Shown here: positions 1 through 64,000 of the stretch, piece by piece | How positions within the stretch are numbered: the first letter of the stretch is position 1 | How the letters are laid out: the number at the start of each line of letters is the position of its first letter | Translations under genes and position numbers: made by a program | DNA from: a virus | Lineage: Duplodnaviria; Heunggongvirae; Uroviricota; Caudoviricetes | Virus record (IMG/VR): IMGVR_UViG_3300037400_004417 | Strand: one strand, 5' to 3' | DNA length: 64,000 nt | Notes under the pieces: generated by a model | Database searches by the model: none | What the model was told of the DNA's origin: nothing | The model's input: the letters and a program-made list of their open reading frames with translations, nothing else

Positions 1-87
1 GAATCACCTCTTATGGATAAATTTTGTTGTAGCAAACTTATTTTACCACAATTAGTGACTCGTATGTTATTTTTATGTAAAATTTTA

Positions 88-1758
88 TTAATTTACAGGC
101 TCAACTAAAACCTGTAAACTGGTGTTATTATTAATACTTACAGAAGAAGATTCTAAAGCTTTTACATTATCAGTTAACTTTTTTGAATTACTTACTATAG
201 TATCTATAGTATCAGCAATTTTTTCGAATAGTCTAGATGATTCATTTACGATAACAGAACCAGATTCTACTCTCTTCGTATTCTCTTCCATTATCTTAAC
301 AGCTTTATCTGTATCTATTCTAACACTATTGACGATATCTGATATTTGCCCTGAAGCTTCTCTGCTTTGTTCCGCTAATTTACGAACTTCTTCTGCGACT
401 ACACTAAAGCCTCTGCCATGTTCGCCAGCTCTAGCTGCTTCAATCGCGGCATTTAACGCCAATAAATTAGTTTGTTCTGCAATATTAGAAATAACCTCAG
501 TAATTCCACTAATTTCTACAGATTTATCTTCTAAGACTTTAATTACCTTTGAAGAACTATCAACGGAATCTTTTATAATGTTCATCTGATTCATTGCTTC
601 ATTGGCCTTTTTCTTTCCAGAATTCGCCATTGAATGAGTCGAATTAATACTATCTATAGTAGTATCTAGTATATTATTGCAGTCATTCATTTTTGTCTGC
701 ATTTCGTTTGCACTAGCTGTAGATGATTCTACTGACTCAAATTGCTGTGTGCATGATCCAGCTACATTTACAGCTGAATCTGCTACTGTAGCAGAAACTA
801 TAGCAGATTGTTCTGATGATGCTAACAGTTGTTCAGAAGCAGCCGCAACTTGCTGTGCAGAATCAGCTATACTGGAAATTAACATTGCTACTTCTTCTTG
901 TAAGATTTCTAAAGATTTGTACATTACACCAATTTCACTTTCATTGGCATAATTGCTATATTCTATAGTTTGTTTAAAATCTCCAGAAGACATTGTAGAC
1001 ATTTTATTACAAATATCCAGTATAGGAGAGGCTATTGCCTTACTAATATTTACTGCTACTATATAAGAAATTATAGTAGTAAACATCATTACTACACAAA
1101 TAATTATAATTTCTTTATTGGTTTGAGCATCAGCTATTTCTGTTTGTTCTGCGACTTTTGCTTCTATAAAATCAATATAGATACCGGTGCCAAATACTAT
1201 TTCATATGGATCATAAGAAACACTATAATTCAATTTAGGATAAAATTCTGTGCTGTTATGTTTAGGAAAAGTCATATGAGTATAACCGCCACCTTCTTTG
1301 CGGCCATTGGAAATAACTTCCTTCATAAATTCTTTTCCTTCACTATCTTTAGCGTTAATCCTATTTTTACCTTCGACTTCTTTGTTGCCTAACAGAACTA
1401 AATTAGTACCGTCAAAAGTATCACAGAAATAATATCCATTACCGTTATCATATCTGGCATCTCTTAATAGATTTCTAACTTGCTCGATAGCTTGTTCTCT
1501 CGTAAATTCTCCGGCTAATTCTTTGTCATGGATTTTGTCAATACAACTCCATAACATTTCTGTTTTTTGCTTTAATTCTATCTTTACATCTTCTAATAAT
1601 TGATTCTCATATCTATTTATATATTCATTTTTATTTTGAAGATTATGAAAGATGAATATAGCTCCAATTAATAAAGTGGTTAGAAATGTAGCGACAACTA
1701 TAACTTTTATTAAAGTATTCTGTATCGTATCTTGAGTAGGTTTGAACGTTAATTTCAT
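88..1758 (-). CDS. methyl-accepting chemotaxis protein (TM + periplasmic sensor + HAMP + MCP signalling domain)
   Basis: 575-aa ORF 88..1815; conserved MCP signalling hairpin [34 protein letters not shown]; hydrophobic TM after MKLTF; likely true start at internal MKLTF (1758). Confidence 0.8.
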
Positions 1759-1792
1759 AACAACTCGTAATAAAACGCTCCTTTCTCTTTTT

Positions 1793-2074
1793 CTAAATAT
1801 TGTATGTATAGCCATCTATATTATTATTGATCTTTAAGATAAAATCTTCTAGATCGTCAATATAGATAGCACGATTAACAGGTCTTACTCTTGATTCTGC
1901 TAGAAAATGATCGTAACTCCAAAAATCTTCTTCTGGAATATCGATATCTAAATTTTCTGCGTCAATAAACATTTGTTTAGGATTGCCACAAATAACTATA
2001 CCGTACATAGCCGCAGCAGTCTTTAATAACTTTATTGTCTTTCCAGTACCGTTTGTTCCTACAATTTTAACCAT
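1793..2074 (-). CDS. small P-loop NTPase-like protein
   Basis: 93 aa, Walker A GTNGTGKT near N-terminus; too short for a full ATPase. Confidence 0.3.
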
Positions 2075-2119
2075 TATTTTACACTTCCTAACAAATATAA
2101 TTTTAGTCTCTCACATAAA

Positions 2120-2150
2120 GGATATAGGGCGCGCGAAGCGCCCTTATTAT
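2120..2150 (-). terminator. GC-rich hairpin GGGCGCGCGAAGCGCCC flanked by T/A-rich runs (possibly bidirectional)
   Basis: perfect 6-bp GC stem with GCGAA loop in an AT-rich genome, just downstream of the 2147..2770 stop; near-identical hairpin recurs at 51515. Confidence 0.4.
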
Positions 2151-2770
2151 TTCTTACTCTTTTTATCTTCTTTTCTCAACGCTTTTAATTCTTCTAGTTC
2201 TATCCATCTTTTGCCATATTTATCTGACCACTGAACACACATAAATTGGATATCAGGATATCTTGAACCAAATAATTTAGCTTTAATTTTAAATTCTGGA
2301 GTCTCGATACCTTTAACGTCTATAGCTGTTTGACTACCATCTGTTTCATCTATAACAAAATCGGCTAAATATTTTATTTCTCTAACCATTTTGCCTGTAA
2401 ATTTATTTTTATATTTGTCCATTAGAACAAAAGGTACTTGCATATCAAAATCTTTAATAAGCTTTTCTTTCTTTTGCTCTAATAAGAATATATAAAATTT
2501 CGCTTCCATAATGCTGTCAAACTCTATACCATTAACGACACATTTTTTGGCTCCAAATTTTTTATTCCTATAAATCTTCTCGTCCTCAACAGAAGGAAGT
2601 TTAAAACTTTTAATAAGTTTATTCTTCTTCCATTCGGAATGAAGCTCTACTAATTGTTTAGATTTATAATTTATTCCATCTATCGTGTATTTCGTAATTG
2701 TTCTAGTCTTTTTTTTAGTAGAAGAAGTGCCAGAAGCTTTTCTCTTTCTGATTAAAGCCATTAATATCAC
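2147..2770 (-). CDS. putative PD-(D/E)XK nuclease (DUF1064-like phage protein)
   Basis: 207 aa; motif ADFVIDETDGSQTAIDVKG resembles the D..E.K nuclease core; starts with GTG. Confidence 0.4.
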   Translation of the reverse strand: MILMALIRKRKASGTSSTKKKTRTITKYTIDGINYKSKQLVELHSEWKKNKLIKSFKLPSVEDEKIYRNKKFGAKKCVVNGIEFDSIMEAKFYIFLLEQKKEKLIKDFDMQVPFVLMDKYKNKFTGKMVREIKYLADFVIDETDGSQTAIDVKGIETPEFKIKAKLFGSRYPDIQFMCVQWSDKYGKRWIELEELKALRKEDKKSKK

Positions 2771-2779
2771 TCTTTTTTC

Positions 2780-3230
2780 TTAAGTATCCAAGAAAAATTA
2801 CGAATAATCATAAATCTTCTAAACTTGATTTTGTTCGATCTTTTAACTCTGCACGCTTAGCATTGTTCCAACGATCGACCGTGCCCGTTAAATCCTTATA
2901 TACCCCTACTTTCGTAGTACTTTAACGCTATTAATATAGCGGGAGTAGAGTACACCATCTTCCTATATATTGAAAGGAAGTCTGCATTATACTCGTTGAA
3001 CCTTCTTCTTAATACAATTAAGAAGTTTGGCTGCTGATTGTCCATTCAATTGGGTAGCAACTTTTAGCATCTATATCCTTAGGCAAAAATATAGACTTTT
3101 ATTTCAGCATGAGTCATCTCTCAACTTGTTTCTACTTTCGTTCCGTTATAGGCATGAGAGCTTTAGGAGTTTCCAGCATGTTAGCAGATTATTCGACTCT
3201 ACGTTACCGTAGAGAAGGGCCCAAAAATCA
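2780..3230 (-). ncRNA. group I intron-like element (family A), host gene unidentified
   Basis: contains an R-like element (plus-strand ctcgttgaacc at 2993) and ggctgctgattgtcc (3029), at the same 37-nt spacing as the recA, SNF2 and gyrB family-A introns; no ORF. Confidence 0.4.
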
Positions 3231-3503
3231 TCTTTGAGAGCCTGTGATTCGTCTTATACGATCAAATTTAACTGGATCTGTTTGAACGGCGATATCTAAA
3301 GTCTCAGGATCATCCATATCTGTTACCGTAATAGATACGATATCTTCAATAGAACTATTAGAAACTTTAATAGCCTGTTCAATATAATACTTTTCGTCTT
3401 CAGTACCAGACTCCAATATATTTTCTAATGGTACGCAAATTTTTCTCTGCCAATTAAATAAATGTTCTTCCATTTTTTCCTTTACTCCTTCTCTACTATG
3501 CAA
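3228..3503 (-). CDS. hypothetical protein (possible upstream exon of the gene split by the 2780-3230 intron)
   Basis: 91-aa ORF, no recognisable motif. Confidence 0.35.
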   Translation of the reverse strand: MHSREGVKEKMEEHLFNWQRKICVPLENILESGTEDEKYYIEQAIKVSNSSIEDIVSITVTDMDDPETLDIAVQTDPVKFDRIRRITGSQR

Positions 3504-3787
3504 CCTTCAGTATTGACATAACTAACTGTATATAAAGCATATTCTGAATTAGAATTAAATTCTACATCCAAAACACTTTCATTATGAATAGAGACTAATA
3601 AATCTATTAAAACATGGTTGCTTAATTCTTCATAAATATCAGATATCATATAACCAGACATAGGTAATAGCTCCATGCCTTTGTGTTCTATTAGCTTATT
3701 ATCGGCAGTCTCATATATTATTTCGGGTGCTGAATTTATTGTATTTTTTCTGACGAAAACTCTTTTAATAAATTGATTCTCTACCAT
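3482..3787 (-). CDS. hypothetical protein
   Basis: 101-aa ORF in the minus-strand operon. Confidence 0.4.
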   Translation of the reverse strand: MVENQFIKRVFVRKNTINSAPEIIYETADNKLIEHKGMELLPMSGYMISDIYEELSNHVLIDLLVSIHNESVLDVEFNSNSEYALYTVSYVNTEGCIVEKE

Positions 3788-3839
3788 TTTATCTTTTTCT
3801 CCTCTCTTTTTACAGCAAAAGGATACTCATTATATTACA

Positions 3840-4187
3840 TTACCTCGTATTGAAATAATTAACGATATCTTCTTTGCTTTTATTTTTAACGAAATCTTGC
3901 CAAACTCTATATTTTTCAGACATTTCATCTATATCAGGTATATCTATATGGCCAATTTTAAACCATAAAGCCATAGCTTCAGGAATATGAGTGCCACCAT
4001 AATAAGGCATACCCATATAATCATAAGGTATACCAGCGATATAATGACTATAAGAATCTTTTCCTAGATAACAGCCTAGATCCAAGAAATTTTTAGTCAC
4101 TAAGATATCGCCTGGTTTAAATTCAATAAATGGCGGCTTATAAAAAGTCTTTCTTATCCAATGTTTAATTTTAAACAAACTGATCAT
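3840..4187 (-). CDS. hypothetical protein
   Basis: 115-aa ORF. Confidence 0.4.
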   Translation of the reverse strand: MISLFKIKHWIRKTFYKPPFIEFKPGDILVTKNFLDLGCYLGKDSYSHYIAGIPYDYMGMPYYGGTHIPEAMALWFKIGHIDIPDIDEMSEKYRVWQDFVKNKSKEDIVNYFNTR

Positions 4188-4608
4188 AATGCCTCTTAAT
4201 GTACCAAATAGCCTTGTTACAATCCTCTATAGTTTTAGCAGGATTCTTCTTGCCGGCGCGAGATAAATACTTTATAGCGTTACCTAAATGAAAGCCCAAG
4301 CCATTCTGCTCTATAAAATCAATAACTTCATACTTGCCATCGGTATAATGATTAGGATGATTAACGACATCTTCATTAGATGTTTTCGTAAATTCATTTT
4401 CTTTTTCGCTATCATCATATTCATCTATAAAATGATTAATATTTGCAATCGCGAATTCAAGTAATTTTAATTGACTTCGATGATAATTTTCCTGTTCAAT
4501 AATTCCTTGAAAAGTCACGATATCAATAATGGCTTCACCTAAATACGGATTTATCTTTTTATCTATAATATAATCAATAGGCTTAATACAATCTTTAAAA
4601 TCAACCAT
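4171..4608 (-). CDS. DUF3310-like phage protein
   Basis: NHPNHYTDGKYEVIDFIE...GNAIKYLSRAGKKN resembles the NHPxHY..KYL signature of the DUF3310 family. Confidence 0.45.
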   Translation of the reverse strand: MVDFKDCIKPIDYIIDKKINPYLGEAIIDIVTFQGIIEQENYHRSQLKLLEFAIANINHFIDEYDDSEKENEFTKTSNEDVVNHPNHYTDGKYEVIDFIEQNGLGFHLGNAIKYLSRAGKKNPAKTIEDCNKAIWYIKRHYDQFV

Positions 4609-4617
4609 AAAATAAAA

Positions 4618-5016
4618 TCACTTCTTTCTTCTATCGGCGGCAACAAAAGCCTTCGCTAAAGTGTCGATAGTGCTATGCCATATAGTATATTCTAAAGAGT
4701 TTTCATCAGGAGGTTCTAATTCTGCCATAGTACAATGTAATAGCTCATGAACTAGAGTCTGTTCCATATCTTGAGGAAAATCGCTGTAATCCGGATAATC
4801 AAGTGGATCTAGAAGCATAATCAAAGACTGTTTACTGACTAATGTAATACGATTTTCTCCCTGTGCGTTCTGTAAATTAAAATACGCTGCACGACCGATT
4901 TGAGCTTTGATATCCCATTCCTGTAATCTAAGTATCTTCTTCCACTTCTTTAAAGCTTTGTTTAACTGTTTCTGATTCTTGTATATCATACAATATTCCT
5001 TTTCCTTTTCTAGCAT
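4618..5016 (-). CDS. putative HExxH zinc metallopeptidase-like protein
   Basis: 132 aa with VHELLH motif. Confidence 0.3.
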   Translation of the reverse strand: MLEKEKEYCMIYKNQKQLNKALKKWKKILRLQEWDIKAQIGRAAYFNLQNAQGENRITLVSKQSLIMLLDPLDYPDYSDFPQDMEQTLVHELLHCTMAELEPPDENSLEYTIWHSTIDTLAKAFVAADRRKK

Positions 5017-5288
5017 TCAGGATATATCAGTAGCATATCATTGGCAAAATCATACTTATATAGATGTCGTCTACCCTTTGAAATATAAATAACAGGATGA
5101 TTATTTTTTAGATATGCTTCTTTATCTATGATGTATTCAGGATCATCTATAATCACATCATCGATTTTAATAGCTTTCTTCTGAATTAATCGTCTAGCTT
5201 CACCGCCAGCAGCACATATTTTTGTCTTGCATAAAAATCTTCTTATATTCATATTTTTGTATCCTTTCCTTTCCAAATCATATTCCAC
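5010..5288 (-). CDS. hypothetical protein
   Basis: 92-aa ORF. Confidence 0.3.
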   Translation of the reverse strand: MEYDLERKGYKNMNIRRFLCKTKICAAGGEARRLIQKKAIKIDDVIIDDPEYIIDKEAYLKNNHPVIYISKGRRHLYKYDFANDMLLIYPEC

Positions 5289-5824
5289 GCCTTGTAATCT
5301 GTAGTTCCCATTATAATATTAGCTATACATTGTAAACCAATACAAAGTTCTAAGGGTATATCAATAAAATAAATAGCTAATGCGGCGCCAAAGAATTGCC
5401 CACCTAAATTCCAAGCGGATTCAAACGACTCCCATTTAGTTAGGTTATCCCCTTTTATAATATTGTTAACAGCATTACGCATTAATACATACCAAAGATT
5501 TGTACTGACCGCATTAAGTACAGCTAAACCTAGAAACCTTACAGTAATATACTCCGTAGATAAGAATGAGACAATACAAAAGCATAATAAATCTATAATA
5601 ACTATGCTATAGAAATGTTTTTTGTACCATCTCATAATCCTGTCTACAGCAACTGAGCTATTAACTAAAGCAGCTAATCCCGTAGAAAGCATATTGGCGG
5701 CGGCAAATATTTCAGTAGATACTCTGGACACAAAATATATCTGAATGATAGGACTCGTTAAAGCAAAGATAAATGATACTAAAACAGGACCTGACAATAG
5801 ATAGAACTTTAGTTTATTGCTCAT
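5249..5824 (-). CDS. multi-pass membrane protein
   Basis: 191 aa, several hydrophobic helices. Confidence 0.45.
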   Translation of the reverse strand: MSNKLKFYLLSGPVLVSFIFALTSPIIQIYFVSRVSTEIFAAANMLSTGLAALVNSSVAVDRIMRWYKKHFYSIVIIDLLCFCIVSFLSTEYITVRFLGLAVLNAVSTNLWYVLMRNAVNNIIKGDNLTKWESFESAWNLGGQFFGAALAIYFIDIPLELCIGLQCIANIIMGTTDYKAWNMIWKGKDTKI

Positions 5825-8118
5825 ATAATTTTTTCTGCCGGTAACAATCTATCTTCATAATACATCTTTTCTATATCTTTAATAGTAAGATTACGGAGAT
5901 AATCAGCGCCGAATTTATCCTTCAAGTCCCTTATGATATTATAAACTCTTACATCCTGTTCAGTAGCAAAGTTCTTTCTGACAGTCTTATTCTTAGAAAT
6001 AGATTCTAATAAGCCTCTCTTATATTTCCAGTACTTATAGAAAGGAGTCTTATATTTGAACATAAATCCATTAGAGTCTTCAAAGACATATCCTTCATAA
6101 AAAGGTTCATTGTTGTTTTCATGAAAACTTATAAAAGACTGCAAGTTATCCCAAGAAAAGAAAAGAGCTTTCGGCTTTTTAACTTCTATTTTAAAATCTT
6201 CAGCTATTTTCTTAACTTCTTCATAAGGTTTCTTATTAAACTCAAAGGTATTCTCTATAATATCTAAAAGATATAGATGATCTTTTTCATACCATATAGG
6301 GTGAGAGCTGTCTCTACTATCTACAACTTCAAAGACCATAGTTATGTTATTCTCTTTCAGATAGGTCTCAATTGCTTCTCTTGCATCTGCTGGTAACTTA
6401 CTGAACTGATACTTGAGCATGTCAGAGTATTCACCAGACAACAATGTCTTAGAACAGAACAATAACTTATCTTGTTCTCTGTCATAAGAGATAAGACCTA
6501 AGAAACCGTTCTCTTTCTTGTAGGCTGTCACAGGAAATACTAAAGTATTTTTTAAGGCTTCATCTGTAGTATTCTCTGTTTCAAGCCTGTTAAAAAATTT
6601 AGAATATCCTCTCGCTGCGATATCTCCTGTACTATTATAAACAAATAAGCCTCGAGCAGTACAGGTAAGGTTATTCCATTCTCTGCGCTTAAAAGCGCCC
6701 TTCGTAAAATTGTAAGAAGTTATATGCCCCTGAACAGTCTTTTTAATCAGCTTTGACTTCTCTAGCTGATCAATAATCTCAGTTTTATTATTATCAGAAA
6801 CTGTCACGTTTTCATTAGCAAATACTATAGGAATAATTCTTTCGTTGGGTATAGTATTCTTAATACGATGAACAGTTATCTCAGAAACTTCTAGATTTTC
6901 TTTTTTCTTGATCTGAAGAATTCTTAAATCGCCGCCGGTTTCTACCTTATCACAGAGATTATAAATCTTATTCTTAACTACTTCAGTCTCAACATCATAT
7001 ACATTACGATGAGCATGAATAAAGATACAGTCTGTATCAGACTCTAGAACTTCGTATAGCTTATCAGTATCTTCATACTTACCGACACCGTTAATAAGCT
7101 GATAAGTAGGAGTAAACCAGTCTGGAGGAGTAGGATAGCCACCATGACAGATAAAATAATCTTCTCCGGCAAAATAAAAATAAGCCATCTGAGCGAACTT
7201 GCGGCAGAACTGTCTTAAATCCTTCTTAGAAATATCCTTAATCTGAGGCATTGTATATTCCAAGAACTCCGCAGACCTAATCTTCTGGTGCAGTAAATTC
7301 TTAAGTTCCTTTTTGCTTAAAGTATTTCTCTGTTCATCAGTGACAGGAATTTCGGCGCCGTTGTCATCAGCATACATCCTTAACCATTTTTCATGATTGC
7401 CTTCTAAGAATAATACATTCTTATTCTGAGACAAGTTCATTAAGAATTCCAATGTCTCCTTATTCTGTAAGCCTCTATCTAAATAGTCTCCGGTAAATAC
7501 ATAACCGATCTCATTGTCAAAAGGATGTTCGTCAAACCATTTTTTTAAAGGTTCATAACAACCATGAATATCTCCGAATACCTGTACTTCCTTATAGTTA
7601 GAGTAATCATAGAACGGTTCTTCGTTACAGATAAAATTGCTAGCTTCATCGGGAGTCAAAGTATGAAATCTCTTAGATACTTCTTTATCTGCTTCGAATA
7701 CGGCATACATTTTACGGATAACTGCTTCAGGAACGAATTTGTAAGCATCTCTTTTCTTGTTTCTTTCTAAAGCAGTTTCCAAAGGAACCTGAGTAAAGTC
7801 AACGATAAAGTTTCTGTAGCGGTACTTAGATACTAAGTTTTTGTATCTATTAAGAAGTTCACTCTTATAATGGGTAGCGTCAATGATAATAAGCTCGCCG
7901 CGTTCCATTCTCTGTTCTAGCAGCTCCATTAATAGATCCCATACTTTTCCATCATTATTCTGGGAAATAGTATAATTGCCGTCAATATTCATAATAGGAC
8001 ACTGATACAGCAATCTGATATTGTCAGCAGATAAAGTATATCTTTCTAAATCGTTATCCTTAATCCAAGTAGATTTTCCGGCACCCGGAGCACCTCTTAA
8101 TAAAAATAACATTCGCAT
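5821..8118 (-). CDS. Pnkp-like polynucleotide kinase / metallophosphoesterase / ligase-like end-healing enzyme
   Basis: 765 aa; N-terminal P-loop kinase GAPGAGKST; central calcineurin-type phosphoesterase motifs GDIHG, GDYLDRG, GNHE; roughly 300-aa C-terminal domain in the position of the ligase/adenylyltransferase domain of bacterial Pnkp. Confidence 0.55.
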   Translation of the reverse strand: MRMLFLLRGAPGAGKSTWIKDNDLERYTLSADNIRLLYQCPIMNIDGNYTISQNNDGKVWDLLMELLEQRMERGELIIIDATHYKSELLNRYKNLVSKYRYRNFIVDFTQVPLETALERNKKRDAYKFVPEAVIRKMYAVFEADKEVSKRFHTLTPDEASNFICNEEPFYDYSNYKEVQVFGDIHGCYEPLKKWFDEHPFDNEIGYVFTGDYLDRGLQNKETLEFLMNLSQNKNVLFLEGNHEKWLRMYADDNGAEIPVTDEQRNTLSKKELKNLLHQKIRSAEFLEYTMPQIKDISKKDLRQFCRKFAQMAYFYFAGEDYFICHGGYPTPPDWFTPTYQLINGVGKYEDTDKLYEVLESDTDCIFIHAHRNVYDVETEVVKNKIYNLCDKVETGGDLRILQIKKKENLEVSEITVHRIKNTIPNERIIPIVFANENVTVSDNNKTEIIDQLEKSKLIKKTVQGHITSYNFTKGAFKRREWNNLTCTARGLFVYNSTGDIAARGYSKFFNRLETENTTDEALKNTLVFPVTAYKKENGFLGLISYDREQDKLLFCSKTLLSGEYSDMLKYQFSKLPADAREAIETYLKENNITMVFEVVDSRDSSHPIWYEKDHLYLLDIIENTFEFNKKPYEEVKKIAEDFKIEVKKPKALFFSWDNLQSFISFHENNNEPFYEGYVFEDSNGFMFKYKTPFYKYWKYKRGLLESISKNKTVRKNFATEQDVRVYNIIRDLKDKFGADYLRNLTIKDIEKMYYEDRLLPAEKII

Positions 8119-8133
8119 ATGGTTATCACCTCT

Positions 8134-8457
8134 TTATTTACATTTTTGCTGCAGGCGAAGATTTTCCCGAGCTTGAAAAATTTCTTTCAATTCAGTATCA
8201 AAATCAGCTGAAGGAAAAAGTTGATTCAAGTGGTTTTTTAAACATCTAAAATAATATCTAATTGCATTTATATCTTTTAAATAAGACGATACAGCCATAA
8301 ACATTCCTATTTTATCATGAGTAGCTATATCTTTTTCGTCAAATTCCATTAATTTATTAATCTCGGTTAATTCTATTCTAGCTTTACTTGTTCGTTCGCA
8401 AGATAATTCTTCACTAATTCTATATACATATTTAGCGAAATCAGATATATGTTCCAT
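8134..8457 (-). CDS. hypothetical protein
   Basis: 107-aa ORF. Confidence 0.4.
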   Translation of the reverse strand: MEHISDFAKYVYRISEELSCERTSKARIELTEINKLMEFDEKDIATHDKIGMFMAVSSYLKDINAIRYYFRCLKNHLNQLFPSADFDTELKEIFQARENLRLQQKCK

Positions 8458-8480
8458 GCAATTGACTCCTCTATGTTAAA

Positions 8481-9233
8481 TCACATATCTCCCTTAAGCA
8501 TAGGATCGACTTCTTTACAACTTACTTTCTCGTATGCTTTTAATAGCATATCTAAAGTTGGCGCCGCTCCACAACACTTGCTTCCTTCTGGGCAATATCC
8601 TAAAGATTTACAACTAGCTCCAGCTTTCTTGAATAGTACAGGAGAAATGTTTCTACACAATCTCAACATTTCAAAAGCCACTTCTCTCATTTCATCCATC
8701 GCTCTACGGCAACATCTAAGATTAAAGAAGTGAAGCAAAGTTCTAAGGTTCATTGTAAAAATAATTCTAGTAGCTGTGCCGTTAGGAAGAATATATCTAG
8801 CATCTTCTTTAGATACTCCCTGATCAAGTAACTCATTATATGCAGCTATGGATTCCTTCGCAATATCGTCAAATGTTTTTTTCGCCTTTTCGGTATATCT
8901 AGCTACACGTTTAAATTTATCGGGCTTAATAATCTCACAATTACTTTCGCTACAGTACCTCATCGAGCGTTGTGAATAGGACGCAAGCCGATGCCTTACA
9001 AGTTCATGTGTAAAGTTACGGCTTACTCCTTCTACTGCAAAGGTAAATGACACGTGTTCTAATGGGCTCTCATGGCCCATATCCATCAAGCCTTCGATAA
9101 ACTTTTCAGTATTTTCTGAAGTCAGATCGTCCATAATACTATCAATATCAACTTTATTAGAATAACAGAGCTTAGCCGCCGCCGCGATGATCTTTTTTGG
9201 TTCTGGTGTATGTGTTAATAGCTTTACTTTCAT
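8481..9233 (-). CDS. thyX: flavin-dependent thymidylate synthase ThyX with Cys-rich C-terminal extension
   Basis: HESPLEH and RHRLASYSQRSMRY signature motifs; C-terminal tail CKSLGYCPEGSKCCGAAP. Confidence 0.8.
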   Translation of the reverse strand: MKVKLLTHTPEPKKIIAAAAKLCYSNKVDIDSIMDDLTSENTEKFIEGLMDMGHESPLEHVSFTFAVEGVSRNFTHELVRHRLASYSQRSMRYCSESNCEIIKPDKFKRVARYTEKAKKTFDDIAKESIAAYNELLDQGVSKEDARYILPNGTATRIIFTMNLRTLLHFFNLRCCRRAMDEMREVAFEMLRLCRNISPVLFKKAGASCKSLGYCPEGSKCCGAAPTLDMLLKAYEKVSCKEVDPMLKGDM

Positions 9234-9505
9234 GACATTTGCTCCTTACTAGTTAAAGTTTGTAGTTTATCCTGCAATTCTGTTATAATCTTTAAAGCTG
9301 GAAGAAAATTAACAGCATCTTGAATATTGTAAAAACAATTTCCTAATTTTACAGCTTCAAGCAAAGCTTTCTTGTATTTAGTTTTTACAAGATAGTATCT
9401 TGACTCTCCAGTCTTATAGTTATAATCTTGATTCCAGACATATATAGACTCACCTTCGTCTGGGATTTGAATAGTATATTTAGATGTATCTATTTCTTTT
9501 TCCAT
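9230..9505 (-). CDS. hypothetical protein
   Basis: 91-aa ORF. Confidence 0.4.
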   Translation of the reverse strand: MEKEIDTSKYTIQIPDEGESIYVWNQDYNYKTGESRYYLVKTKYKKALLEAVKLGNCFYNIQDAVNFLPALKIITELQDKLQTLTSKEQMS

Positions 9506-9528
9506 GATATATATCCTTACTGATTTTA

Positions 9529-9777
9529 TTATCCTACAGATTCTTTGTATAATTCTTCGCTGTTTTTCAGCATATATGCTGCTATATTTTTATAAGCTTT
9601 ATCGCTAAGCCCTTCTGTAAAGCCTCTATAATCAGTTCTAGCCGGATACATTTTATTTTCTGTAGGATCGATAACTATACACCAGCCAAAAATATGCAAA
9701 AAAGAATTTACAAAATATAATAATCCAGTATTTCTAAATTCTTCTAATGTTTTTTCTGTTAAATGGTCTTTATTCAT
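9529..9777 (-). CDS. hypothetical protein
   Basis: 82-aa ORF. Confidence 0.4.
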   Translation of the reverse strand: MNKDHLTEKTLEEFRNTGLLYFVNSFLHIFGWCIVIDPTENKMYPARTDYRGFTEGLSDKAYKNIAAYMLKNSEELYKESVG

Positions 9778-10520
9778 TTTTCTCCTTTAATTAATTCTGT
9801 ATACACTTGAACTAGAAAATGATTTACGCCGGCAATATCTTTTTCTTTGATCTTGCTTTTCTTAAAAGACGTATCTAGCATCTCTTTATGAATCTCCTGG
9901 AGATGAAGAAATGCTTCATAAGATATTTTTCCATTACGAATATTTCTTAATATAGCGATATCGTTTTTTCTGTAAGTATTAACCTTACCAGTCATAAGAA
10001 TTTCAGAACCTATTCTCATTAGTCTAATATAATGATACATAGCTTTTCTTCTTTTCTCGTCATCAGTAAGTTTTTTGATTCTTCCTAGTTCAGATTTAGC
10101 AAAGCCGCCAAAAGTATAATAAACTTCTTTTGATACAAATAAGTCTATATTATCTCTTAATTGGCGGCCGATATCATCTATATAGATAATATCTTCTTCT
10201 CTAGTTCCTAGCATTTCTAGTATGTTAGGATTACAGTTAGAACATAATTTGACAAATTTCTTTAGTCCGTAAATAACAGTATCTGTCTCTCTATTCTCTA
10301 TCTGTTCAAAAGAAGATAATCCTAATAGTTCTTCAGGAGCATCTAAACAGATGCCCCTGATATCTAAATCTGAGGTAGGAGTAGCTACACCATATGCATA
10401 AGAGCCGCTAATAGTAAGATAAATAAGCCGGCGTTCTTCCATTAGCTTCTTAATAAAATTATATCTATTATCCTGTAACAATTTTTCTAAAGTCATAAAA
10501 TTTGCGTTATGGAAACTCAC
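9774..10520 (-). CDS. nucleotidyltransferase (minimal pol-beta-like NTase fold)
   Basis: GSYAYGVATPTSDLDIRGI matches the GS..G...SD.D nucleotidyltransferase motif; 248 aa. Confidence 0.5.
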   Translation of the reverse strand: MSFHNANFMTLEKLLQDNRYNFIKKLMEERRLIYLTISGSYAYGVATPTSDLDIRGICLDAPEELLGLSSFEQIENRETDTVIYGLKKFVKLCSNCNPNILEMLGTREEDIIYIDDIGRQLRDNIDLFVSKEVYYTFGGFAKSELGRIKKLTDDEKRRKAMYHYIRLMRIGSEILMTGKVNTYRKNDIAILRNIRNGKISYEAFLHLQEIHKEMLDTSFKKSKIKEKDIAGVNHFLVQVYTELIKGEK

Positions 10521-10648
10521 GGTTTTAATCGTGGGTTACTGAATACATTCTACCTTTGAACCTAAAAATAATCGATCCATCGCGTATCTATCTAATTCCA
10601 GCAAATAATTAAGATAATCAGTTATTTCTTCTTTTGTTATATATTCTT

Positions 10649-11371
10649 TCATGAAATTTCCTTTTCAAAAAAATCTTTCAGAATTAAAGAACAGGCTCTT
10701 AACATACCTATATGCTGATAATTAACGGCTACATTTTCTTTCATTAACGACTCTAATATGTTCTCTAAAGCTTGACTGGAAGTAAAACAATGATTCTGAT
10801 ATCCTTTGTTCTCTTCATAGATATCGAACAATTCAGACGCTAATCTATTAATATCTTTGCTATTTTTAATAGTATCCATATTATAGATATCATCTGTTAC
10901 TGGAATTCGGAAATAATGTTTCTTAGTGCGAGCATTATATTTAGCACGTAATTGTTCGCAAATCATGTCGATATGAATATCAGTTTTAATTTTCTTTAAT
11001 TCTACATTATAAAAGATACTCATAGCATTATCGCCATATTCGTTGACCCTTACGACAATAATGATATTACTTGACTCATTATAATCAAGAACATCTCGTT
11101 CAAACAATGTATAAGTTATATTGAGTGTTCCAGATAAATCAATATTCTTAAAGAGCTGATTAAAATTGCATTTTATCTCGAATATTTCGTCTGCGATATT
11201 TTCATTAATAGCAACTACAACATCGCTGCCAGGAAAACTATGATAAGTTTCAGTATAAGTCTTCCTATCATGAAGTTTTACGATAAAATTCTTATCTGTT
11301 TCTAATGGTGAAGGTGTAGTAGAGAAACTCTGTCCCTTATCTATAATGTATTTCTGTTGTTCTTCTGACAT
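10649..11371 (-). CDS. hypothetical protein
   Basis: 240-aa ORF. Confidence 0.4.
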   Translation of the reverse strand: MSEEQQKYIIDKGQSFSTTPSPLETDKNFIVKLHDRKTYTETYHSFPGSDVVVAINENIADEIFEIKCNFNQLFKNIDLSGTLNITYTLFERDVLDYNESSNIIIVVRVNEYGDNAMSIFYNVELKKIKTDIHIDMICEQLRAKYNARTKKHYFRIPVTDDIYNMDTIKNSKDINRLASELFDIYEENKGYQNHCFTSSQALENILESLMKENVAVNYQHIGMLRACSLILKDFFEKEIS

Positions 11372-11486
11372 TTACTTTCTCCTCTTTTCTATATTTATCT
11401 CACTCTAAAACTATATAAAATATGTTATCCTTTATATAAATCCATATACTTCCAAGTTTTTACGTTACTCATTTTTAAATAGTTTT

Positions 11487-12368
11487 TTATGGCTTAATCA
11501 TCATTGTGCTATCCATACCAGTATACTGTGGCAACTTGCCGTCCCACTTATCAATTTTCTTTAACTCAATAATGTTTCCGTTAAGAGAAGAGTTAATCAT
11601 AGCATTGCTATCAGCTTCTGCTTTAGCCTTGATAAGCATAGAATCAGCAACACCCTTTGCTTCAGCTACTTTCTTCTGAGCTTCTACTTCAGCCTTCTCC
11701 TTTTCTATCTTGGCCTGTTCTAAAGCATTCTGAGCATTAACTACATTCTGAATAGCTTCTTTTGTCTGCTCATCAGGCACAACGTCAGATAAATTAAATG
11801 TTTCAACGACAATACCGAATTCTTCAAGGCTATCTCTGAACTGCTGGAAAATCTTATTATTGATTTCCGGGCGCTTATCTCCTACAAGATCCATAAGAGA
11901 ATACTGAGAAGTTACTTCATTAATTGCCTGATACATTTCATTTTTCATATATCCAGCTTCAATTAAATCAGATTCCTGTCCACGAAATTTTTCAAATACC
12001 TTTGGCAAAGCATCTGCATCCATATGGTAAGCGTATGTTACACTAACATTTACCTGCTTACCGTCCTTGGTATTAACATTAATACTCTGATCTTTCTTCT
12101 TGTCTTTGTCGTTATCTCCATCTTCAGAAGACTTTGTGTAATACACAGTTTCTGTTGATACTGGATACTCTGTTACATGTTTCCATGGTGCAACCATATG
12201 AAAACCTTGGCCGAGAGTAGTATCTTCTATACCGCCATCCATATTGTAAACAACACCGGCGTAACCAGGATTAATCTTATAAGCACACATAGCACCGAGA
12301 ATGATTACAGTCGCACAGGTTACACCGACACCGGCAACACCTAACATTTTTATTATAGAATCTTTCAT
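11487..12368 (-). CDS. SPFH/band-7 (stomatin/prohibitin-like) membrane protein
   Basis: N-terminal TM, SPFH core, C-terminal coiled-coil rich in A/E/K. Confidence 0.7.
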   Translation of the reverse strand: MKDSIIKMLGVAGVGVTCATVIILGAMCAYKINPGYAGVVYNMDGGIEDTTLGQGFHMVAPWKHVTEYPVSTETVYYTKSSEDGDNDKDKKKDQSINVNTKDGKQVNVSVTYAYHMDADALPKVFEKFRGQESDLIEAGYMKNEMYQAINEVTSQYSLMDLVGDKRPEINNKIFQQFRDSLEEFGIVVETFNLSDVVPDEQTKEAIQNVVNAQNALEQAKIEKEKAEVEAQKKVAEAKGVADSMLIKAKAEADSNAMINSSLNGNIIELKKIDKWDGKLPQYTGMDSTMMIKP

Positions 12369-12576
12369 TTTTCTATTCTCTCTCCTCTTTAAATAATTTA
12401 TTCCATATGTCTTTTAAACTTATGCCAACTTCCTTGTTATGAGCAATAGCAAGTTTAACAAAAGCTATTAAACATAAAATACATAGTATAAACAGCATTG
12501 GTTTAACCATTTTCGTTTTCTCCTATTAATATAAGATATCGGCGCCGGCGTTTTACTTCCGACGCCTTTTTCTTAT

Positions 12577-12939
12577 TCATTCATGATAAGGTTCAAAATA
12601 TCTCCAGGCTTTTACATGTTCCATCTTTAGCATGCCGTTATTTCCATCTTTGACAAAGTTAGGATAAAAACAAGATGCTACTCTTTGTCCAATATAATAG
12701 CGACTACTTTTTCCTACATAGAAAACGGCTAATTTATATTCTTCAGGATAATCTTCTACAGACTGTATAGTTATCCAATCATTCATTTTTTTATTCATAT
12801 CCCCTTGCAAAAATTTTCTAAGCATTTGTCTCAACAGATATATTGTTTTTCCACATCGTCTTGGAATAATATACTTATACTTATTCCTTCTTACGCCTAA
12901 CTTCTTTAGAAGAAGAATATCTAACTTAATATCAATCAT
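12577..12939 (-). CDS. hypothetical protein
   Basis: 120-aa ORF. Confidence 0.4.
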   Translation of the reverse strand: MIDIKLDILLLKKLGVRRNKYKYIIPRRCGKTIYLLRQMLRKFLQGDMNKKMNDWITIQSVEDYPEEYKLAVFYVGKSSRYYIGQRVASCFYPNFVKDGNNGMLKMEHVKAWRYFEPYHE

Positions 12940-13858
12940 TGTTCTTGTATCTCTTTACTTTAGCCTTATAATTGCCATCTTCTCTTCTATGACAATGAGG
13001 ACATTCGTTAGCTATTATACCGGTATAACCACAGATAGGATCGTAATCTACAGGATGATTTATACTAATATAACCCATATCTGCTTCTACCATATTTTTA
13101 ATAAGCTTTTCAAACGCTGGTAAATTCTGCAATGGATCTCCAGGGAATTCAATATAAGCTATATTACCGGCATCCGTTTCACGATGATAAGGAGCTTCGA
13201 TTTCTATTTTATGTTTAGCGGAACATTCGTAATATGTTGGCACATGACTTCCATTCGTAAAATAATCTCTATCTGTTACTTTCTTTACGATTCCAAAATC
13301 TTTACGTGCAGCACGTAAGGATACTCCACAGAAATTTTCAGAAGGACTAGCAAAAGTACTCCAGTTCAAATGTGTTTCTTCAGTGAATTTTGTAGTCATA
13401 GCTCTTAAATGTTTTACGATTTTTAATCCTAATTTCTGAGCTTCCTCAGATTCTCCGTGATGTTTGCCTATCAAAGCTACTAAGCACTCTGCTAATCCTA
13501 CGAATCCAATACTTAAACTAGCATTTAGTAAAGCTGGTCTAATTTCATCCGTAAGTTTAAGTTTTTCGGAACCTTCATATAGACCTTGAGCAAATACAAA
13601 AGGATAATTATATACTTTTTTCTTAGCGATGATTTCAAAACGCCATTCTAAATATTTTTTACCCAAGTGAATATATTTGTTAAAAAGTTTAAAGAATTCA
13701 TCAATTAATTCCTTAGATTCAACAGTTTCATCTAAATCAATATTTAAATTTTTCTTAGCTTGTAAGGCTAAATACGGTAAATTAATAGTAGTAAACGCGA
13801 AATTGCCTCTAGATGCGGCATGTTCTGGCCCGTTTACGTTACTCATAACTCTTGTTCT
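12932..13858 (-). CDS. nrdD: anaerobic ribonucleoside-triphosphate reductase NrdD, exon 4 (C-terminal; glycyl-radical and Zn-ribbon)
   Basis: glycyl radical motif ICGYTG, C-terminal CPHCH Zn site; in-frame extension CRTRV upstream of the first Met; intron ends in G at 13859. Confidence 0.8.
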   Translation of the reverse strand, partial: RTRVMSNVNGPEHAASRGNFAFTTINLPYLALQAKKNLNIDLDETVESKELIDEFFKLFNKYIHLGKKYLEWRFEIIAKKKVYNYPFVFAQGLYEGSEKLKLTDEIRPALLNASLSIGFVGLAECLVALIGKHHGESEEAQKLGLKIVKHLRAMTTKFTEETHLNWSTFASPSENFCGVSLRAARKDFGIVKKVTDRDYFTNGSHVPTYYECSAKHKIEIEAPYHRETDAGNIAYIEFPGDPLQNLPAFEKLIKNMVEADMGYISINHPVDYDPICGYTGIIANECPHCHRREDGNYKAKVKRYKNND

Positions 13859-14092
13859 GCACTTTTATTAATAACTTGAATTTCTTCAAGGATCGGACTA
13901 TATCTTTATGCTATTAATAGCATATCTTCCATTTGGATATATAAATCTACGAGCGTAATAGCTCTAGTCTCTGAACCGAGTATTCTTTAAGAATACGATG
14001 GCTGCTGATTGTCGGCGTCGTCAAATTCTTTTATTGACAACACTACGATTTCCAGCAATTAGGAAGATTTTACATGAGCTGTAGAAAAGTTA
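13859..14092 (-). ncRNA. group I intron, nrdD intron 3 (family A, ORF-less)
   Basis: S-like cggactatatcttt (13905) and gctgctgattgtc (13998) on plus strand; exon 3 ends GGT (U), intron ends G; joins ...FAAAMG to CRTRV. Confidence 0.6.
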
Positions 14093-14378
14093 ACCCATGG
14101 CTGCTGCAAAGGTACGATAATCTCCTTCTTTATAGTAAGGAGCATTAAATGATGAAGACGTATTAAGAAAATTAGGGAATAAACGCTTCGCACTTACTTT
14201 GCAAGCATACTGGAATAAATCATAATTAGGATCTCCTTTTTCAAGATTTATTCCTTTATGGATTTGGAATACAGATATTGGGAAAATTGCAGGCTCTCCT
14301 TTTCCCAATCCATTCCATACTGCTTCTAATAAATACTTAGATACTAATCTACCTTCCGGAGAAGTATCCATTCCGAAA
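14093..14378 (-). CDS. nrdD: NrdD exon 3
   Basis: continues the NrdD reading frame; stop at 14090 lies just inside the intron. Confidence 0.6.
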
Positions 14379-15850
14379 TTAATAGAGCTAAATGGTCAGT
14401 AAGTTATTATCTCATGGTTTTTTATCCATGACTCTGGAAGTTTCCTTCATTTGAAGTTATCTCATTAACTAGTCAATTCTAGTTCAGCTTGGCGTACATT
14501 TTCATCCTATTATTAAATAGGAGTAAGACACTCTTGGTTATATTTTATTCTATAAAATAGTTTCAATAACTACGCTCTACGATGATATTGTTTTTTACGC
14601 AATATTTATCTCGGTATTGACATATCTGCTATTATATTCTTGTATAGCGGCCATAGCCTTTTCGTATTTTCTAAATAAATAAGTTGTAGAATCTGTATAT
14701 AAATAATTTATTAATGCAATAACATCTTTCTTAGATGACCATTTAACGGAGAATATTCCTTTTTCATAACTTGGTTTATTAAATGCGATGTTTAATTTGT
14801 TTGATAAATAATTTCTAATATCGTATATAATATTATCATGTCCACAAAATACAATGTGCCATGAAGGATTACGGTTAGTTAAAATTCGTCTATAAATACT
14901 TCCATCTCCATCGAAATATCCTCTTATAAAATGTTTATACATTTCTTCTTTTAATGTAGGAAAAAAACGATTAGGTTTATAATTAACCATTCCATGTCTT
15001 TCTAAATGTTCTACAAATTCATTATTTGTTACACTAATAGAAGATTCATTTTTTCTTTTGTCTATGACAATTTTTCTAGGTGCTTTTATTAAATCCTTTA
15101 TTTTCTTTATCATATAACTATCAGATTCTTGCAATTCAATTGTGAAAAGTTTACTATTATTTTTATATTTATTTATGAAAATACATCCATCGGCAATAAA
15201 TAACCCTAATAAATAAGCTTTTTCTTCACTATCTATTTTTTCAAAAAAGTTAGTTATTAAACTTCCTCTATTTAAATCTTGTCGATTATAAATGGAAATA
15301 TTATTTCTTTCTAAAACTTTTTTTGCCGTTAATTCACATATATGAAATTGTTTTGATAAGGCCTTTATTGACATAGGTTTTGTTAAATAAAAATTTATTA
15401 TCTTATTGTCGTCCAATATTTTTTTATTCATAATTATTTCACCTCCTTTTATCTAAAATAGCAGATTTAGTTTTTACCGACATTGTCTTATTTAAAAAAT
15501 ACATTACTGTATTCTCAGGCTACCATGTTAACCTGCGAACCGGCTCTACTATGACCTAACTACCCTCGGTTTCCCGATATTTATTAGGGGAGTAGACTAT
15601 CTTTTCATTTCTTGTGAAATGTCTCATCTTTTGAATAATAATATTATTCTACTTCCATATTGGAATAGTCGTTACACTTTGCTTTATTATCAAAAAACAA
15701 AGCACGGTATTTGCAGCTATCCTTTTTTATTAAAAGGACCTTAGCGTCTCTTACGGAGCTGATTCGAGCACAATGCCTTATTTAACTCCTACCGTTAGCC
15801 TTAATTATTTATTAAGACACCCTATATTTATAGGTTAATGAGATTTTCCG
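14379..15850 (-). mobile_element. group I intron, nrdD intron 2 (family D), carrying a LAGLIDADG HEG
   Basis: core 15690-15840 is near-identical to the core of the UvrD-helicase intron at 26790-26940; boundaries approximate. Confidence 0.55.
14595..15431 (-). CDS. double-motif LAGLIDADG homing endonuclease with N-terminal HTH
   Basis: YLLGLFIADGCIF and IRGYFDGDGSIY motifs; 278 aa. Confidence 0.8.
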   Translation of the reverse strand: MNKKILDDNKIINFYLTKPMSIKALSKQFHICELTAKKVLERNNISIYNRQDLNRGSLITNFFEKIDSEEKAYLLGLFIADGCIFINKYKNNSKLFTIELQESDSYMIKKIKDLIKAPRKIVIDKRKNESSISVTNNEFVEHLERHGMVNYKPNRFFPTLKEEMYKHFIRGYFDGDGSIYRRILTNRNPSWHIVFCGHDNIIYDIRNYLSNKLNIAFNKPSYEKGIFSVKWSSKKDVIALINYLYTDSTTYLFRKYEKAMAAIQEYNSRYVNTEINIA

Positions 15851-16440
15851 TCTTTATGCGGCCCCTACACAGTAAGGGAATTAAAATTGAAAACTAGTGC
15901 TTCCATTGCCTGTTTCGTTTCTTCTTCTACGTTTTGACAGGCAATATTATAAATAATTTCTCCATAACTTCGTTTATCAAAGTTATTCCTTGGAATTGTA
16001 AAATATGGTCCGATTCCGATAAGTCCTAAAATTTCGACCATATTTTTCCTGTCTTCCTCTTTATCTTTATATTTTATACGAGATAATATTTCTTCACCAT
16101 CTTCTTTATCTATATATAAACGACAGGAATGTTCTCCATTTGTTATTTTACATAAATTGATAAGCGCTTTTTTTAAATATTTCTGAAAACTTATATGAAC
16201 ATATTTTCCTAAAGCGAAATCAAATCCTACTAAACTTTGACCACCGAAGCAATCATTCTGTGCACTTTGTATTAAAATACATGCTAGAGATGCTGCTGCT
16301 CTGATAGACTTAGGAGGGCGTATAAAACCATGTCCAGTATTAAATCCATGTTTTAATGCCTTGCCTAAGTCAGAGTACAGGCAGTTAATCGTGATAAGAG
16401 AAAAATCCGCATCCGACCAATCGTCTTTTAGCAGACGATT
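15851..16440 (-). CDS. nrdD: NrdD exon 2 (no ATG, so absent from the ORF track)
   Basis: minus-strand translation reads ...DDWSDADFSLITINCLY...CFGGQSLVGFDFALGKY..., a NrdD core motif. Confidence 0.7.
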
Positions 16441-16694
16441 GGTCTGACTATATCATCATCTGTATGTTTGCTATTAAAATACAGATGCTAGGCACTTCAT
16501 ATATAGAATACTACTTGGTTATCACCAATAGTCGATTGACGGTCTATATTGTAAATAATAGTTTCGCACAGGATAACGTCGTAATAACGCTTCCCCTGTT
16601 AGCCTATCTTCTAATCATCATTTTCTATGATTCCTAAACGTAAGACAGACACCCCAGATTTCTGGGTTCACCTAGTTTTTCCATCGTAACTCAC
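16441..16694 (-). ncRNA. group I intron, nrdD intron 1 (family C, ORF-less)
   Basis: S ctgactatatca (16442) and R tagtcgattgac (16535) on plus strand; almost identical to the 5-prime gyrA intron. Confidence 0.55.
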
Positions 16695-17233
16695 GCTACG
16701 AGGCCACAATGCAACTTATGGATATGCTGGATATGTTTCTTATGCATTTCGCGGAATTCTTCAGGAAGAACATAATTATTAAGATACATCTTCGCATTTT
16801 CTGTTCCAAGCTTTAGCATGATTCCCATCGGAGCATCAGTGTTAATATTGGCATTGTCTCTTTTGAGGTCCATCTCCTCTGAATCAGCGAATAATAAATC
16901 ATGATTAAGCTTCATAAGATTTTCGGCAGCGTCTCTCTGCATCCTATGTCTTTCACGATATAAGATATACTTTTTAGCTGTTACGGGGAACATCTTACTT
17001 AGAGTACGTTCTACGATATCCTGGATTTCTTCTACGTTAATAGAATACTGCACTTCTTCATCGATGCTTAAAATTTCTTCTGAAATCTTACTGCTTATGT
17101 ATTCTATATCTTTCTCGTTCATTTCAGGAGACTCATCATATTCCAGATCATTATTAGCTTTAGTAATAGCTATCTTAATTCTTTCTGGATCGAAGTTTAT
17201 AATGTCTCCATTACGTTTTTCAACAGCAATCAA
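16695..17233 (-). CDS. nrdD: NrdD exon 1 (ATP-cone N-terminus)
   Basis: MIAVEKRNGDIINFDPERIKIAI is ATP-cone-like. Confidence 0.7.
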
Positions 17234-17240
17234 TTTAACT

Positions 17241-17519
17241 TCATCCTTTCTTATGATGTTTATCGAATTTTAAATAAATATCGGCAGTTTTTGGATAATC
17301 ATATTCTTTTAACTTTTGAGCGACGATTGTTTTTAAAGTTTTAGTTGTGACTTTATGTACATCCTTTATATAAATATCTATAGCTAATAATATTTCATTC
17401 ATGCCGTTGGTTGATATTTCTTTTGTAGTCTTATTTGCTTTTAACACAGAATGATAAATCTTAGGAGGTTCATAAGGAACTTCCATCCCTGAATTTTTTA
17501 TGATAATTCTTGGAGCCAT
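17241..17519 (-). CDS. hypothetical protein
   Basis: 92-aa ORF. Confidence 0.4.
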   Translation of the reverse strand: MAPRIIIKNSGMEVPYEPPKIYHSVLKANKTTKEISTNGMNEILLAIDIYIKDVHKVTTKTLKTIVAQKLKEYDYPKTADIYLKFDKHHKKG

Positions 17520-18229
17520 TTTAACATCACTACTTTCTCTAAAAAACTAAATCCATTATTCATGAAGATATAATCTAAAATATGTTTAGACCAAGATTCA
17601 AAATAACCATACTTAGCGATTAAATTGTTATAATCCATCCAAGAACCAGTTAGATTATCTTTTTCTTTAACGAATACTTCATTAGCTAACACGATAAATA
17701 CTATACCAGTATGATCATTAGTAGAACTACTTAAATCTCTTACATAACCGAATACATTTAATTTATTATTTACGAAATTTATATTTAATTCTTCATTCAT
17801 TTCACGTTTAGCGCAATTTAAGATAACATTTCCATAATCAGATGGATTAATATGACCACCGCAACCTAAAGAAAAACTACCTTGTAATCTTTCTTCACCA
17901 CTAATTCTCTGAGTAACGTAAAGATGTTTTAACTCTTTATCCGCTATCAAGATATAAGGAATAAGCTGTTGAAAAGCCGAGTTATATTCAGCATCATATC
18001 TCATGATAAATTTACCTAGAGTAGTCCAATCATCGATATTTCTATTAACTTTTTTAGCAGGAGTAAATTTATCTGGAATTATTGTAGTTTCATTGTATGG
18101 AACTACGAATACTTGTTCAGTTGGATACTTAAGTTTTAAGTTTCTTTTAACATCTAAAGTATTCACGATATAAAAAATCACCTCAAAGTTAAGATAAAAA
18201 TAGCAGCTATTTTCCTTGAATCTTTTCAA
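17498..18229 (-). CDS. possible Nudix-family hydrolase
   Basis: GGHINPSDYGNVILNCAKREMNEELNI loosely matches the Nudix box GX5EX7REUXEEXGU. Confidence 0.3.
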   Translation of the reverse strand: MKRFKENSCYFYLNFEVIFYIVNTLDVKRNLKLKYPTEQVFVVPYNETTIIPDKFTPAKKVNRNIDDWTTLGKFIMRYDAEYNSAFQQLIPYILIADKELKHLYVTQRISGEERLQGSFSLGCGGHINPSDYGNVILNCAKREMNEELNINFVNNKLNVFGYVRDLSSSTNDHTGIVFIVLANEVFVKEKDNLTGSWMDYNNLIAKYGYFESWSKHILDYIFMNNGFSFLEKVVMLKWLQELS

Positions 18230-18273
18230 ATTTATAAGAAAATAGCTGCATATCTTTTACTTACGAAAAGAAA

Positions 18274-18549
18274 TTACTTCGCAACAGAATCTTTAAAATA
18301 CTTGCCTGCCTTAAATGCAGGAACCTTTGTCGCTGGAATTTCTACACGTTCCTTCTTCTGAATATTGTAACCAGTACGAGCTGCACGGTTACGTACTTCA
18401 AAAGTACCGAAGCCTGTAATCTGTACGTTATCGCCATTAGCGAGAGCATTGATAATTTCATCAAAAACAATGGTTACATAGTTCTGTGCCTTCGTCTTAG
18501 GAATTTCTGCTTTCTTTGCTACTGCTGCTACTAAATCTGCCTTTGTCAT
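18274..18549 (-). CDS. hup: HU/IHF-family DNA-binding protein
   Basis: 91 aa; GFGTFEVRNRAARTGYN and VPAFKAGK are classic HU arm motifs. Confidence 0.85.
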   Translation of the reverse strand: MTKADLVAAVAKKAEIPKTKAQNYVTIVFDEIINALANGDNVQITGFGTFEVRNRAARTGYNIQKKERVEIPATKVPAFKAGKYFKDSVAK

Positions 18550-18573
18550 GTTTTGTTTTCTCCTTTTTAAGTG

Positions 18574-18915
18574 TTAAATTTTTCTTTTAATGTAATTATT
18601 TTTCTCTAAGCTTATGCAACTTAGATGGCACCAACGACATTCCATACCAGATGAGTTCTTTATGCCATATATTTGCTTTACTTTTTCACAAGCAGCATAA
18701 TGATTTGTTTTAGGAATAAAGATATCTGACTTATCTTCTGGAGGATTATAGTATGCGTTAATGCATTTTATTATTTTTTTATTGCTAAGAAACATAGTCC
18801 TATTATTTAACTGCCTAACCGTTATATTAGGGTGTGTCCTTTCTAATACCTGTTTAAACTCTTCAGGTTCCATGTTTCCAATAAACCTTTTAAAATAAAA
18901 GTCAAAGAATTTCAT
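18574..18915 (-). CDS. hypothetical protein
   Basis: 113-aa ORF. Confidence 0.4.
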   Translation of the reverse strand: MKFFDFYFKRFIGNMEPEEFKQVLERTHPNITVRQLNNRTMFLSNKKIIKCINAYYNPPEDKSDIFIPKTNHYAACEKVKQIYGIKNSSGMECRWCHLSCISLEKNNYIKRKI

Positions 18916-18941
18916 TTTTTTACCACATAAATATTGTCGTA

Positions 18942-19319
18942 TTATTCAGAATAACACGAGGAACAATATGATTTATTATCAGAGAGTTCAAATGTTTCAC
19001 ATGCTTCACAAATAGTCTTTCCACATTTCGCACAAGTCGTTAATTCAACGTTATTAGTTGAACAATTAGGACAAGTACCTTTATTTTTAGCCGTCAAAGT
19101 TTTAATTTTGTCAGAGATTTCATTGATTTTGTTTAATCCTCGATGGCTACTTTGTAGAAATGTATTATTTGTCGTAGAAGCGTGATTCTCTGAATCATTT
19201 GTCTTATTTATATTAAAATAAGGACATTTCTTCACTTCTACTTCGATATTCTTCTGAATAAATAAGTTATTAACTATACAAATCTGTTGATTATTACAAA
19301 TTTCACATGAAATATTCAT
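18942..19319 (-). CDS. zinc-ribbon protein
   Basis: multiple CxxC pairs (CEICNN, CPNCS, CAKCGKTICEAC, CSSC). Confidence 0.4.
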   Translation of the reverse strand: MNISCEICNNQQICIVNNLFIQKNIEVEVKKCPYFNINKTNDSENHASTTNNTFLQSSHRGLNKINEISDKIKTLTAKNKGTCPNCSTNNVELTTCAKCGKTICEACETFELSDNKSYCSSCYSE

Positions 19320-19342
19320 AAAAAATGAGAAACCTTTCTGCT

Positions 19343-19933
19343 TTAGCTAATAGAAAACTTATCTTCTAAAGTTACTTTTTCTATGCCGGGAACAACTTGA
19401 CCATCCAACATAAGCTTGCCGTCCTTAAACTTTCCTGCGGCCTTTAATTTTACTTTGTCAATCTTAGGAGGAGGGGTAGTTAAGAACTGAGAATAATGTG
19501 GATTGCTCTGCAAATACTTTCTCAGAATATCTTCTTCGTAATTAGTTTCTTCACTTTTACGGAAACTCATTTTGCCTTCTGGCAAAGTTAGAGTTTTAGT
19601 TTTAGCATTAATTAACTGTTCTTTAGCATAAGCTTTTAGCCTGGAAGCCAACCATTCCATAGTCCATGAACGCTTCCTTGCTTCTTCTTCTTTCCAGGCT
19701 TCAACTTTTGCTTTATGTTTTTCTATAATAGATTTAGCCGTTTCATTTACTTCATTTAATTCGGCTTGTAATTTATTATACTGCTTAATTAAATAATTAG
19801 CCTGTTCTCTATCCTTGATCGTAAAATTATCTTCGGTAGAGATATTTAACTCTTCAATTTCCTGTTCATCGATAAAATCTAAGAGTTCTTCGGTTAAAGA
19901 CTTTGTTTCTTGAATTTCATTGGTATCTTCCAT
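19343..19933 (-). CDS. Gam-like host-nuclease inhibitor / DNA-end-binding protein
   Basis: N-terminal coiled coil; AWKEE..SWTMEWL and C-terminal GIEKVTLEDKFSIS resemble Mu Gam (GW..ANRDELTNGGK..., GIEDFSIIP). Confidence 0.45.
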   Translation of the reverse strand: MEDTNEIQETKSLTEELLDFIDEQEIEELNISTEDNFTIKDREQANYLIKQYNKLQAELNEVNETAKSIIEKHKAKVEAWKEEEARKRSWTMEWLASRLKAYAKEQLINAKTKTLTLPEGKMSFRKSEETNYEEDILRKYLQSNPHYSQFLTTPPPKIDKVKLKAAGKFKDGKLMLDGQVVPGIEKVTLEDKFSIS

Positions 19934-20036
19934 AAAAAATCAGTCATCCTTTCTTTAACGATTTATATTATATATTCTTTAACGAGTTATGTCAAGTACT
20001 TTAACAAAAAATATCAAAAAAATATTCTAGTTAAAG

Positions 20037-20285
20037 TTAATCTGAAGTTAGGATATTAATTAAGTTTTCCATTTCAGCATCAGTCAAGGTAATTCCTTTA
20101 CTCATTTTAGTATGATCTTCTGACCACTCTCGGATATCATATTTAGGAGAAGCACCATTCCAAGATATTCGATTTAGTTCTTTACTCCAACCTTTTTCAG
20201 ACGTAGATATAACACCACATTTTTCTACGATATTAAATTTGATTTCTTTTGTAGCCATTATAAAAACACCTCGTCTAATTTGCAA
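20037..20285 (-). CDS. PC4/YdbC-like ssDNA-binding protein
   Basis: EKGWSKELNRISWNGASPKYDIREWSEDHTKMSKGITL matches the bacterial PC4-like (YdbC) signature. Confidence 0.55.
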   Translation of the reverse strand: MQIRRGVFIMATKEIKFNIVEKCGVISTSEKGWSKELNRISWNGASPKYDIREWSEDHTKMSKGITLTDAEMENLINILTSD

Positions 20286-20304
20286 GATTAATAGAAGAAG
20301 ACCG

Positions 20305-21373
20305 CTATTCGCAGTCTTCTAAACCTTCTCCTCTTACAATCTGATTATCATATTTTTCTTTTTTATTGATAATTTTCATAGCTATTTCATCATAAGATCC
20401 ATTAGCTATTAGCTGATATACATGAGCAGTATCACTTACGCTATCTGCTCGCTGTATTCTTCCATGTCTTTGAGTCTGTATAGCATAGCTGTTAGCTAAG
20501 TCCATTTCGATAAGATAGGAACACCAACCAAGAGAAATACCTTCAGCGCCGGCGTCTGATAATAGCAATATCTTACATTCAGGATTATCTCTAAATTTTA
20601 TAACATTGGCATATCTTTCATCACCGCTAAGAGAGCCATTTACAAAAGCCAATTCCATATTGAACAAGCTATTTCTTTTGGCTTCTTTGATTATACGCTT
20701 TTCTATTATGTCTTGCATTTTCTTATACCGACTAAATATACAAACTTTTTCTTCGGAATCAATAATTTCTTCTAATAATTCTATTAATAAATCCATTTTT
20801 GGATCTGAAGGAGAATTAGTCATATATTTTTGAGCATGTTCAGAATCACTAAATATTAAAAGTTCTTCAGAATCTGCTAACTCTTGGGCGAATGTTTGCC
20901 TCATCATTATTCCTGCTTCTATCTGTAATAATTCTGGAGGTTTTTCTTTGAGTTGTTTGCCACCTGTTAATGCTTTTTCTTTTTCATGGAGTTCATCTAA
21001 TTCTGCCATAATCCGGTCGTTCATTTTTAGTTGTTTAGGATGTAAATCACAATATCTTTGAGTAACGACTAGTTTCGGTAATTGAGATGAAACTTCTTCC
21101 TTCGTTTTTATTATAGTATATGGACTTATCTTTTCATTGAGTTTCTTTTCATTCCTAGAACCAATTACCCTACCATAACCGCCCCACTTTAAGTATGTAT
21201 TATCAAACTGGGATTTCTTAGGAAAGATTTCAGGATTTATAAACTTAAAGATTCCAAACAAATCTCTAGGATCACGTTGCAATGGAGTAGCAGTAGCACC
21301 CACAGTCATTTTAACATCGTTAAATTCATATAATGATTTAGATCTTTTAGCTGAATCAGATTTTATGTATTGG
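20305..21373 (-). CDS. SNF2-family helicase, exon 2 (motifs III-VI)
   Basis: TVGATATPLQ (motif III), QTQRHGRIQR (motif VI); frame open upstream of the listed Met to about 21373. Confidence 0.65.
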
Positions 21374-21816
21374 CATTAATGTTATTTAATTTCATTTATT
21401 TTATAAAAAAATAAAATTAAATTTCCTATATTTAGGACTCTGATTTTCATCAGAAGTTCAGACTATATCTTCATCCTTATAAAAAAGGAGTCGAGCATTT
21501 CGATTTAAAGGACTTTCACCTACCTGATACCAGGCCCTACTCCTATTGGCATTTCAGCCCACAATGGGATAGTCGTTGAACCTTCTCCTTACTCCACAAG
21601 TGAAGGAGCTTGGCTGCTGATCGTCGATTTTTATTTGAATTTTAGGACTATATTTTTTTATAGCTTTTATTTCACCATGATTCATTTTATTGTTTCTTTC
21701 AGTCTTTCGACAACATTCGCACTTATTATTTCTAATTATGCTGTAGTACAATAAACTTTACGATGTCCCAGCAATTAACTCGATTTTTTCCTACACATTA
21801 CTGTATAGGGAGACCC
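21374..21816 (-). ncRNA. group I intron (family A, ORF-less) in the SNF2 helicase gene
   Basis: S cagactatatctt (21460), R gatagtcgttgaacc (21573), gctgctgat (21612) on plus strand; proposed junction DEIN|IQYIKSD with exon end U and intron end G. Confidence 0.55.
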
Positions 21817-22553
21817 ATATTAATCTCATCCGCTCCAATAAAATCTAATTTCATTTTATGTAATTTAGCTCTTACTTTATCATCATTAAGAGTTTCATAA
21901 TTACATATCATTAAATCTACATTTTCGAATTGTTTATTGAATGCTTCTTCATTTCTGCATTTAGAATAAGTATCTAATATCTTAGAACGATAATCTGTAA
22001 ATTTTGATACTTCTGCATTCCATTGAGCTTTTAAAGATGCTTTAACAACTATTAATCCAGGAGGGGTTATCTTTCCTAAATTAACGGAATCAGAGAATAT
22101 ACCTAGTAAGCAGGCTGTTTTGCCAGCTCCACAACCTGCGACGATAAGACATTTTTCATTATCTGTCGCGAATTTGATTATATCCTGTTGATATTTATAA
22201 GGTTTAAGTTTTAAACTTAATCCTGCAGATTCAGAATCAATTATTTTTTGGCTAGATCCAAAAATCTTATTGACTCTATTGTTATGAGCAGTAATTCTTT
22301 TTTCTGTTCTATCCTTTTTAGCAGGAAATACTTCGTCGTTTAATTTGATTAGCTTATTTAATGCATATTCAGATATAAGCCAATCTCCTGATTCTATGTC
22401 CATACAAGATTCAGATTTTCTATCTCCAATGATATACATAAATTTATCGAAGTATTTCATAGCTTTAGATGAACTAGAAATATTTACAGCGAATTTATTA
22501 TCTTTATTCTGAAGTTTACGATAATAAAACAATTCTTTCTTGATGACCTTCAT
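21817..22553 (-). CDS. SNF2-family helicase, exon 1 (Walker A and DExx)
   Basis: AGCGAGKTA Walker A, GADEIN motif II. Confidence 0.65.
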
Positions 22554-22989
22554 TATCTATCCTTCTTTCTTTTACTAAAAAATAGTCATACGAGAAATTA
22601 GAACGTTCTTTTACGATATTTGCTTCAGTTAAAATTAATCTTAAAATATGAAGATCTGTTAAAGATATAGAAAAAGATTCGATTATTCTTGAATCTTTTT
22701 TGCATAGATATATATACTCAATTAAACTTTTATCAAGTCGCATAAAACAATTATTTTTTACGTATTCGCGTAAAAATATGGTAAATCTATTAGCTAAACA
22801 AATTATCTTATAGATATCTTCCTCATCTTCAATTACATTTAACAAATAATCTAGATATATGTATTTGTCATCGTGATTTAAAATCATAAGAAAATCTTTT
22901 AAACCATTCAAGAATATTGTTTTTTCTTCATCACTGTATTCAGTCAGCAATATAGGATTAAAGAAAATATTCGCAGAATTTTCTAGCAT
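22516..22989 (-). CDS. hypothetical protein
   Basis: 157-aa ORF. Confidence 0.4.
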   Translation of the reverse strand: MLENSANIFFNPILLTEYSDEEKTIFLNGLKDFLMILNHDDKYIYLDYLLNVIEDEEDIYKIICLANRFTIFLREYVKNNCFMRLDKSLIEYIYLCKKDSRIIESFSISLTDLHILRLILTEANIVKERSNFSYDYFLVKERRIDNEGHQERIVLLS

Positions 22990-23169
22990 TATAATTATCC
23001 TTTCTCTTTTGTGGATAGTTAATTATTTTTGAGGTGATTATATATCTATTTTTTCCTTTTGTCAAGCATTATTTCATCATAATCATATAAAATAAATATT
23101 CGCCATATTGATACTATTTTGTTGGATGTTTCTATTGCGAAGACATCCAACAAAATATATCTTAATGAT

Positions 23170-24561
23170 TTATTTATACAATTTATCAGGATAATCAGAT
23201 TCTACTTTAAAAGAGTTAATATCGTCAAGTAATTTAGTAATTGGTTCTGTAACAATACATTGCATAGCCAATGCCTGTTCTTCTTCATCAACTCTGACAT
23301 GAGCAGGTGCTGTCATATATTTACTTAACGCAATCATACTGTTTCTCATCAATACTTGAACTTTTCTGCATACAAACTCCCTTAACTTTTCTTCATGTCT
23401 TTTATAAGCGTCATTACAACGGCGTAAAGATTTGAGTTGTTCGCATAACTTCTCATTTTCTTCTTTTAGTTTATTATTTTCTTTTTGATAATCATCTTTA
23501 TTGTTTTGCAAAGTATCTATAACAAATTTGCTTTTCTCAACATCTTCAGAAATACGTTTATTATCTTCAGATAAAGCTGCAATTTTTTCAGCGTATTTAT
23601 TTGTTTCATTTAAATTATATGATTCCATAGAATCAATAATACTTCTTAAATTATCAAATAAATTATTCATAGATTCAGAAGAAGATACTTTTACATTTGA
23701 ATCATCATTATGTAATTTTGATATAACTGGATCATCTTCTATTACTTTATTATCTTGTGCTTTTATCCTACTAGAAATATCTATAATCTTTTTTAGATTT
23801 TTTTCTCGATTACTTTTATGTTCTTTTGCTTTCGATTCTATAATTTCCTGAAAGATTACGGATACATTTTCTGTATTAATTTCTTCTGATGCTTTTTCGT
23901 ATTCTTCTTCAGTCAAAGTTAATTTAGCTATATAATAATTAGCGATACTAGTTTTAGAAGGAACTGCGTGTTTAAACACCTTTAAAACTTTATGATCTTG
24001 TAGTAAATTTAACACATCGAAAGTAAAATCAATTGGTTGTAAGCATCTCGCAGCTATTTCCATAGCTTCTAATTTTATCCATTTTTTGTCAGCTTCTTGA
24101 GAAAATAAAACTCCTAGAACATTAAGAATATCTACTGCATCCATCGTAGTTATGTCAATTAATGATGAAATCAAATTTTTATCTTCATCGGATAAGTCTT
24201 TAGTAGCTACAGCTTTTAATCCTAATTCTTTCTTTTCACTCTCATTAACCCATTTAAATGCAAAAGGTCTCATTTTAACGGCTAAAGGATGTTTGCCACT
24301 AGGATCAGTCATCATTAATTTAGATATAATATTAGGATGTTTATGCAGTTTATAAACAACATGTTGCATTTCTCTGACTTTTAACGTATTCTTTTCTTTA
24401 CTATAAATTAGAGTAAACCAATCATCTGATTCTTTTATTCTTCTTATTAAATCTTCATAAATAGGTTTCGTAATTTCTTCAACTATCTGTTCTTTCTTTC
24501 TCTTATTTTGAACAATAGCTGGTAAAGCATATACTGTTATTTTGTCTAAATGCCTGTCCAT
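23170..24561 (-). CDS. hypothetical protein with C-terminal coiled coil
   Basis: 463-aa ORF. Confidence 0.4.
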   Translation of the reverse strand: MDRHLDKITVYALPAIVQNKRKKEQIVEEITKPIYEDLIRRIKESDDWFTLIYSKEKNTLKVREMQHVVYKLHKHPNIISKLMMTDPSGKHPLAVKMRPFAFKWVNESEKKELGLKAVATKDLSDEDKNLISSLIDITTMDAVDILNVLGVLFSQEADKKWIKLEAMEIAARCLQPIDFTFDVLNLLQDHKVLKVFKHAVPSKTSIANYYIAKLTLTEEEYEKASEEINTENVSVIFQEIIESKAKEHKSNREKNLKKIIDISSRIKAQDNKVIEDDPVISKLHNDDSNVKVSSSESMNNLFDNLRSIIDSMESYNLNETNKYAEKIAALSEDNKRISEDVEKSKFVIDTLQNNKDDYQKENNKLKEENEKLCEQLKSLRRCNDAYKRHEEKLREFVCRKVQVLMRNSMIALSKYMTAPAHVRVDEEEQALAMQCIVTEPITKLLDDINSFKVESDYPDKLYK

Positions 24562-24611
24562 ATTCTAAACGCCCTTTCCAATTAAACTTAATTATATATC
24601 TCTTTAAAAAA

Positions 24612-25760
24612 TTAAGTTTTTACTACGTATTGGGAATTTATCTCCTTGATAAATCGTGAAGGTTTGTTAGGGAACACGCCTCTTTTAGTAAGTACAGTGG
24701 TTGGATAGGTTATAAAAAGATACTTTTCGGCTCTCGTCATTCCGACATAGAATAACCTTCTTTCCTCTGAAATATCTCCAGCCTGTATTGCTTTTATATG
24801 AGGAACAACTTCTTCATTTGCTCCAACTATAATTACAGCTGGAAATTCCAAACCTTTAGATGCATGCATAGTCATTAGATTAACATAATCATCTTCATCT
24901 TGTTCTTCTGTCATCTGGGTATTCATTATAACATTATTAGAAAAGTCAGCTAAATCTACATAATTACATGCTACTTCTCTTAACTCTACTAAATTAGCTA
25001 ACTTTTCAGGAACTAATTCTTCTTCTGCTGTTTCACTAATATAGTCCTCATAATGAACCATATTAATGATCTCTTTAACTATGTCTTCAGGACTATTTGC
25101 TAAGCAATATTCGGTTAAAGTTTCAATTACAGCGATAAATCTGTTCAAATTTTCTCTTGTTGTCTTTGTTACCTTCACATTTTTACAAGCGGATAATAAT
25201 CCCCCGTTGTCTATTGTACCATGTTCATCAGCATATGTAAAGACCTTTTCTAAAGTTTTATCTCCAATTCCTCTCTTTGGAACGTTGATAATACGTCTTA
25301 ATGCTTCTGAATCATTAGGGTTTAATAGAAATCTGACATATGCCATAATATCTTTGATTTCTTGTCTCGCATAGAAAGCTAAACCGCCGGTGATTTTATA
25401 AGGAATTCTATTCTTTAACATAGCCTTTTCTATACGCCTAGACAAAAATTGCATTCTGTAAAGTATCGCCATATCTTTATATGCCATACCTTTTTTCTTT
25501 AAAGCTTTAACAATACGTACTACATGGTTTGCTTCATCAGTACTATTAGTCAACGCAGATAACATAATGCTGTTTCCTACTTCATTTTCAGTAAAAACAG
25601 TTTTCTTAATAGGTTCGTCATTGTTCTTAATCATACTGCGAGAAGCATTTACGATAGTTTTTGTGGATCTATAATTTTGTTCTAACATAAATTGTTTAAA
25701 ATTATATGTCTTCATAAAATCATATACGGATCCCATATTTGCGCCTCTGAAACTATATAT
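24612..25760 (-). CDS. UvrD/PcrA-like helicase, exon 3 (motifs IV-VI)
   Basis: IYSFRGA...LEQNYRSTKTI...VGMTRA; in-frame extension upstream of the Met to 25760. Confidence 0.75.
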   Translation of the reverse strand: MYSFRGANMGSVYDFMKTYNFKQFMLEQNYRSTKTIVNASRSMIKNNDEPIKKTVFTENEVGNSIMLSALTNSTDEANHVVRIVKALKKKGMAYKDMAILYRMQFLSRRIEKAMLKNRIPYKITGGLAFYARQEIKDIMAYVRFLLNPNDSEALRRIINVPKRGIGDKTLEKVFTYADEHGTIDNGGLLSACKNVKVTKTTRENLNRFIAVIETLTEYCLANSPEDIVKEIINMVHYEDYISETAEEELVPEKLANLVELREVACNYVDLADFSNNVIMNTQMTEEQDEDDYVNLMTMHASKGLEFPAVIIVGANEEVVPHIKAIQAGDISEERRLFYVGMTRAEKYLFITYPTTVLTKRGVFPNKPSRFIKEINSQYVVKT

Positions 25761-27000
25761 CTTTTTTATTTATTATATATACATTGATAAAAATACATGA
25801 ACATCATAGGTAATACATTTAATAATAAAAAACATCTCAAAGGAGTGTATACCTATGACAGAAAAACAGATATGTAAACAACAACAAATGATTGCGGCAG
25901 CAAATGAGTTTATCAAAGGAGCTAAACCGCAAGAAGTAATGAAAAAATACAATATATGTTATGCTTCCATTTGGAACACAATCAAAAGATATAATCTTCC
26001 TTACAAAAAGACATGGGGAAGAGAAATATTTTTTGATATTGATTTCTTTGAAAAAATTGATACAGAAGCAAAAGCTTATTGGTTAGGATTTATTTTTGCA
26101 GATGGTTCTGTAGTCAAAACAGACAAAAACTTACAAGAATATAATCGAGTATGTGTATCAATATCAGCAAAAGACATTGCCCACCTTCAAAAACTAGAAT
26201 CAATTCTTAATTTTTCTAAACCTAATAGAATCAAAATTTATAAAAAAACTCCAAATGCTTCATTTAAAAGTGAATATGACACTTGTTATCTTCATCTAAA
26301 TTCGATAAAATTATGTTCTGATATCATAAATCATGGTTGCGTTCCACAGAAAACATATGATACTACTCATAATCCACAAAATATCCCAGATCACTTAATA
26401 TGTCATTTTATAAGAGGATATTTCGATGGAGATGGAAGTATTTCTGGAAAACTAAAATCCCCAATGTTCAGTATTACGACATCAAAAAACCATAATGAAT
26501 GGATACAGTCTTATTTAATGCGTTTTTGCAATCTAAACAAGACTAAACTAACTTTTTGTCGCAATGCTTATCAATTAGATTATGGAGGAATAAATCAAAT
26601 TGTTCGTATTTTTCATTATTTATATGATGATGCTACTATTTATCTTGAACGTAAATATAATAAATTTTACTCTTATGTTTCTAATAGAGAACAGACTATC
26701 TCTTCATCCTTATCTGAAAAAGATAAGGAGCTCGGCACTTCGGCATAGGATTTTCACCACAGCCTACGAGAATCACTTCTCTAGTCGTTACACTCTTATA
26801 ATATTGTATATTATACTAGCACGGTATTTCCAGCTATCCTTTGTTTTGCAAAGGACCTTAGGTTCTCTTACGGAGCGTATTCAATATATTAACTCCTACC
26901 GTTAGCCCTCATTTTTAATAAATAAAACAAGGACACCCTATATTATATAGGTTCACCGAGGATTAATTATTCATTGCTGAATAAAAGAGCAATATAGTTT
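25761..27000 (-). mobile_element. group I intron (family D) in the UvrD-like helicase, with an antisense LAGLIDADG HEG
   Basis: exon 2 ends ...DADQS (AGT, U) at 27001; intron ends in G at 25761; exon 3 resumes IYSFRGA; core 26790-26940 is homologous to nrdD intron 2. Confidence 0.65.
25855..26748 (+). CDS. double-motif LAGLIDADG homing endonuclease, on the strand opposite to its host intron
   Basis: YWLGFIFADGSV and FIRGYFDGDGSIS; own RBS aaaggagtg. Confidence 0.8.
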   Translation: MTEKQICKQQQMIAAANEFIKGAKPQEVMKKYNICYASIWNTIKRYNLPYKKTWGREIFFDIDFFEKIDTEAKAYWLGFIFADGSVVKTDKNLQEYNRVCVSISAKDIAHLQKLESILNFSKPNRIKIYKKTPNASFKSEYDTCYLHLNSIKLCSDIINHGCVPQKTYDTTHNPQNIPDHLICHFIRGYFDGDGSISGKLKSPMFSITTSKNHNEWIQSYLMRFCNLNKTKLTFCRNAYQLDYGGINQIVRIFHYLYDDATIYLERKYNKFYSYVSNREQTISSSLSEKDKELGTSA

Positions 27001-27645
27001 ACTCTGATCAGCGTCAAGTATCAAACATACATTCATAGACTTACCGCCTAACAATTCAATTAAATGTAAATCTTCAGGGCTGCTATCATGTGCTTCATCA
27101 CAAGTTATATAAGTATATTTATCATTAATAGCTTCTTTTACTTCTGGATAGTTATCTAATAATTCAATAGTATAATAAATCAAGCCATCAAAATCAAAAG
27201 CATTATTTGCTTTCATTCTCTGTGAATACTGTTGATAAATTCTTGCGAGTGATTCAAAATATCTTCCAGAAGCTCCTAATAAAGCCTCTGAAGGACTAAC
27301 TAGATTCATTCTCCAATGAGAAATCATCTGCGAAGCATTTTGTGGTTCTACTGCAGGAATAGTCTTCTTGCATAATTCTTTTAAAAGTTTCTTTTTATCA
27401 TCTTCATCATAAATAGAATAATTTCTTGTCCAACCGATTTTATCCGCATATAATCGAAGAAGCTTTGAGCAGAAACTATGATAAGTACCGACAGTAATGC
27501 CTTTTGATTTAGGTCCAATCTTTTTGTATACTCTTTCCTTTATCTCATTTGCAGCTTTCTTTGTAAAGGTAAACAGTAAAATATTCTTAGGAGAAATTCC
27601 ATCTTCAATCATTAAAGTAGTTCTAGCAATTAGAGTTGCAGTTTT
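27001..27645 (-). CDS. UvrD/PcrA-like helicase, exon 2 (motifs Ia-III)
   Basis: KTATLIARTTLMIEDGISPKNILLFTFTKKAANE...GTYHSFCSKLLR...DADQS. Confidence 0.75.
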
Positions 27646-27977
27646 CCAATTGTTATTAACCTACGGCTTTTTATCCGTAGCTCTGGAGGTTATCCTCATT
27701 TTCATCGGTTAGTCTTTTCTAACCCAGTGTAGCGTACCTTTTGCATATAGCTTCTATATTTAATATAGAAGTAAAACTGTAAATATGGACCGGCCTCTTG
27801 GGAACATTATATCTTTTCAGTTCCTACGCGTTGCTCCTCATCTTACTTTGCAAGATGTTCGGTTCTGATTAGGTTTATAACCCTTCCAGCTTAATTCCGG
27901 CCTAATAATTCAGAAACTTCATACAGTCTTTGTTTCTGAACGGCAATATTTAATGTAATTCATTACATTACACAATT
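27646..27977 (-). ncRNA. group I intron (family B, ORF-less) inside the Walker A codons of the UvrD-like helicase
   Basis: exon 1 ends GPGSG (GGT) and exon 2 starts AAA ACT (KT); intron ends G at 27646; family-B core motifs at 27670-27700, 27775-27830, 27860-27900. Confidence 0.65.
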
Positions 27978-28105
27978 ACCACTACCTGGTCCCGCGTTTA
28001 CTGCACAAGGACCGTAATACTCTAATGCTGCTTGCTTTTGCTGGTTATTTAATGGAGCCAGCACCTTCTCCTTTATATTTTTAAATTCTACATTTGTTTC
28101 TGCCA
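27978..28105 (-). CDS. UvrD/PcrA-like helicase, exon 1
   Basis: MAETNVEFKNIKEKVLAPLNNQQKQAALEYYGPCAVNAGPGSG. Confidence 0.6.
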
Positions 28106-28144
28106 TAATAAAACATTAACCTTCTTCCTATGGTTACGATACCA

Positions 28145-28342
28145 TTAAATATTTAGATACTGTAAAGGATTATCGTCAGAAGCGTTGCGACTTTCTTCAT
28201 CTTCCATTTCTCCATTGATAACCTGAGCCAATGCTTCGGTAGTTGTTCTACATCCATATTGATCATAACCAGTTGCTTCAAATTCAAAAGTTCCATCGTT
28301 ATCGATAACAATCTTTATTCTTTTCTGTGCCATTTTTATCAC
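28145..28342 (-). CDS. hypothetical protein
   Basis: 65-aa ORF. Confidence 0.3.
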   Translation of the reverse strand: MIKMAQKRIKIVIDNDGTFEFEATGYDQYGCRTTTEALAQVINGEMEDEESRNASDDNPLQYLNI

Positions 28343-28408
28343 TCCTATATCTATTAATGAGAATAAGAAGGGGTGAACAAATAAGTCACCCCCTATATCT
28401 TTACTATT

Positions 28409-28807
28409 TTAACCGGCGTATGCTTCTATAATAATCTGTCCATTGTCATTCTTCTGACAAGACTCAATAGTCATACCTAATCCAAACTCTAACTGGTAAG
28501 TCAAACTATGCTTAGCATATTCTTGACTAAGAGTACCGATAAAAGTCCTTTCATCTAACCCAGTCTTCCAGAAATCTCCTTCAACGGTAAGAGAACCGTC
28601 TTTATCGCGAAACTTAAAGCCTAAAGTTAATGGCTCACCATCTTTAACGAGACCGGCATCTACAGTAATTGCGCGGTTCTCCCAAGCAGAACTTACATAC
28701 TTAATGGACTCATCAAAATCAAATTCCATATCCTGACAAGCCTTATGTAACATGTCGATATCTACGTTTTTAAGCACATTAGCGGTGTATTTTCTCCAAC
28801 AACTCAT
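28409..28807 (-). CDS. hypothetical protein
   Basis: 132-aa ORF. Confidence 0.4.
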   Translation of the reverse strand: MSCWRKYTANVLKNVDIDMLHKACQDMEFDFDESIKYVSSAWENRAITVDAGLVKDGEPLTLGFKFRDKDGSLTVEGDFWKTGLDERTFIGTLSQEYAKHSLTYQLEFGLGMTIESCQKNDNGQIIIEAYAG

Positions 28808-28850
28808 TTAAATCAATTCCTTTCTTTTCATATGTAATTTACATTCTATA

Positions 28851-29432
28851 TTATAAAGAGAATATATTTCCGAATCCTTTTTCTACATTTGTCTTAAATG
28901 ATTCTTTAGAAATATCATTCTTTTTATCTGGAATAATATCCGTATTTCTTGCTCTACCTATACTCCAATTCTGCAAAGCAATAATCTTTTCCTTAGAGGA
29001 TATAGATATAGGAATAACTTCACTGATGGCTTCAGACATTATAGCTTCCGAAAAAACATCTGATTTTATCTTTGTATCTTTATATCTAAGAAAATCTTTA
29101 CGTAAGCAAGTATATATAACTTCTTTAATCTCAGCACCAGTATATCCATCTGTCTTAGATACAATATAATCTAACGTTGCCTTGTCAGAAGATTTGTTAA
29201 TCTTCTTTAGATATATAGAAGCTATTTCTCTTCTTTCTTCTTTCTTTGGAAGATCAAAGAACCATTGAGCATCTATACGACCAGATCTCGTAAATTCAGG
29301 AGGTAACATAGTTATATCATTAGAAGTCATTATAACAAATACTCCATTATCATTATCTTGCATGAACTTTAAGAAGCTGGCCATTATTCTATTTCCAACA
29401 CCTCCATCGGTTCGAGCTGAGGCAGCAGTATT
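28851..29432 (-). CDS. classical AAA ATPase, exon 2 (second-region-of-homology and lid)
   Basis: ...TDGGVGNRIMASFLKFMQDNDNGVFVIMTSNDITMLPPEFTRSGRIDAQWFFDLP; frame open upstream of the Met. Confidence 0.6.
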   Translation of the reverse strand, partial: NTAASARTDGGVGNRIMASFLKFMQDNDNGVFVIMTSNDITMLPPEFTRSGRIDAQWFFDLPKKEERREIASIYLKKINKSSDKATLDYIVSKTDGYTGAEIKEVIYTCLRKDFLRYKDTKIKSDVFSEAIMSEAISEVIPISISSKEKIIALQNWSIGRARNTDIIPDKKNDISKESFKTNVEKGFGNIFSL

Positions 29433-29724
29433 CTAGATATTTTTATCCTATAGTTTTTTATCTATAGCTCTGGAGGTCGCCCTCATTTTCATCGGATGAT
29501 CAATACATCCCAGCATAGCATATCTTTTTATGTAGTTCTATATTGATTATAGAAATAGTACTGTAAACATAGAACGGTCTCTTGGTGAGATTATATCTTT
29601 TCACTCACTATGCGTTGCCCCTGACTTATCTTAAATAAGCCTTCGGTTCTGATTAGGTTTATAACCCTCCCAGCTTAATACCATTCTAATCATCGAGATT
29701 CTTCATACAGTCATTGAATCTCGA
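29433..29724 (-). ncRNA. group I intron (family B, ORF-less) in the AAA ATPase gene
   Basis: family-B motifs tctatagctctggaggtcgccctcattttcatcgg (29460), ggtctcttggtgagattatatcttttca (29575), cttcggttctgattaggtttataaccc (29640); boundaries approximate. Confidence 0.55.
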
Positions 29725-30808
29725 CGGCAAAAAATTCACCATTAATTGCTTTCTCTATCTCATCTACTAACAAGACACATGGAGCACATTTTCTTACGAT
29801 ATTTAAAGCTTGTTCTATTTTCTGTTCTGATTCTCCGACTAACTTAGACATAATCTTTGCAGGATTAAAAGATATAAACGGCATATTCATCATACCTGCA
29901 AATGCTTCTGCAATAGCTGTCTTAGCACATCCAGCTACACCCGTAAATACTGCACCTTTTGGGGCGGGTATATTAAACTCTCTAGCTTCTTCGCTAAAGA
30001 ATTCTTTTTCTTCGTATAACCATTTCTTAATGGCTCTATTCCCGCCAATGTCTTCCAAGGTCGTTTCAGGAATCTTATAATCTAATAAGCCACTCTTCTT
30101 GATAATTTGAATCTTGCTGTTAAGAAGGTGTTTAGGAGATATAGTATTTTCTTTAGTGAAAGATTCAGCAAGCGCCATACTAGCCTCTCGATAAGTGATA
30201 CCGCTAAGGGCTTTAACAGCTTCATCAATAATTTCTTCAGTAACGGATACATAATTGTTATTTCCTTTTTCTATATAGTATTTTAGCTTATCGTTGACCG
30301 CGCAAACTAATTTTCTAATATCTTCTTCTTCTGGATAGCCATAATCTACTACTCTAAAGAATCTGGAAATAGATTCTGGTATGTTTACGGTACCTGACGT
30401 ACAAATTACGATATTTGTTCCTTCACATCTATTTCCTTCATTTATTTCCTTGAAATATGAAGGAATCTTATCCATAGTCAAAAAATCATTAAAGTCTTTT
30501 AGTATAAATATATTGTTTGATGGCTCCTGATTACCTCGAAGTCCAATAATATCACTAATATGTTCTAAGATTGCCATAGGTTCTCTTAGTTTTAAATTAG
30601 GAGCTTCTTTATTGGATTCATCAAAGAAAGTTTCTACTCTTAATAATCCTCCTGAATTGCTCCAAGAATATAAATTAAATTCGCGACATTTATCAGAAAC
30701 CAACTCTGTCATGTCTTCAATAAATTCTTTTGATTCGAAAGTCGTTACCCAAATACAAGGCAAGCCTATATTTATTAAATTTTCAATTTCATTTAAACTT
30801 TGTCTCAT
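29725..30808 (-). CDS. classical AAA ATPase, exon 1 (N-domain, Walker A/B)
   Basis: GVAGCAKTAIAEA Walker A, LLVDEIEKA Walker B. Confidence 0.65.
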
Positions 30809-30824
30809 TTTATAAAAAACTCCT

Positions 30825-31709
30825 CTAGAATCGTAATCCAGAAAACAAGTCTGTTTTCTTTTCTTTTTTTTTATGTGTAATAAGACTATTTACATTTTCA
30901 TAATAATCTTTAAGATCTTTATATTCATCTTTAAATTTGTATTTAGAGAAAGTTTCTAGTAAGTTGGCCGCTTCTAAATTTTTTATTAAAACAATATGTG
31001 ACGTTAAAATATTAATAGAATAATCTTTGTCTTTTTGTCCTTTTATTGTTTTTATTGTGGTTCTTCGCGGACTAAAGCTAAAACTAAGTTGATAAATATC
31101 ATCACTATCTTTATCTTGAATAAAGATATATACACCTTTAAATGTTTTATCTTGAATGCTTATTGCAAGATCTGCACAATAAGTTGTAATCATAGGAATA
31201 TTATCATAATCATTCATCTTAACATAATAAAAAGTAAGATTTTCAAAGAAATTATCTATAATATATTCACCATTATCATCTATGTAGGCGATAATACCTT
31301 TTAGCTTATAAACTTTATCTCTAAGAGCTTTGCTATTTTGCAATAGATTTTTATATGCATATATGTCAAGAATTCTCTGTTTAGCTTCTTTCACAAATGG
31401 AAAATCAGTTACATTTAAACTATTGTTATTGATGGCATCAGCTATCATCGACATTCCAAAATGATGTTCATCGAATTGAATATTAGCTGTGACATACATA
31501 TTGTATACATTGTTTAAATATCCGCGAATTTCTACTTCTTTTGATTCTTCGACAGGAATAACTGAATAATTTATTTCTACTGATTTAATTCTTGGATCTT
31601 TTAAGTCAATAAATTCTGCATAATCATTTTGAATTTTAATCTTCTCCAATTCATTTCTATGAAATTCTATATCAGGATTTTTGTGTTTAGCTAAAATATC
31701 ATCTATCAT
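30825..31709 (-). CDS. hypothetical protein
   Basis: 294-aa ORF, start overlaps the radical-SAM gene by 11 nt. Confidence 0.4.
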   Translation of the reverse strand: MIDDILAKHKNPDIEFHRNELEKIKIQNDYAEFIDLKDPRIKSVEINYSVIPVEESKEVEIRGYLNNVYNMYVTANIQFDEHHFGMSMIADAINNNSLNVTDFPFVKEAKQRILDIYAYKNLLQNSKALRDKVYKLKGIIAYIDDNGEYIIDNFFENLTFYYVKMNDYDNIPMITTYCADLAISIQDKTFKGVYIFIQDKDSDDIYQLSFSFSPRRTTIKTIKGQKDKDYSINILTSHIVLIKNLEAANLLETFSKYKFKDEYKDLKDYYENVNSLITHKKKEKKTDLFSGLRF

Positions 31710-32364
31710 TCAAAATCCACTCCACCCTACTTTCTTTTTCTGTATCTTTAACGATATAAATTAGTTCATTATCGTAATTGACGGCTATTCCTTCTAAATC
31801 TCTGGCACTATATCCATGATTATTATGCATATTCCAAATAACTTGGTTGCCAGATCCTACTGCATTATGAAAACCATCATTATATTCTTCTTCATTATAG
31901 ATATGTTCTTCTTTAACGTATTCTCCGTCTATTAAAATATCTATATTGTTAAGTATACTAGCTAAATCATAATTTAAATTAAAATCCTTAATAGAACCTA
32001 TCCACTTTAAAATTTCATATTTAGTATAATGAGTAAATAATATAATATGAAAACTTTTAGACTTTAGGCCTCTACACAATTCAGCTAAAGCTTCTGGCTG
32101 ATCAAAAGGTTCGCCGCCAACTATTGTCACATATTTAATTTTAGATACTTCGTTAATATGGTCTACAACTTCAGATACTTCAATTTCTTTAGCATATTCA
32201 TCAGAATGCCATAACCCGGGGTTAAAACAACCACTACAAGGATTACCTGTAGCTGCTTTTTTACATCCACGCATAAATATTTCTACTCTTTGATTCCCCT
32301 CGAGGGGAGAAGGACCAGCAGTAGTACTGGTCCATTTAACATCATAAATCTTAATCTTAGACAT
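31699..32364 (-). CDS. radical-SAM activase-like protein (NrdG/QueE-type) with atypical Cx8Cx2C cluster motif
   Basis: FMRGCKKAATGNPCSGCFNP and VTIVGGEPFDQPEALAEL. Confidence 0.5.
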   Translation of the reverse strand: MSKIKIYDVKWTSTTAGPSPLEGNQRVEIFMRGCKKAATGNPCSGCFNPGLWHSDEYAKEIEVSEVVDHINEVSKIKYVTIVGGEPFDQPEALAELCRGLKSKSFHIILFTHYTKYEILKWIGSIKDFNLNYDLASILNNIDILIDGEYVKEEHIYNEEEYNDGFHNAVGSGNQVIWNMHNNHGYSARDLEGIAVNYDNELIYIVKDTEKESRVEWILNDR

Positions 32365-32396
32365 ATAATGTTCCCTTTCTTGATTGTTTGTTTAAA

Positions 32397-33110
32397 TTAT
32401 TCGGATACAGTTGATTCGTTGACTTCTAATTGTTCCTTTAAATAATTTACGAAATCTGTTAATTCTTTCGGCAATAAATCGTTTACGTCAGTATATGTGT
32501 CAGAAGACCATTCGGATACTATTTCGCTTAATTCTTTTCTAGAAACTGTATTATCAGTAATCAGCTTCTTAATATAATCAAATTCATGCTGGTGTTCATT
32601 TAGAATTTCATCAGTCCATGGATCTTCATAACATAGATTTTCGAAATATTCCTGTTCATCTTCATCTCGATATAACTGAGCGCCAATACCTAACAAAGAA
32701 GCAGCTTTCTTTAATGCATCGGTAGAAGCAGATTTAAATATATCTTTCTGCTCATTTTGTCCGCCAATAACTGGTTTTGCTCCAGCAGCTTGCTTTTTAA
32801 TAGATATTATATTATCATTTTCGTCTTTCATATATATGGTAAGTGTACCGATAACATGAGCAACTGGTCCCTGTGGTTTAGGTTCTTTGTCATACTTAGG
32901 ATTAAACTTATCTTCAGAAGTCTCTTTCCAACAATGATCAATAGTCCAATCCCAATTATAGTTAGTAAGCTTATTTAAGATATCGATAACCATACATCCT
33001 GAAATATACTTTAAATCTCCCTGTCCTGGTTTCTGTTTGATTAAGTTAGCGGGAATTTCTGCACTTATTAAATCAGTAAACTCTTTCTGGATTTCAATTT
33101 TCTTTAACAT
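32397..33110 (-). CDS. Rad52/Sak-like single-strand annealing protein
   Basis: KPGQGDLKYISGCMVIDILNKLTNYNWDW and ASTDALKKAASLLGIGAQLY match Rad52-family signatures. Confidence 0.5.
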   Translation of the reverse strand: MLKKIEIQKEFTDLISAEIPANLIKQKPGQGDLKYISGCMVIDILNKLTNYNWDWTIDHCWKETSEDKFNPKYDKEPKPQGPVAHVIGTLTIYMKDENDNIISIKKQAAGAKPVIGGQNEQKDIFKSASTDALKKAASLLGIGAQLYRDEDEQEYFENLCYEDPWTDEILNEHQHEFDYIKKLITDNTVSRKELSEIVSEWSSDTYTDVNDLLPKELTDFVNYLKEQLEVNESTVSE

Positions 33111-33377
33111 AAAATAAACAAACTCCTCTCTAAAAGTCGTGATATATAATAAAACTATAATGATAAACTAATTATTGCTATTACTATCTTCTAAGAAATC
33201 TAAGATTTCTTTATCGGACATAACGTTTCTTTTCAACTCCATAGTAAAACAAACATTGGATACTGGACATTCGGTATTACATTCTTTTCCATTACAAATA
33301 ATCATAAAAATTTTACCTCAAAAGATAATATTAAGAGATAGCCATATTGACCATCTCTTAATATATTAAATTATAAA

Positions 33378-33650
33378 CTAATCATTAAGTTCAGATGGCA
33401 ACCTCCATCTTACAGCATTGCCATGTTGAAGCCAATTTCTAAAATACATTCTGAGATTCTTTTCATTAATAGAAGAATATGGAGGAACAGGTGTTTCGTA
33501 AGCTTTTTCATTTAGCTGATTAATAACGAAAAAAGTGCTTGATCCTCTTTCTTTCTTGATGGTCGCTTTAAAAGTTCCTTCCGTTAATAAGAATCCGGCT
33601 GTAATATGCCATTTATCTCGTTCTAAAAGCATAATGTTAAGCTTAGACAT
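33378..33650 (-). CDS. hypothetical protein
   Basis: 90-aa ORF. Confidence 0.4.
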   Translation of the reverse strand: MSKLNIMLLERDKWHITAGFLLTEGTFKATIKKERGSSTFFVINQLNEKAYETPVPPYSSINEKNLRMYFRNWLQHGNAVRWRLPSELND

Positions 33651-33654
33651 AATG

Positions 33655-34767
33655 TTACACCGCCCCGTAATTAAGTTTTTCTTCTAACTTCATACTGCTA
33701 GACATAGTAATACAAAGATCAGACATAAACTTAATACGTGCACGAATATCGACTAAGAATTCATAACGACAACGAGTTGCGGCAACAAGATAAGAAAGAT
33801 TAAACTTTTCACCCATATAAGTTGCGTTAGTTAAAGCTCTCTGGGCATTAGTCTTTCTTTCTGCGTCATTCTTACCAATACTTGAGGTCTTACGAATAGT
33901 AGAGCATAAACCATCTTCCTTATCAGTTAAAGCTTCAAGCAAACCACGCATATTAGCTAATGGCACTGCAATCATACCATATAAATCATTTAACTGAGTC
34001 AAGAGAATCTTCATCATGCCTGGATTCATATCCGGAGCAATCTTAATTTCACGAAGCTGATCAGTTACTTCCTGCTTAAACTTCTTCCAATCATCATCTT
34101 CCAAGGAAGAAAGAATCTTGGCGGCGTGTTCATTATAATTTACGCCGACGCCCATTAACTCATCAACATTAACTGGTTCGTTATTAACAGGAGTGATAAC
34201 TTCCTCATTTTTTTCTGTATTAGAATCTTCGCCATCATTATTAACAGGAACAGTGTCACTTTCAGTTGAAGGAATTTCTACAGTTTCGGTCTTCTTAGCT
34301 GCTTCTTCGGCGGCACGAGCGGCTTCCATTTCTGCACGAGTACGACGCTTACGCTTAGCAGGCTTAGGCTTTTCTTCATCTTCTTCCTTCTGCGCTTCAA
34401 TTTCATTAGCGACTTCTGCCTTAGCTTCGTTCACTAAATCTTCTACACTCTGTTCAGAAGTATCTTCTACTGCTTCCTTTTTATCTTCAACGACTGATTC
34501 AGCTTTAATATTTTCTGTTGAAGTATTATTTACTTCTGCATCTTTATTCTCCTCAATCTTTTCTTCAATATCTGTAATTTCTTCGGCAACTGGAACAGAC
34601 TGTTCTGCTCCCTTCTTCTTCCTTGCCAATAAAGACTTAAAACTTGGCTTAGGGGCAGCGGTTTCCTTCGCCTCTGGTTCTGATGTTTTATTTTCAACGT
34701 TAACTTCATTCTTTTTAGCAGCTTCATCAGCAGCACGACGTGCCTTAATCTTATCTAAAAAACTCAT
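33655..34767 (-). CDS. acidic low-complexity protein
   Basis: 370 aa rich in E/K/A/V/N. Confidence 0.4.
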   Translation of the reverse strand: MSFLDKIKARRAADEAAKKNEVNVENKTSEPEAKETAAPKPSFKSLLARKKKGAEQSVPVAEEITDIEEKIEENKDAEVNNTSTENIKAESVVEDKKEAVEDTSEQSVEDLVNEAKAEVANEIEAQKEEDEEKPKPAKRKRRTRAEMEAARAAEEAAKKTETVEIPSTESDTVPVNNDGEDSNTEKNEEVITPVNNEPVNVDELMGVGVNYNEHAAKILSSLEDDDWKKFKQEVTDQLREIKIAPDMNPGMMKILLTQLNDLYGMIAVPLANMRGLLEALTDKEDGLCSTIRKTSSIGKNDAERKTNAQRALTNATYMGEKFNLSYLVAATRCRYEFLVDIRARIKFMSDLCITMSSSMKLEEKLNYGAV

Positions 34768-34812
34768 AATTTATTTTCTCCTTTTTACTTATCTACTTAC
34801 TTACTTTTTTTA

Positions 34813-35526
34813 CTATAAAATGACATCACTATCTGGATAATCTTCTTTTGCTTTTATAAACACAGAAGCAATATCTTTAAAGAAATCCTCTTTATAATCG
34901 CCGGCAAAATCATCTTGAATACTTTCTAACTGTTTTATAGTACTAGGAGCATAAGTGGCCATTGCCTGAATATTATCTCTAATATAGAACCATTTGCCAT
35001 GCTCTTTATCTATAGTTGTGTTTTTCTTAAATACATTCAAGGCAATATTTCCAATAACTATAATATAGAGAGGTTTAAAAGCATCTATAGCATAATCTAT
35101 ATAACATTTGCAGTTATTGATTTCAGAACTACTAGGTGCTCTTCTTAATGTTTCTTTGCCTATCTTTTTGTGAGTAAAACAATTGACGACATTCATCCAT
35201 ATGATTTGTTCTTTGTTAGCATTGCATTTATCTAAAGCTTCATTAATTAAATTGCCTTCTTCTGTATTCTCATAAGGATATACATAATCTTTATCTGACT
35301 GAGATTCGATTACGTGTTCTCCTATAATCATAATGGCCCCATGAGGATTACCAGAAACTAAACTTTTAGTACCTTCAGAGCATTCTTCGCAATAGTCACA
35401 CGTTCGTATAAAGTTATTTAATGTATCTTTAGCTAGTTCTTCAACAGCATAGTCAACATAATGTATAGGATCTGGAGGTCCTACATTTTTAACGAGTTCG
35501 ACTATCTGCTTCTGAACATCATCCAT
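34813..35526 (-). CDS. uracil-DNA glycosylase, family 4-like
   Basis: N-terminal Cys cluster CDYCEEC, GNPHGAIMIIGEHV, VVNCF, ATYAPS match family-4 UDG motifs. Confidence 0.5.
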   Translation of the reverse strand: MDDVQKQIVELVKNVGPPDPIHYVDYAVEELAKDTLNNFIRTCDYCEECSEGTKSLVSGNPHGAIMIIGEHVIESQSDKDYVYPYENTEEGNLINEALDKCNANKEQIIWMNVVNCFTHKKIGKETLRRAPSSSEINNCKCYIDYAIDAFKPLYIIVIGNIALNVFKKNTTIDKEHGKWFYIRDNIQAMATYAPSTIKQLESIQDDFAGDYKEDFFKDIASVFIKAKEDYPDSDVIL

Positions 35527-35652
35527 ACAATCACCTACTTTCCTTATCTTTTATTATTATAAAACAAACAACAGAATACTATAGCTACAGCAAAATATTC
35601 TAGAACAGTTGCTAAATTGTCACCGATTTCAATCATGAGGCAACACCCTCTC

Positions 35653-35991
35653 TTAATTAAGTAAGCCTTGCTTATGAATAATTGGCAACATCTTTGCAGC
35701 TTTTACATCATTCATATCATGTGTCCACTTCTTCCATTCTTCCATAATAAGTTCTTTATTCTTTTTTCCAATATGTCCAATAAAATGATACCATTCAGGA
35801 TGCTCAGTATTTACGTTAATAATAAAATTCTTTCTAGATTCTAATGGTTTTAATGTCTTTATAAAACCTGTATCTTTATCTATCTCATATACTAAAGCTA
35901 CTTGAAAATTAATTGGAGAAATGTATAATACTATATCTCCGATTCTATAATTAAATTCTTTAACTTTCTTATTTTTACTCATTGAATTCAC
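35653..35991 (-). CDS. hypothetical protein
   Basis: 112-aa ORF. Confidence 0.4.
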   Translation of the reverse strand: MNSMSKNKKVKEFNYRIGDIVLYISPINFQVALVYEIDKDTGFIKTLKPLESRKNFIINVNTEHPEWYHFIGHIGKKNKELIMEEWKKWTHDMNDVKAAKMLPIIHKQGLLN

Positions 35992-36660
35992 CTATAAGGT
36001 ATGTTGGAAAATATCTTTTCCACATTTTTCTTCTAGTATTTTCTTTTCTGCTTTTAACAGTTCATTTTCGGCTTTTAATTTTATTAAATTTGCTTCTACT
36101 AATTCTCTTCTTTTTATTTCTAAATTAATTCTGTTATTTGCTGATTTAGCTATTCTCCTATCTTCTATCATGGTTTTAACCATAGACATAATAACATCTT
36201 GATCTACGACAATAAATACTTCATCGTCTGTTTCCTGAAAACTAAATTTTAAATACCAGAATTCCATTTCTTCTCTAGGAGCTTCTCTAGCCAATTTGTC
36301 TAGCCATTCTTTTTTTATCGTAAAAGTCTTTTTACCTGGGGCTTGTTCTTTTACCTTTGTTTTAAGTTCTTCCATTATTCGAATAATGCCGACAATCTGT
36401 TCATCACCTTTTTGTTTATTTGTTGCTCCACTATTAAGAGTCATAGAAGTTTGAACAGTATCATTCATGGCTGCTACATTGGCTTTATGATTTTTATATT
36501 CGAAATTACTTCCCTGTCTTTTATCTGCTTTTTGTGCTACTTTAGCCAGTCCAAACTTTTTTTGTTGAACTGGCTTATAGCACTGAGTAGAGTTAAAACA
36601 GAGATCACATTTTATACCTTCAAATTTGCAATCGGTATAACCCCATTCACAACTACTCAC
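35992..36660 (-). CDS. hypothetical protein (Cys-rich N-terminus, coiled-coil C-terminus)
   Basis: 222-aa ORF. Confidence 0.4.
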   Translation of the reverse strand: MSSCEWGYTDCKFEGIKCDLCFNSTQCYKPVQQKKFGLAKVAQKADKRQGSNFEYKNHKANVAAMNDTVQTSMTLNSGATNKQKGDEQIVGIIRIMEELKTKVKEQAPGKKTFTIKKEWLDKLAREAPREEMEFWYLKFSFQETDDEVFIVVDQDVIMSMVKTMIEDRRIAKSANNRINLEIKRRELVEANLIKLKAENELLKAEKKILEEKCGKDIFQHTL

Positions 36661-36691
36661 AATAGGTCTTCCTTATATTTTGATTATGTGA

Positions 36692-37747
36692 TTAATTATC
36701 ATCTGCAGAAATAACATCTTCTGCTGCAATAGCTGCGGCCAAATCTTCTGCTTCTGATACTTCTTCCACCGGCGTAACTTCTCTAATAGAGGAATGAGAT
36801 TTCTTGCTGGACCGCTTAGTTTTCTTTTCAGCCTGTTCAATAAGTTCATCTAATGCCTCCTCTTCTGCTTTTATTTCCTCAATTTCTTCAGAAGATAATT
36901 CGCTACCACCATAGACAAGATTGGTCAAAGCTTCAAACTTATCAGGATTATTCCTCATATCTTCTCTGAATGCAACTTTACCATTCCATTTATCTACTTC
37001 TTCGCCGTCACTATTGTACTGGCGAATCCATGCACCTTTCATTTCAAGTATGCCTTTTTCTATGCCAGAATTAAGAGCAGAGAAAATAGTCTCTACGCCT
37101 TCTCCAAATAAAGCATAGTATTCAAGTTTTGTATAGGCAAACTTTTCAGGACGAACATGGTTCTTCTTAATAGTTACGCCTATCTTTACGCCTTCTTCTT
37201 TTGTAATTGGTTCTCCGGGGCCAATACTTTTCTTTCTCAAATCTAAAGTAAGATGAGACCAGTGCTTGATTGCTTGACCGCCTTTAAGGACTAATGGATC
37301 TTTAGACATGGTTCCTATATTGGTGGATAAATGACCAATTAAAATAAAGGCTGTCTCGAATTCAGCAATTAAGGCATTAAACTTGCGGTAAATGCGACTA
37401 TTTAACCGGGCCTGAACTGCTACTGTCGCTCCTTCGAAAGATGCTTCTGCCTCCTGACTAGGTAAAATCGCAGATAAAGAATTAATACATACTAAATCAA
37501 TAGCACCTTCTGAACCTTTCATTACTTCATAAAGAGTATCTAAGATTTTTTCAGCTGGCATACTAGAATCAATTGGTATATAATAAAATCTATCTGGATC
37601 TATATGGAATGTATCACAAACATATTCTTTCGTTAAAGAATTTTCAGCCTCTACCCAAGTCGCAATAAAAGACTCTCCTCCTGGAGCATTCATCGCTTTT
37701 CCGATAGATTCTAATACAAGTGAAGTTTTCTTTTGTACCCTTGTTTT
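36692..37747 (-). CDS. recA: RecA recombinase, exon 2
   Basis: KTRVQKKTSLVLESIGKAM...IDLVCINSLSAILP...GATVAVQARLNSRIYRKFNALIAEFETAFILIGHLSTNIGTMSKDPLVLKGGQAIKHWSHLTLDLRK. Confidence 0.8.
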   Translation of the reverse strand, partial: KTRVQKKTSLVLESIGKAMNAPGGESFIATWVEAENSLTKEYVCDTFHIDPDRFYYIPIDSSMPAEKILDTLYEVMKGSEGAIDLVCINSLSAILPSQEAEASFEGATVAVQARLNSRIYRKFNALIAEFETAFILIGHLSTNIGTMSKDPLVLKGGQAIKHWSHLTLDLRKKSIGPGEPITKEEGVKIGVTIKKNHVRPEKFAYTKLEYYALFGEGVETIFSALNSGIEKGILEMKGAWIRQYNSDGEEVDKWNGKVAFREDMRNNPDKFEALTNLVYGGSELSSEEIEEIKAEEEALDELIEQAEKKTKRSSKKSHSSIREVTPVEEVSEAEDLAAAIAAEDVISADDN

Positions 37748-38113
37748 CACAATATTTATATTAGGGAATAGACTATATCTTTACCATATCTTATAGTTAA
37801 TATAAGACTTAGGCACTCTGCACTTCCATTTAAGGGATTCTCACCCATCCTGTAAACGCAGGACCGTACTCTTGTAGCTGATTTTCACAGCCCCTCGCGG
37901 GAGATAGTCGTTGAACCCTTTTTATGTATCCATAAAATTAGGAAGCTGATTGTCTTATGATAATGCATATATCACTTAGATTTTCCAGCATTTCACAGAG
38001 TTTCTTACCTTATTATTTCTAACAAGGATGGCTTCTATTTAAATAATAAAATTTTTTTCTTTTTTTAATAAATTGTTTGTTCTAAATTTTTATGCAATAT
38101 TTAAATAGATTTT
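37748..38113 (-). ncRNA. group I intron (family A, ORF-less) inside the recA Walker A codons
   Basis: exon 1 ends IEDSG (GGT, U), intron ends G at 37748, exon 2 starts AAA ACA (KT); S aatagactatatcttt (37775), R gagatagtcgttgaaccc (37900). Confidence 0.7.
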
Positions 38114-38374
38114 ACCACTATCTTCAATACCTGTAATAATAGAACATCTTCTTCTTGGAAAGCCTCCGCTTACTTTACCGCTAATAGCCTTATTTAAATC
38201 TGGGCAAGCGGTAGGAATATACTTAATAGAAAGTTTTTCTTCAATTTCAGGGTTCTTACCGATTCGCCCCATTATAGTCTTACCGAATTTCTTATTGACC
38301 TTGTCAGTGATTTTATCTAATAACAACATCTTTTCAGCCAAAGTCTTTTGTTTAATAGGTTCTAAACTTGCCAT
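38114..38374 (-). CDS. recA: RecA recombinase, exon 1
   Basis: KKFGKTIMGRIGKNPEIEEKLSIKYIPTACPDLNKAISGKVSGGFPRRRCSIITGIEDSG. Confidence 0.75.
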
Positions 38375-38380
38375 AAATAT

Positions 38381-38587
38381 TTACTCCTCTTTGTATTCTT
38401 TGAACTCTCCATTATTAATATCATCTAAGGCATTAGCCAACTGAGAATGCAAATTCCAAATAGAATTATATTTCATAAAATCTTGACTTTTAGCTTTTGA
38501 CGCAATTAATAAAGTGAAATCATTTATTATGTTAACCAATTCATCTCTAGTAAACTGAAGTTCTATATTATAAAATTCTTCTTTCAC
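38381..38587 (-). CDS. hypothetical protein
   Basis: 68-aa ORF. Confidence 0.35.
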   Translation of the reverse strand: MKEEFYNIELQFTRDELVNIINDFTLLIASKAKSQDFMKYNSIWNLHSQLANALDDINNGEFKEYKEE

Positions 38588-38604
38588 GATAATCAGGACC
38601 TTTA

Positions 38605-38952
38605 CTACTGATTAGAATTTTCGATTAAGTCATTTAAGATTTTTATAATATTTTCATATTTACCAGTAGCATCTTTTATAGTATCTGCTGGTAATCCTTG
38701 GAGATATATAATTTTCTTTATAGACTTTAATCTTTCTTCTAATATAAATTTACTGGCTCTTAATACAGGTTTGGCTACAAATATATCTAAAGAATTTGTC
38801 TCAGAATCTTGTGCTAATTTTAAAGCTTCTTCTACGAGAGTAGCAGCGACTAGTTGTCTAGCCGCCTTTCCCTCGTATTCACTTGATTGAATCATAGAAC
38901 CAATATACTGTACTAAGCCCTGCTTTATCATTTCAGGAGTTGCCTTACCCAT
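38605..38952 (-). CDS. hypothetical protein
   Basis: 115-aa ORF. Confidence 0.4.
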   Translation of the reverse strand: MGKATPEMIKQGLVQYIGSMIQSSEYEGKAARQLVAATLVEEALKLAQDSETNSLDIFVAKPVLRASKFILEERLKSIKKIIYLQGLPADTIKDATGKYENIIKILNDLIENSNQ

Positions 38953-38961
38953 ATTATGATT

Positions 38962-41106
38962 CTATACCTCCGCTTTTTCTTCTTCAATCTCGTCTTCCTG
39001 CATAGGAGCAGAACTTACACTAGCAATAATATCATCTTTTTGAAGATTAACTATTTTAGAACCAGTTGCTGTTCTACTCATTACTTTTATACTAGATGCT
39101 GGAATTCTTATAGTCATACCTAACTGTGTGACAACAAATATAGTTTTGTCGTCTTCAGCAATCAGTATAATATTAATGGCGCCAGTATTTTTAGTAGGCT
39201 TATAGTAAGAGACACCTTTGCTTCCTCGATTAGTAATTCTTATATCTTCAGCATTCATTCTCTTAGCTATACCTTTGTCAGTAACGATAAGAAGCTGATC
39301 TTTGTTATTAGCTTTTAATACAGATACTACATAATCAGAATCATCTTTAAACTTAATTCCTGTTACTCCAGCTGCCGCACGCCCCATTAATCTTATATTA
39401 GATACAGGAGTTCTCACGGCAAAACCATTATTTGTAGCCAATAATACGATATCATTATCTTCTACTAAAGTACAGCCAATAATACTATCATCATCTTTAA
39501 TATTTATGACTTTAGCTCCAGATTTTGTAGAAGGCAAATCTTTAACAGAAAGTCTCTTACATAAACCTTTCTTTGAAGCGAAGAATAAAGTAACATTATC
39601 ATCATTTTCCTTAATCGGAACAATATTAATGATTTTTTCACTTTCTTCTAAAGAAACATAGTTTTGAACATATTTGCCAACAGATTTCTTTGATACAATA
39701 GGTATCTGATATGCCGGCAAAATATAAGCCTTACCTATATTAGTAATAAAGACCAAATTATCATGATTAGTTAAAGATATAATATTCTCAACAAAATCAT
39801 CATCTACTAACTTAGAAGATACTCCCTTGCCATTTTTCTTCTGAGCATTATATTCATTAGTTTTAACAGCTTTAATGATCCCTTTATGAGTAATCATTAT
39901 CATGATATCTTCTTTGGCAATATAATCTTTATCTGTTAAGGAATTTGTAGTCTCGCAAGATATCTCAGTAAGTCGTTCTTCCTTTTCGAATTTTACGGCA
40001 ACTTCATTTAATCTCAACTTTGTTTCATTAAGAAGCTCGAAATCATCATTAAGAATATTCGTTAAGTGTTGTATTTCTTTTGTAAGATTATTTATTTCTT
40101 CATTATATTCATCTATACTAATTTTCTTTAATGTTCTAATTTGTCTAGATAATATCGCAGAAGTTTGTTCTTCGTCTAAAGAATATAAGTCGTTAAATTT
40201 AGACACTATTTCTTCATCGCTATTTGCTTCTTTTATAATGTCTATAACTTCATTAATATTTGGAGTGATTATAGCAAAACCTTCCAAAATATGTAATCTC
40301 TTCTGTTTTCGCGGCAAATCATATTTTATTTTATTCCTTATAATTTCAATAGAATGCTCTAAGAATATTTCTAATAATTCTTTTAAAGTTAAATGTTCTC
40401 TAATTTTACCTTTAACCAAAGCTTGATGATTCATAGAAACAGTTGTCGCCATTTCTGTATCTTTTAATAATTTATTAATGGTAAGTTCAGTATTCACATT
40501 TTTCTTTAAATCTATAACTACCCTTATTCCATCTCGATCAGATTCGTCTCTTACTTCTTTTATGTCTGGAATAATATTATCTTTTCTAAGTTCATCTATT
40601 TTAGATACTAATCTAGATTTTATAACGCCAAAAGGAATTTCTGTAATAATAATACTTTCATTTCCCTTTTTGTCTATTTCTGTATGATACTTAGAACGAA
40701 TCTTTACAGATCCTTTTCCTTCTTTATATCCTTGATGAATCTCTTTTAATGATGTTATAATACCACCAGTAGGAAAATCTGGAGCTTTTATTATATCGAT
40801 TAATTCATCGTCTGTATATTCTTCTCCCTCTAATGTCTTATCTATTATATGATTAACAGCTTTGTAAACATCTTTAGCCATATGAGGAACAAAAGACGTC
40901 CCCATACCTACTGCTATACCACTTACGTAAGAACATAAGAGATTAGGGAATAATCCACTAAGGACAACAGTTTCTTTTTCTGATTCATCATAATTAGGTA
41001 CGAAATCTACAGTACCTTTATCTAAATCCGTCAGCATTAAATCGCCATATACTGATAATCTTCCTTCCGTATATCGCATCGCCGCCGGAGGGTCACCATC
41101 TAAATT
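38962..41106 (-). CDS. gyrA: DNA gyrase/topoisomerase IV subunit A, exon 3
   Basis: NLDGDPPAAMRYTEGRLS, VDFVPNYDESE, GIAVGMGTSF, C-terminal beta-pinwheel repeats (GRAAAGVTGIKF). Confidence 0.8.
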   Translation of the reverse strand, partial: NLDGDPPAAMRYTEGRLSVYGDLMLTDLDKGTVDFVPNYDESEKETVVLSGLFPNLLCSYVSGIAVGMGTSFVPHMAKDVYKAVNHIIDKTLEGEEYTDDELIDIIKAPDFPTGGIITSLKEIHQGYKEGKGSVKIRSKYHTEIDKKGNESIIITEIPFGVIKSRLVSKIDELRKDNIIPDIKEVRDESDRDGIRVVIDLKKNVNTELTINKLLKDTEMATTVSMNHQALVKGKIREHLTLKELLEIFLEHSIEIIRNKIKYDLPRKQKRLHILEGFAIITPNINEVIDIIKEANSDEEIVSKFNDLYSLDEEQTSAILSRQIRTLKKISIDEYNEEINNLTKEIQHLTNILNDDFELLNETKLRLNEVAVKFEKEERLTEISCETTNSLTDKDYIAKEDIMIMITHKGIIKAVKTNEYNAQKKNGKGVSSKLVDDDFVENIISLTNHDNLVFITNIGKAYILPAYQIPIVSKKSVGKYVQNYVSLEESEKIINIVPIKENDDNVTLFFASKKGLCKRLSVKDLPSTKSGAKVINIKDDDSIIGCTLVEDNDIVLLATNNGFAVRTPVSNIRLMGRAAAGVTGIKFKDDSDYVVSVLKANNKDQLLIVTDKGIAKRMNAEDIRITNRGSKGVSYYKPTKNTGAINIILIAEDDKTIFVVTQLGMTIRIPASSIKVMSRTATGSKIVNLQKDDIIASVSSAPMQEDEIEEEKAEV

Positions 41107-42237
41107 CATTTTGTTAATCGTTAAGTTTTTTATCTTAACTCTATATCTTGCGATACAGATCAGCATATATTTTTACGTATTTTTATCATTACTTCAAACG
41201 TAATCCGGTCTCTTGGTAGAATTATATCTTTTCATCTACTATGCGTTGCCCCTGAATATACTTAGTATATCCTTCGGTTCGCGTTTTCCTTGTTCAGGAT
41301 TTTCACGTTTAATACCAGATTAATAATCTAATTTCTTCATGAAGTTTTTGAAACTAGACGGCAAAAATTTAAATATCTATTGTATTTTCTGTCTAAATAA
41401 ATAGTAGCATCAGAATACATAAAATTTAATGCTTTTAAGATTTCTTGTTTTGCTGATATTCTGTATATGTATACATTTTTTCTAAATTTTACTTTGTAAG
41501 TAGTTTTTACACCAGCTAAACGTTCAAAGATATCTTTTATGTATTCCAATATATCTTTCCCCATGCCAAAACCTATTTCTCTATAATTATAGCCATAAGT
41601 TATCCATCCATCTCCATCAAAAATACCCCTTATATAATGATGAATAAGGTGTTCTGGAATTTGTTTTGCTGGCCTTTCGTTTAAAGTTTTAACACTGGAA
41701 AATCCTAAATTTATCAGGGCTTGATGTAAATGTTTATTAGTAATAGTTAATGTACTAACTAAAGCGGTATCACTATATCCACCACTTTTTCTGATTTCAA
41801 TCGGATGTTCAGATTCAATCGATTTTTTAAACTTTTCAACATGATTATGATCTGAATGCATAAGACTTAATCTAATTCCATTGCTCGATTTAAAAATACA
41901 ACCATCTGCGGTTAATAAACCAAGCCAATATGCTTTTTCTTCAGTGTCTATTACATCAAAGTAATTTTCATTTACATCATATATTCCCCGGATTTCATAT
42001 CTATTGTATTCTTTTAAATATTTGGCTAAAGTATCTCTTGATACTCCTAAATCTTTAGCACATTGGGTAATGCTTAGATCTTTATGTTGAGAAAAGTAAT
42101 TTACTGCATCTTCCCAAAATTTTTCGAGCATTTTTTGTTTGTTTAACATTTAAGAACACTTCTTTCTGTGGAAATAGTATACTTAAATTATTACCAAACA
42201 GCTTTAATGCTTTATACATAGATGTTTAAATTTGTTT
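41107..42237 (-). mobile_element. group I intron, gyrA intron 2 (family B-like core), carrying a LAGLIDADG HEG
   Basis: micro-exon ends ...QGNHG (GGT, U) at 42238; intron ends G at 41107; family-B motifs ccggtctcttggtagaattatatcttttca (41205) and ccttcggttcgcg (41270). Confidence 0.6.
41337..42149 (-). CDS. double-motif LAGLIDADG homing endonuclease with N-terminal HTH
   Basis: YWLGLLTADGCIF and YIRGIFDGDGWI. Confidence 0.8.
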   Translation of the reverse strand: MLNKQKMLEKFWEDAVNYFSQHKDLSITQCAKDLGVSRDTLAKYLKEYNRYEIRGIYDVNENYFDVIDTEEKAYWLGLLTADGCIFKSSNGIRLSLMHSDHNHVEKFKKSIESEHPIEIRKSGGYSDTALVSTLTITNKHLHQALINLGFSSVKTLNERPAKQIPEHLIHHYIRGIFDGDGWITYGYNYREIGFGMGKDILEYIKDIFERLAGVKTTYKVKFRKNVYIYRISAKQEILKALNFMYSDATIYLDRKYNRYLNFCRLVSKTS

Positions 42238-42333
42238 ACCATGGTTTCCCTGCATATCTACTAATGGATATCTTTGTTTAAAATCCTGAGACATATTTAC
42301 CATTGCTTCATATACTGATTGATCTCCATGAGG
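42238..42333 (-). CDS. gyrA: gyrA micro-exon (32 codons: [32 protein letters not shown])
   Basis: supplies the conserved PHGDSAVYD..RY.LVDGQGNFG block missing between the flanking exons; absent from the ORF track. Confidence 0.65.
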
Positions 42334-42635
42334 CAATTATATTACAAATATAATCTGACTATATCATCATCTTTGTTTTATACCAAAGAGCTAGGCGCTT
42401 CATGACAAGGAAATTCACCTTATTCATTACACTCTTATTTGAGTTAGTCGATTGACCTACTATTATATATAATAGATTGGCACAGGATAAAGCTAATTCA
42501 ACTGTCCCCTGTTAGCACTATCATTATATGTCATTTCCTACATACACAATTAATCGTTGATAGCACACCTTACATAATTATAAGTTCACCTAGTTTTCAT
42601 TATGATTCTCATCATAATGCCACCCGATTTCACAA
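42334..42635 (-). ncRNA. group I intron, gyrA intron 1 (family C, ORF-less)
   Basis: exon 1 ends ...GRYH (CAT, U) at 42636; intron ends G at 42334; S ctgactatatca (42357), R tagtcgattgac (42440); about 85% similar to nrdD intron 1. Confidence 0.65.
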
Positions 42636-42866
42636 ATGGTATCGCCCGAGGCATTCACCTACTGTTCTTGCACTCTTTTTATATGAAGTATTAGCATGTA
42701 GTCCTAATCCATTTAAAGACTGAAGTATTCTTCTCTGCACTGGTTTTAAACCATCTTCTGCAGCTGGAATGGCTCTTCCTTCAATTACGTCTTTTGCATA
42801 CAATAAATAATTCGTATACATATGTTCCGCAAAAGAAACTTCTTCTATATTTTTAACTTCGTTCAT
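42636..42866 (-). CDS. gyrA: DNA gyrase subunit A, exon 1
   Basis: [11 protein letters not shown]...[15 protein letters not shown]. Confidence 0.75.
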
Positions 42867-42884
42867 GGTCGTATTTCCTCTCTA

Positions 42885-43556
42885 TTATTCTGAAATATTA
42901 TTTTCTGCGTTAATAACTTCAATAGAGTTAGCAGAAATTTCCTGTACAGAATATTCTAAAATATGGCCATTTTCTTCTTTACTGTAAGTTCTTGTCTGGA
43001 AACGTCCAATAGCTTTAATTTCGTCTCCAATTTTTAGATTCTTGGCTTCTTTTGCGACATTCCCCCAGCAAATTACGGGAATATAAAAACTCTTATTTCT
43101 CTTTAAATTGCACGCTACTGTTAAGTCTGTAATATATCTGCCAGTCTTAGATGTTTTACGGTATCTTGGTTCTTTAGAAATATAGCCTGTTAATTCAATA
43201 ATGTTTTGAGTTTTTCTTTCTGGTACTCTTTCATCGGAAAGAATATTATATTCTCTAACATATCCATAAACAAATCTATAACTACGCTCATTGAAAGTTC
43301 TATATTTAACTCTAACATCTCCTTTGACTTCAATAAAATCTCCTACTTTAATAGGAGTGGCCTTGATTAAGTCATTAGAAATTGTTAAAGGTAAAACATC
43401 AGTAGTACTGCTTAAACGATCAACTTCAAGCTTAATATTTGTATAACTATTTTCGTTGTTTTTACTAATATTATCTTCAATTTCTAAAACAACACCGTAA
43501 AGATACATCTTATTTTCATTAATATTTACTTGACTCATAAAAAACGTACACTCCAA
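42885..43556 (-). CDS. SSB-like protein with two OB-fold regions
   Basis: C-terminal half NIIELTGYISKEPRYRKTSKTGRYITDLTVACN...VICWGNVAKEAKNLKIGDEIKAIGRFQTRTY is a canonical SSB OB fold. Confidence 0.45.
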   Translation of the reverse strand: MECTFFMSQVNINENKMYLYGVVLEIEDNISKNNENSYTNIKLEVDRLSSTTDVLPLTISNDLIKATPIKVGDFIEVKGDVRVKYRTFNERSYRFVYGYVREYNILSDERVPERKTQNIIELTGYISKEPRYRKTSKTGRYITDLTVACNLKRNKSFYIPVICWGNVAKEAKNLKIGDEIKAIGRFQTRTYSKEENGHILEYSVQEISANSIEVINAENNISE

Positions 43557-43632
43557 TCTGTATTAAATTATATTATATATACAGATTGTATATCCATAAC
43601 TTAATACAGATATACAATCTGTTTGTCGTATA

Positions 43633-43797
43633 TCATAAATTTTGAAGAATATATTCTCTTCTTGCTTCTACATTATTACTCATACAAATTTCTAAAGCAT
43701 TTGCGGCGCTTTCACAATCATCTATCGTGATTCTCTTTAATCTGGCAATTTCAGGATTCATGGTTGTCTCCCAAAGCTGTTCAGGATTCATTTCTCC
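43633..43797 (-). CDS. gyrB: DNA gyrase subunit B, exon 4 (C-terminus)
   Basis: minus-strand translation (L)GEMNPEQLWETTMNPEIARLKRITIDD...; no ATG, so absent from the ORF track. Confidence 0.7.
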   Translation of the reverse strand, partial: GEMNPEQLWETTMNPEIARLKRITIDDCESAANALEICMSNNVEARREYILQNL

Positions 43798-44058
43798 TAC
43801 ATGTTTTTTCTTATGTTACCATAAGCACTGACTATTTCTTCGTTGAATATTTCAACGTTATCTTTTTCCCAATGCGTATCAATAGCATCAGTACTTCCCG
43901 ACAAAGGGAATAGTCGATACAGGATTAAGTATTTTTTACTTTTTCCCACGAGACATTCCTAAAAATATTTAGGACGGCCCTCGTTAGCTATATTAATGGT
44001 AATTATTAATATAACCCCGCTGATAAACGGAAAAGATAATAAGGGCTCGGATTCTCTA
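43798..44058 (-). ncRNA. group I intron, gyrB intron 3 (short, ORF-less)
   Basis: exon 3 ends KG + T (U), intron ends G at 43798; together these restore RYKGLGEMNPEQLW; R/S-like ggaatagtcgatac and cactgactatttc. Confidence 0.55.
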
Positions 44059-44275
44059 ACCCTTTATAGCGACTTACGCTATAACCATTCGTATCAAAAG
44101 CGTCCAATTCTTCTTTTGTATATAAATAATGTACTTCTTCTTTGTTTTTACTTATCTTCCTTGATACTTTAAATAGTGGTGGACAAGCCGCATATAAATA
44201 TCCAGCTTCTATAATAGGTCTCATATAATGATAAAAGAACGACATATGTAAGCAAGCAATATGCCCGCCATCAAC
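44059..44275 (-). CDS. gyrB: DNA gyrase subunit B, exon 3
   Basis: VDGGHIACLHMSFFYHYMRPIIEAGYLYAACPPLFKV...RYKG. Confidence 0.75.
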
Positions 44276-45446
44276 CGATTATACCCTTGCTTTTGCAATA
44301 TTTAAAAATTCATCATATATTTCTTTTTTTCTATCTAAATAAATGGTTGCATCTAAATACATAATGTTTAAAATTTTATATAATTGAATATTTCCTCCAA
44401 TATGTAATTCAAATGCATTATTATGAGGTACGATTTTTAAATTGTTTTTATTGAAATAACTAGATATACCTTTTAACATATCTTTAGTTCCAGTAAAACC
44501 CAAACAATATTTTTTTTGGTTATTGTAATTGTAATATGATAAAGATCCATCACCATCAAAATATCCTCGAATAAAATGATGTATTAAATCTTTCGGAACA
44601 ATATTGTCTGTTGGAAAATTTAATAAATATGTTTTGTGTTCGGCAACACCTTTATCTTTTAAATCATTTACAGTTTTGCTACTTGTTAACAGTATTTTTG
44701 CGAACATATTTTCTTTTGCAAATCCACTACCTTTATATATTTTAATAGGATTTGTAGCTTCAATATCTTTTTTAAATTTATATAAATGATTTATCTCTGA
44801 ATGTTTTAAAGTTATACCTATTTTTTGATTTGAATTTTCTCTTTTTGATTCAATAAAACCATCAGCATATAAAAATCCTAACCAATAAGCTTTATGCTCT
44901 GTATTTATTGTTTCAAAAAAAGATTCATTATGAAAATATTTTCTAGAATTTATAGAATTATTTCTAATTGTGATATTATGTTCTTTTAAAATATTCGATA
45001 GAGTTTTTCTATCATGATTGTATTTCTTTTCTAAAGAACGTAAAGATATGTTATTTTCATAATCAACAATTAAATTTTGCAATTCATTTATTGATAGATT
45101 TAATTTTTTTGCCATAAATACCATTCCTTTGTTATATATTTATATATTTATTACTACAAAGTAAATGATATTTATACAAATGGCGTAAATATATTTAATG
45201 TATAGGGTCTAGATCATATCTTCACCATATTTTTATATTGTCATAAAAACTTAGGTTGCTCCACTTCCTTCTTAAAATATATTATTTAGAAGTAAGTCCG
45301 AATGGACTGATCGTTGAACCTTCTTTATTTATTATAAAGATTGGCTGCGAATTGTCCATTTAATTTAAATAATAAAAAATGGATATCCTCGCAATTCAGA
45401 GCTCTTTAAATTATATCTTTCGATATAATACGACTGTTAAAATTCA
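44276..45446 (-). mobile_element. group I intron, gyrB intron 2 (family A), with a LAGLIDADG HEG whose stop lies 3 nt from the 3-prime splice site
   Basis: exon 2 ends ...MNDAD (GAT, U) at 45447; intron ends G at 44276; S ctagatcatatcttca (45215), R gactgatcgttgaacc (45307), ggctgcgaattgtcc (45343). Confidence 0.7.
44279..45124 (-). CDS. double-motif LAGLIDADG homing endonuclease with N-terminal HTH
   Basis: YWLGFLYADGFI and FIRGYFDGDGSLS. Confidence 0.8.
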   Translation of the reverse strand: MVFMAKKLNLSINELQNLIVDYENNISLRSLEKKYNHDRKTLSNILKEHNITIRNNSINSRKYFHNESFFETINTEHKAYWLGFLYADGFIESKRENSNQKIGITLKHSEINHLYKFKKDIEATNPIKIYKGSGFAKENMFAKILLTSSKTVNDLKDKGVAEHKTYLLNFPTDNIVPKDLIHHFIRGYFDGDGSLSYYNYNNQKKYCLGFTGTKDMLKGISSYFNKNNLKIVPHNNAFELHIGGNIQLYKILNIMYLDATIYLDRKKEIYDEFLNIAKARV

Positions 45447-46646
45447 ATCTGCATCGTTCATTAATATTATCTTATGATATCTTAATTTATCTAAATTAAA
45501 TTCTTCGCCTATCCCACACTTTAAAGCCTTTACTAAATCCATAATTTTTGGGCTTTTTAAAATTTTATCTAAGGTAGTTTTAGTAGAGTTTAAACCTTTA
45601 CCAAAAAATGGCAAGATTGCTTGAGTTCTTCTATCTCTTCCACCTTTAGCACTACCTCCTGCAGAATCGCCCTCTACTATAAATAGCATACATTCTTCGG
45701 GATTTTTAGAGCTACAGTCTGCTAATCCTTCTACGTGTCCACTATCTATAGCTTTAACACCTCTAGCGGTATCACGTGCTTTTCTAGCTGCTTCTCTAGC
45801 TTTTGCAGCCTTTAAAACTTTTTCAATAATTAAAGTACTTCTATTTTTATCTTGAGATAAGAAATCATATATATATTCTTCTATAGCCTCTTTTACGGAA
45901 GAATATATGTTTTTCATTCTAAGACGGCCTTTTCCCTGTCCTTCAAAAACAGGGTCCTTTAATTTAACAGAGACTATAGCTGTTAAACCTTCCTGACAAT
46001 CATCACTCGTGATTTGGCTAGCTTCTTTGATATGATTATATTCTAAAGCATATTTTCTAATTGCGTTAAATAATCCTGCTTTAAACCCTGTCTCATGATC
46101 GCCACCATAAATAGTGATTACATCATTAACGAAAGATTTAATATTAGGAGAAAATGTTTCAATATAAGACATAGCTATATCTATATCGACATTTCTCTCT
46201 ATATTCTCATTATTAAACTTTATAGTATACTGAGACGTCTTAGAGAAACTAATAGGTTCCAGTATCGGTGTTTTATTTGCGATAGATTCTTTTACATATC
46301 CAATTAATCCCTCCGGATAACAATAAGATTCATCTATCTTTACCGGCTTATTATCCTTATCTACAGAATCTACATAATAATTTAAAGTTAACCCTGGATT
46401 TAAATAGGCTAATCTTTTTATATGTTTATTTAATTCGATAAAATCGAACCATTCATCTTGCCATATATCTGAATCAGGGATAAAATGTATTTCTGTTCCC
46501 GTTACATCTTTCTCTATCTGTTCTCCTGTTTCATATAAAGGCTTCGTTAATAATCCTTTAGAATATTCAATAGCATATTCTTTTCCATTAGTTCTAACTA
46601 CTGCTTTAAAGAAATCAGATGTAGCATTTACACAACTTATACCTAC
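45447..46646 (-). CDS. gyrB: DNA gyrase subunit B, exon 2 (transducer and Toprim)
   Basis: VGISCVNATS..., EGDSAGGSAKGGRDRRTQAILP, KLRYHKIILMNDAD. Confidence 0.8.
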
Positions 46647-46902
46647 CATTTATGTTCGATTAAGGTCGCTAATCTTAATCCGTTCTCCTACGAACTGCTT
46701 TATGTTTCCATAAAGATCAGACTATATCTTTTTCGATTTTTCTTGAAAGTTTCTGTTTCCATTCGCTTGAATGTACGGCTTATTGCCTAGTCGTTGAACT
46801 CTATTATATAATATCAGCTGCTGATTGTCCTTATATTATAATATAAGGGGATTCCAGCATTTAAGAAACTTTTACAACGGCATATTTTTTTTATGCGGTT
46901 TT
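46647..46902 (-). ncRNA. group I intron, gyrB intron 1 (family A, ORF-less)
   Basis: exon 1 ends ...SGLNG (GGT, U) at 46903; intron ends G at 46647; exon 2 starts VGISCVNA, restoring GLNGVGISCVNA; S cagactatatcttt (46715), R gcctagtcgttgaac (46790), gctgctgattgtcc (46817). Confidence 0.7.
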
Positions 46903-47238
46903 ACCGTTTAAACCTGAAGTATTTGTTGTGTATCCATCTTGTGATGAAAACTTGCCACCTGCATGTAAAGAGCCTATTGCAAGCTCAATTTGACGTTTAT
47001 CTTCATATCCTGGAGTTTTAGAATATCCAATAGGGATACCGCCGCCATTATCTTCTACGATAACTTCTTTATCTATGATAGCGGTGGTTATGATAGAACA
47101 TCTCCCGGCGCTCGCTTCATCTCTAGAATTATCTAAAGCCTCATTAATACAATGATCAATAGAAGGGAGATACATTCCTCTTCTCATTCTAACATTGTCT
47201 GGAAAATCTAATACGCTTATTTGTGCTTGTTCCGCCAT
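46903..47238 (-). CDS. gyrB: DNA gyrase subunit B, exon 1 (GHKL ATPase N-terminus)
   Basis: VRMRRGMYLPS...EALDNSRDEA...VEDNGGGIP...LHAGGKF. Confidence 0.8.
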
Positions 47239-47433
47239 AATTAAGAATCACCATCTTTATTTTTTTGTTCACGAAAGTTCTTTCTATAATCTTCTAATGC
47301 CTGAGAATATATCTTATACATAAATTCACTATCAGCATCTTCTAATATATTTTCAGAATCTTCGTCTAATGTTTCAAGCAATTTAGCCATGTCGTTGATG
47401 TCGATAATAAAGCATCACCCTTATAGCATATTT

Positions 47434-47841
47434 TTAGTCGTCTTCTAATTCTGTTGCTTCAGGAATAGCTCCAGAAATATATCTTAATAAAGCTTCGGCT
47501 ATAGCTTTTAAATTTGCTTTATAGCCTAAACTATTATTAACTTCTGCAGTAATGGTTCTTGGAATATAATGCTTATCAGACTGTTTGGCTAATTCATACA
47601 TTTCCTCACAAATTGCTACTGCATAAATAAATTCTTTAAAATTACTACTAATTTTCTTTATAGCTTTAATAGTATAATGATATCCTTGGAATTCTATTTT
47701 TGAGCATTGATCTGGTCGAAGTAATATATCTGTCGATATTTGTTCAGCTATTGCTTCTATTTCTTCTTCCAGAGCGAGAGGAGCATCAATATACTGATGC
47801 TCCAATTCCTGCTGTATAGAATTTAACTCTTGTAAGTCCAT
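47434..47841 (-). CDS. hypothetical protein
   Basis: 135-aa ORF. Confidence 0.4.
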   Translation of the reverse strand: MDLQELNSIQQELEHQYIDAPLALEEEIEAIAEQISTDILLRPDQCSKIEFQGYHYTIKAIKKISSNFKEFIYAVAICEEMYELAKQSDKHYIPRTITAEVNNSLGYKANLKAIAEALLRYISGAIPEATELEDD

Positions 47842-47883
47842 AAACTCTACTACAACTCCCTGAAATTAAAGAGAATATTAAAA

Positions 47884-48333
47884 TTAAATTCTCTTATTCT
47901 TTAAACGATTAGAAAGAGCGGCTCTACTAGCCTTCTTATCTTCAGCACTTGATTCAGCCTTTGTGTCTTCTTCTGTATTGCTCTTTGGACCAACCTGACG
48001 AACATTATCTACATTAAGGAATAATTCTCCGTAATGCATATTTCCATCTTCATCCTCCCAGTTGTTATCCTTGCGAATTTCACCGACAATTGCGACATAA
48101 TCACCACGATTAATGTAATTATGCATAAAAGTAGCATTATGCCCCCACGCCTTGAATGGAATCAGATCCTCTGGATAATACTCATCATCCTTACCCTTAA
48201 GACTTCTTCTAATAGAAACACTACCCTGCATAAAATTCTTTGTTGGATCGGAAGCATTCTCCTTAAAATTATAACGAATCTTATCAGTGTTAGGGATACG
48301 GCCAATGCAATTAAAAGTGTTAAATGGATTCAT
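47884..48333 (-). CDS. ssb: single-stranded DNA-binding protein SSB
   Basis: MNPFNTFNCIGRI...DLIPFKAWGHNATFMHNYINRGDYVAIVGEIRKDNNWEDEDGNMHYGELFL plus acidic tail; start taken at the internal Met. Confidence 0.6.
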   Translation of the reverse strand: MNPFNTFNCIGRIPNTDKIRYNFKENASDPTKNFMQGSVSIRRSLKGKDDEYYPEDLIPFKAWGHNATFMHNYINRGDYVAIVGEIRKDNNWEDEDGNMHYGELFLNVDNVRQVGPKSNTEEDTKAESSAEDKKASRAALSNRLKNKRI

Positions 48334-48399
48334 AGTTATTTTCTCCTTGTGTTTTAAATAAAAATAATAATACAATAAGCTTATTTAAAAAGACAAACA

Positions 48400-49029
48400 T
48401 CAATCTTCTTCAGTTTCGAGACCCTGCAGATAAAGCAAGAAACCACGAATATTAAGAGGATTTAATTCGTCTGCACTAGTATACTTTCCTTCAGAAAATG
48501 CAGATACGATATTATTTACTTCATCTTCTCCATACATTTCAATCTTTTCAGACAAAATAGTTAATTCAGAATCAAAATAAGCGAAAGCCTCGTCAGTCCA
48601 CTCTTCTGTCCATTCTGGTTCCTGTTCGGTCGTTGAAGTTGGCTTCTTATCTTCATTCTTACTATCTTCTGTTACCTTATCTGGCTTTGGAGTTAAAGTC
48701 TCCTTGGCATCAAGCTTCTCTACCTTATCTTCCTTGGTTTCTTTAGCTGTCTTTGTAGAAGTAGTAGATTTCTTCTTAGTATTACTGTTTCTAGTCTCAG
48801 AAGTCTTAGCCTTGTCTTCGCTGCCCATATTAGTGATTTCTTCTACAGTATCTACGGAAACAGCAGATTCCATATTGCTTGGGACAAAAGACTGTCCATT
48901 AATAGCGTGTGCTAAAGCATTTGCGATATTTGCTAAAGCATTTGCCTTCTGACAAGGATCTGAAATACCTCCAGCTGCCTTATATGCTTCATTAATTACT
49001 TCACTAAACATATCATGAATCTTACTCAT
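48400..49029 (-). CDS. acidic hypothetical protein
   Basis: 209-aa ORF, K/E/T-rich centre. Confidence 0.4.
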   Translation of the reverse strand: MSKIHDMFSEVINEAYKAAGGISDPCQKANALANIANALAHAINGQSFVPSNMESAVSVDTVEEITNMGSEDKAKTSETRNSNTKKKSTTSTKTAKETKEDKVEKLDAKETLTPKPDKVTEDSKNEDKKPTSTTEQEPEWTEEWTDEAFAYFDSELTILSEKIEMYGEDEVNNIVSAFSEGKYTSADELNPLNIRGFLLYLQGLETEED

Positions 49030-49068
49030 ATTTTCTATTCTCCTATTTACTTAATTAGTTATTTTTCT

Positions 49069-49874
49069 TTATCCAACAGCTAATTCGTCAAAGTTATCTT
49101 TAACGATTATTTCATTAGTGTTTGGATCTACATCTACTATAATCTCTTTACTGCCTTTAAAATCTGGCATTTTATACATCGTATCCATTAAGATATTTTC
49201 AACGATACCTCTAAGAGATCTTGCTCCTGTCTTCATCTCAATGGCTTTATTGGCAATTTTTCTTAAAGCTTCATCAGTAAAAGTTAAAGTAGCAGCATTA
49301 GCTCTAAAAATATTCTTATACTGCTTTACCAATGAGTTCTTTGGTTCAGTTAAAATCTTAGTTAAAGCTTCTTCAGATAGAGTTTGTAAGGAACATATTA
49401 CAGGGAATCTACCTAATAACTCCGGCAACATACCATATTTACGTAGGTCTTCGGCTTTAATATCCAAAATTAAATCGTTAAAAGCCTTTTCTTCGTCTAA
49501 CTGTATTGTCGTACCAAAACCCAAGGTAGAACCAGATGTTTTCTTCTGTCTCTTAGCGATAATCTTCTCAATACCTTCAAATGCTCCGCCTACAATAAAT
49601 AATACATTTTCAGTATTGAACTTAAAGGTTTCTGCATTCGGATGATGTCTTTGTCCTTTTGCGGCTACTTCTACTACTGTTCCCTCTACGAACTTCAATA
49701 ATCCCTGCTGTAAATCTTCATGACTAGGATCTGCAGAAGTAGAAGCGCTCTCTCCTTTTCTAGAACACTTATCTATTTCGTCAATGTAAACAATACCACG
49801 TTCTGCCTTAGAAATGTCTCCATTAGCAGCATTCACTAGGTCTTTTAAAATTGACTCGAGGTCTCGACCTACAA
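49069..49874 (-). CDS. clpX: ClpX ATP-dependent protease ATPase subunit, exon 2
   Basis: VGRDLESILKDLVNAANGDISKAERGIVYIDEIDK...GLLKFVEGT...; listed start is GTG within the exon. Confidence 0.8.
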
Positions 49875-50262
49875 CTAATTATTTTTATCTTGCGATTTTT
49901 TATTCGCAACTCTGGAGATTGCTCTCATTTTCATCGATTAGTTATTTCCAATCCAGTATAGCATACCTTTTTATATAGTCTTTAATAAAATCATTAAAGA
50001 TTCAACTACAAATATAAAGCGGCCTCTTGGGAGTATTATATCTTTTCAACTCCTATGCGTTGCCCCTGGTTAAACGAATTATTATTTTACGTTTATCATT
50101 AATTTCCGGCATTATCCTTTATATAATTTAGCTACTTAAATTTGTAGCACCTTCGGTTCTGATTAGGTTGTATTTAACCCTTCCAGCTTAATTCCGCTTT
50201 TATAATCTATGGCTTTCTTGTAGTCTTTAACCATAGACGGCTATTTGTTTTTCAAATAAATA
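49875..50262 (-). ncRNA. group I intron (family B, ORF-less) in clpX
   Basis: exon 1 ends ...SSTG + TT (U) at 50263; intron ends G at 49875; the join restores TGFVGRD (ClpX AGYVGED); family-B motifs at 49895, 50010, 50150. Confidence 0.7.
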
Positions 50263-50755
50263 ACCCAGTCGAACTAAAACTCGTTATGTCCTCTATTACG
50301 AATGGTAAACCCAATGCTTGTGCTAATCTTTTTATTAATAAAGTTTTACCAGAGCCAGTTGAACCAACCATTAAGATATTGCTCTTTTCAATATCGTCGC
50401 TTCCTTCGATACCCATTTTCTTCATTCTTAATCTTAAGAAATGGTTATATATAGCGACAGCAATTGTCTTCTTTGCATTTTCCTGTCCGATTACGTAATT
50501 ATCAAGATATTCTTTTAACCCTGCAGGAGTTTGCTTTATCTCGTTAGTGCCTGCTGAAATGGTTTCATTCTCCTTCTTTGTTTCTTCTACGACTGCGATA
50601 TGTTTAAAACCAGAATATACATTTGTCGCACAATTAAAACATAAGCAGTTTCCAGTTAACCCTTGTACTAAAAAATTAGAGGTATTTTCTTCTGCGGAAA
50701 TAGGTTTACCGCAAAACAAACATTTAGTATCGTTTGTAATAATATTTTTATTCAT
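50263..50755 (-). CDS. clpX: ClpX, exon 1 (zinc-binding N-domain, Walker A)
   Basis: CLFCGKP...CFNC zinc finger; LKEYLDNYVIGQENAKKTIAVAIYNHF; ILMVGSTGSGKTLL. Confidence 0.8.
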
Positions 50756-50809
50756 ATTTTTTATTTTTGTCCTCGTGTATGTGCATAAATAATTGGTTCC
50801 GTGAAAAAA

Positions 50810-51442
50810 TCAATTTGTCCCGTCGTGTCTAGTAACGATTTTGTCAATTAAGCCATATTCTAATGCCTCCTCTGCTGTCATATAACAATCTCGATCCATA
50901 TCTTCTAAAAGATCTTCATATTTCTGTCCTGTATGTTTTACATATAACTTAGTCAGGACTTCCTTTGTATGTTTCATGTGTTCCCAGACAATTTCCATAT
51001 CCGAAGCCATACCCTGAGAACCACCACTAGGCTGATGAATCATGATATTAGAATGAGGTAATGCCATTCTCTTACCTTTAGTTCCACCCATTAAAAGCAA
51101 AGAACCCATAGATGCCGCCAAACCTACACATACAGTTCTTACATCGCAAGTAATATATTGCATTGTATCGTAAATACCTAAACCAGTATCTACTTGGCCG
51201 CCAGGACTATCAATATACATAGTAATATCTGCTTTTGGATCTTCATGTTCCAATAAAATTAACTGAGCCTTAATAGCATTAGCCAAATTAGGTTCAATTG
51301 GTCCAGTTACATAAATAATTCTTTCTTGCAAGAGTCTTGAATAAATATCCATCGCTCTTTCGGATCTACCATCTCTCTGGATTACCATAGGCGCATAGTA
51401 ATCATTAATAATAGTATTGTTGTGCATAGTTAAAATCTCCAA
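50810..51442 (-). CDS. clpP: ClpP protease proteolytic subunit
   Basis: IDSPGGQV, GLAASMGS (catalytic Ser), MIHQP (catalytic His). Confidence 0.85.
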   Translation of the reverse strand: MEILTMHNNTIINDYYAPMVIQRDGRSERAMDIYSRLLQERIIYVTGPIEPNLANAIKAQLILLEHEDPKADITMYIDSPGGQVDTGLGIYDTMQYITCDVRTVCVGLAASMGSLLLMGGTKGKRMALPHSNIMIHQPSGGSQGMASDMEIVWEHMKHTKEVLTKLYVKHTGQKYEDLLEDMDRDCYMTAEEALEYGLIDKIVTRHDGTN

Positions 51443-51507
51443 TAAAAAACTTAAGTATTAGGCATAAAGGGATAGAACTTTTCGTTCACCCCCTATCCAC
51501 ATGTAAA

Positions 51508-51540
51508 AGATATAGGGCGCGCGGAGCGCCTTTGATATTT
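51508..51540 (-). terminator. GC-rich hairpin GGGCGCGCGGAGCGCC with flanking T-runs
   Basis: near-copy of the hairpin at 2127; lies between the 51854..52555 stop and the clpP start. Confidence 0.4.
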
Positions 51541-51604
51541 TGTTTTAGTATTATAACATATCGTTAAAGAAAAAACAAGTACTTTTACTAAGCATTAAAG
51601 TTAT

Positions 51605-51640
51605 AAAAATAAAAAACCCCAAGAAAACATCTTGGGGCGG
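51605..51640 (-). terminator. rho-independent terminator (CCCCAAGA..TCTTGGGG followed by U6 on the minus strand)
   Basis: 7-bp GC stem; plus-strand A-run 51608-51616 gives UUUUUUAUUUUUA on the minus transcript. Confidence 0.55.
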
Positions 51641-51853
51641 TAGAAAATACATAATTATTTTTCGTCGTTATTTTTATGCATCTGGTTCCATTTATGCTGC
51701 CACCAAATACCGACAGTAATTAAACCAACGACACAAGTTGAAATAAATGCAGCAAGTATACTTAATTCTATTAAAATAAGATCACCAGCTTCCTATGTTG
51801 TAATATACTATATTTAAATATTACGTAAAATAAGAAACTATATCGTATTAGAA

Positions 51854-52555
51854 TTAAGATATCTTTCTGCAACGCCATATTAATTCTGCATTCTTTTTTA
51901 ATTTCTTAAATTTATCTCTAATATTATCATTCATAGAATGACCTTTTGTTGAAATAACAGCGTCAAAATAACTTATTAAATCCTCAATGGATTTAGCCTT
52001 CGTTAATTTTCCTCTTAAAGCCTTAATTTTCTGTGGAGTAAATTTAACTCCAATTTTCTTTAAGATTTCCTCCAAGACAAGTTGATCTTCATCTTTATTA
52101 GGGATAATCGGGTATATTAACTCTAACATCTTTTTGTTGACGATTTCAATTTCTTCGTCAATCTTAGATTTGTTAGCATTTAATTCTAGAATCTTTGAAT
52201 GAAGAATAACTTGTTCTATATTAGCCAGAACTTTAACGGAATTAACTCCTAACAAAGAAGCAGCTTCTAAAACTTTTAAATATCCTCTATCACGACTAAT
52301 AATATAGATAAGGACATCTGGTTCATATTCTTTAAATACCCGACCTAGTATTTTAATATCCATAGAATTAGGATATCCATTATGTGCCGTGTCCATATAA
52401 ATAGGAATATCTATATTTGGAATATCTTTTTCTAGTAAAATGCATTTTTCTGATTCAAAAATGATTATCTTGTCTTCTTCTGGATTAAGCTTTTCGGCTC
52501 CGATGAGTCCACCTCCATGAACATTTTCTAGGTCCACTATTATTACTCTTTTCAA
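51854..52555 (-). CDS. hypothetical protein (possible NYN/PIN-like N-terminus)
   Basis: VIIVDLENVHGGG start resembles NYN/LabA-like domains; weak. Confidence 0.3.
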   Translation of the reverse strand: MKRVIIVDLENVHGGGLIGAEKLNPEEDKIIIFESEKCILLEKDIPNIDIPIYMDTAHNGYPNSMDIKILGRVFKEYEPDVLIYIISRDRGYLKVLEAASLLGVNSVKVLANIEQVILHSKILELNANKSKIDEEIEIVNKKMLELIYPIIPNKDEDQLVLEEILKKIGVKFTPQKIKALRGKLTKAKSIEDLISYFDAVISTKGHSMNDNIRDKFKKLKKNAELIWRCRKIS

Positions 52556-52749
52556 CGTGGACTCACTTCCTTTCTCGTTATATTAATAAATAATAAATAA
52601 TACTGGAAAAAGACATAATAAGAAATAAAATTGAAAAAACTAGAAAATATATTAATATTTCTTTTACGTATTCAATGGCTTCTTCTTTTTCTTTTACGCT
52701 CTTTATCCATCTATTAGGTCTGTTTTTTCCTGGATACATTAAAAAACCT

Positions 52750-52947
52750 TCAACCTTCTTCTGTGTTAATATAGTTATGAACAGAAAAGGAATTGCTCTT
52801 TTCTATTGCGGTTTTAATAAGTTCATTCCCTTCTGAAGCAATAATAAAACTTAAATAAAATAATCCTATTAGTAATATAACACATACGACGACATAATAT
52901 CTAATCTTTAAAAGATTGTCTAATTCGTCTAAAAAATCTTTGTACAT
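52750..52947 (-). CDS. small membrane protein
   Basis: 65 aa with one hydrophobic helix. Confidence 0.35.
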   Translation of the reverse strand: MYKDFLDELDNLLKIRYYVVVCVILLIGLFYLSFIIASEGNELIKTAIEKSNSFSVHNYINTEEG

Positions 52948-52953
52948 AGTATT

Positions 52954-53478
52954 TTAGTCTCTCTCTTCTATCTTTTTAATAACAGGTTCTAAATACTTTT
53001 GTATAGTTTCTTTATCGATAAGTCTCTGATTGGAACTTCCTCTAAAGTTTAAACTTAAATCTCTTTGTTCTAAGATAAAAGGACCGTCTACTAGCATATC
53101 TATATTTTCTAGAATGTTAAGAATATCCCAGTCATGATACTTTTCTATCTCTTCTATCATTTGTTCAATAGTATATCCAGTGTATAACCATATAGTCATA
53201 TCTGGATATCTTTCTTTGAACGCTAGAATAAAACATGCTGTATCATAAGGCTGATAAAGAGGATCGCCGCCGGATAAAGTTATTCCGTCTAATAAATCCT
53301 TATTCTTTTCAAAGTCTTTTAAGAATTCGTCAATAGAAATTTCTTTGCCGCCATTAAAATCCCAAGTCTGTGGATTATGACAGCCTTTACAATGATGAGT
53401 ACAGCCTTGAGTAAATATTACGTATCTAATGCCTTCGCCGTCTACGAAGCTTTCTCGTTCTATTCCTGCAATACGCAT
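52954..53478 (-). CDS. nrdG: anaerobic ribonucleotide reductase activating protein NrdG (radical SAM)
   Basis: GCTHHCKGCHNP (CxxxCxxC) and TLSGGDPL. Confidence 0.8.
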   Translation of the reverse strand: MRIAGIERESFVDGEGIRYVIFTQGCTHHCKGCHNPQTWDFNGGKEISIDEFLKDFEKNKDLLDGITLSGGDPLYQPYDTACFILAFKERYPDMTIWLYTGYTIEQMIEEIEKYHDWDILNILENIDMLVDGPFILEQRDLSLNFRGSSNQRLIDKETIQKYLEPVIKKIEERD

Positions 53479-53762
53479 TATAAATTCGCCGCCTTAGCCT
53501 TACGTTCTGCTTCCTTCTTAGCCTTGATAGCAGTCTTGTGTTCTGCACGTTCCTTTAATTTTCTTGGTCGTGCAGAATTCTTTTCAATATCTCTTAAATA
53601 CTTAGCTAACTTAATTACGGCATTACGATTATCATGAACCATATTATAAAAATCTTCAGCTGTCTTAGCATTCTTAGCACTTACACTTAACGCAGCTACA
53701 GCATCAATGTTATCTCTAATATACTGGCTTAAAGAATTATCCGGCATCATAAATAAAATCAA
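53478..53762 (-). CDS. hypothetical basic protein
   Basis: 94-aa ORF. Confidence 0.4.
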   Translation of the reverse strand: MILFMMPDNSLSQYIRDNIDAVAALSVSAKNAKTAEDFYNMVHDNRNAVIKLAKYLRDIEKNSARPRKLKERAEHKTAIKAKKEAERKAKAANL

Positions 53763-53789
53763 TCCTCTCTTTTATTATTTATGTAAAAT

Positions 53790-53927
53790 TTATTTATTGC
53801 ATCCACATGGACACATATTAGTAGTACAAGAAGGTCCTCCACAATTTGTGCAAGAACCAGTATTAAATGTCATATATGCTCCGGTAATAGCTGCTAAAAT
53901 TAAAAATGTAGAAATAATCTTTTTCAT
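53790..53927 (-). CDS. 45-aa secreted/hydrophobic-leader peptide with six Cys in the C-terminal 22 residues
   Basis: MKKIISTFLILAAITGAYMTFNTGSCTNCGGPSCTTNMCPCGCNK; RBS aaagg upstream; below the ORF-track size cutoff. Confidence 0.4.
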   Translation of the reverse strand: MKKIISTFLILAAITGAYMTFNTGSCTNCGGPSCTTNMCPCGCNK

Positions 53928-54181
53928 ATAATTCTATTTTCCTTTCTTTATTCCCTATTTATATTTTTATGTCATTAGGTGGTCCACCTGGCTCTGCTGG
54001 TTGAAGCCCTGCATCCAATGGTTCGTCAGCTAAGATAAGTTTATCTATAAACACTCCTAAATCTGTATCGATATAATCATCTGTATCTATCCACAAATCT
54101 CCAACTTCGGCGGCTTAGCGTACCTATTCCTTGAAAATAATAGGCACGCTAAATATTAACCACTAAAAATTAAATAATATA

Positions 54182-54661
54182 TTACTCTGGAACGTGTACA
54201 CCGAGATCAGTCTGCATTAATAACTGAAAATCAGCTTTGCGCTCCCTCTTATATGCTAATAACTTATTCTTTACGTTATCCAAAGTATCAATATAATCCT
54301 GGATGTTCTGCATTGCGGCATTATGTCTCTTGCGAATGGCCTGCTTAAATGCGATAGTACAGCCTACTTCTGCATCAAACTTATCTCTTGGATCACAAGT
54401 TGCTACACCTGTATATTCAACAATCTTAGAATAACCGTTTGTCTCAATAATATCTTTTGGATGACTAACTGCGATATCTAACTTAGAAGTATCAAAGCCA
54501 GCAAAAATGGCGTCGATATCACTTAAAGTCTCCAAATCAAAAGGTGTATATTCTGTAATAGTACAGGATATAGTCTTATTATTCTTATTTACCATAAACT
54601 TAGCGGCATAACACTCATTAAAATTAGTATCTACGAATACGTTTACATTCTTCTTTGCCAT
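54182..54661 (-). CDS. hypothetical protein
   Basis: 159-aa ORF. Confidence 0.4.
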   Translation of the reverse strand: MAKKNVNVFVDTNFNECYAAKFMVNKNNKTISCTITEYTPFDLETLSDIDAIFAGFDTSKLDIAVSHPKDIIETNGYSKIVEYTGVATCDPRDKFDAEVGCTIAFKQAIRKRHNAAMQNIQDYIDTLDNVKNKLLAYKRERKADFQLLMQTDLGVHVPE

Positions 54662-54766
54662 AAATACATCTCTTCTTTCTTAATCTAATTAAATTAACAT
54701 TTTCTTATTAACTTTCTTTGCCAAATTAATATGATTATTAGGCATTAATATATATCTTCATTCCTT

Positions 54767-55120
54767 CTAAACCTTAACGATCTTGAAAATATAAACATTT
54801 TCTCCATTCTGATACAGTATTGCATCATAAGCATCTATATATGAATCTGCTTTGCTATCCTCACTTAACCCTTCTTTTGGGATATAAGAATTATATTTTA
54901 AAACCATTTTGTTATAAGCATCCTCATATCTGTAAAATACCATAGTATCGATATCATAGCCATCAGTTTCGATAAGGATATATTTACTTTCTTTTTCTAG
55001 AATAATATCATACATTTTCTGCAGAGTATCATTGCTTTTCTGATTCTGCTCAAGACTTTTCTTAAAGTACTCTATAGCATAATATAGAAATTCCTTTTCT
55101 GCTCTAGTTTCAAATAACAT
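54767..55120 (-). CDS. hypothetical protein
   Basis: 117-aa ORF. Confidence 0.4.
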   Translation of the reverse strand: MLFETRAEKEFLYYAIEYFKKSLEQNQKSNDTLQKMYDIILEKESKYILIETDGYDIDTMVFYRYEDAYNKMVLKYNSYIPKEGLSEDSKADSYIDAYDAILYQNGENVYIFKIVKV

Positions 55121-55346
55121 CAGTCCACTTCCCTTATACTATCTTTGTCAGCTTCCGCTACGATAAATTTGTAAAAATATTACTACTTCTATAAATTTAT
55201 ACTTTAATACTTCTCACGAAGTATTTTCCTCGTTCATCGAATCCGATTTCGCCGAAGCTATTCTCGTTTGATATAATTCTCCGGAGGCTTAAATTCCCTA
55301 GTAGCGATAGGTACACGTTTAAGTGTTCTTCGAAAATTGAACGTTC

Positions 55347-56564
55347 TTAAACTTCATAATTCGCGAGATTTATAGCTGCGTTTAAGTCTCGATCAATAAT
55401 TAAACCGCAGTTGTCACATCTATATATTCTATCCTTTAATTTTAAGTCAACTTTCTTATGTCCACAACAAGAACAGTTTTTGCTAGATGGATAATATCTA
55501 TCGGCTTTTACCAAAGTAATTCCATATTTCTCTGTCTTGTATTCAAGTTGACGTCTAAATTCATAGAATTTTTGATTAACGATTGCTTTAGCTAAATGTT
55601 TATTTTTCATCATTCCTAAAACGTTTAAATCTTCAATTACAATTCTAGCTGGCTTGGTTTTCACCAGTTCTGCCGTAATTTGATGTATATGATTATTTCT
55701 TATATCAGTTAATCTTTTGTAAATCAACTTGATTTTTCTATTTTGACGTGTAATATTTTTGCATTCTCTTAGAGGTTTTTTATAAACAGGTTTATATCCG
55801 CCAGACTTTTTATCTTCTTTTTGGATATATTCATAATGATCTGTATTTTTTAGGCGTTTACGATTCAATTTACGTTGTTCTCTTTTAAGTTTCTTTTCTA
55901 AACGCTTAACCTCTTTAGACTTATTAATATTCTTATAAAATTTTTGGGTTTTAGAATATTTAGAATACGTTACAGCTAATTCTTTCAAACCTAAATCTAT
56001 TCCTATAGATTCTTCAGTAAGCTCAACTGGTTCGAGTTCTTGGTCGATACAAAAACTTAAATACCAATGTTTCCCATCATAAGAAATCCTGGGATTAGAA
56101 TAATGTTGGTTTTCTCCTAATCTCGGAAGCACCTTCGCTGTTTTTACATAGCCTATTTTTTCTCCATGAAATCCATTCGGTTTCCAAGAAAGATATTCAT
56201 AATTTACGTAAAAACTAGGTTTCGCTTTTCTTTTTGATTTAAATTTTGGTTCATTTCTCTTCCCCTTAAAAAATGCTTTAAATGCTTTGTCAGCATCTCG
56301 AATAGCTTCTTTCGGAATATTGGAACCAACATTTTTTAACCAACTATACTCTTCTGTTTTCTTTAATTGAGTAATCTGTTTTCTAACATCTCCTGAAGAA
56401 ATGTTTTTAAGACCTGTTTTATTATTATCTAAATATTCTTTATATACACGTTTTCTTTCTCCCAAGAAATAATTCCACGCCCATCTTGCTGTTCCCGCAC
56501 TTTGCCAGAAAAGTTTTTCCTGTTCAGGTGTTGGAAGCAGTCTTATCTTCTTTCCTAGAAGCAT
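55347..56564 (-). CDS. tnpB: IS605/IS607-family TnpB (RuvC-like, Zn-finger; RNA-guided nuclease ancestor)
   Basis: GIDLGLKELAV (RuvC-I), ...IVIEDLNV..., C-terminal CSCCGHKK...CDNCG Zn finger. Confidence 0.85.
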   Translation of the reverse strand: MLLGKKIRLLPTPEQEKLFWQSAGTARWAWNYFLGERKRVYKEYLDNNKTGLKNISSGDVRKQITQLKKTEEYSWLKNVGSNIPKEAIRDADKAFKAFFKGKRNEPKFKSKRKAKPSFYVNYEYLSWKPNGFHGEKIGYVKTAKVLPRLGENQHYSNPRISYDGKHWYLSFCIDQELEPVELTEESIGIDLGLKELAVTYSKYSKTQKFYKNINKSKEVKRLEKKLKREQRKLNRKRLKNTDHYEYIQKEDKKSGGYKPVYKKPLRECKNITRQNRKIKLIYKRLTDIRNNHIHQITAELVKTKPARIVIEDLNVLGMMKNKHLAKAIVNQKFYEFRRQLEYKTEKYGITLVKADRYYPSSKNCSCCGHKKVDLKLKDRIYRCDNCGLIIDRDLNAAINLANYEV

Positions 56565-57165
56565 TAGTCTTCACCTCATCGATTAATCTCTTGGTTTTTC
56601 TTGATCTCTGTCCATACAGACGATTAGCGAATACAGTAATTATCTGAATTAAATCATCGGTTAATTCCTGTTCTTTACTTTGTTCCGTATTGTCGATAAT
56701 TTCAATTTCGACGTCATTTAATTCACAGAGATATTTAATTAAGTCAAAACCGAATCTGATTAGTCTGTCCTCATAAAGAATAACGATTTTAGAAATTTCT
56801 TTATCGTTTATTTTCTTTATAAGTTCTTGAAGGCCTTTCTTGTTGTAATTGATTCCAGAACCTATGTCAGTAATAATTTTGAACTTATATCCTTTAGCGT
56901 ACATATAAGTTTTAAGATTATTAACTTGAGTTTCTAGATCATCTTTTTGAGATGGCGTAGATACACGGCAGTAGCCTATAACTATTTTTTCTACGTTTTC
57001 AGTTTCTTTTGAAATAAACTTTTTTAACTGATCTTCGGAATAATATCTCGTACCGCCAGCTGATATATGACAAGGAATTAATTCTCCTGTCTTATGTAGT
57101 CTTCTAACAGTAGTAGGAGTTACTCCTAAAATCTTCGCGAATTTACCTATGCTAATTAATTTCAT
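56524..57165 (-). CDS. tnpA: IS607-family TnpA serine recombinase with N-terminal MerR-like HTH
   Basis: IGKFAKILGVTPTTVRRL HTH; catalytic YCRVSTPSQ; RBS aaaggtga precedes the MKLISIG start at 57165. Confidence 0.8.
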   Translation of the reverse strand: MKLISIGKFAKILGVTPTTVRRLHKTGELIPCHISAGGTRYYSEDQLKKFISKETENVEKIVIGYCRVSTPSQKDDLETQVNNLKTYMYAKGYKFKIITDIGSGINYNKKGLQELIKKINDKEISKIVILYEDRLIRFGFDLIKYLCELNDVEIEIIDNTEQSKEQELTDDLIQIITVFANRLYGQRSRKTKRLIDEVKTNASRKEDKTASNT

Positions 57166-57299
57166 AGTGTCGTCACCTTTCTGCGTTTTATTTTTATATA
57201 TTATATATATTACGCAAAAAGATGACATATTTATATAGAAAGTAAAATATTTTTATAAATTTATCTCGTTCACCTAGAAACGCAACTTTCTAGACAGTC

Positions 57300-57560
57300 T
57301 TACTGTCACCAGCAGACCTCCTTGTCTTTCGACAAGGCGCAGACTATATCTTCATCCTTCGCGATAAATCGCGGAGGAGCAGTATTTTTCTTCCGCCCTT
57401 AGCTTCCGGTTTTACTCTCCCTCAAGGAGATAGTCGTTGGAGGTCCCGCGTATCTTGATTTTTTAATCAAGACTTAGCGGTTTCCCTGCTAAACACCCAT
57501 TGTTTACGATACTTAGGACTGACGTTTCTAGACGGTCACTATTTATATTTCATCTAGTAC
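57300..57560 (-). ncRNA. orphan group I intron-like core (family-A R/S elements) with no recognisable host exons
   Basis: S gcagactatatcttcatcc (57340) and R ggagatagtcgttggagg (57430) at family-A spacing; unusually GC-rich; lies between the IS607 and a small upstream gene. Confidence 0.3.
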
Positions 57561-57943
57561 TGATCAGCTTTTGTTTCACCTTATATCATCTACACTGTTT
57601 TTTCTGCTTTCGCGCAATTTACGTCTACTGTTTCCAGTTCCGCTTTAGCCGTGTAGCTTTAGGGGTTAAAAGCAATTAACTCTGAGTTCGCACCGATTAC
57701 TCGATACGAAGGGTCTTCTGTTTCAGTTATAATATTTATATATTAATTTAAAAAACTATAAATATTTGTTAACTGTTTCTTTCCCAGCTATTCACGACAT
57801 AATCCTGATCATATACATCATCGGTGATATAAATGCCATCATCATCCTGTGCTATCTTTAACGCTTCTTCTTTAGAATTAGCTTCTATATCTAAGTAACC
57901 ATATATAGAAAACTGTACGCCCACTTTGTATGTAGCCACGATC

Positions 57944-58186
57944 TTATGCCTTCCCCTCTTTCATGTCGTTGTATAGCTTAAGAATTTCCATATCTTCTTC
58001 TATTTCGTAAGATCCATCTATATATTCTGGGTCATCTCCCAAAGGGAGTACATCAATATGCTCCTTGCAATATGCCAATGCTTCTTCTAAGCTATTGGCT
58101 TGTACAAGCAAACGGTCATATACTTGCCAAGTAATAGGAATCTTGTATTCCTTATTAGCATTTTCGTTAGCTGTTATGCATCTCAT
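57944..58186 (-). CDS. hypothetical protein
   Basis: 80-aa ORF. Confidence 0.35.
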   Translation of the reverse strand: MRCITANENANKEYKIPITWQVYDRLLVQANSLEEALAYCKEHIDVLPLGDDPEYIDGSYEIEEDMEILKLYNDMKEGKA

Positions 58187-58391
58187 CGCTTATAATCCCC
58201 CATGCTTTCATTAAATCTTTTAACTGATCTTGCAAGATACCATAATCAGAACCGTAAATAATGGCTGCCTCATCGTCCTCTTCCTTTTCTGGATTATCGA
58301 TATTAATACCTTTTTCTTCTAAAAAATCTTCGAAGATATCAATGATTCTACCTAAGAATTCTGATGTGTCTTCGTTGCTTATTACTGCCAT
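58167..58391 (-). CDS. hypothetical acidic protein
   Basis: 74-aa ORF. Confidence 0.35.
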   Translation of the reverse strand: MAVISNEDTSEFLGRIIDIFEDFLEEKGINIDNPEKEEDDEAAIIYGSDYGILQDQLKDLMKAWGIISDEMHNS

Positions 58392-58397
58392 ATTATA

Positions 58398-58727
58398 TCA
58401 TCCTTTCTGTTCTTTAACGATTGTGTTCCATATATCTTCAAGAAACTCCCAAGTAATGCCTACATTAGCGTCAAAATATTTATCAGCTCTATACGCAAGG
58501 ATTTTTACGGCGGCATCAATTCCTCCTAATTGATTGATTATTTCGATTCTGTTATTTTTATCTTCGTTTGTCCAATTATAAATGAGTGTATAACAATCAA
58601 CGTCTGTCCAAAATCCTAATAAATTATTATATACAGCTACATCTGTGAAATCTGTTTCTGTCTTAATTTTTTCTTCAAGGTCTTTCAAACTTGCTTTGTC
58701 ATCAGACATAATTATAAGTGCGGCCAT
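58398..58727 (-). CDS. hypothetical protein
   Basis: 109-aa ORF. Confidence 0.4.
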   Translation of the reverse strand: MAALIIMSDDKASLKDLEEKIKTETDFTDVAVYNNLLGFWTDVDCYTLIYNWTNEDKNNRIEIINQLGGIDAAVKILAYRADKYFDANVGITWEFLEDIWNTIVKEQKG

Positions 58728-58739
58728 AATTACTCCTCC

Positions 58740-59267
58740 TTAAAAATGATAATCATAAGAAGCTATCACATATAACTCTAATGGATCCTTTTCCGTAATT
58801 AAATTTTCAAGGAATTTGTCATAAGTGGAAATCGTATTGTAATCATCTAAGTCTACGATATACCAGCCGTATCTATCATGTAAAATTTCTAAAGCTTGAT
58901 AGATAGAAGTTTTCATCGCGATAATGTCGTCATTGGCATTAGCCTGATTAAGATTAACTGTATTATTCCTGTCTTTTTCTTTAGTAAGAAAATCAACTGC
59001 AATATTAATTTTATTCTTTAGCACTGTTCTTATAGATTCTTTAATATTTTCAATACGAATCTTATTTCCTTCAGAAGTAGCTCCTGGAATTGAACGAGCA
59101 ATGCCGGCGGCGATTTCTGCCATCACCTCATAACTTTTTACATAACTATATTCAAATCTAACGTAATCAGCCACTCCATGCATGTCTTCAAATACTTCAT
59201 CTTCTGTTGGTAAATTAAAAACATCATAATTCTTATCTGTACTCAACGCAAAAATATTACTATGCAC
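58740..59267 (-). CDS. hypothetical protein
   Basis: 175-aa ORF. Confidence 0.4.
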   Translation of the reverse strand: MHSNIFALSTDKNYDVFNLPTEDEVFEDMHGVADYVRFEYSYVKSYEVMAEIAAGIARSIPGATSEGNKIRIENIKESIRTVLKNKINIAVDFLTKEKDRNNTVNLNQANANDDIIAMKTSIYQALEILHDRYGWYIVDLDDYNTISTYDKFLENLITEKDPLELYVIASYDYHF

Positions 59268-59499
59268 TTAAATCGCCTTCTTTCTTTGCTTCTTCTATAA
59301 ATAAGTCGCTAATAGATATACCGTATAAATCTACTAACCATGCTAATGTCTCGGCGTATATCCTGCTTCTTCTATTTTCCCAATGATATAACATCATGGG
59401 GCAATATCCTATAGCTGCAGCTACTTCTTTAACAGTAAGCCCGCTATTCTTCCTTGCTGCCTTTAACAGCTCTGGCTTAAATACTAACATATTTTTCAC
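59260..59499 (-). CDS. XRE-family helix-turn-helix transcriptional regulator
   Basis: LTVKEVAAAIGYCPMMLYHWENRRSRIYAETLAWLVDLYGISISDL. Confidence 0.6.
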   Translation of the reverse strand: MKNMLVFKPELLKAARKNSGLTVKEVAAAIGYCPMMLYHWENRRSRIYAETLAWLVDLYGISISDLFIEEAKKEGDLSA

Positions 59500-59504
59500 C
59501 TCTA

Positions 59505-59959
59505 ATCAGATGACGAACAGTCACAAGAACTACTACTATCGCTCCAAGAATCAGAACAGCCGCCGCCCCCGGACGAACCACCTCCATAGTTATGAGAAGA
59601 ACTTGTACTATCATCATGATTATGAGATTGACCTACATAATAGTTATTATCATAAGAAGTACTGGACGAATAAAGATAATTGTTGCATCCAGAGTTTTGA
59701 TTTTTTTGATCATAGTATCTTTGTCAACTTGCTTATTTCTATCAGTCTTATTTCTTCTATCGTTAATCGACGTGTTGGTCTTGTTGACGATATCGCGCAT
59801 TTTAGAATATTCAGCGTCACAATTATATTCGAGGCAATCAAAATCTCGTCTAAGTACTCTTATTTTCTCTTTCAGCTTATTAATACGACTAGAAAGATTA
59901 GAAAATATTGCTAGTAAAAAAACAAAAAATACTACTAAAAGAATGATTGTATTAATCAA
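59505..59959 (-). CDS. membrane/coiled-coil protein, possibly continued into a Ser/Gly/Cys-rich tail after a frameshift at an A7 tract
   Basis: ORF 59633..59959 has an N-terminal TM; after the A7 run at 59703-59709 the +1 frame reads DQKNQNSGCNNYLYSSSTSYDNNYYVGQSHNHDDSTSSSHNYGGGSSGGGGCSDSWSDSSSSCDCSSSD. Confidence 0.3.
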
Positions 59960-60150
59960 GACTTTTCCTCCGTTTTCTTAAAAACTTCTGCCACAGTACC
60001 TAAATAACACTTTCTTAAGGCTCCTAAATCCTTTTCTAATTTTCTCTTCTATCAATCGTAATCTAGCATCGTATCTTCTATCTGCAGCAGAAATACAACA
60101 AGATATAAACAGAAGAAGACCAAAAAGAATAATTGTTACGCACTGTTCCA

Positions 60151-60579
60151 TCAATATTCAGCCTTCGCAGGTAATACGCCTGTCTTTTCTAATGCCCACT
60201 CTCTCGCCATCTTCTGAGCATTAAAAATCTTAATCTCATTCTTTGTAATAGCTACGACATCAGTGACTAAATACCTTAGCTTCTCGCTGCCTGTACAAAC
60301 ATGAATAAATGTTTCTCCTTCTAAGAGAATTTCTTTAAGCTGCTTATAGAAAGAATCCATATTGTATTCATATTCTTCATCGTCTTCATTTTCTGGACCA
60401 AATTCTATACAGCCGTATGCACCGAAACCATGAAGGATATTGCCATTATTGTCTATTTTCGTAAAATCGAATATCTCGTCACCAGTATCTACACATAATC
60501 GCTTAAATAAAGCGTTATACTTTTCTTCGTCAGTAACCTTAAAATAATTAGTTCTTTCAATACCATAAAAATTAGCCAT
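60151..60579 (-). CDS. hypothetical protein
   Basis: 142-aa ORF. Confidence 0.4.
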   Translation of the reverse strand: MANFYGIERTNYFKVTDEEKYNALFKRLCVDTGDEIFDFTKIDNNGNILHGFGAYGCIEFGPENEDDEEYEYNMDSFYKQLKEILLEGETFIHVCTGSEKLRYLVTDVVAITKNEIKIFNAQKMAREWALEKTGVLPAKAEY

Positions 60580-60603
60580 TAGCCTGCCCCCCCTTAACGT
60601 TTT

Positions 60604-60900
60604 TTAGTCTTTAGCAATCCATTCAGTTACGGTAACGATCTTTTCCTTCTTAGCAACTTCGTACGGCTGTTCGCCAAACCAGTTATCCTGACATTCGGTC
60701 AATCCTCTCTGCCAATCGACAGAGAAGAATCTATTACCCGCTTTTACTATCGTGCTCACGGGAACATCCCAGCGGCTACGTTCTCCCTCTACTTCGTCCA
60801 CATATTCAAGTTCGGATTCTTCGTATGCTATATTCTCTAATTCTTCTTCTGTAAACTTTTCGTTGTTGTTAATCTTGTTTAAAAATTCTGCTTCAGTCAT
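60604..60900 (-). CDS. hypothetical acidic protein
   Basis: 98-aa ORF. Confidence 0.4.
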   Translation of the reverse strand: MTEAEFLNKINNNEKFTEEELENIAYEESELEYVDEVEGERSRWDVPVSTIVKAGNRFFSVDWQRGLTECQDNWFGEQPYEVAKKEKIVTVTEWIAKD

Positions 60901-60903
60901 TTA

Positions 60904-61563
60904 TTATTCTCCTTTGCTGTATTGTCCTAACCATTCTTTCGCACAAGCTATACTATAATGAAGATCAAAATCTCGATGGATTCTAATATAATCTTCTATT
61001 TTTTCCATATCATACTGTCTGATATAATCAGCCATTTCTTTAAGTGACTTAAACTGCTGATGATCCCATAATTTGACGAATTTGGCATCTGGCTTAATTT
61101 CTTTCTTAAAGTTTAAGAAATCATTAATGTCATCTTGCTCCGAATGAGGGAATATTGCCAGGAAATCTTCTGCAGTATTTTCTAAGTAAGTTTCTACGTC
61201 AAAATAATCGAAGAAGTCTGTATTACAGGAAAACACAGTCGCCGCCAGTTCTTCATCCGTATAATTCTTTGGATCTTTTATATTACATTTTACGAGATAG
61301 CCCTTTTCAGGATCATATTCTTCAAAGTATATGTCAGCTTCACAATCATCACAGTAAATTTCGCCACGGCCATTAATGATTTCTTCCTTGATAAAATTCA
61401 TAATATCAGAAGTGTCTGTAGTAACATCGGCACGAAAAGTTTCGTTAATATCATGCAACACTGTTATCCTAGCAGATACATTTGCTTGTAGATTTATAGG
61501 ACTACCGCAATAAGGACATTTATTCCAAGCGAATTTTTCCATTTGAAATTTTCTCCTCGTCAA
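60904..61563 (-). CDS. hypothetical protein with N-terminal zinc ribbon
   Basis: CPYCGSP...CDDCEAD. Confidence 0.4.
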   Translation of the reverse strand: MTRRKFQMEKFAWNKCPYCGSPINLQANVSARITVLHDINETFRADVTTDTSDIMNFIKEEIINGRGEIYCDDCEADIYFEEYDPEKGYLVKCNIKDPKNYTDEELAATVFSCNTDFFDYFDVETYLENTAEDFLAIFPHSEQDDINDFLNFKKEIKPDAKFVKLWDHQQFKSLKEMADYIRQYDMEKIEDYIRIHRDFDLHYSIACAKEWLGQYSKGE

Positions 61564-61885
61564 ATTCAGTCAGCCAAACAGTTTCACCAGTATGAAGCAT
61601 ATGCTCTTCGTTTATGATCCATAATACATCATGACTCCCGTCTTCCAAATTTTCAATCTTAGGACCTACGATAGAATATAAATAATTAACTAAGATATTC
61701 TTCTTAATGCGACATGCAATATCGCCGCAATCATCATCGCCAGCTACTTCGTAATAATACTTTCCTTCTTGTATACTATAAGGATCTAATCTTATTTCAA
61801 ATACCTCGTAGGTTTCTACTTTGCCGTCAATTAAAATACCTATTTCAAAATCTGCGGCAGTTTCTTCGTACTTATACCTAGCCAT
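61520..61885 (-). CDS. hypothetical protein
   Basis: 121-aa ORF. Confidence 0.4.
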   Translation of the reverse strand: MARYKYEETAADFEIGILIDGKVETYEVFEIRLDPYSIQEGKYYYEVAGDDDCGDIACRIKKNILVNYLYSIVGPKIENLEDGSHDVLWIINEEHMLHTGETVWLTEFDEEKISNGKIRLE

Positions 61886-62057
61886 TAAAATATCACCTTC
61901 CTAATACTCCAAGCCATATAAATGCAACACCCGTTATAAATCCAGACATAAAAGACAACTGTAAACAAGCGAATTTATCGTCTTCATCATATTTGCTGTA
62001 AGACATAGCCAAGAATAAAATTGATAACAGTAAAGTTATTATTTCGATATACATTTT

Positions 62058-62342
62058 TTAGTTATCTTCTATAATTTCAAAGACGTTAAAAGTTCTACAA
62101 TAAAGTTTTGAATCGATGTCTTCTTTTGACGTTACGGCAACTGTTCCATTAATTTCTAAAGTTACAGAATAGCCGCCGTTTTTATCTTCATAATCCTTTA
62201 TTATTTCGATATCTACGTTAGTCATTTCAGAACAGTCATCCTTTCTGACATTCTCGATATCTTCTTGAAGATACTTATTGTAATCCTGAATACAGCTATA
62301 CCATAACTTTTTAGTAGCTCTTATATCATACTCATATATCAT
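62058..62342 (-). CDS. hypothetical protein
   Basis: 94-aa ORF. Confidence 0.4.
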   Translation of the reverse strand: MIYEYDIRATKKLWYSCIQDYNKYLQEDIENVRKDDCSEMTNVDIEIIKDYEDKNGGYSVTLEINGTVAVTSKEDIDSKLYCRTFNVFEIIEDN

Positions 62343-62788
62343 AACCTGTCTCCTCGAATCTTATATAATCTCAAAATAAATTCTTTTTCTGTTAATACAG
62401 TCCTTCTAATGTCATTTTTGCCAATGCTATGAATAAGTTTATTTTTGCCAGTATCGAATAAAGCCTGCTTGAAATCATTGTTCAAGCTCAAAGCTTTAAA
62501 AGCTTTATCTAGCAGGAGTTGATATTCGGTGCTATCTCTTTTAATCTCTTTCCCTTGCCAGTGTAATACTTGATTTCTATACCATCTCTTTTTCTTGCCT
62601 TTAAATTTAGCATCTTTACCATACAACTGACATATTTCTATCTGTCGATATATGTCTTTAAATTTTAAAGATTGCAAAAATCCTTCCATTGAAGCGCATT
62701 TTACGCCGTCTATGACAAAATGATGCTCTGCAAAATTTGACAATGTCTTAGATAGAAAAGACTCATCCTTGCCTATATCGATTAGCAT
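62339..62788 (-). CDS. NADAR (YbiA/DUF1768-like) domain protein
   Basis: LSNFAEHHFVIDGVKCASMEGFLQSLKF aligns to YbiA FSNFAAWPIKVDGKTWPTSEHYFQAQKF; ALFDTGKNKLIHSIG aligns to LLLATAPAKLVEHTEND. Confidence 0.55.
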   Translation of the reverse strand: MLIDIGKDESFLSKTLSNFAEHHFVIDGVKCASMEGFLQSLKFKDIYRQIEICQLYGKDAKFKGKKKRWYRNQVLHWQGKEIKRDSTEYQLLLDKAFKALSLNNDFKQALFDTGKNKLIHSIGKNDIRRTVLTEKEFILRLYKIRGDRL

Positions 62789-62848
62789 TAGTCTATATCC
62801 TCAAGATCTAGTTTTTCGATTATGAAACCCATTTCGCTGACAATGTCT

Positions 62849-63322
62849 CTAATTTTTGATTTTATACCATAGACTTTTTTCTGTAATAATTGCCTCCATT
62901 TGATCAATCTTATTTTCTAAGTCATCATTTTTGCATTCTAAATCGTAAATTTTATCTTCGAAACCTTTTATATCACATTGTAAAGCTTCTATTTCCTCGT
63001 CACGATCTTCTACTTGAGATTCTAATTCATTTTTTTCACTTTCTAAGTCATCTATATCTGATTCAAGATGATCTATATCTCTTTGTAAATCTTCGACTTC
63101 ATACTGTAAATACTCTTCTCTTTCTGAGACCTGATTATTAATAGCTGTTACATAATCGGCGGCGTCATTTCCTAACTTATTTCTGATTAAATCAATAAAA
63201 TCGTCGGCATTAGAGATAAAATAATTTTCGCCGCCAATCTGTAAGACATTGATAGAATCTAAATCGAGCATGCCTTTTTCTCCACTTGAATCTCGCAAGG
63301 AAACCAACTGCCATAAGCCCAA
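62849..63322 (-). CDS. coiled-coil protein
   Basis: 157 aa with heptad-like acidic repeats (DIDHLESDIDDLESEKNELESQVEDRDEEIEALQ). Confidence 0.4.
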   Translation of the reverse strand: MGLWQLVSLRDSSGEKGMLDLDSINVLQIGGENYFISNADDFIDLIRNKLGNDAADYVTAINNQVSEREEYLQYEVEDLQRDIDHLESDIDDLESEKNELESQVEDRDEEIEALQCDIKGFEDKIYDLECKNDDLENKIDQMEAIITEKSLWYKIKN

Positions 63323-63498
63323 ATGCCAATTTTAGTTTCGCATTTCTTGCATTTCACGGTATATTCTACTGTTCCTTGGTCGTCGTTGATATAATCAGTA
63401 TCTTCTGTGTCAGTAGAACCACAGATGGGACATCGATATTCACTCATCACAAAACACCTCAACAAAAACATTAAAATTCTTATCATCAGGAATAGCAA
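63259..63498 (-). CDS. small zinc-ribbon protein
   Basis: CPICGS...CKKCETK. Confidence 0.4.
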   Translation of the reverse strand: MLFLMIRILMFLLRCFVMSEYRCPICGSTDTEDTDYINDDQGTVEYTVKCKKCETKIGIWAYGSWFPCEIQVEKKACSI

Positions 63499-64000
63499 AG
63501 AAAATATTCATATGCCTATTCAGTTTTTCAATTTCTTCATTAAATATTGTAGCTACTTCTATCGGATCCTGCTTAAATACTCCGCAACCCCAAGCTCCTA
63601 AAATTAAAATGTCTACATAATTTTGTGCTGCGATATTCAAAACAAACTTTATACGATTTCTTAAAACTTTACTGTTCTCTTCTTCAGCAAAGTTACCATA
63701 TTTATACAGAAGACTTTTGTTCGGAGCGGCACAAGTAATTACATCACATGATACTACGCTTTTTTCGTTACGAAAATAAACGCCAGGAGTGTATAATGCC
63801 CTATCCTTGTACAGACCTCTATTTTTATTATGCCTGTTATCTTTGTAGTAAGTATCATTAAACTCTTTTAATACATTAAACAAGAAAGATGAATGGCATA
63901 AGGATTCTTCCTGTGCCGTAGAACCATCTAAGAATCTGCCGCCAGGATTATTATAAGAAGCAAAGTTAAGAACAGCTGTTTTTGAGAATGCATTCTGCTC
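63440..64000 (-). CDS. microbial PARG-like macrodomain protein (partial; N-terminus beyond window)
   Basis: frame open to the window edge; NFASYNNPGGRFLDGSTAQEESLCHSS matches the PARG GGx-x6-8-QEE signature; VDILILGAWGCGVFKQDP matches the TIGR02452/DUF2263 macro fold. Confidence 0.55.
   Translation of the reverse strand, partial: EQNAFSKTAVLNFASYNNPGGRFLDGSTAQEESLCHSSFLFNVLKEFNDTYYKDNRHNKNRGLYKDRALYTPGVYFRNEKSVVSCDVITCAAPNKSLLYKYGNFAEEENSKVLRNRIKFVLNIAAQNYVDILILGAWGCGVFKQDPIEVATIFNEEIEKLNRHMNIFFAIPDDKNFNVFVEVFCDE

Follow-up and report, generated by a model that had tools for sequence, protein, structure and literature searches.

A large low-GC phage, of which a stretch of 64,000 nucleotides (the window) was analysed, encodes a 765-aa protein that we suggest, with a probability of roughly 0.7, to be an autonomous heal-and-seal RNA repair enzyme, accompanied by a nucleotidyltransferase of the RlaP family that could supply nucleotides lost at the break. 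The kinase-phosphoesterase-ligase protein (KPL) is encoded at 5821..8118 on the minus strand, from an ATG start preceded by AAAGAGGTG, and the nucleotidyltransferase ORF is present on the same strand at 9774..10520. KPL is predicted from its sequence to carry all three activities for mending cut RNA, namely a 5' kinase, a 3' phosphoesterase and a ligase. RNA end healing and sealing analogous to that of T4 Pnk/Rnl1 had been proposed in the first-pass annotation and is also the best reading here.

In the proposed repair, the central binuclear metallophosphoesterase would open and remove the 3'-terminal phosphate, the P-loop kinase would phosphorylate the 5'-OH, and the ligase, adenylylated on Lys535, would transfer AMP to the 5'-phosphate and join the ends. 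If the nuclease had removed a nucleotide (RloC-type damage), RlaP would extend the healed 3'-OH by one or two nucleotides, and sealing after this addition would give at least some functional RNA. Observation covers the identities of the domains, the intactness of their catalytic residues, the related folds, the gene order and the distribution of the family; which substrates are used, in what order the steps run, whether KPL and RlaP cooperate and whether they counter host defences is inferred.

The healing domains of KPL

KPL combines a P-loop kinase, a binuclear metallophosphoesterase and an ATP-dependent RNA ligase in this order in one polypeptide, and over its full length it matches PHROG 8238 ("RNA ligase", E 2e-193). 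The Pfam families AAA_33, Metallophos and RNA_lig_T4_1 are each matched far over the gathering score, and the catalytic residues throughout the protein are constant, or almost so, in an alignment of 189 homologues. These domains and intact active sites bear out the fusion of a kinase, a calcineurin-type phosphoesterase and a ligase that had been claimed earlier. The domain order is shared with Pnkp of Clostridium thermocellum (CthPnkp), which works with Hen1. In T4, by comparison, different proteins carry the Pnkp and Rnl1 activities, with a HAD (DxDxT) enzyme as the 3'-phosphatase.

The kinase domain (residues 1-150; 7669..8118, minus strand) matches AAA_33 at residues 4-142 (E 1e-18). Its P-loop, GAPGAGKS, lies at residues 9-16 and includes K15 and S16; D32 is predicted to be the general base, R35 to form the acceptor site, and R119 and R123 to belong to the lid. 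The best matches in the PDB were PSTK (3e-6), the CthPnkp kinase (4gp7, E 4e-6) and T4 Pnk (7e-4), so that the CthPnkp kinase is a close solved match and PSTK a marginally better one. K15, D32 and R35 align with K21, D38 and R41 of CthPnkp, whose residue roles (PMC3902929) were used for the mapping. These three residues are kept in 187/189 homologues, the remaining two being gapped, and R123 is kept in all 189.

The phosphoesterase domain (residues 175-400; 6919..7596, minus strand) is of the binuclear lambda-phosphatase/PPP/CthPnkp type and matches Metallophos at residues 180-374 (E 6e-16). The motifs quoted in the first-pass annotation were located at residues 182-186 (GDIHG), 210-216 (GDYLDRG) and 240-243 (GNHE), and were joined by HGG (325-327) and HAHRN (368-372). 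The metal ligands, on which that annotation depended, are present: the predicted metal and phosphate ligands D183, H185, D211, D214, R215, N241, H242, H325 and H370 pair by motif with D187, H189, D233, D236, R237, N263, H264, H323 and H376 of CthPnkp. E393 might tentatively be the counterpart of D392 of CthPnkp, a pairing that is not backed by any alignment. The ligands, including E393, are invariant in 188-189 of the 189 homologues.

The PDB matches of this domain include PP1 and lambda phosphatase (1g5b), with PP1/PP2A the best by sequence. Alternatively, KPL might act on DNA ends (3'-phosphate/5'-OH breaks) instead of RNA while the phage replicates or recombines, or its phosphoesterase might mainly degrade cyclic-nucleotide signals or dephosphorylate proteins. 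For these alternatives stand the PP1/PP2A matches, the annotation of some phage homologues as "serine/threonine protein phosphatase" or "polynucleotide kinase", and the gene context of KPL, which is one of DNA replication, recombination and dNTP synthesis. We nevertheless regard these alternatives as very improbable.

The sealing domain and its resemblance to fungal Trl1

The C-terminal domain (residues 455-765; 5824..6756, minus strand) is an ATP-dependent RNA ligase of the Trl1/Rnl1 type, with an adenylyltransferase core and a C-terminal helical module. It belongs to the Rnl1/Trl1 superfamily through its match to RNA_lig_T4_1 (PF09511; residues 488-694, E 1e-37, 131 bits against a cut-off of 28.3). 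Ligase motifs I, IV and V, which had been named earlier as the ones to look for, were all found (K535-E-N-G538, E675-G-Y-V-F and K688-Y-K690), as was motif III (E597). The key residues are R489, K507/F508, K535 (the predicted AMP acceptor), N537, E597, H606, E675, K688/K690, K698 and R701; of these, K535ENG, E597, E675G, K688xK690, R489 and K507F508 occur in 188-189/189 homologues. The suggestion of a C-terminal ligase domain held, in that the last ~310 aa have a covalent nucleotidyltransferase fold; the domain resembles that of fungal Trl1, not that of bacterial Pnkp.

The kinase and the binuclear phosphoesterase of KPL are as expected for a bacterial Pnkp (TIGR04075). KPL does not, however, combine an Rnl4-type ligase with a whole-protein score above the TIGR04075 equivalog cut-off, and no adjacent Hen1 appeared among the families listed in the Pfam scans of the locus. 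The classification is thereby corrected to a Pnkp-like healing half and a Trl1/Rnl1-like sealing half, and with a sealing half of this kind Hen1 is not needed. Its absence, noted in the first-pass annotation, was confirmed in the Pfam scans of the neighbouring genes and among the families listed for the window; RtcB, Rnl2, 2H and Tpt1/KptA were likewise absent from the families listed for the other window ORFs.

The closest solved structure of the ligase domain is Trl1-LIG. The match covers 311 of 326 residues and hence includes the C-terminal helical module, whereas only 245 residues align with T4 Rnl1, whose C-domain is unmatched in KPL. The KPL family profile also aligns through the Trl1 C-domain, and KPL has the Rnl6 feature of an all-helical domain appended C-terminally to the adenylyltransferase domain. 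Motif I (KENG) is identical to that of fungal Trl1 LIG (Rnl6 clade), with an identity of 22-25% between the domains. The trifunctional fungal and plant Trl1 differs in its order, LIG-KIN-CPD, and in using a 2H cyclic phosphodiesterase; KPL has the order KIN-phosphoesterase-LIG with a calcineurin-type enzyme, and Pfam found no 2H domain in it. His606, Lys698 and Arg701, present in 189/189 homologues, are the probable counterparts, as judged from the alignment, of His227, Arg334 and Arg337 of CthTrl1, so that the first Arg of the Trl1 triad is replaced by Lys698; the motif IIIa His of Trl1 is replaced by Leu618.

According to published work, the His-Arg-Arg triad of Trl1 enforces 2'-phosphate dependence and other ligase families lack it (PMC6379707, PMC11404444, PMC12440814). 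KPL might accordingly follow Trl1-like chemistry, with a true Rnl6-clade ligase for which a 3'-OH,2'-phosphate end is preferred or obligatory. Its phosphoesterase would then be only a cyclic phosphodiesterase that leaves the 2'-phosphate, and a host KptA/Tpt1 would have to clear the junction. The structural match including the helical module and the invariance of the aligned triad speak for this chemistry, yet we consider it quite unlikely. His185 of the phosphoesterase is kept in 189/189 homologues, and wild-type CthPnkp, with His189, yields a 2'-OH product that is sealed by T4 Rnl1; only CthPnkp H189D leaves a 2'-phosphate suited to the yeast ligase. Arg215 and His242 are invariant as well, and their CthPnkp counterparts are required for the Mn-dependent monoesterase activity. 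Furthermore, phmmer with E. coli KptA as the query detected no KptA/Tpt1 homologue in the window or linked to KPL in the 166 related loci, and in KPL a Lys replaces the leading Arg of the triad. Plant Trl1, which lacks these arginines, still needs the 2'-phosphate, and CtTrl1 has a preference only (PMC12440814), which makes the triad an unreliable predictor of 2'-phosphate dependence.

It would surprise us if the KPL family of phages and bacteria represented, in prokaryotes, the Rnl6 (Trl1-LIG) clade, so far described as fungal, with an invariant His-Lys-Arg pocket by which it could seal or even prefer 2'-phosphate ends. If it were, phage RNA repair would create 2'-phosphate junctions in bacteria, the widespread and substrate-less bacterial KptA/Tpt1 would gain a natural substrate, and a phage-like ancestor would be indicated for the eukaryal tRNA ligase domain. 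A functional Trl1-like pocket would matter for two questions, namely how eukaryal tRNA ligase arose and what role bacterial Tpt1/KptA has.

RlaP and its linkage to KPL

The first-pass annotation had also noted a Pol-beta-type nucleotidyltransferase near KPL, and we can specify it as RlaP (PF10127), a family associated with RNA repair. The gene (9774..10520, minus strand) encodes a short form of 240-248 aa that matches PF10127 (E 9e-24; 85 bits against a cut-off of 23), NTP_transf_2 and PHROG 388 (E 6e-52). Translation may in fact begin at the ATG at 10496 and yield 240 aa, which agrees with the 97%-identical protein P0121 and with the gene call of the related locus L084. The catalytic residues G39-S40, D51-x-D53 and D80 are invariant in an alignment with 37 homologues (38 sequences), as is the pattern GS...DxD...TDT. 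The AF2 model (pLDDT 94) shows a beta-sheet nucleotidyltransferase core followed by long helices, that is, the N-terminal nucleotidyltransferase and C-terminal helical domains of an RlaP, an architecture also described for PfRlaP. The nearest solved folds are kanamycin nucleotidyltransferase and HalB, and two-domain Pol-beta nucleotidyltransferases fit the model. A solved RlaP structure was sought, and none of the chains in the PDB could be matched to the window protein by sequence.

RlaP of Pseudomonas fluorescens and P. aeruginosa, encoded in rtcB-rlaP-rtcA operons, shares PF10127, the catalytic Asp triad and the nucleotidyltransferase-helical build with the window protein. The latter is a short form in which ~95 residues of the helical region are missing, also relative to the 336-aa Clostridium forms in the alignment, and, in place of RtcB, a 5'-phosphate ligase is paired with it. 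RlaP adds one or two NMP to RNA 3'-OH ends, which is known for the two Pseudomonas enzymes only (2025 preprint, PMC12776372). By analogy, the window RlaP can presumably add back a lost nucleotide to RNA.

The RlaP gene lies 1.7 kb upstream of KPL in tightly packed genes, separated from it by ThyX and three small ORFs, and an RNA ligase gene is thus found in its neighbourhood, as is characteristic of the family. The gene order is kept in L084. RlaP occurs within 10 kb of a KPL homologue in 10/165 other loci by blastp (~6%), and the two genes hence do not form a fixed operon. Tblastn gave 8/83 loci, and no RlaP stands beside the KPL homologue in phiKSUM, SPbetaL8 or the 50%-identical L085/L086; together, these results rule out a conserved KPL-RlaP operon. 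Of the repair module suggested earlier, what stands is an RlaP near the ligase gene on the same strand; the linkage is loose, with four genes in between.

The two proteins might instead be functionally unrelated neighbours, placed together by a clustering of early and nucleotide-metabolism genes, with RlaP acting on other RNA 3' ends (e.g., those of tRNA or of phage transcripts) or within a different conflict system. Some 94% of the related loci lack RlaP, the pair is interrupted by four unrelated genes, ThyX among them, and the nearest folds include HalB, an oligonucleotide synthase of a defence system, and aminoglycoside nucleotidyltransferases. In T4, the nrdC.11 gene lies, we presume, in the nrdC region and not beside rnlA or pseT. 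Its product, NrdC.11, is also an RlaP homologue (PMC12776372). Against this, all-versus-all clustering of 8003 ORFs from 166 loci placed RlaP among the commoner genuine neighbour families of KPL (13/166 loci, always on the same strand), several-fold above the rate in whole phage genomes (844 RlaP-positive records of 50,697). Moreover, the family owes its name to an association with RNA ligases, and what its enzymes do biochemically is in keeping with repair. Unrelatedness therefore seems possible but on the whole unlikely, and we prefer a joint role in RNA repair.

The same clustering revealed no universal partner gene of KPL; among the real neighbours, those met most often were a DNA methylase, an ABC ATPase, a MazF-like toxin, a small metallophosphoesterase, an AraC regulator and integrases. 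In the window, the genes around KPL and RlaP serve DNA and nucleotide metabolism (ThyX, NrdD/G, gyrase and RecA). Neither tRNA genes nor an identifiable nuclease target turned up in the window, and no RNA-repair-related ncRNAs near the two genes. The weak RlaP linkage (10/165 loci), the apparent lack of RlaP in most isolated phages with KPL, the lack of tRNA genes and of a nuclease target, and the DNA/nucleotide-metabolism context weigh against the proposed repair. A promoter and terminator scan of positions 3000-13000 yielded the same counts as expected after shuffling and was uninformative.

The KPL family in phages and bacteria

The KPL and RlaP genes both belong to families that are already catalogued. 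RlaP was reportedly named by Burroughs and Aravind in 2016, and the KPL architecture is said to have probably been described there. The literature searched contained no biochemical or genetic study of any KPL family member.

The KPL family (PHROG 8238) is large, with members in Twort-like and SPbeta-like phages, in phages of Fusobacterium and in 357 bacterial genomes. A scan of viral contigs with the single protein found one locus only, and an alignment-based scan was needed to find KPL loci. The nearest relatives, at 92% and then about 50% identity, come from metagenomes only. The PHROG 8238 proteins of Staphylococcus Twort/K-like, Brochothrix A9, Lactobacillus, SPbeta-like Bacillus and Fusobacterium phages are full-length homologues with the same domain order (27-41% identity over 92-100% of the query), the nearest from isolated phages being merely 35-41% identical. 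Staphylococcus is absent from the ten commonest organisms among the RlaP matches; hence most isolated KPL phages (Staphylococcus Twort/K-like) apparently have no detectable RlaP.

Bacteria widely use the cleavage of RNA, for instance by anticodon nucleases, to stop phages, and single-polypeptide repair enzymes like KPL are a likely counter-measure of phages of Firmicutes, Fusobacterium and gut Clostridia. A residue-level map of KPL is now available for mutagenesis. The annotations within PHROG 8238 are inconsistent, ranging over RNA ligase, polynucleotide kinase, Ser/Thr phosphatase and hypothetical protein.

Domain composition and ligase type of KPL

The 765-aa kinase-phosphoesterase-ligase protein (KPL; ORF 5821-8118, minus strand) and the 248-aa protein encoded upstream of it (ORF 9774-10520, minus strand) were both confirmed. 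The motifs quoted in the first-pass annotation are present in KPL (GAPGAGKS at residues 9-16, GDIHG at 182-186, GDYLDRG at 210-216, and GNHE at 240-243), as is the nucleotidyltransferase signature G39-S40...D51-x-D53 in the smaller protein, and the RNA-repair gene pair recognized there is real. Pfam assigned AAA_33, Metallophos, and RNA_lig_T4_1 (E 1e-37) domains to KPL and identified the 248-aa protein as RlaP (PF10127, E 9e-24). In PHROGs, KPL matched phrog_8238 "RNA ligase" over its full length (E 2e-193), and RlaP matched phrog_388 "nucleotidyltransferase." By family, KPL belongs to PHROG 8238 and PF09511 and the nucleotidyltransferase to PF10127. Judged by sequence, each appears to be an ordinary member of a known family, and the one detail of note in the pair is the Trl1-like ligase module.

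The C-terminal domain of KPL had been likened, from its placement, to the ligase of bacterial Pnkp. When all PDB sequences were searched with phmmer, the sole matches to this domain were fungal Trl1 ligase-domain chains (E 5e-12 to 2e-10), and the CthPnkp ligase was not among the matches even at E<=10. A profile of 38 KPL-family members matched the Candida glabrata Trl1-LIG at E 5e-28, with an alignment that starts N-terminal to the RGLF element and stops no more than about 30 residues short of the C-terminus. Residues 440-765 were modeled by AlphaFold2 with 37 homologs (mean pLDDT 93, pTM 0.89), and the model scored highest against Trl1-LIG 6n0t_A (27.9; 311 of 326 residues aligned, 24% identity), Trl1-LIG 9qw7_B (26.1; 302 residues), and Trl1 LIG-KIN 9r3w_A (24.2; 312 residues), followed by T4 Rnl1 (24.1; 245 residues). 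The scores were 16-17 with Rnl3-type ligases, 12-13 with Rnl5 and Rnl2, 8.3 with Pnkp-C/Hen1-N 4drf_A (rank 21), and 6.2 with the Rnl of Pnkp1-Rnl-Hen1. The structure comparison thus recovered a nucleotidyltransferase ligase fold, as the first-pass reading requires, but the clade of the KPL ligase is Trl1/Rnl1, not Pnkp/Rnl4. About 65 more residues aligned with Trl1 than with T4 Rnl1, which indicates that the C-terminal helical module is the counterpart of the Trl1 C-domain, the defining feature of the "Rnl6" clade (PMC6379707).

Ligase motifs I, IV, and V were all located. Motif I (K535-E-N-G) is identical to K148-E-N-G of CthTrl1, and E597, E675, and K688/K690 correspond to Trl1 E218 (motif III), E300 (motif IV), and K323/K325 (motif V), respectively. 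His606 aligns with Trl1 His227, and the Lys and Arg of W-K698-x-x-R701 fall on R334 and R337. These three Trl1 residues, a His-Arg-Arg triad, bind sulfate, taken as a mimic of the terminal 2'-phosphate (PMC6379707, PMC11404444, PMC12440814), and their mutation slows RNA adenylylation 60- to 580-fold (PMC11404444). Motif IIIa differs, with Leu618 in KPL in place of Trl1 His241. The Rnl6 clade has been described as fungal, and phage homologs are not mentioned in the papers searched (PMC6379707, PMC11404444, PMC12440814); therefore, both the structural resemblance to the Trl1 C-domain and the triad alignment may be unreported so far, although the 2016 survey by Burroughs and Aravind might cover them.

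The N-terminal 170 residues matched PSTK (3e-6) and the CthPnkp kinase 4gp7 (E 4e-6) in the PDB and, more weakly, T4 Pnk (7e-4) and Pnkp1 (0.03). K15/S16, D32, and R35 align with K21/S22, D38, and R41 of CthPnk, in which D38 is the general base and R41 the acceptor-site arginine (PMC3902929). The phosphoesterase sits in the PPP/lambda-phosphatase branch, and by motif correspondence its residues D183, H185, D211, D214, and R215 are equivalent to D187, H189, D233, D236, and R237 of CthPnkp, and N241, H242, H325, and H368/H370 to N263, H264, H323, and H376.

KPL is predicted to work like CthPnkp, T4 Pnk plus Rnl1, and Trl1, yet it belongs to none of these families. It fails the bacterial Pnkp equivalog, as TIGR04075 covers only residues 4-267 and reaches 70 of the 750 bits required; Trl1 differs in domain order and phosphoesterase type; and the T4 system consists of separate proteins rather than a single fusion. 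As the first-pass annotation had noted, Hen1 is absent from the Pfam families listed for the window.

Conservation and distribution of the KPL family

Conservation was assessed in 189 distinct family members (35-92% identity to the query) collected among the protein-search hits and at viral and genomic loci. Kinase residues K15, D32, and R35 are kept in 187 members, the other two being gapped there, and R123 is kept in all. Phosphoesterase residues D183, H185, D214, R215, N241, H242, H325, and E393 are invariant, and D211 and H370 are present in 188 of 189. The ligase residues R489, K507, K535, N537, G538, E597, H606, E675, K688, K690, K698, and R701 occur in every member. This conservation of catalytic residues suggests that all three activities are under selection.

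The family is large and already catalogued. Among the scored candidates of the protein search, 988 clusters reached E<=1e-10, and all 120 best listed matches carry the three Pfam domains; among the matches listed, identity drops from 92% for the closest relative to about 50% for the next. By tblastn, the gene was found in 133 phage records (27-41% identity), including 95 Staphylococcus Twort/K-like, 18 Lactobacillus, 5 SPbeta-like Bacillus, 5 Fusobacterium, and 4 Brochothrix phages, where it is inconsistently annotated. Relatives confirmed by pattern scans number 341 in IMG/VR contigs and 357 in species-representative genomes; the best 80 of these 357 genome loci are mostly from Lachnospiraceae/Acetatifactor, with others from Bacilli, Neisseriaceae, and Cardiobacteriaceae MAGs. 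Three homologs of about 1080 aa (P0056, P0064, and P0093) are some 320 residues longer, one with LAGLIDADG_3 (PF14528), which suggests an intein or homing-endonuclease insertion in the repair enzyme.

RlaP and the predicted repair pathway

The G-S, D-x-D, T-D-T, and N-P-N motifs are invariant in an alignment of RlaP with 37 homologs. The window protein and a few others represent a short form, with about 95 fewer helical-region residues than the 336-aa Clostridium proteins. In Bacillus phages Thurquoise and Deep Blue, which gave the best phage matches, 88-89% of RlaP is covered in one piece; we read this as a short form existing in other phages as well. No obvious ribosome-binding site precedes the annotated GTG start, and a start at the ATG at 10496 gives 240 aa and agrees with the homologs. 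The AF2 model (pLDDT 94) comprises a nucleotidyltransferase core followed by long helices; RlaP had no sequence match among solved chains, and Foldseek returned only distant two-domain Pol-beta nucleotidyltransferases (kanamycin nucleotidyltransferase, Hailong HalB, and ANT enzymes; TM about 0.4).

According to a December 2025 preprint (PMC12776372), two Mn2+-using Pseudomonas RlaPs add one or two NMPs to an RNA 3'-OH, with a preference for the 5' half of a mimic of broken tRNA, and are inactive on 3'-phosphate ends and on DNA. RlaP followed by T4 Rnl1 partly restored aminoacylation of a tRNA without one anticodon-loop nucleotide, and the authors consider the products suited to 5'-phosphate ligases (PMC12776372), the ligase type encoded in the window. 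Cooperation of RlaP with an ATP-dependent ligase had already been predicted (PMC7824862, citing Burroughs and Aravind 2016).

The best-supported reading of KPL is a one-protein heal-and-seal pathway, in which the phosphoesterase would act first, then the kinase, and the ligase would seal last via Lys535-AMP; RlaP would provide optional gap-filling for nucleotide-excising nucleases. Wild-type CthPnkp, with His189, yields a 2'-OH product, and only H189D leaves a 2'-phosphate suited to the yeast ligase. The healing domain of KPL resembles wild-type CthPnkp, and no KptA/Tpt1 is linked to the KPL gene in the window or 166 related loci; both points favor a diol end, in which case a 2'-OH rather than a 2'-phosphate would be offered to the ligase. 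The His-Lys-Arg set that occupies the Trl1 triad positions in all 189 members favors at least some phosphate-binding role for these residues.

Gene neighborhood and window setting

From RlaP (10520) down to a membrane-protein ORF ending at 5249, the intergenic spacing is -4 to 23 nt, and the gap upstream of RlaP is 128 nt. Cotranscription is plausible; promoter and terminator scans around the two genes were uninformative. Between them lie an 82-aa ORF (phrog_16397, unknown function), ORFs of 91 and 107 aa, and ThyX (E 4e-69). The repair module proposed in the first-pass annotation holds as a close same-strand pair whose gene order is the same in L084, the locus with the 92% identical KPL, but not as a fixed association. 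Loci L085/L086 (50% identical) have ThyX nearby but not RlaP, no RlaP adjoins the KPL gene in phages phiKSUM and SPbetaL8, and within flanks of up to 10 kb a homolog occurs in only 10 of the 165 other loci, always on the same strand and 0.8 to 7.4 kb away. When all 8003 ORFs were clustered, no neighbor family extended beyond 23 loci, with RlaP, at 13, among the commoner real neighbors. Compared with its occurrence in 844 of 50,697 phage records, RlaP is enriched near the KPL gene, as raw counts that ignore relatedness. The association is facultative.

The putative membrane protein (5249-5824, minus strand; 191 aa, strongly hydrophobic-looking), whose start overlaps the KPL stop by 4 nt, matches nothing in Pfam or PHROGs and is kept in L084 only. 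Two genes downstream of KPL, 5010-5288 (minus strand) encodes a stand-alone 92-aa S4/TyrRS-C-terminal-like RNA-binding protein (PF22421, E 4e-7), with a homolog in L084 and in none of the 164 remaining loci; that it takes part in tRNA handling is no more than a guess. In 21 of the 166 loci, the KPL gene is preceded on the same strand, at about 1 kb, by a gene for a PemK/MazF-like endoribonuclease toxin (e.g., L064:8525-8944, plus strand), and these loci may be confined to one clade. A second, 185-aa calcineurin-like phosphoesterase is encoded directly downstream of KPL in 19 loci (e.g., L144:12226-12783, plus strand).

The window has a G+C content of 31% and carries nearly all long ORFs on the minus strand. 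According to the Pfam families listed for the remaining ORFs, it is a phage replication and nucleotide-metabolism region, with NrdD in pieces (three ORFs) with several LAGLIDADG ORFs, NrdG, gyrase A/B, RecA split over two ORFs, SSB, UvrD- and SNF2-type helicases, ClpP with an AAA+ ATPase, a T4 gp30.3-like protein, and TnpB; no tRNA genes were found in it. Rfam identified two group I introns (RF00028; 85 and 62 bits) at 13874-14148 and 46698-46920, both on the minus strand, and the first is taken to interrupt nrdD because the C-terminal piece of NrdD (12932-13846) follows just downstream. A RAGATH-18 RNA (55226-55287, minus strand; 66 bits) adjoins a 405-aa ORF (55347-56564, minus strand), which we presume to be TnpB with this RNA as its omega/guide RNA. 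ORFs in 52954-63883 match TnpB/IS605 OrfB-type families (Cas12f1-like_TNB, OrfB_IS605) and a resolvase domain, and the RNA together with the TnpB-type families suggests an IS element within the phage genome. At the other end, the product of 88-1815 (minus strand; 575 aa) is a methyl-accepting chemotaxis protein (MCPsignal, E 1e-40) whose sensor domain is of the Cache type (dCache_2, E 5e-34); it may be unusual phage cargo or the edge of host DNA.

Follow-up and report, generated by a model that had tools for sequence, protein, structure and literature searches.

A split replication and recombination module

Between positions 12932 and 50755 of the window (the whole 64,000-nt stretch of viral DNA analysed here), eight DNA replication and repair genes are divided into 23 pieces by 15 predicted group I introns, all on the minus strand. 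The first-pass annotation had described these genes as fragmented, and inspection of the open reading frames (ORFs) and fragments bears this out. The introns are 231-1240 nt long and together occupy 8.2 kb, or 22% of the 38-kb region, at a density of about one per 2.5 kb. The genes and their exons, in order of coordinates, are:

12932-17233, minus strand: nrdD, anaerobic ribonucleotide reductase; exons 17233-16718, 16413-15875, 15554-15531, 14396-14093, 13861-12932
20305-22553, minus strand: SNF2-family helicase; exons 22553-21823, 21373-20305
24612-28106, minus strand: UvrD/PcrA-like helicase (uvrD/pcrA); exons 28106-27978, 27645-27001, 25760-24612
28851-30808, minus strand: AAA+ ATPase; exons 30808-29738, 29432-28851
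36692-38374, minus strand: recA; exons 38374-38114, 37729-36692
38962-42866, minus strand: gyrA; exons 42866-42636, 42333-42238 (96 nt), 41106-38962
43633-47238, minus strand: gyrB; exons 47238-46903, 46646-45447, 44275-44059, 43799-43633
49069-50755, minus strand: clpX; exons 50755-50263, 49874-49069

Exons rejoined in silico restore open reading frames

Excision of the 15 segments in silico yields eight open reading frames with one stop codon each. Six of the spliced proteins match full-length family profiles in single stretches that run over all junctions: NrdD residues 3-754 with NF005497 positions 4-710 of 746 (832.2 bits against a cut-off of 764), PcrA/UvrD residues 16-636 with TIGR01073 (pcrA) positions 2-635 of 725, RecA residues 19-356 with TIGR02012 positions 6-316 of 321, GyrA residues 7-807 with NF004043 positions 2-796 of 798, GyrB residues 4-638 with NF004189 positions 12-632 of 641, and ClpX residues 9-415 with NF003745 positions 5-398 of 418 (458.5 bits against a cut-off of 359). 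In the other two, Pfam domains run unbroken over the junctions: SNF2-rel_dom at residues 131-371 of the SNF2 protein (junction at residue 244) and AAA at residues 287-417 of the AAA+ ATPase (positions 2-130 of 131, junction at residue 357). NrdD and GyrB were also aligned to PDB 8p23 and 6rks, respectively. The earlier proposal that rejoined proteins regain conserved motifs thus holds across every junction, and a 5' exon ending in U with an intron ending in G, previously suggested for ten junctions, can be placed at all 15. The introns and the features within them are as follows (a slash marks the splice site in a junction and parts the two strands of a helix):

13862-14092, minus strand: nrdD intron 3 (family A, 231 nt); junction AAAMG/CRTRV; P1 AUGGGU/GCUCAU
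14397-15530, minus strand: nrdD intron 2b (distant family B, 1134 nt); its P4 strands enclose a LAGLIDADG ORF; P1 CAGGU/GCCUG, P3 AAGACA/UGUCUU, P7 GCGUA/UACGC
14595-15431, minus strand: LAGLIDADG homing-endonuclease ORF of 278 aa in nrdD intron 2b; Pfam LAGLIDADG_3 3.7e-9, LAGLIDADG_1 4e-6
15531-15554, minus strand: nrdD 24-nt micro-exon, T CAT AGT AGA GCC GGT TCG CAG GT, encoding (L)HSRAGSQ(V); located by motif search
15555-15874, minus strand: nrdD intron 2a (family D, 320 nt); junction NFNS(L)/HSRA; P1 CCCU/GGGG, P3 CUCAUU/GAUGAG, P4 ACGGU/ACCGU, P7 GACUA/UAGUC
16414-16717, minus strand: nrdD intron 1 (family C, 304 nt); junction HIQHIH/DADFSL; P3 CUAGGU/GCCUAG, P4 ACAGGG/UCCUGU, P7 GACUA/UAGUC
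21374-21822, minus strand: SNF2 intron (family A, 449 nt); junction GADEI/QYIKS (motif II); P1 GAGAU/GUCUC, P3 UCGAGU/GCUCGA
25761-27000, minus strand: uvrD intron 2 (family D, 1240 nt); junction DADQS/IYSFRGA (motif III); P1 AGAGU/GCUCU, P3 CUCGGU/GCCGAG, P4 ACGGU/ACCGU, P7 GACUA/UAGUC
25855-26748, plus strand: LAGLIDADG ORF of 297 aa, antisense in uvrD intron 2; LAGLIDADG_3 6.5e-9
27646-27977, minus strand: uvrD intron 1 (family B, 332 nt); Walker A junction GPGSG/KT; P1 AGUGGU/GCCGUU
29433-29737, minus strand: AAA ATPase intron (family B, 305 nt); junction EKAING/NTAAS
37730-38113, minus strand: recA intron (family A, 384 nt); Walker A junction EDSG/KTSLV; P1 GUGGU/GCCAU, P3 CUCUG/CAGAG
41107-42237, minus strand: gyrA intron 2 (family B, 1131 nt); junction GNHG/NLDGD; P1 AUGGU/GCCGU
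41337-42149, minus strand: LAGLIDADG ORF of 270 aa in gyrA intron 2, placed after the 5' splice site and before the internal guide sequence; LAGLIDADG_3 6.3e-10
42334-42635, minus strand: gyrA intron 1 (family C, 302 nt); junction GRYH/PHGD; P1 CCAU/GUGG
43800-44058, minus strand: gyrB intron 3 (C/D-like, 259 nt); junction RYKG(L)/GEMNPEQ; P1 AAGGGU/GCCCUU (6 bp), P3 GUUAU/AUAAC, P4 ACGAG/CUCGU, P7 GACUA/UAGUC
44276-45446, minus strand: gyrB intron 2 (family A-like, 1171 nt); junction NDAD/VDGGHI; P3 GCUCU/GGAGC, P7 GAUCA/UGAUC
44279-45124, minus strand: LAGLIDADG ORF of 281 aa in gyrB intron 2, its stop codon 3 nt upstream of the 3' splice site; LAGLIDADG_3 3.2e-5
46647-46902, minus strand: gyrB intron 1 (family A, 256 nt); junction GLNG/VGIS; P1 AACGGU/GCCGUU
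49875-50262, minus strand: clpX intron (family B, 388 nt); junction SSTG(F)/VGRD; P1 GGU/GCC with an intron-side extension UAUUU/AAAUA (by eye); 61-nt P6 insertion

The nrdD gene contains four introns rather than the three first ascribed to it. The gap at 14397-15874, formerly read as a single intron 2, holds two introns and the micro-exon; this brings the total in the range to 15, the number that the first-pass annotation had given as a minimum while its own per-gene list summed to 14. The micro-exon aligns with HSRGGNQV of PDB 8p23, and its omission lowers the NF005497 score from 832.2 to 793.0 (39 bits). For nrdD intron 1, comparison with relatives moved the boundaries by 9 nt and 6 nt. The nrdD genes of IMG/VR phages L050, L042, L067 and L072 share its site and its guide sequence, GUGG, and the final junction lifts the NF005497 score from 825.5 to 832.2.

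These exon data also bear on the idea that something other than group I splicing removes the interruptions, be they inteins, group II introns or gaps skipped by translational bypass, an idea that we regard as hardly credible. Introns and inteins do occur mixed in crAss-like and Jug phages (PMC12880540), and intein-containing RecA and GyrA models are among the weaker NCBIfam matches, where they reflect the host protein only. However, the frame of each exon closes at a stop only a few codons from the predicted splice site, which precludes reading through the inserts as inteins. Besides Intron_gpI and RAGATH-18, no Rfam family reaches its gathering score in the window, and thus no group II intron model matched; the ORF listings hold no reverse-transcriptase-sized ORF in the intervening segments, the four LAGLIDADG ORFs aside. 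Lengths of 231-1240 nt also far exceed known bypass gaps.

Group I cores, families and covariation

The sequence elements first quoted for the introns were all found, on the minus strand and in the gaps between gene fragments. The S element AAGATATAGTC has five minus-strand occurrences against 0.11 expected from shuffles (13896, 21461, 37771 and 46720, with a fifth at 57342 outside the range), the R element GTTCAACGACT is exact at 21571, 37906 and 46789, and the family B element GGCAACGCRTAG occurs three times against none expected. Family B blocks lie at 27792-27875, 29608-29659, 41207-41252 and 50021-50169, and family C blocks at 16444/16529 and 42355/42445. The core motifs are strongly over-represented and confined to the coding strand, and members of a family share blocks of 45-300 nt at 70-90% identity. 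The original division into four families was essentially right; we added nrdD intron 2b as a distant member of B and gyrB intron 3 as a relative of C and D.

A covariance-model search, put forward earlier as a check, succeeded in part. Against a gathering score of 50 bits, RF00028 (Intron_gpI) recognised nrdD intron 3 (85.2 bits), the SNF2 intron (74.9), the recA intron (64.1, with its stretch searched alone; larger searches missed it) and gyrB intron 1 (61.7), while gyrB intron 2 reached 38 bits, and the other ten gave no match even in searches of 3-6 kb stretches. These ten belong to divergent classes and keep the order P3-P4-P4'-P7-P3'-P7'. All 15 introns possess self-complementary P3, P4 and P7 strands in pseudoknot order, and among their 14 different P3 helices pairing is 100% between cognate strands versus 39% between non-cognate ones. 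P1 pairing alone is not evidence, since chance alone yields a 4-bp helix ending in U-G in 67% of trials on a region of comparable size. Two more group I ribozymes lie outside 12932-50755, one of them within an IStron-like element.

Family B was analysed in an alignment of nine sequences, including AR9, Goe21 and IMG/VR relatives, with the AAA ATPase intron as structural reference. Here 92.7% of cells pair, versus 30-48% with the partners slid, 40 of 62 pairs changed on both sides, and none of 500 shuffles reached the observed values; the pseudoknot helices P3 and P7 are fully (100%) paired. This covariation includes uvrD intron 1, gyrA intron 2 and the clpX intron. The nrdD intron 2b shares its P7 variant with uvrD intron 1 and resembles family B and AR9 in its 3' domain; its P4 strands, just 4 nt long, were named by eye, as were the remaining helices of this intron, of gyrB intron 3 and of families C and D. 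For family C, RNAalifold run on nrdD intron 1, gyrA intron 1 and L050 independently recovered P2, P3, P4, P5, P6, P7.1 and P8, with 29 of 72 pairs compensatory. The MAFFT alignment of C and D together was too poor for formal pair counting. P3 covaries across seven sequence types among their IMG/VR relatives. Within family D, nrdD intron 2a and uvrD intron 2 are 76% identical over 146 nt. The cores of C, D and gyrB intron 3 are IA2-like; in C and D two hairpins separate the P3 5' strand from J3/4, an arrangement that we could not assign to any described subgroup.

Two introns are structurally awkward. In gyrB intron 2 the exon-side P1 is just 3 bp, and in uvrD intron 2 the ribozyme core lies within the first ~340 nt, followed by ~930 nt, including the antisense ORF, from P7 to the 3' splice site; a possible P10 pairs UAUAU with AUAUA of the 3' exon (by eye). 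The antisense ORF and very remote 3' splice site of the latter, together with the failure of RF00028 to recognise 10 of 15 introns, could be taken as signs that some or many interruptions are decayed, splicing-incompetent remnants or endonuclease cassettes, the genes being pseudogenes or separately expressed fragments, as in some T4-like split genes. Precedents point the same way: in Jug phages, splicing has read support for 37 of 76 predicted introns, and one nrdD gap has none (PMC12880540), while in vitro self-splicing was absent in four of nine tested Bastillevirinae genes (PMC11878797). Decay would not, however, keep the frame and conserved motif restored to the nucleotide at 15 of 15 junctions, nor do the ribozyme helices look abandoned, as they stay paired via compensatory changes. 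Furthermore, most fragments have no start codon and ribosome-binding context of their own, and pieces of 8 or 32 codons are incapable of being functional proteins. We therefore consider decay improbable.

Homologous sites in other phages

No close relative of this phage was found in IMG/VR, where GyrB identity to relatives is at most 50%. The gyrB gene is uninterrupted in eight of these relatives (L005, L008-L014), and fifteen others are interrupted at the same two sites. The intron 2 site is interrupted in phage contigs L006, L007, L024, L035 and L037, and at the intron 3 site L003, L004 and L006 carry homologous introns with a GIY-YIG-like ORF, which show compensatory changes in P7.1, P7.2 and P9 (by eye). 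In addition, the last 47 nt of nrdD intron 2a are 94-98% identical to the 3' ends of gene interruptions in more than 200 Herelleviridae genomes.

The window derives from a short-read metagenome assembly (Logan SRR12668996), and an assembler might have stitched repeated intron-like copies, with their shared blocks, into genes that are really intact. This is very unlikely: the copies are far from identical, so no collapse or chimerism would be expected, every insertion is delimited to the nucleotide by a restored codon, and the guide sequences vary to suit each intron's own exon. Moreover, the same protein is present on two independently read contigs, and introns occupy the same sites in unrelated phages.

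Proposed splicing and spread

Taken together, these data argue that the region very probably serves an uncultured phage of low GC content as its replication and recombination module, with minus-strand transcription and 15 group I introns of several IA-like classes. Each intron in the pre-mRNA would fold into a P3-P9 and P4-P6 core, and its internal guide sequence would pair with the last 3-7 nt of the 5' exon, with a U-G wobble at the splice site. Free guanosine would then serve for the 5' cut and the intron's terminal G for exon ligation, giving an mRNA for an intact enzyme. We infer that each of the 15 introns is spliced, unaided or assisted, and that the intron-borne LAGLIDADG endonucleases are active. 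The insertion sites fall within the best-conserved catalytic motifs of the interrupted genes (Walker A, helicase motifs II and III, Toprim DxD, YHPHGD and the NrdD SRxGxQ loop); invariant DNA of this kind is what homing endonucleases target, and the introns may have arrived in that way. The LAGLIDADG genes, present in four of the 15 introns (one antisense; the remaining 11 introns have no ORF), would spread their introns via double-strand-break repair during co-infection.

Comparison with known intron-bearing systems

Family B belongs to the same RNA family as the gyrA introns of the Bacillus jumbo phages AR9, PBS1 and vB_BsuM-Goe21, with which it shares the P3-P9.2 architecture, the GCCGU guide, the CCA(A/C)GAG and AUAAAAA(A/G) loops and 68-86% identity over 77-240 nt; the AAA ATPase intron is 68% identical to the Goe21 gyrA interruption over 240 nt and 84% to AR9 gyrA over 77 nt. 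Judged by sequence, family B is homologous to the annotated introns of AR9 gyrA (KU878088, AR9_g044), a gene recorded as a three-piece join. As in the window, two introns of AR9 gyrA flank a short exon around YHPHGD...GNFG, although the insertion points lie three to four codons from ours (by eye) and AR9 gyrA carries family B introns, whereas in the window only gyrA intron 2 is of family B and intron 1 is of family C. Family B also occurs here in uvrD, the AAA ATPase, clpX and nrdD; the AR9 comparison covered gyrA alone.

The IA2 introns of T4 (td, nrdB, nrdD/sunY), Staphylococcus phage Twort (orf142, nrdE) and SPO1/Bastille (DNA polymerase) have in common with the window P7.1/P7.2 between P7 and P3', the GACUA/UAGUC P7, a UAA J3/4, host genes of nucleotide metabolism and replication, and the possibility of several introns per gene. 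They differ in number, with a few introns per 130-170 kb versus 15 in 38 kb, and lack the additional pair of hairpins that families C and D have ahead of J3/4, after the P3 5' strand. Introns of T4, Twort and Bastille mostly encode GIY-YIG or HNH enzymes, unlike the LAGLIDADG endonucleases of the window. Small exons and exon skipping have been reported for phage IA2 introns (PMC11878797, PMC3984707).

The intron density of the window is comparable to that of fungal mitochondrial cox1 and cob. Those genes contain many group I introns each, with LAGLIDADG ORFs and with exons ranging from a few nucleotides to a few tens, and they belong to an organellar setting in which splicing often depends on maturases. 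Here, by contrast, the introns crowd eight different genes of a phage genome.

Intron-rich phages are already in the literature. In the uncultured Jug (jumbo gut) and crAss-like phages, many essential genes, including terL, DNA polymerase and nrdD (the last in four fragments), are split by short group I introns, and metatranscriptome reads confirmed splicing for part of them (PMC12880540; PMC7886860). Jug phages carry a mean of 18.5 group I introns per 360-402 kb genome, or about one per 20 kb; these are mostly ~206 nt long, and HNH genes are mainly free-standing (PMC12880540). The introns of the window, in comparison, number one per 2.5 kb, measure 231-1240 nt and include some that carry LAGLIDADG genes of their own. 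The density called extreme in the first-pass annotation is thus real among phages but, set against the Jug phages, a matter of degree (PMC12880540): the kind of element is known, and its packing here is unusually tight.

Genomic setting and gene content

The window has a G+C content of 31% and a negative GC skew throughout; within about 10-53 kb, the part studied in detail, the minus strand holds all long ORFs except one, and no tRNA genes were found. Its genes include nrdD, two nrdG-like genes and those for HU, a SNF2 helicase, UvrD, an AAA ATPase, a Rad52-like protein, RecA, GyrA and GyrB, together with SSB-like genes, clpX and clpP, a content that looks like a replication and recombination module. 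No phage relative was found in a 24-kb megablast against INPHARED (50,697 phage records), which returned only 47-nt matches to intron ends, and the nearest GyrB in IMG/VR shares 50% identity. One protein of the window is present verbatim on a 24.5-kb contig of the Logan assembly of run SRR12668996. Taken together, the lack of a close relative and this verbatim match argue for an uncultured phage or phage-like element as the source.

Two radical-SAM ORFs on the minus strand (31699-32364 and 52954-53478) resemble NrdG activases, the first by its Pfam matches (Fer4_12 and Radical_SAM, weak) and the second by sequence reading. Just upstream of nrdD lies a 92-aa ORF (17241-17519) which, by reading alone, may correspond to an ATP-cone domain.

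Excision in silico of 15 intervening sequences restores eight reading frames

As the first-pass annotation had described, stop-to-stop translation finds eight genes of the 12932-50755 range in pieces. In raw concatenations of the fragments, aligned to solved NrdD and GyrB structures, residual gap sequence showed up as short insertions, with the breaks in conserved motifs falling exactly at the gaps. The NrdD alignment also left eight residues (HSRGGNQV, PDB 8p23) without a counterpart in the fragments. A motif search placed their counterpart, HSRAGSQV, at 15531-15554, a 24-nt island midway through what had been taken for a single second intron. With this micro-exon separating introns 2a and 2b, nrdD therefore has four introns rather than the three first assigned to it, and the range holds 15 in total. 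This is the number that the earlier annotation gave in its title, whereas its own list summed to 14.

Reading of the boundary codons allowed a U before each intervening sequence and a G at its end to be placed for 15 of 15 junctions. The exon ends joined (minus strand) are 16718|16413, 15875|15554, 15531|14396 and 14093|13861 in nrdD, 21823|21373 in the SNF2 gene, 27978|27645 and 27001|25760 in uvrD, 29738|29432 in the AAA ATPase gene, 38114|37729 in recA, 42636|42333 and 42238|41106 in gyrA, 46903|46646, 45447|44275 and 44059|43799 in gyrB, and 50263|49874 in clpX. For nrdD intron 1 the junction KLH|DFSL (vertical bar, splice site) was rejected after comparison with nrdD introns of IMG/VR phages, four of which carry a homologous intron at the same place, with an exon ending ...IHFH| and the guide sequence GUGG. 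With HIQHIH|DADFSL as the junction, the HIHD motif is whole again and the profile match scores higher. After excision in silico, each of the eight frames runs open to one stop codon at its end, and the predicted proteins match full-length profiles in one stretch over all junctions.

Profile matches of the proteins spliced in silico (each in one stretch)
NrdD: NF005497, residues 3-754, profile positions 4-710 of 746
UvrD/PcrA: TIGR01073, residues 16-636, profile positions 2-635 of 725
RecA: TIGR02012, residues 19-356, profile positions 6-316 of 321
GyrA: NF004043, residues 7-807, profile positions 2-796 of 798
GyrB: NF004189, residues 4-638, profile positions 12-632 of 641
ClpX: NF003745, residues 9-415, profile positions 5-398 of 418
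SNF2 helicase: Pfam SNF2-rel_dom, residues 131-371, profile positions 16-252 of 290
AAA ATPase: Pfam AAA, residues 287-417, profile positions 2-130 of 131

Spliced NrdD reaches 832 bits (cut-off 764), falling by 39 bits if the micro-exon is left out, and ClpX reaches 458.5 (cut-off 359). Skipping of the micro-exon would preserve the reading frame and remove HSRAGSQV. Three other mechanisms, namely inteins, group II introns and translational bypass, were weighed and rejected. Splicing of the 15 predicted group I introns is inferred.

A group I core in all 15 introns

All motifs quoted in the first-pass annotation were found, on the minus strand only, with five occurrences of AAGATATAGTC against 0.11 expected and three of GGCAACGCRTAG against none expected; the R and Q elements and the blocks of families B and C lay where they had been placed. 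All-against-all blastn of the gaps likewise recovered the four proposed families. In the covariance-model check proposed at the same time, the curated gathering threshold of Rfam RF00028 (Intron_gpI, 50 bits) was reached by four of the 15 introns and a fifth scored below it.

RF00028 scores
nrdD intron 3: 85.2 bits
SNF2 intron: 74.9 bits
recA intron: 64.1 bits, only if searched alone
gyrB intron 1: 61.7 bits
gyrB intron 2: 38 bits

The other ten (families B, C and D, nrdD intron 2b and gyrB intron 3) gave no RF00028 match at E<=10 on stretches of 3-6 kb. The filters of this search are length-dependent: the recA intron and two ribozymes outside the range surfaced only in searches of 416-701 nt.

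A script confirmed, for every one of the 15 introns, that the strands of P3, P4 and P7 are complementary and follow the pseudoknot order P3, P4, P4', P7, P3', P7'. These comprise 14 different P3 helices, whose cognate strands pair fully, as against 39% for non-cognate combinations. A P1 of 3-7 bp with a U-G pair at the splice site can also be drawn for all 15. However, a P1 of that length arose by chance in 36-67% of trials and, with other introns' guide regions and random octamers as controls, the mean was 5.0 bp with the intron's own exon versus 4.3 bp in other introns' guide regions, at least 4 bp being reached by chance in 67%. Because a helix of such size arises too often by chance, P1 was dropped as evidence for group I identity. 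Overall, the group I interpretation is supported, and the original observation is confirmed with a count of 15, four nrdD introns and one junction moved.

Folds and relatives of the intron families

Family B unites uvrD intron 1 and gyrA intron 2 with the introns of clpX and the AAA gene. It has homologues in IMG/VR contigs and, as interruptions of gyrA, in three Bacillus jumbo phages (AR9, PBS1 and Goe21); AR9 gyrA is annotated as a three-piece join. The family B fold, named on a nine-sequence MAFFT alignment, comprises P2, P3, P4, P5, P6/P6a, P7, P7.1, P8, P9, P9.1 and P9.2. Across its 62 pairs 92.7% of cells are paired, versus 30-48% with partners slid, and both sides change in 40 of the 62; no shuffle equals the observed values, and the pseudoknot helices P3 and P7 are 100% paired. 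nrdD intron 2b has its 3' domain and a GCGUA/UACGC variant of P7 in common with this family (partly by eye).

For family C (nrdD intron 1 and gyrA intron 1), unguided RNAalifold on these two introns and one IMG/VR relative (locus L050) gave P2, P3, P4, P5, P6, P7.1 and P8, with 29 of 72 pairs compensatory. Family D (nrdD intron 2a and uvrD intron 2) and gyrB intron 3 share a layout with family C, namely GC-UAA-C-P4, a P7 of GACUA and then a 3' part consisting of P7.1, GUA, P7.2, P3', P8 and UAGUC. Subgroup IA2 is marked by P7.1 and P7.2 between the P7 5' strand and the P3 3' strand, a short P5 and a UAA-type J3/4, and the shared layout appears, partly by eye, to be IA2-like. Two hairpins separated by GUA lie between P7 and P3' in families A, C and D and in gyrB intron 3 (again partly by eye), while family B has one only (P7.1). 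In uvrD intron 2, about 930 nt separate P7 from the 3' splice site, mostly the antisense of an ORF. A homologue of gyrB intron 3 occupies the identical site in three contigs; its P6 houses a GIY-YIG-like ORF, and its P7.1, P7.2 and P9 show compensatory changes (by eye).

Since a joint MAFFT alignment of families C and D with their relatives misaligned the variable hairpins, the RNAalifold trio and the cognate versus non-cognate P3 test were used instead. By eye, the C/D P3 occurs in seven complementary versions among the IMG/VR relatives.

Versions of the C/D P3 (5' strand/3' strand)
CUAGGU/GCCUAG
CUCGGU/GCCGAG
CUCAUU/GAUGAG
GUUGGU/GCCAAC
ACUGGU/GCCAGU
GGCGUU/AACGCC
GAUGCU/AGCAUC

Two other readings of this helix, as a bipartite GGC/GCC plus CUA/UAG or as one formed by GGUGUC, were rejected because they fail in nrdD intron 2a and in two relatives (L030 and L035), whereas the CUAGGU-type pairing covaries.

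Besides this covarying P3, the C/D introns have two hairpins located between the P3 5' strand and J3/4. GAAC and GGUGUC flank these hairpins, which are conserved in five IMG/VR relatives (L030, L032, L035, L043 and L050).

Extra hairpins of the C/D introns
16600-16675, minus strand
42510-42590, minus strand
15790-15840, minus strand
26900-26960, minus strand

To our knowledge, this position is empty in canonical group I introns. The extra hairpins may explain why RF00028 misses the C/D introns.

Endonuclease genes and recurrent insertion sites

LAGLIDADG genes are present in four of the 15 introns, lying between the P4 strands in nrdD intron 2b, downstream of P7 in gyrB intron 2 and uvrD intron 2, and between the 5' splice site and the guide sequence in gyrA intron 2; the other eleven have no ORF. 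The one in uvrD intron 2 (25855-26748) is on the plus strand, antisense to its intron and to every neighbouring gene, and is the only long plus-strand ORF with a recognised protein domain in the 10-53 kb part. Its expression would call for a separate promoter and would yield an RNA complementary to that of the intron. The endonuclease gene of gyrB intron 2 has its stop codon 3 nt before the 3' splice site (44276-44281, minus strand), so the 3' terminal ribozyme elements must overlap coding sequence.

Among gyrB homologues in IMG/VR, eight are uninterrupted over all three junctions. A further 15 have an interruption at one or both of the positions DAD|VDG (residue 512) and KGL|GEM (about residue 585), which are also occupied in the window. 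Both positions recur as intron sites across many unrelated phage contigs (gyrB loci L003, L004, L006, L007, L015-L024, L035 and L037) and hold introns of different families, with or without endonuclease genes; locus L035, for instance, has a family D intron at a site where the window has a family A-like one. The intron-borne endonuclease genes, the intron-less gyrB homologues and the same-site interruptions in other phages mark these elements as predicted mobile group I introns. Furthermore, the insertion sites fall in the most conserved motifs of each enzyme, as expected of homing-endonuclease targets.

The two family B introns of AR9 gyrA (KU878088, locus L001; 2377-2644 and about 2825-3098) surround a short exon and are offset by three to four codons from the gyrA introns of the window, so that closely related ribozymes would have settled at neighbouring, non-identical sites.

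In recA (38109-38120) and uvrD (27973-27984), both on the minus strand, the same 12-nt Walker A sequence, AGTGGT|AAAACT, is interrupted, by a family A intron in recA and a family B intron in uvrD, and both guide sequences fit GUGGU.

Two further ribozymes outside the range

Two more group I ribozymes lie in the window outside 12932-50755. The first (2925-3279, minus strand; RF00028 48.8 bits, just below threshold) splits a small gene (2800-3506). The C-terminus of the spliced product, ...KFDRIRRITG(Y)KDLTGTVDRWNNAKRAELKDR, is NrdD's glycyl-radical tail (PDB 8p23 residues 704-736). That tail is missing from the main nrdD, which lies 10 kb away and stops ~36 profile positions short, so the NrdD radical domain seems to be encoded separately. 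Within this glycyl-radical gene (~2900-3240), the protein-optimal join RITG|YKDL scores 23.0 bits but has splice ends that are neither U nor G, and joins obeying the U...G rule score 15.7-19.7 bits.

The second belongs to an element at about 55200-57770 (minus strand) that, on its predicted features, is IStron-like. IStrons are characterised by a 5' group I ribozyme, a downstream transposase and TnpB, a 3' guide-RNA scaffold and a 3' splice site at the transposon end.

Features of the IStron-like composite element
57320-57600, minus strand, group I ribozyme (RF00028 49.5 bits, exact S element)
57252-56527, minus strand, MerR+Resolvase ORF (IS607-type, serine recombinase)
56570-55350, minus strand, TnpB ORF
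55226-55287, minus strand, RAGATH-18 RNA (66.4 bits), possibly the guide-RNA scaffold

Discussion

If these introns splice, this would be the densest phage group I array that we found described, with 15 introns in 38 kb and 17 in the 64-kb window. The array would offer a test bed for how many self-splicing steps an essential pathway can tolerate, for how two flanking ribozymes handle a 24-nt exon and for how different intron families reach the same 12-nt P-loop sequence in two genes. Standard gene callers and a single Rfam model miss most introns of this type and, without exon-restoration logic, replication genes of uncultured phages are mis-annotated as fragments.

We give little credence to a more speculative idea, that the crowding is not mere parasitism. 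As the eight enzymes would need 15 successful guanosine-dependent splicing reactions, the module could work as a regulon gated by splicing, tying phage DNA synthesis to host GTP, Mg2+ or translation state, with the endonucleases doubling as weapons against co-infecting relatives, a role shown for one intron endonuclease of phage PhiPA3 (PMC11620839). A smaller idea, given equally little credence, is that the C/D introns, with their two extra hairpins, could form an undescribed structural subclass missed by Rfam's model.

Several intron-rich phages have been described. In Twort, a single gene contains three introns and exon skipping occurs (as cited in PMC11878797). In the Bastillevirinae, 37 genes hold 45 introns, and a small exon is found flanked by introns on both sides (PMC11878797). 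Multiple self-splicing introns occur in crAss-like phages (PMC7886860). Jug phages, whose genomes measure 360-402 kb, have a mean of 18.5 group I introns each, and their nrdD is split into four fragments (PMC12880540). These precedents and the split gyrA of AR9 mean that intron-rich phage genes are a kind of arrangement already known. The local density found here, in which the 15 introns total 8,206 nt or 21.7% of 12932-50755, at about one per 2.5 kb over eight genes, is well above those precedents.

Follow-up and report, generated by a model that had tools for sequence, protein, structure and literature searches.

A phage nrdD gene very likely composed of five exons and four self-excising group I introns

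The window analysed here, a 64-kb stretch (64,000 nt) of DNA from an uncultivated low-GC phage, carries on its minus strand an nrdD gene, for an anaerobic (class III) ribonucleotide reductase, whose coding sequence is distributed over five blocks. A nucleotide search of the phage collection gave no match to this phage. Exon 1 (17233..16718, 516 nt) starts at a TTG codon, encodes residues 1-172 (ending ..HIQHIH) and contains the ATP cone recognised by Pfam together with the N-terminal part of the NRDD domain; its boundary was set by alignment with uninterrupted homologues and by P1/P10 pairing. Exon 2 (16413..15875, 539 nt) runs from DADFSLITINC.. to ..FNFNS and the first two bases, CT, of the Leu352 codon. 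It is followed by a micro-exon 3 of 24 nt (15554..15531; T CAT AGT AGA GCC GGT TCG CAG GT), which supplies the last base of Leu352, the residues HSRAGSQ and the first two bases of Val360. Exon 4 (14396..14093, 304 nt) adds the last base of Val360 and extends from PFSSINFG.. to ..FAAAMG, while exon 5 (13861..12932, 930 nt including the stop codon) opens at the finger-loop Cys462 (CRTRV..) and closes with a zinc ribbon, ..ICGYTGIIANECPHCH.. The first-pass annotation had listed four coding blocks on this strand, all of which exist and encode NrdD segments, with the ATP cone rightly placed in the first. Its coordinates were ORF-based approximations of exons 1, 2, 4 and 5, and its count of four exons and three introns has to be raised to five and four, the 24-nt exon having been overlooked.

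Joined in silico, the five exons give 2313 nt encoding 770 aa, devoid of in-frame stops and frameshifts, and the introns make up 46% of the gene. The proposed assembly check came out in favour of a single gene: with the micro-exon added, the product gives a contiguous NrdD alignment, sharing 67% identity with an uninterrupted 765-aa homologue (P0001) over 100% of the length. In Pfam it yields a single NRDD match without interruption (residues 126-756, 520 bits) and an ATP-cone match (57 bits), and it matches PDB 8p23 (E 9e-148). The features that define an NrdD are present: a finger-loop cysteine in an NRDD barrel and, N-terminally, an ATP cone. In the alignment with the T4 enzyme, Cys183 corresponds to Cys79 and Cys462, the finger-loop cysteine, to Cys290. 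The four junctions (16718|16413, 15875|15554, 15531|14396 and 14093|13861) correspond to insertion sites between His172 and Asp173 (J1), within the codons of Leu352 (J2) and Val360 (J3), and between the codons of Gly461 and Cys462, immediately 5' of the latter, the finger-loop cysteine (J4). At J2 and J4 the sequence by itself leaves an ambiguity of one T, and the splice sites there were placed by the terminal-G rule. All four sites are highly conserved, with conserved residues flanking every junction on both sides in the alignment with uninterrupted homologues. Other NrdD sequences begin or end at the same places: P0026 starts exactly at the first residues of exon 2, P0244 stops exactly at its last, and P0122 begins at M+PFSS, the start of exon 4. 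Among metagenomic NrdD fragments, some end in ..MG or ..NFNTL and others start with MCRTRV or M+PFSS. Judged from their sequences, these ends appear to mark recurrent sites, and we counted them in support of the junctions.

Since J2 and J3 are only 24 nt apart, a micro-exon is left between them. It provides the eight residues HSRAGSQV of a highly conserved motif, in which S354, R355, G357 and Q359 are invariant in an 11-sequence alignment. Reading the gene with four exons and three introns, either by taking 15874..14397 as one LAGLIDADG intron or by skipping the micro-exon, is very improbable, although joining exon 2 straight to exon 4 keeps the frame (539 + 304 nt) and gives a contiguous-looking product, and group I exon skipping has been reported for phage Twort (as cited in PMC3073962). 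Such a product would miss HSRAGSQV with its four invariant residues, and the 24-nt segment codes for exactly these residues. In a related sequence (L022) the segment is maintained with synonymous changes only (6 of 24 nt, including TCG to AGC for Ser), and in another (L025) the left part of the motif is unbroken. Furthermore, introns 2 and 3 each possess a complete ribozyme core and a terminal G of their own, and each pairs with the micro-exon, intron 2 through its P10 and intron 3 through its P1. The "family D intron" with a LAGLIDADG gene described earlier thus resolves into an ORF-less intron (15874..15555), the micro-exon and an intron that does carry a LAGLIDADG gene (15530..14397).

The four intervening sequences share the organisation of group I introns. 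At each of them the 5' exon ends in U and the intron in G, as had been correctly read at the last junction (..FAAAMG|CRTRV..); the P1 guide lies at nt 10-20 with P10 directly upstream, and a group I core (P3-P8, P4-P6, P7) was found in which R and S elements form P7, of the GACUA/UAGUC type in introns 1, 2 and 4. The P1 pairings (5' exon/guide) of introns 1 to 4 are CCAU/GUGG, CCCU/GGGG, CAGGU/GCCUG and CAUGGGU/GCUCAUG, those of introns 1 and 2 being 4 bp only. P10 comprises 7, 7 and 5 perfect base pairs in introns 1, 2 and 3; in intron 4, 6 of 7 positions pair with its own 3' exon and all 7 with the intron-less allele of strain L021. As a control, random U...G sites were screened for a P1 of 4 bp or more next to a perfect P10 of 5 bp or more, and 0.8% had both. 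Compensatory changes relative to homologues support the folds. No sequence similarity was detected among the four introns; the earlier view that they are mutually unrelated holds, with four families instead of three. Against the Rfam model RF00028 (gathering score 50 bits), the score is 85 bits for intron 4 and 34 bits for intron 1, while introns 2 and 3 give no match. The model is also blank on two phage terminase-gene loci holding intervening sequences related to intron 2, so its miss of introns 2 and 3 says little. The probability that inteins, group II introns or an assembly artefact explain the interruptions is practically negligible. Some other NrdD homologues do have inteins (e.g., P0107 and P0178, with Hom_end/LAGLIDADG_3 domains), but all four intervening sequences here meet in-frame stops within 0-8 codons of their start and fold as group I cores. 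They contain neither a reverse transcriptase gene nor a GUGYG start, and the junctions are reproduced in independent contigs.

Intron 1 (16717..16414, 304 nt) is an ORF-less group I intron ending in G, with P10 UUGCAUU (nt 4-10), P1 guide GUGG (nt 11-14), R element AAUCGACUA and S element GAUAUAGUCAG. Its match to RF00028 (E 3e-7) is full-length in a focused search and lies under the gathering score. Homologues occupy the same site in L001, where an HNH ORF is present, and in L025, and the consensus fold with a paralogue in the window (about 42640..42330) comprises 84 pairs, of which 32 are compensatory. Intron 2 (320 nt) is a sunY-like group IA intron with P10 UACUGUG (nt 1-7), P1 guide GGGG (nt 10-13), P3 UCUCAU/AUGAGA, a GAAA P9 loop, R GUGUAACGACUAUUCC and S AAGAUAGUCUAC. 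The last 45 nt, its 3' domain, are 94-98% identical to sequences that interrupt the terminase genes of Herelleviridae and of Enterococcus phages, and L022 has a homologue of roughly 90% identity at this insertion site. Its consensus fold has 82 pairs, 17 of them compensatory, including P7 GACUA/UAGUC. Intron 4 (14092..13862, 231 nt) is an ORF-less group IA2 intron with P10 UUCUACA (nt 7-13), P1 guide GCUCAUG (nt 14-20), P3 AUCUUCC/GGAAGAU, R GGUUCAGAGACUAGAG and S AAGAUAUAGUCCG. Strain L021 (98-99.6% identical) lacks it exactly at the predicted junction (ambiguous by one T), and the L021 sequence CAUGGGU|UGUAGAA is the perfect complement of the intron 4 P1 and P10 guides.

Intron 3 (1134 nt) is a group IA intron with an endonuclease ORF. 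It has P10 AUGGU (nt 5-9), P1 guide GCCUG (nt 11-15), P3 UAAGACA/UGUCUUA, P4 UCGGU/ACCGA and P7 GCGUA/UACGC, followed by P7.1, P8, P9, P9.1 and P9.2; a search of its 3' half gave no Rfam match. Homologous introns devoid of an ORF occur in L022 and L025 and, within the window, in three other genes. In the covariation count, 98% of cells are paired and 18 of 27 pairs are compensatory (0 of 500 shuffles as high), with covariation backing P3, P4, P7.1, P8 and P9-P9.2 and one covarying pair in the 5-bp P7. Compared with the ORF-less L022 homologue, the LAGLIDADG gene (15431..14595, minus strand, 278 aa, with its own ribosome-binding site) is inserted between P5 and the P4 3' strand, its final codons overlapping P4' and P6. 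The product holds two LAGLIDADG motifs in one chain (LLGLFIADGCI and IRGYFDGDGSI), matches Pfam LAGLIDADG_3 (37 bits) and LAGLIDADG_1 (28 bits) and has weak similarity to I-DmoI structures (E 1e-4); by these family features it is a predicted LAGLIDADG homing endonuclease.

Some of the introns may require a protein cofactor or splice inefficiently. It is nevertheless unlikely that the gene is functional with at least one intron, most plausibly 2 or 3, depending on a protein helper (the LAGLIDADG protein as a maturase, for example), so that expression would be conditional. The short P1 helices (4-5 bp), the presence of four LAGLIDADG ORFs in the window and the known maturase function of LAGLIDADG proteins (PMC3073962) are in line with such dependence. 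On the other hand, the existence of ORF-less homologues of intron 3 indicates that its core needs no cis-encoded protein, and there is no sign in the sequences of a missing core element.

Relatives differ in which introns they carry. P0001, P0002 and L018 have an nrdD without any intron; L022 lacks intron 1 and shares intron 2, the micro-exon and intron 3, the last without an ORF; in L025, intron 1 is present, intron 2 is absent, and a related intron lies 9 nt upstream from J3. The intron-exon architecture and its junctions recur in independent assemblies and contigs. This recurrence bears on the idea that the pieces are decaying pseudogene fragments separated by splicing-dead sequence, for which the failure of introns 2 and 3 to match the Rfam model and the high intron share of the gene could be invoked. 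We consider this highly unlikely. The spliced frame is open throughout, all alignment-invariant residues of the 11-sequence comparison are retained, and the differences of exon 5 and of the micro-exon from strains or relatives are synonymous only (10 of 10 for exon 5 versus L021). In addition, compensatory changes maintain the ribozyme helices, and the same architecture is found in the independent assemblies. A gene of five exons and four self-excising group I introns is the reading that we regard as very likely.

The large ORF ends 18 residues past the zinc ribbon and covers positions 1-532 of the 562 of the Pfam NRDD profile, and no glycyl-radical motif (RxxGY) was found in the 770-aa product. 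The first-pass annotation was right about the zinc ribbon of the last exon; the ICGYTG that it took for the glycyl radical aligns with the zinc-ribbon CxxCGY knuckle of PDB 8p23, and the radical site is encoded in a separate minus-strand gene (3473..2808), located by tblastn with the small ORFs of relatives. This gene consists of exon a (3473..3239; ..KFDRIRRITG + T), a group I-like intron of 345 nt (3238..2894), the fifth intron, and exon b (2893..2808; AT + LTGTVDRWNNAKRAELKDR..). The fifth intron interrupts it at the radical Gly|Tyr. Spliced in silico, it encodes 106 aa with the motif RIRRITGYLTG, covers NRDD profile positions 533-561 of 562 and matches PDB 8p23 residues 704-736. A large NrdD with a separate glycyl-radical ORF is also found in phage relatives, and P0285, from another lineage, ends at ..RRITG. 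For a Selenomonas NrdD ending likewise, no glycyl-radical ORF was found within 3 kb downstream. An nrdG-like radical-SAM activase gene (53478..52957, minus strand; Pfam Fer4_12, 141 bits, and Radical_SAM) lies elsewhere in the window. Activity of the NrdD core would also need the separately encoded glycyl-radical-domain protein and the NrdG activase.

A close precedent is the T4 nrdD (sunY) group IA2 intron with I-TevII, which shares host gene and intron class with intron 4. Nucleotides 13-34 of the two introns are identical at 21 of 22 positions, including the P1 guide GCUCAUG; further collinear short matches follow downstream, and what the two have in common is confined to the guide, the P2-P3 region and the core motifs. 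We considered assigning intron 4 to the T4 sunY lineage by a shared site and an I-TevII ORF, and rejected this since the site differs and the ORF is missing. T4 nrdD has one intron versus four here, and none of the four sites is that of T4: the T4 insertion codon, Tyr180, corresponds to Phe347, 5 codons upstream of J2, whereas intron 4 lies ~115 codons downstream of the T4 site, at Gly461|Cys462 of the finger loop. The 5' exon is CAUGGGU here versus UAUGAGU in T4, and intron 4 is ORF-less while the T4 intron encodes the GIY-YIG enzyme I-TevII; the endonuclease here is of the LAGLIDADG type and resides in intron 3. Fungal mitochondrial cox1-type genes contain mini-exons and many group I introns, the spread of which is driven by LAGLIDADG enzymes. 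These genes resemble the present one in their tandem introns with very short exons, but are organellar. As far as our non-exhaustive coverage of the literature goes, we know of no phage gene described with two group I introns flanking an exon of 24 nt.

Among phages, several group I introns per essential gene, at conserved sites and in part with homing endonucleases, are described for Twort orf142/nrdE, Brochothrix A9 nrdE and the DNA polymerase and terminase genes of Bastillevirinae (PMC3653736, PMC11878797, PMC3073962), and nrdD here follows the same pattern. These reports reach up to three introns per gene, compared with four introns of four unrelated families here, two of them just 24 nt apart. 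According to the accessible text of a report on jumbo gut (Jug) phages (PMC12880540, Sci Adv 2026), which have genomes of 360-402 kb, Bacteroides or Phocaeicola hosts and a mean of 18.5 introns per genome, their nrdD is fragmented, into four pieces at most, by group I introns together with endonuclease genes. Splicing there was partly confirmed by metatranscriptomes, one nrdD gap lacking splicing evidence. About 15 group I introns were counted in our 64-kb window, against the 18.5 per Jug genome. The micro-exon and the separate glycyl-radical gene have no counterpart in what that text describes for Jug nrdD.

To conclude, four independent group I introns would have colonised conserved nrdD sites in this phage. 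The primary transcript, roughly 4.3 kb, would fold into four ribozymes, in each of which the guide would form P1 with the 5' exon, ending in U, and P10 with the first bases of the 3' exon, and each ribozyme would leave by guanosine-initiated two-step transesterification, resulting in a 2313-nt frame for a 770-aa NrdD core. The LAGLIDADG endonuclease would carry intron 3 into intron-less alleles. As its target, roughly 20 bp, would fit inside the micro-exon and exon 4, intron 3 could home with or without intron 2. The four-intron nrdD is an extreme case of a known phenomenon and not a new kind of element.

Our analysis revealed that nrdD, the gene of the anaerobic (class III) ribonucleotide reductase, spans 4302 nt, of which 46% is intronic. 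Six-frame translation of the minus strand of 17300..12900 recovered the four coding blocks that the first-pass annotation had taken for four exons separated by three introns, plus a 278-aa ORF. That annotation joined the block ending ..FNFNSL straight to the one starting PFSSINFG.., while homologues hold HSRAGSQV in between, encoded here by an overlooked micro-exon. The gene comprises five exons and four introns instead, all on the minus strand: exon 1 (17233..16718, 516 nt), intron 1 (16717..16414, 304 nt), exon 2 (16413..15875, 539 nt), intron 2 (15874..15555, 320 nt), the micro-exon 3 (15554..15531, 24 nt), intron 3 (15530..14397, 1134 nt), exon 4 (14396..14093, 304 nt), intron 4 (14092..13862, 231 nt) and exon 5 (13861..12932, 930 nt). 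The single LAGLIDADG intron proposed earlier does contain a LAGLIDADG ORF, and the 24 nt coding for HSRAGSQV (15554..15531) also lie inside it. Without its intron, the third junction (J3, in the Val360 codon) reads ..CGCAGGT|ACCATTTAGC...

The five joined exons form 2313 nt with zero internal stops. In their 770-aa product, Pfam recognises an ATP cone and, over residues 126-756, one NRDD domain (520 bits); the Prevotella copri NrdD structure (PDB 8p23) is matched with an E-value of 9e-148. The expectation that in-silico assembly would give a contiguous NrdD alignment was borne out once the micro-exon was added, the product aligning end to end with the uninterrupted homologue P0001 (765 aa, 67% identity over the whole length). 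Residues on both sides of each junction (HIH|DADF, NSL|HSR, SQV|PFSS and AMG|CRT) are conserved in aligned uninterrupted homologues. An intein, a group II intron, a pseudogene and a single composite intron were also weighed as readings of the locus, and all were rejected. We consider it very likely that nrdD consists of five exons and four group I introns whose splicing, inferred here, yields an intact NrdD core. The initial observation was confirmed in part, and its interpretation is partly supported.

P0244, the NrdD protein of the related contig L022, led to contigs L022-L024 and to a natural variant of the micro-exon. In L022, exons 1 and 2 are fused and intron 1 is missing; a ~90% identical intron 2 at J2 (in the Leu352 codon) is followed by a 24-nt micro-exon, TCATAGTAGGGCTGGAAGCCAGGT, and then by an ORF-less homologue of intron 3. 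The two micro-exons differ at six positions, all synonymous, and one serine codon is altered at all three of its positions. Such fully silent replacement is strong evidence that the segment is translated. In the same contig (1588..2673), the first 107 NrdD residues are ~98% identical to those of the window and the rest ~50-60%; this drop points to a recombination breakpoint within exon 1 and to mosaic exchange among phage lineages.

All four introns are preceded by a U and terminate with a G. Each contains a guide, located 10-20 nt from the 5' end, that base-pairs with the final 4-7 nt of the preceding exon, the splice-site pair being a U-G wobble. Adjoining the guide on its 5' side is a P10 segment that complements the first bases of the following exon. 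Of random U...G sites of the window taken as a control, 0.8% combine a P1 of 4 bp or more with a perfect, adjacent P10 of 5 bp or more. Three intron families had been claimed; pairwise comparison found four, with no significant similarity between any of the introns (best E-value of 0.07) and no visible shared ancestry.

At the Rfam gathering threshold, the textbook group I intron 4 (85 bits) is the sole nrdD match. A focused search detected intron 1 over the full model (34 bits, E 3e-7); its R and S elements are invariant and its consensus fold with homologues contains 84 pairs, 32 being compensatory. Focused permissive searches gave zero Rfam matches for intron 2 and for the 3' half of intron 3. 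Rfam also returned zero matches on the split terminase genes of a Silviavirus and of an Enterococcus phage, whose intervening sequences are 94-98% identical to the last 45 nt of intron 2. Since the database is blind to these split phage genes, its misses were not counted against group I identity. Intron 2 displays R (GUGUAACGACUAUUCC) and S (AAGAUAGUCUAC) elements near those of the T4 sunY intron, together with helices P3, P7.1, P7.2, P8 and P9, the latter with a GAAA cap. A consensus fold of three sequences recovered P7 and 17 compensatory pairs; this alignment replaced a four-sequence MAFFT/RNAalifold alignment of divergent intron-2-like sequences, which was too poor.

Intron 3 belongs to a family with ORF-less members elsewhere in the window, in genes for an AAA ATPase (29737..29433), the UvrD P-loop (27977..27646) and a ClpX-like protein (50262..49875), and with more members in the relatives L022 and L025. 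A hand-assigned P7 (CCA(A)G/CUGG) was dropped when a six-sequence alignment gave a covarying GCGUA/UACGC helix within R-like (GUAGAGCGUAG) and S-like (AAAAUGUACGCC) contexts. In this alignment, helices P7, P7.1, P9, P9.1 and P9.2 are 98% paired, and 18 of 27 pairs show compensatory changes, a value reached by none of 500 shuffles; slid controls drop to 30-45% paired. P3 also covaries (UAAGACA/UGUCUUA in the window, UAGAACA/UGUUCUA in L022, UCGAGGU/ACUUCGA in L025), as does P4 (UCGGU/ACCGA in the window versus UCGAU/AUCGA in L025).

Nucleotide searches of the phage collection returned matches of 80-100 nt in Enterocloster phages for intron 1, a match confined to the last 45 nt for intron 2, matches in Clostridium, Lak and other phages for intron 3, and zero matches for intron 4. 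The P7-3'/P9 module of intron 2, GATAGTCTACTCCCCTAATAAATATCGGGAAACCGAGGGTA (15555..15608; 2501..2544 in L016 and 2501..2548 in L017), is 90-98% identical in ~200 records of Staphylococcus, Listeria, Enterococcus, Bacillus and Lactobacillus phages, in which the remaining intron parts differ.

Natural alleles were also found for the other introns. A search restricted to exon 5 retrieved P0121 (402 aa, 100% identical across exon 5) on L021, the contig of a near-identical strain. L021 lacks window positions 14092..13862, i.e. intron 4, with a boundary ambiguous by one T, and its intron-less allele CAUGGGU|UGUAGAA is the perfect complement of the P1 and P10 guides of this intron. All 10 differences between the two exons 5 are synonymous, three of them clustering less than 60 nt from the junction. 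In L025, J1 (His172|Asp173) is occupied by a homologue of intron 1 and J2 is uninterrupted; a member of the intron 3 family is inserted 9 nt before J3, at Gly357|Ser358. In L001, the intron 1 homologue carries an HNH endonuclease gene. Besides, metagenomic NrdD fragments begin or end at recurrent sites: P0246 ends with ..MG, P0136 and P0139 start with MCRTRV, and P0122 starts with M followed by PFSS.

In T4, the nrdD intron lies in the codon of Tyr180; the corresponding residue here is Phe347, whose codon precedes J2 by five codons. Counting the T4 and L025 sites with J2 and J3 gives four insertion points within ~40 nt of one motif, and the conserved NxNxLHSRxGxQxPF of nrdD is an insertion hot spot. 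Intron 4 resembles the T4 nrdD intron, with 21 of 22 nt identical at the same intron positions, including the guide GCUCAUG. Its insertion site differs from that of the T4 intron, but the 5'-exon ends are alike (CAUGGGU here versus UAUGAGU in T4). It is possible, but unproven, that a T4 sunY-like intron relocated here by reverse splicing at a match for the same guide.

The LAGLIDADG ORF of intron 3 has a Pfam match, a weak similarity to I-DmoI and its own Shine-Dalgarno sequence. It is inserted between P5 and the 3' strand of P4, and its final codons overlap P4' and P6, in a similar way to T4 I-TevI overlapping the td ribozyme (PMC3073962). A LAGLIDADG ORF on the plus strand (25855..26748) is antisense to the UvrD intron housing it and has a 40-nt stretch in common with the intron 3 endonuclease gene (100% identical). 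Two more such ORFs are found at 45139..44282 and 42149..41340.

Further group I or group I-like sequences are located on the minus strand at 57350, 50262..49875, 46920..46698, 45456..45199, ~42640..42330, ~38092..37740, 29737..29433, 27977..27646, ~26973..25770, 21832..21438 and 3238..2894, as identified by S-element matches, Rfam scores (75, 62 and 38 bits) and family alignments. Other interrupted genes include those for ClpX-like, gyrase/topoisomerase-like and RecA-like proteins, an AAA ATPase and UvrD (two). With at least 11 elsewhere and four in nrdD, the total reaches ~15 per 64 kb, a density far above the figures in the papers cited here. In the stretch 57770..55226 (minus), the group I S element at 57350 has directly behind it a serine recombinase of the IS607 type (56527..57252), TnpB (55350..56570) and a RAGATH-18 RNA (55226..55287, 66 bits); from this arrangement it looks like an IStron, in which a group I intron is joined to an IS607/TnpB transposon and its guide RNA. 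In the last UvrD exon (24700..24797, minus), Rfam RF03531 ('C. difficile sRNA included into helicase gene') scores 37 bits, below its gathering score of 65.

The motif ICGYTG, initially read as the glycyl-radical site, aligns with the zinc-ribbon knuckle CLDCGY of 8p23 and with FTCGST of T4. The large nrdD ORF stops 18 residues past CPHCH and covers Pfam profile positions 1-532 of 562. A Selenomonas NrdD of the same clade has the same C-terminal end without a glycyl-radical domain. In relatives, a ~96-aa ORF with FERIRRITGYLTG..WNNAKRAE..RVKH lies downstream of nrdD; the small glycyl-radical gene, separate from nrdD in this phage clade, occupies 2450..2740 in L025 and 12500..12787 in L018. Its window counterpart (3473..2808, minus) lies at a distance of 9.4 kb from nrdD, and a group I-like intron of 345 nt (3238..2894) separates its exon a (3473..3239), which had only 7 matches in a representative-protein search, from exon b (2893..2808). 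This fifth intron follows a U, terminates with a G and contains R-like (GGTTCAACGAGTATAA) and S-like (TTAAAGTACTAC) elements. The 106-aa spliced product matches positions 533-561 of Pfam NRDD and residues 704-736 of 8p23, precisely the part missing from the large protein. P0285, from another lineage, likewise ends with ..RRITG. No small glycyl-radical ORF was found within 3 kb downstream of the Selenomonas nrdD. An nrdG-like activase is encoded at 52957..53478.

The fifth intron splits the Tyr codon immediately after the radical glycine. Intron 4 lies directly 5' of the codon of Cys462, which aligns with T4 Cys290; in the T4 structure, this residue is the thiyl-radical cysteine and occupies the finger-loop tip. 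Two intron sites adjoin catalytic residues, one before the finger-loop Cys codon and the other between the radical Gly and Tyr codons. An RNR-family paper describes the glycyl-radical domain as C-terminal, and no separately encoded version turned up in it, in a search that was not exhaustive. We tentatively propose that the reductase of this phage and of its NrdD clade could be made of two polypeptides, a free-standing glycyl-radical protein of ~100 aa docking in trans on a core devoid of this domain. If working in trans, such a separate domain would be of interest to ribonucleotide reductase enzymologists.

The window is AT-rich (~31% G+C), with transcription from the minus strand almost throughout. 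A nucleotide search of the phage collection found no relative of it, with zero matches for the 24.5-kb block 17500..42000. The top NrdD match in deposited phage records, in human faecal contigs, has 43% identity; a viral-contig scan with the spliced protein gave only homologues 32-48% identical, which were left out of the analysis. The synteny of the replication module (HU, NUDIX, NrdD, Band-7, ThyX and others) is common to the window and the uncultivated phage contigs L002, L018 and L021. L021 is 98-99.6% identical to the window, which has extra segments at 8134..8467 (334 nt, with a 113-aa ORF) and 6324..6415 (92 nt) and lacks a 1.1-kb segment (L021 4063..5205) that would fall between 10544 and 10543. 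A free-standing ATP-cone ORF of 92 aa (17241..17519, minus; Pfam 41 bits) stops 7 nt short of the nrdD TTG start, in another frame; its place in L002 is taken by a 223-aa ORF.

Group I introns splitting phage ribonucleotide reductase genes are classical, as in T4 nrdB and nrdD, Twort nrdE, SPbeta and Brochothrix A9 (PMC3653736). In Bastillevirinae, genes with two or three introns each have been reported (PMC11878797); one Twort gene is reported to have three, accompanied by exon skipping (PMC3073962), and in Jug phages nrdD is broken into as many as four fragments, partly supported by RNA data (PMC12880540). With these precedents, the present locus is of a known kind. The cited papers report at most three group I introns per phage gene; nrdD has four unrelated ones and still appears to be an intact gene. 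What stands out here is the presence of four intron families in one gene, a 24-nt exon shared by two ribozymes, documented intron-plus and intron-minus alleles, a separate intron-split glycyl-radical gene and a very high local intron load. The micro-exon, which has to pair in P10 with one ribozyme and in P1 with the following one, offers a natural test case for co-ordinated splicing, and the natural alleles provide material for homing experiments. Finally, gene callers and the Rfam group I model fail at this locus and would deliver four or five "NrdD fragments"; the corrected anatomy of nrdD matters for annotation and for intron-load counts in gut phage metagenomes.
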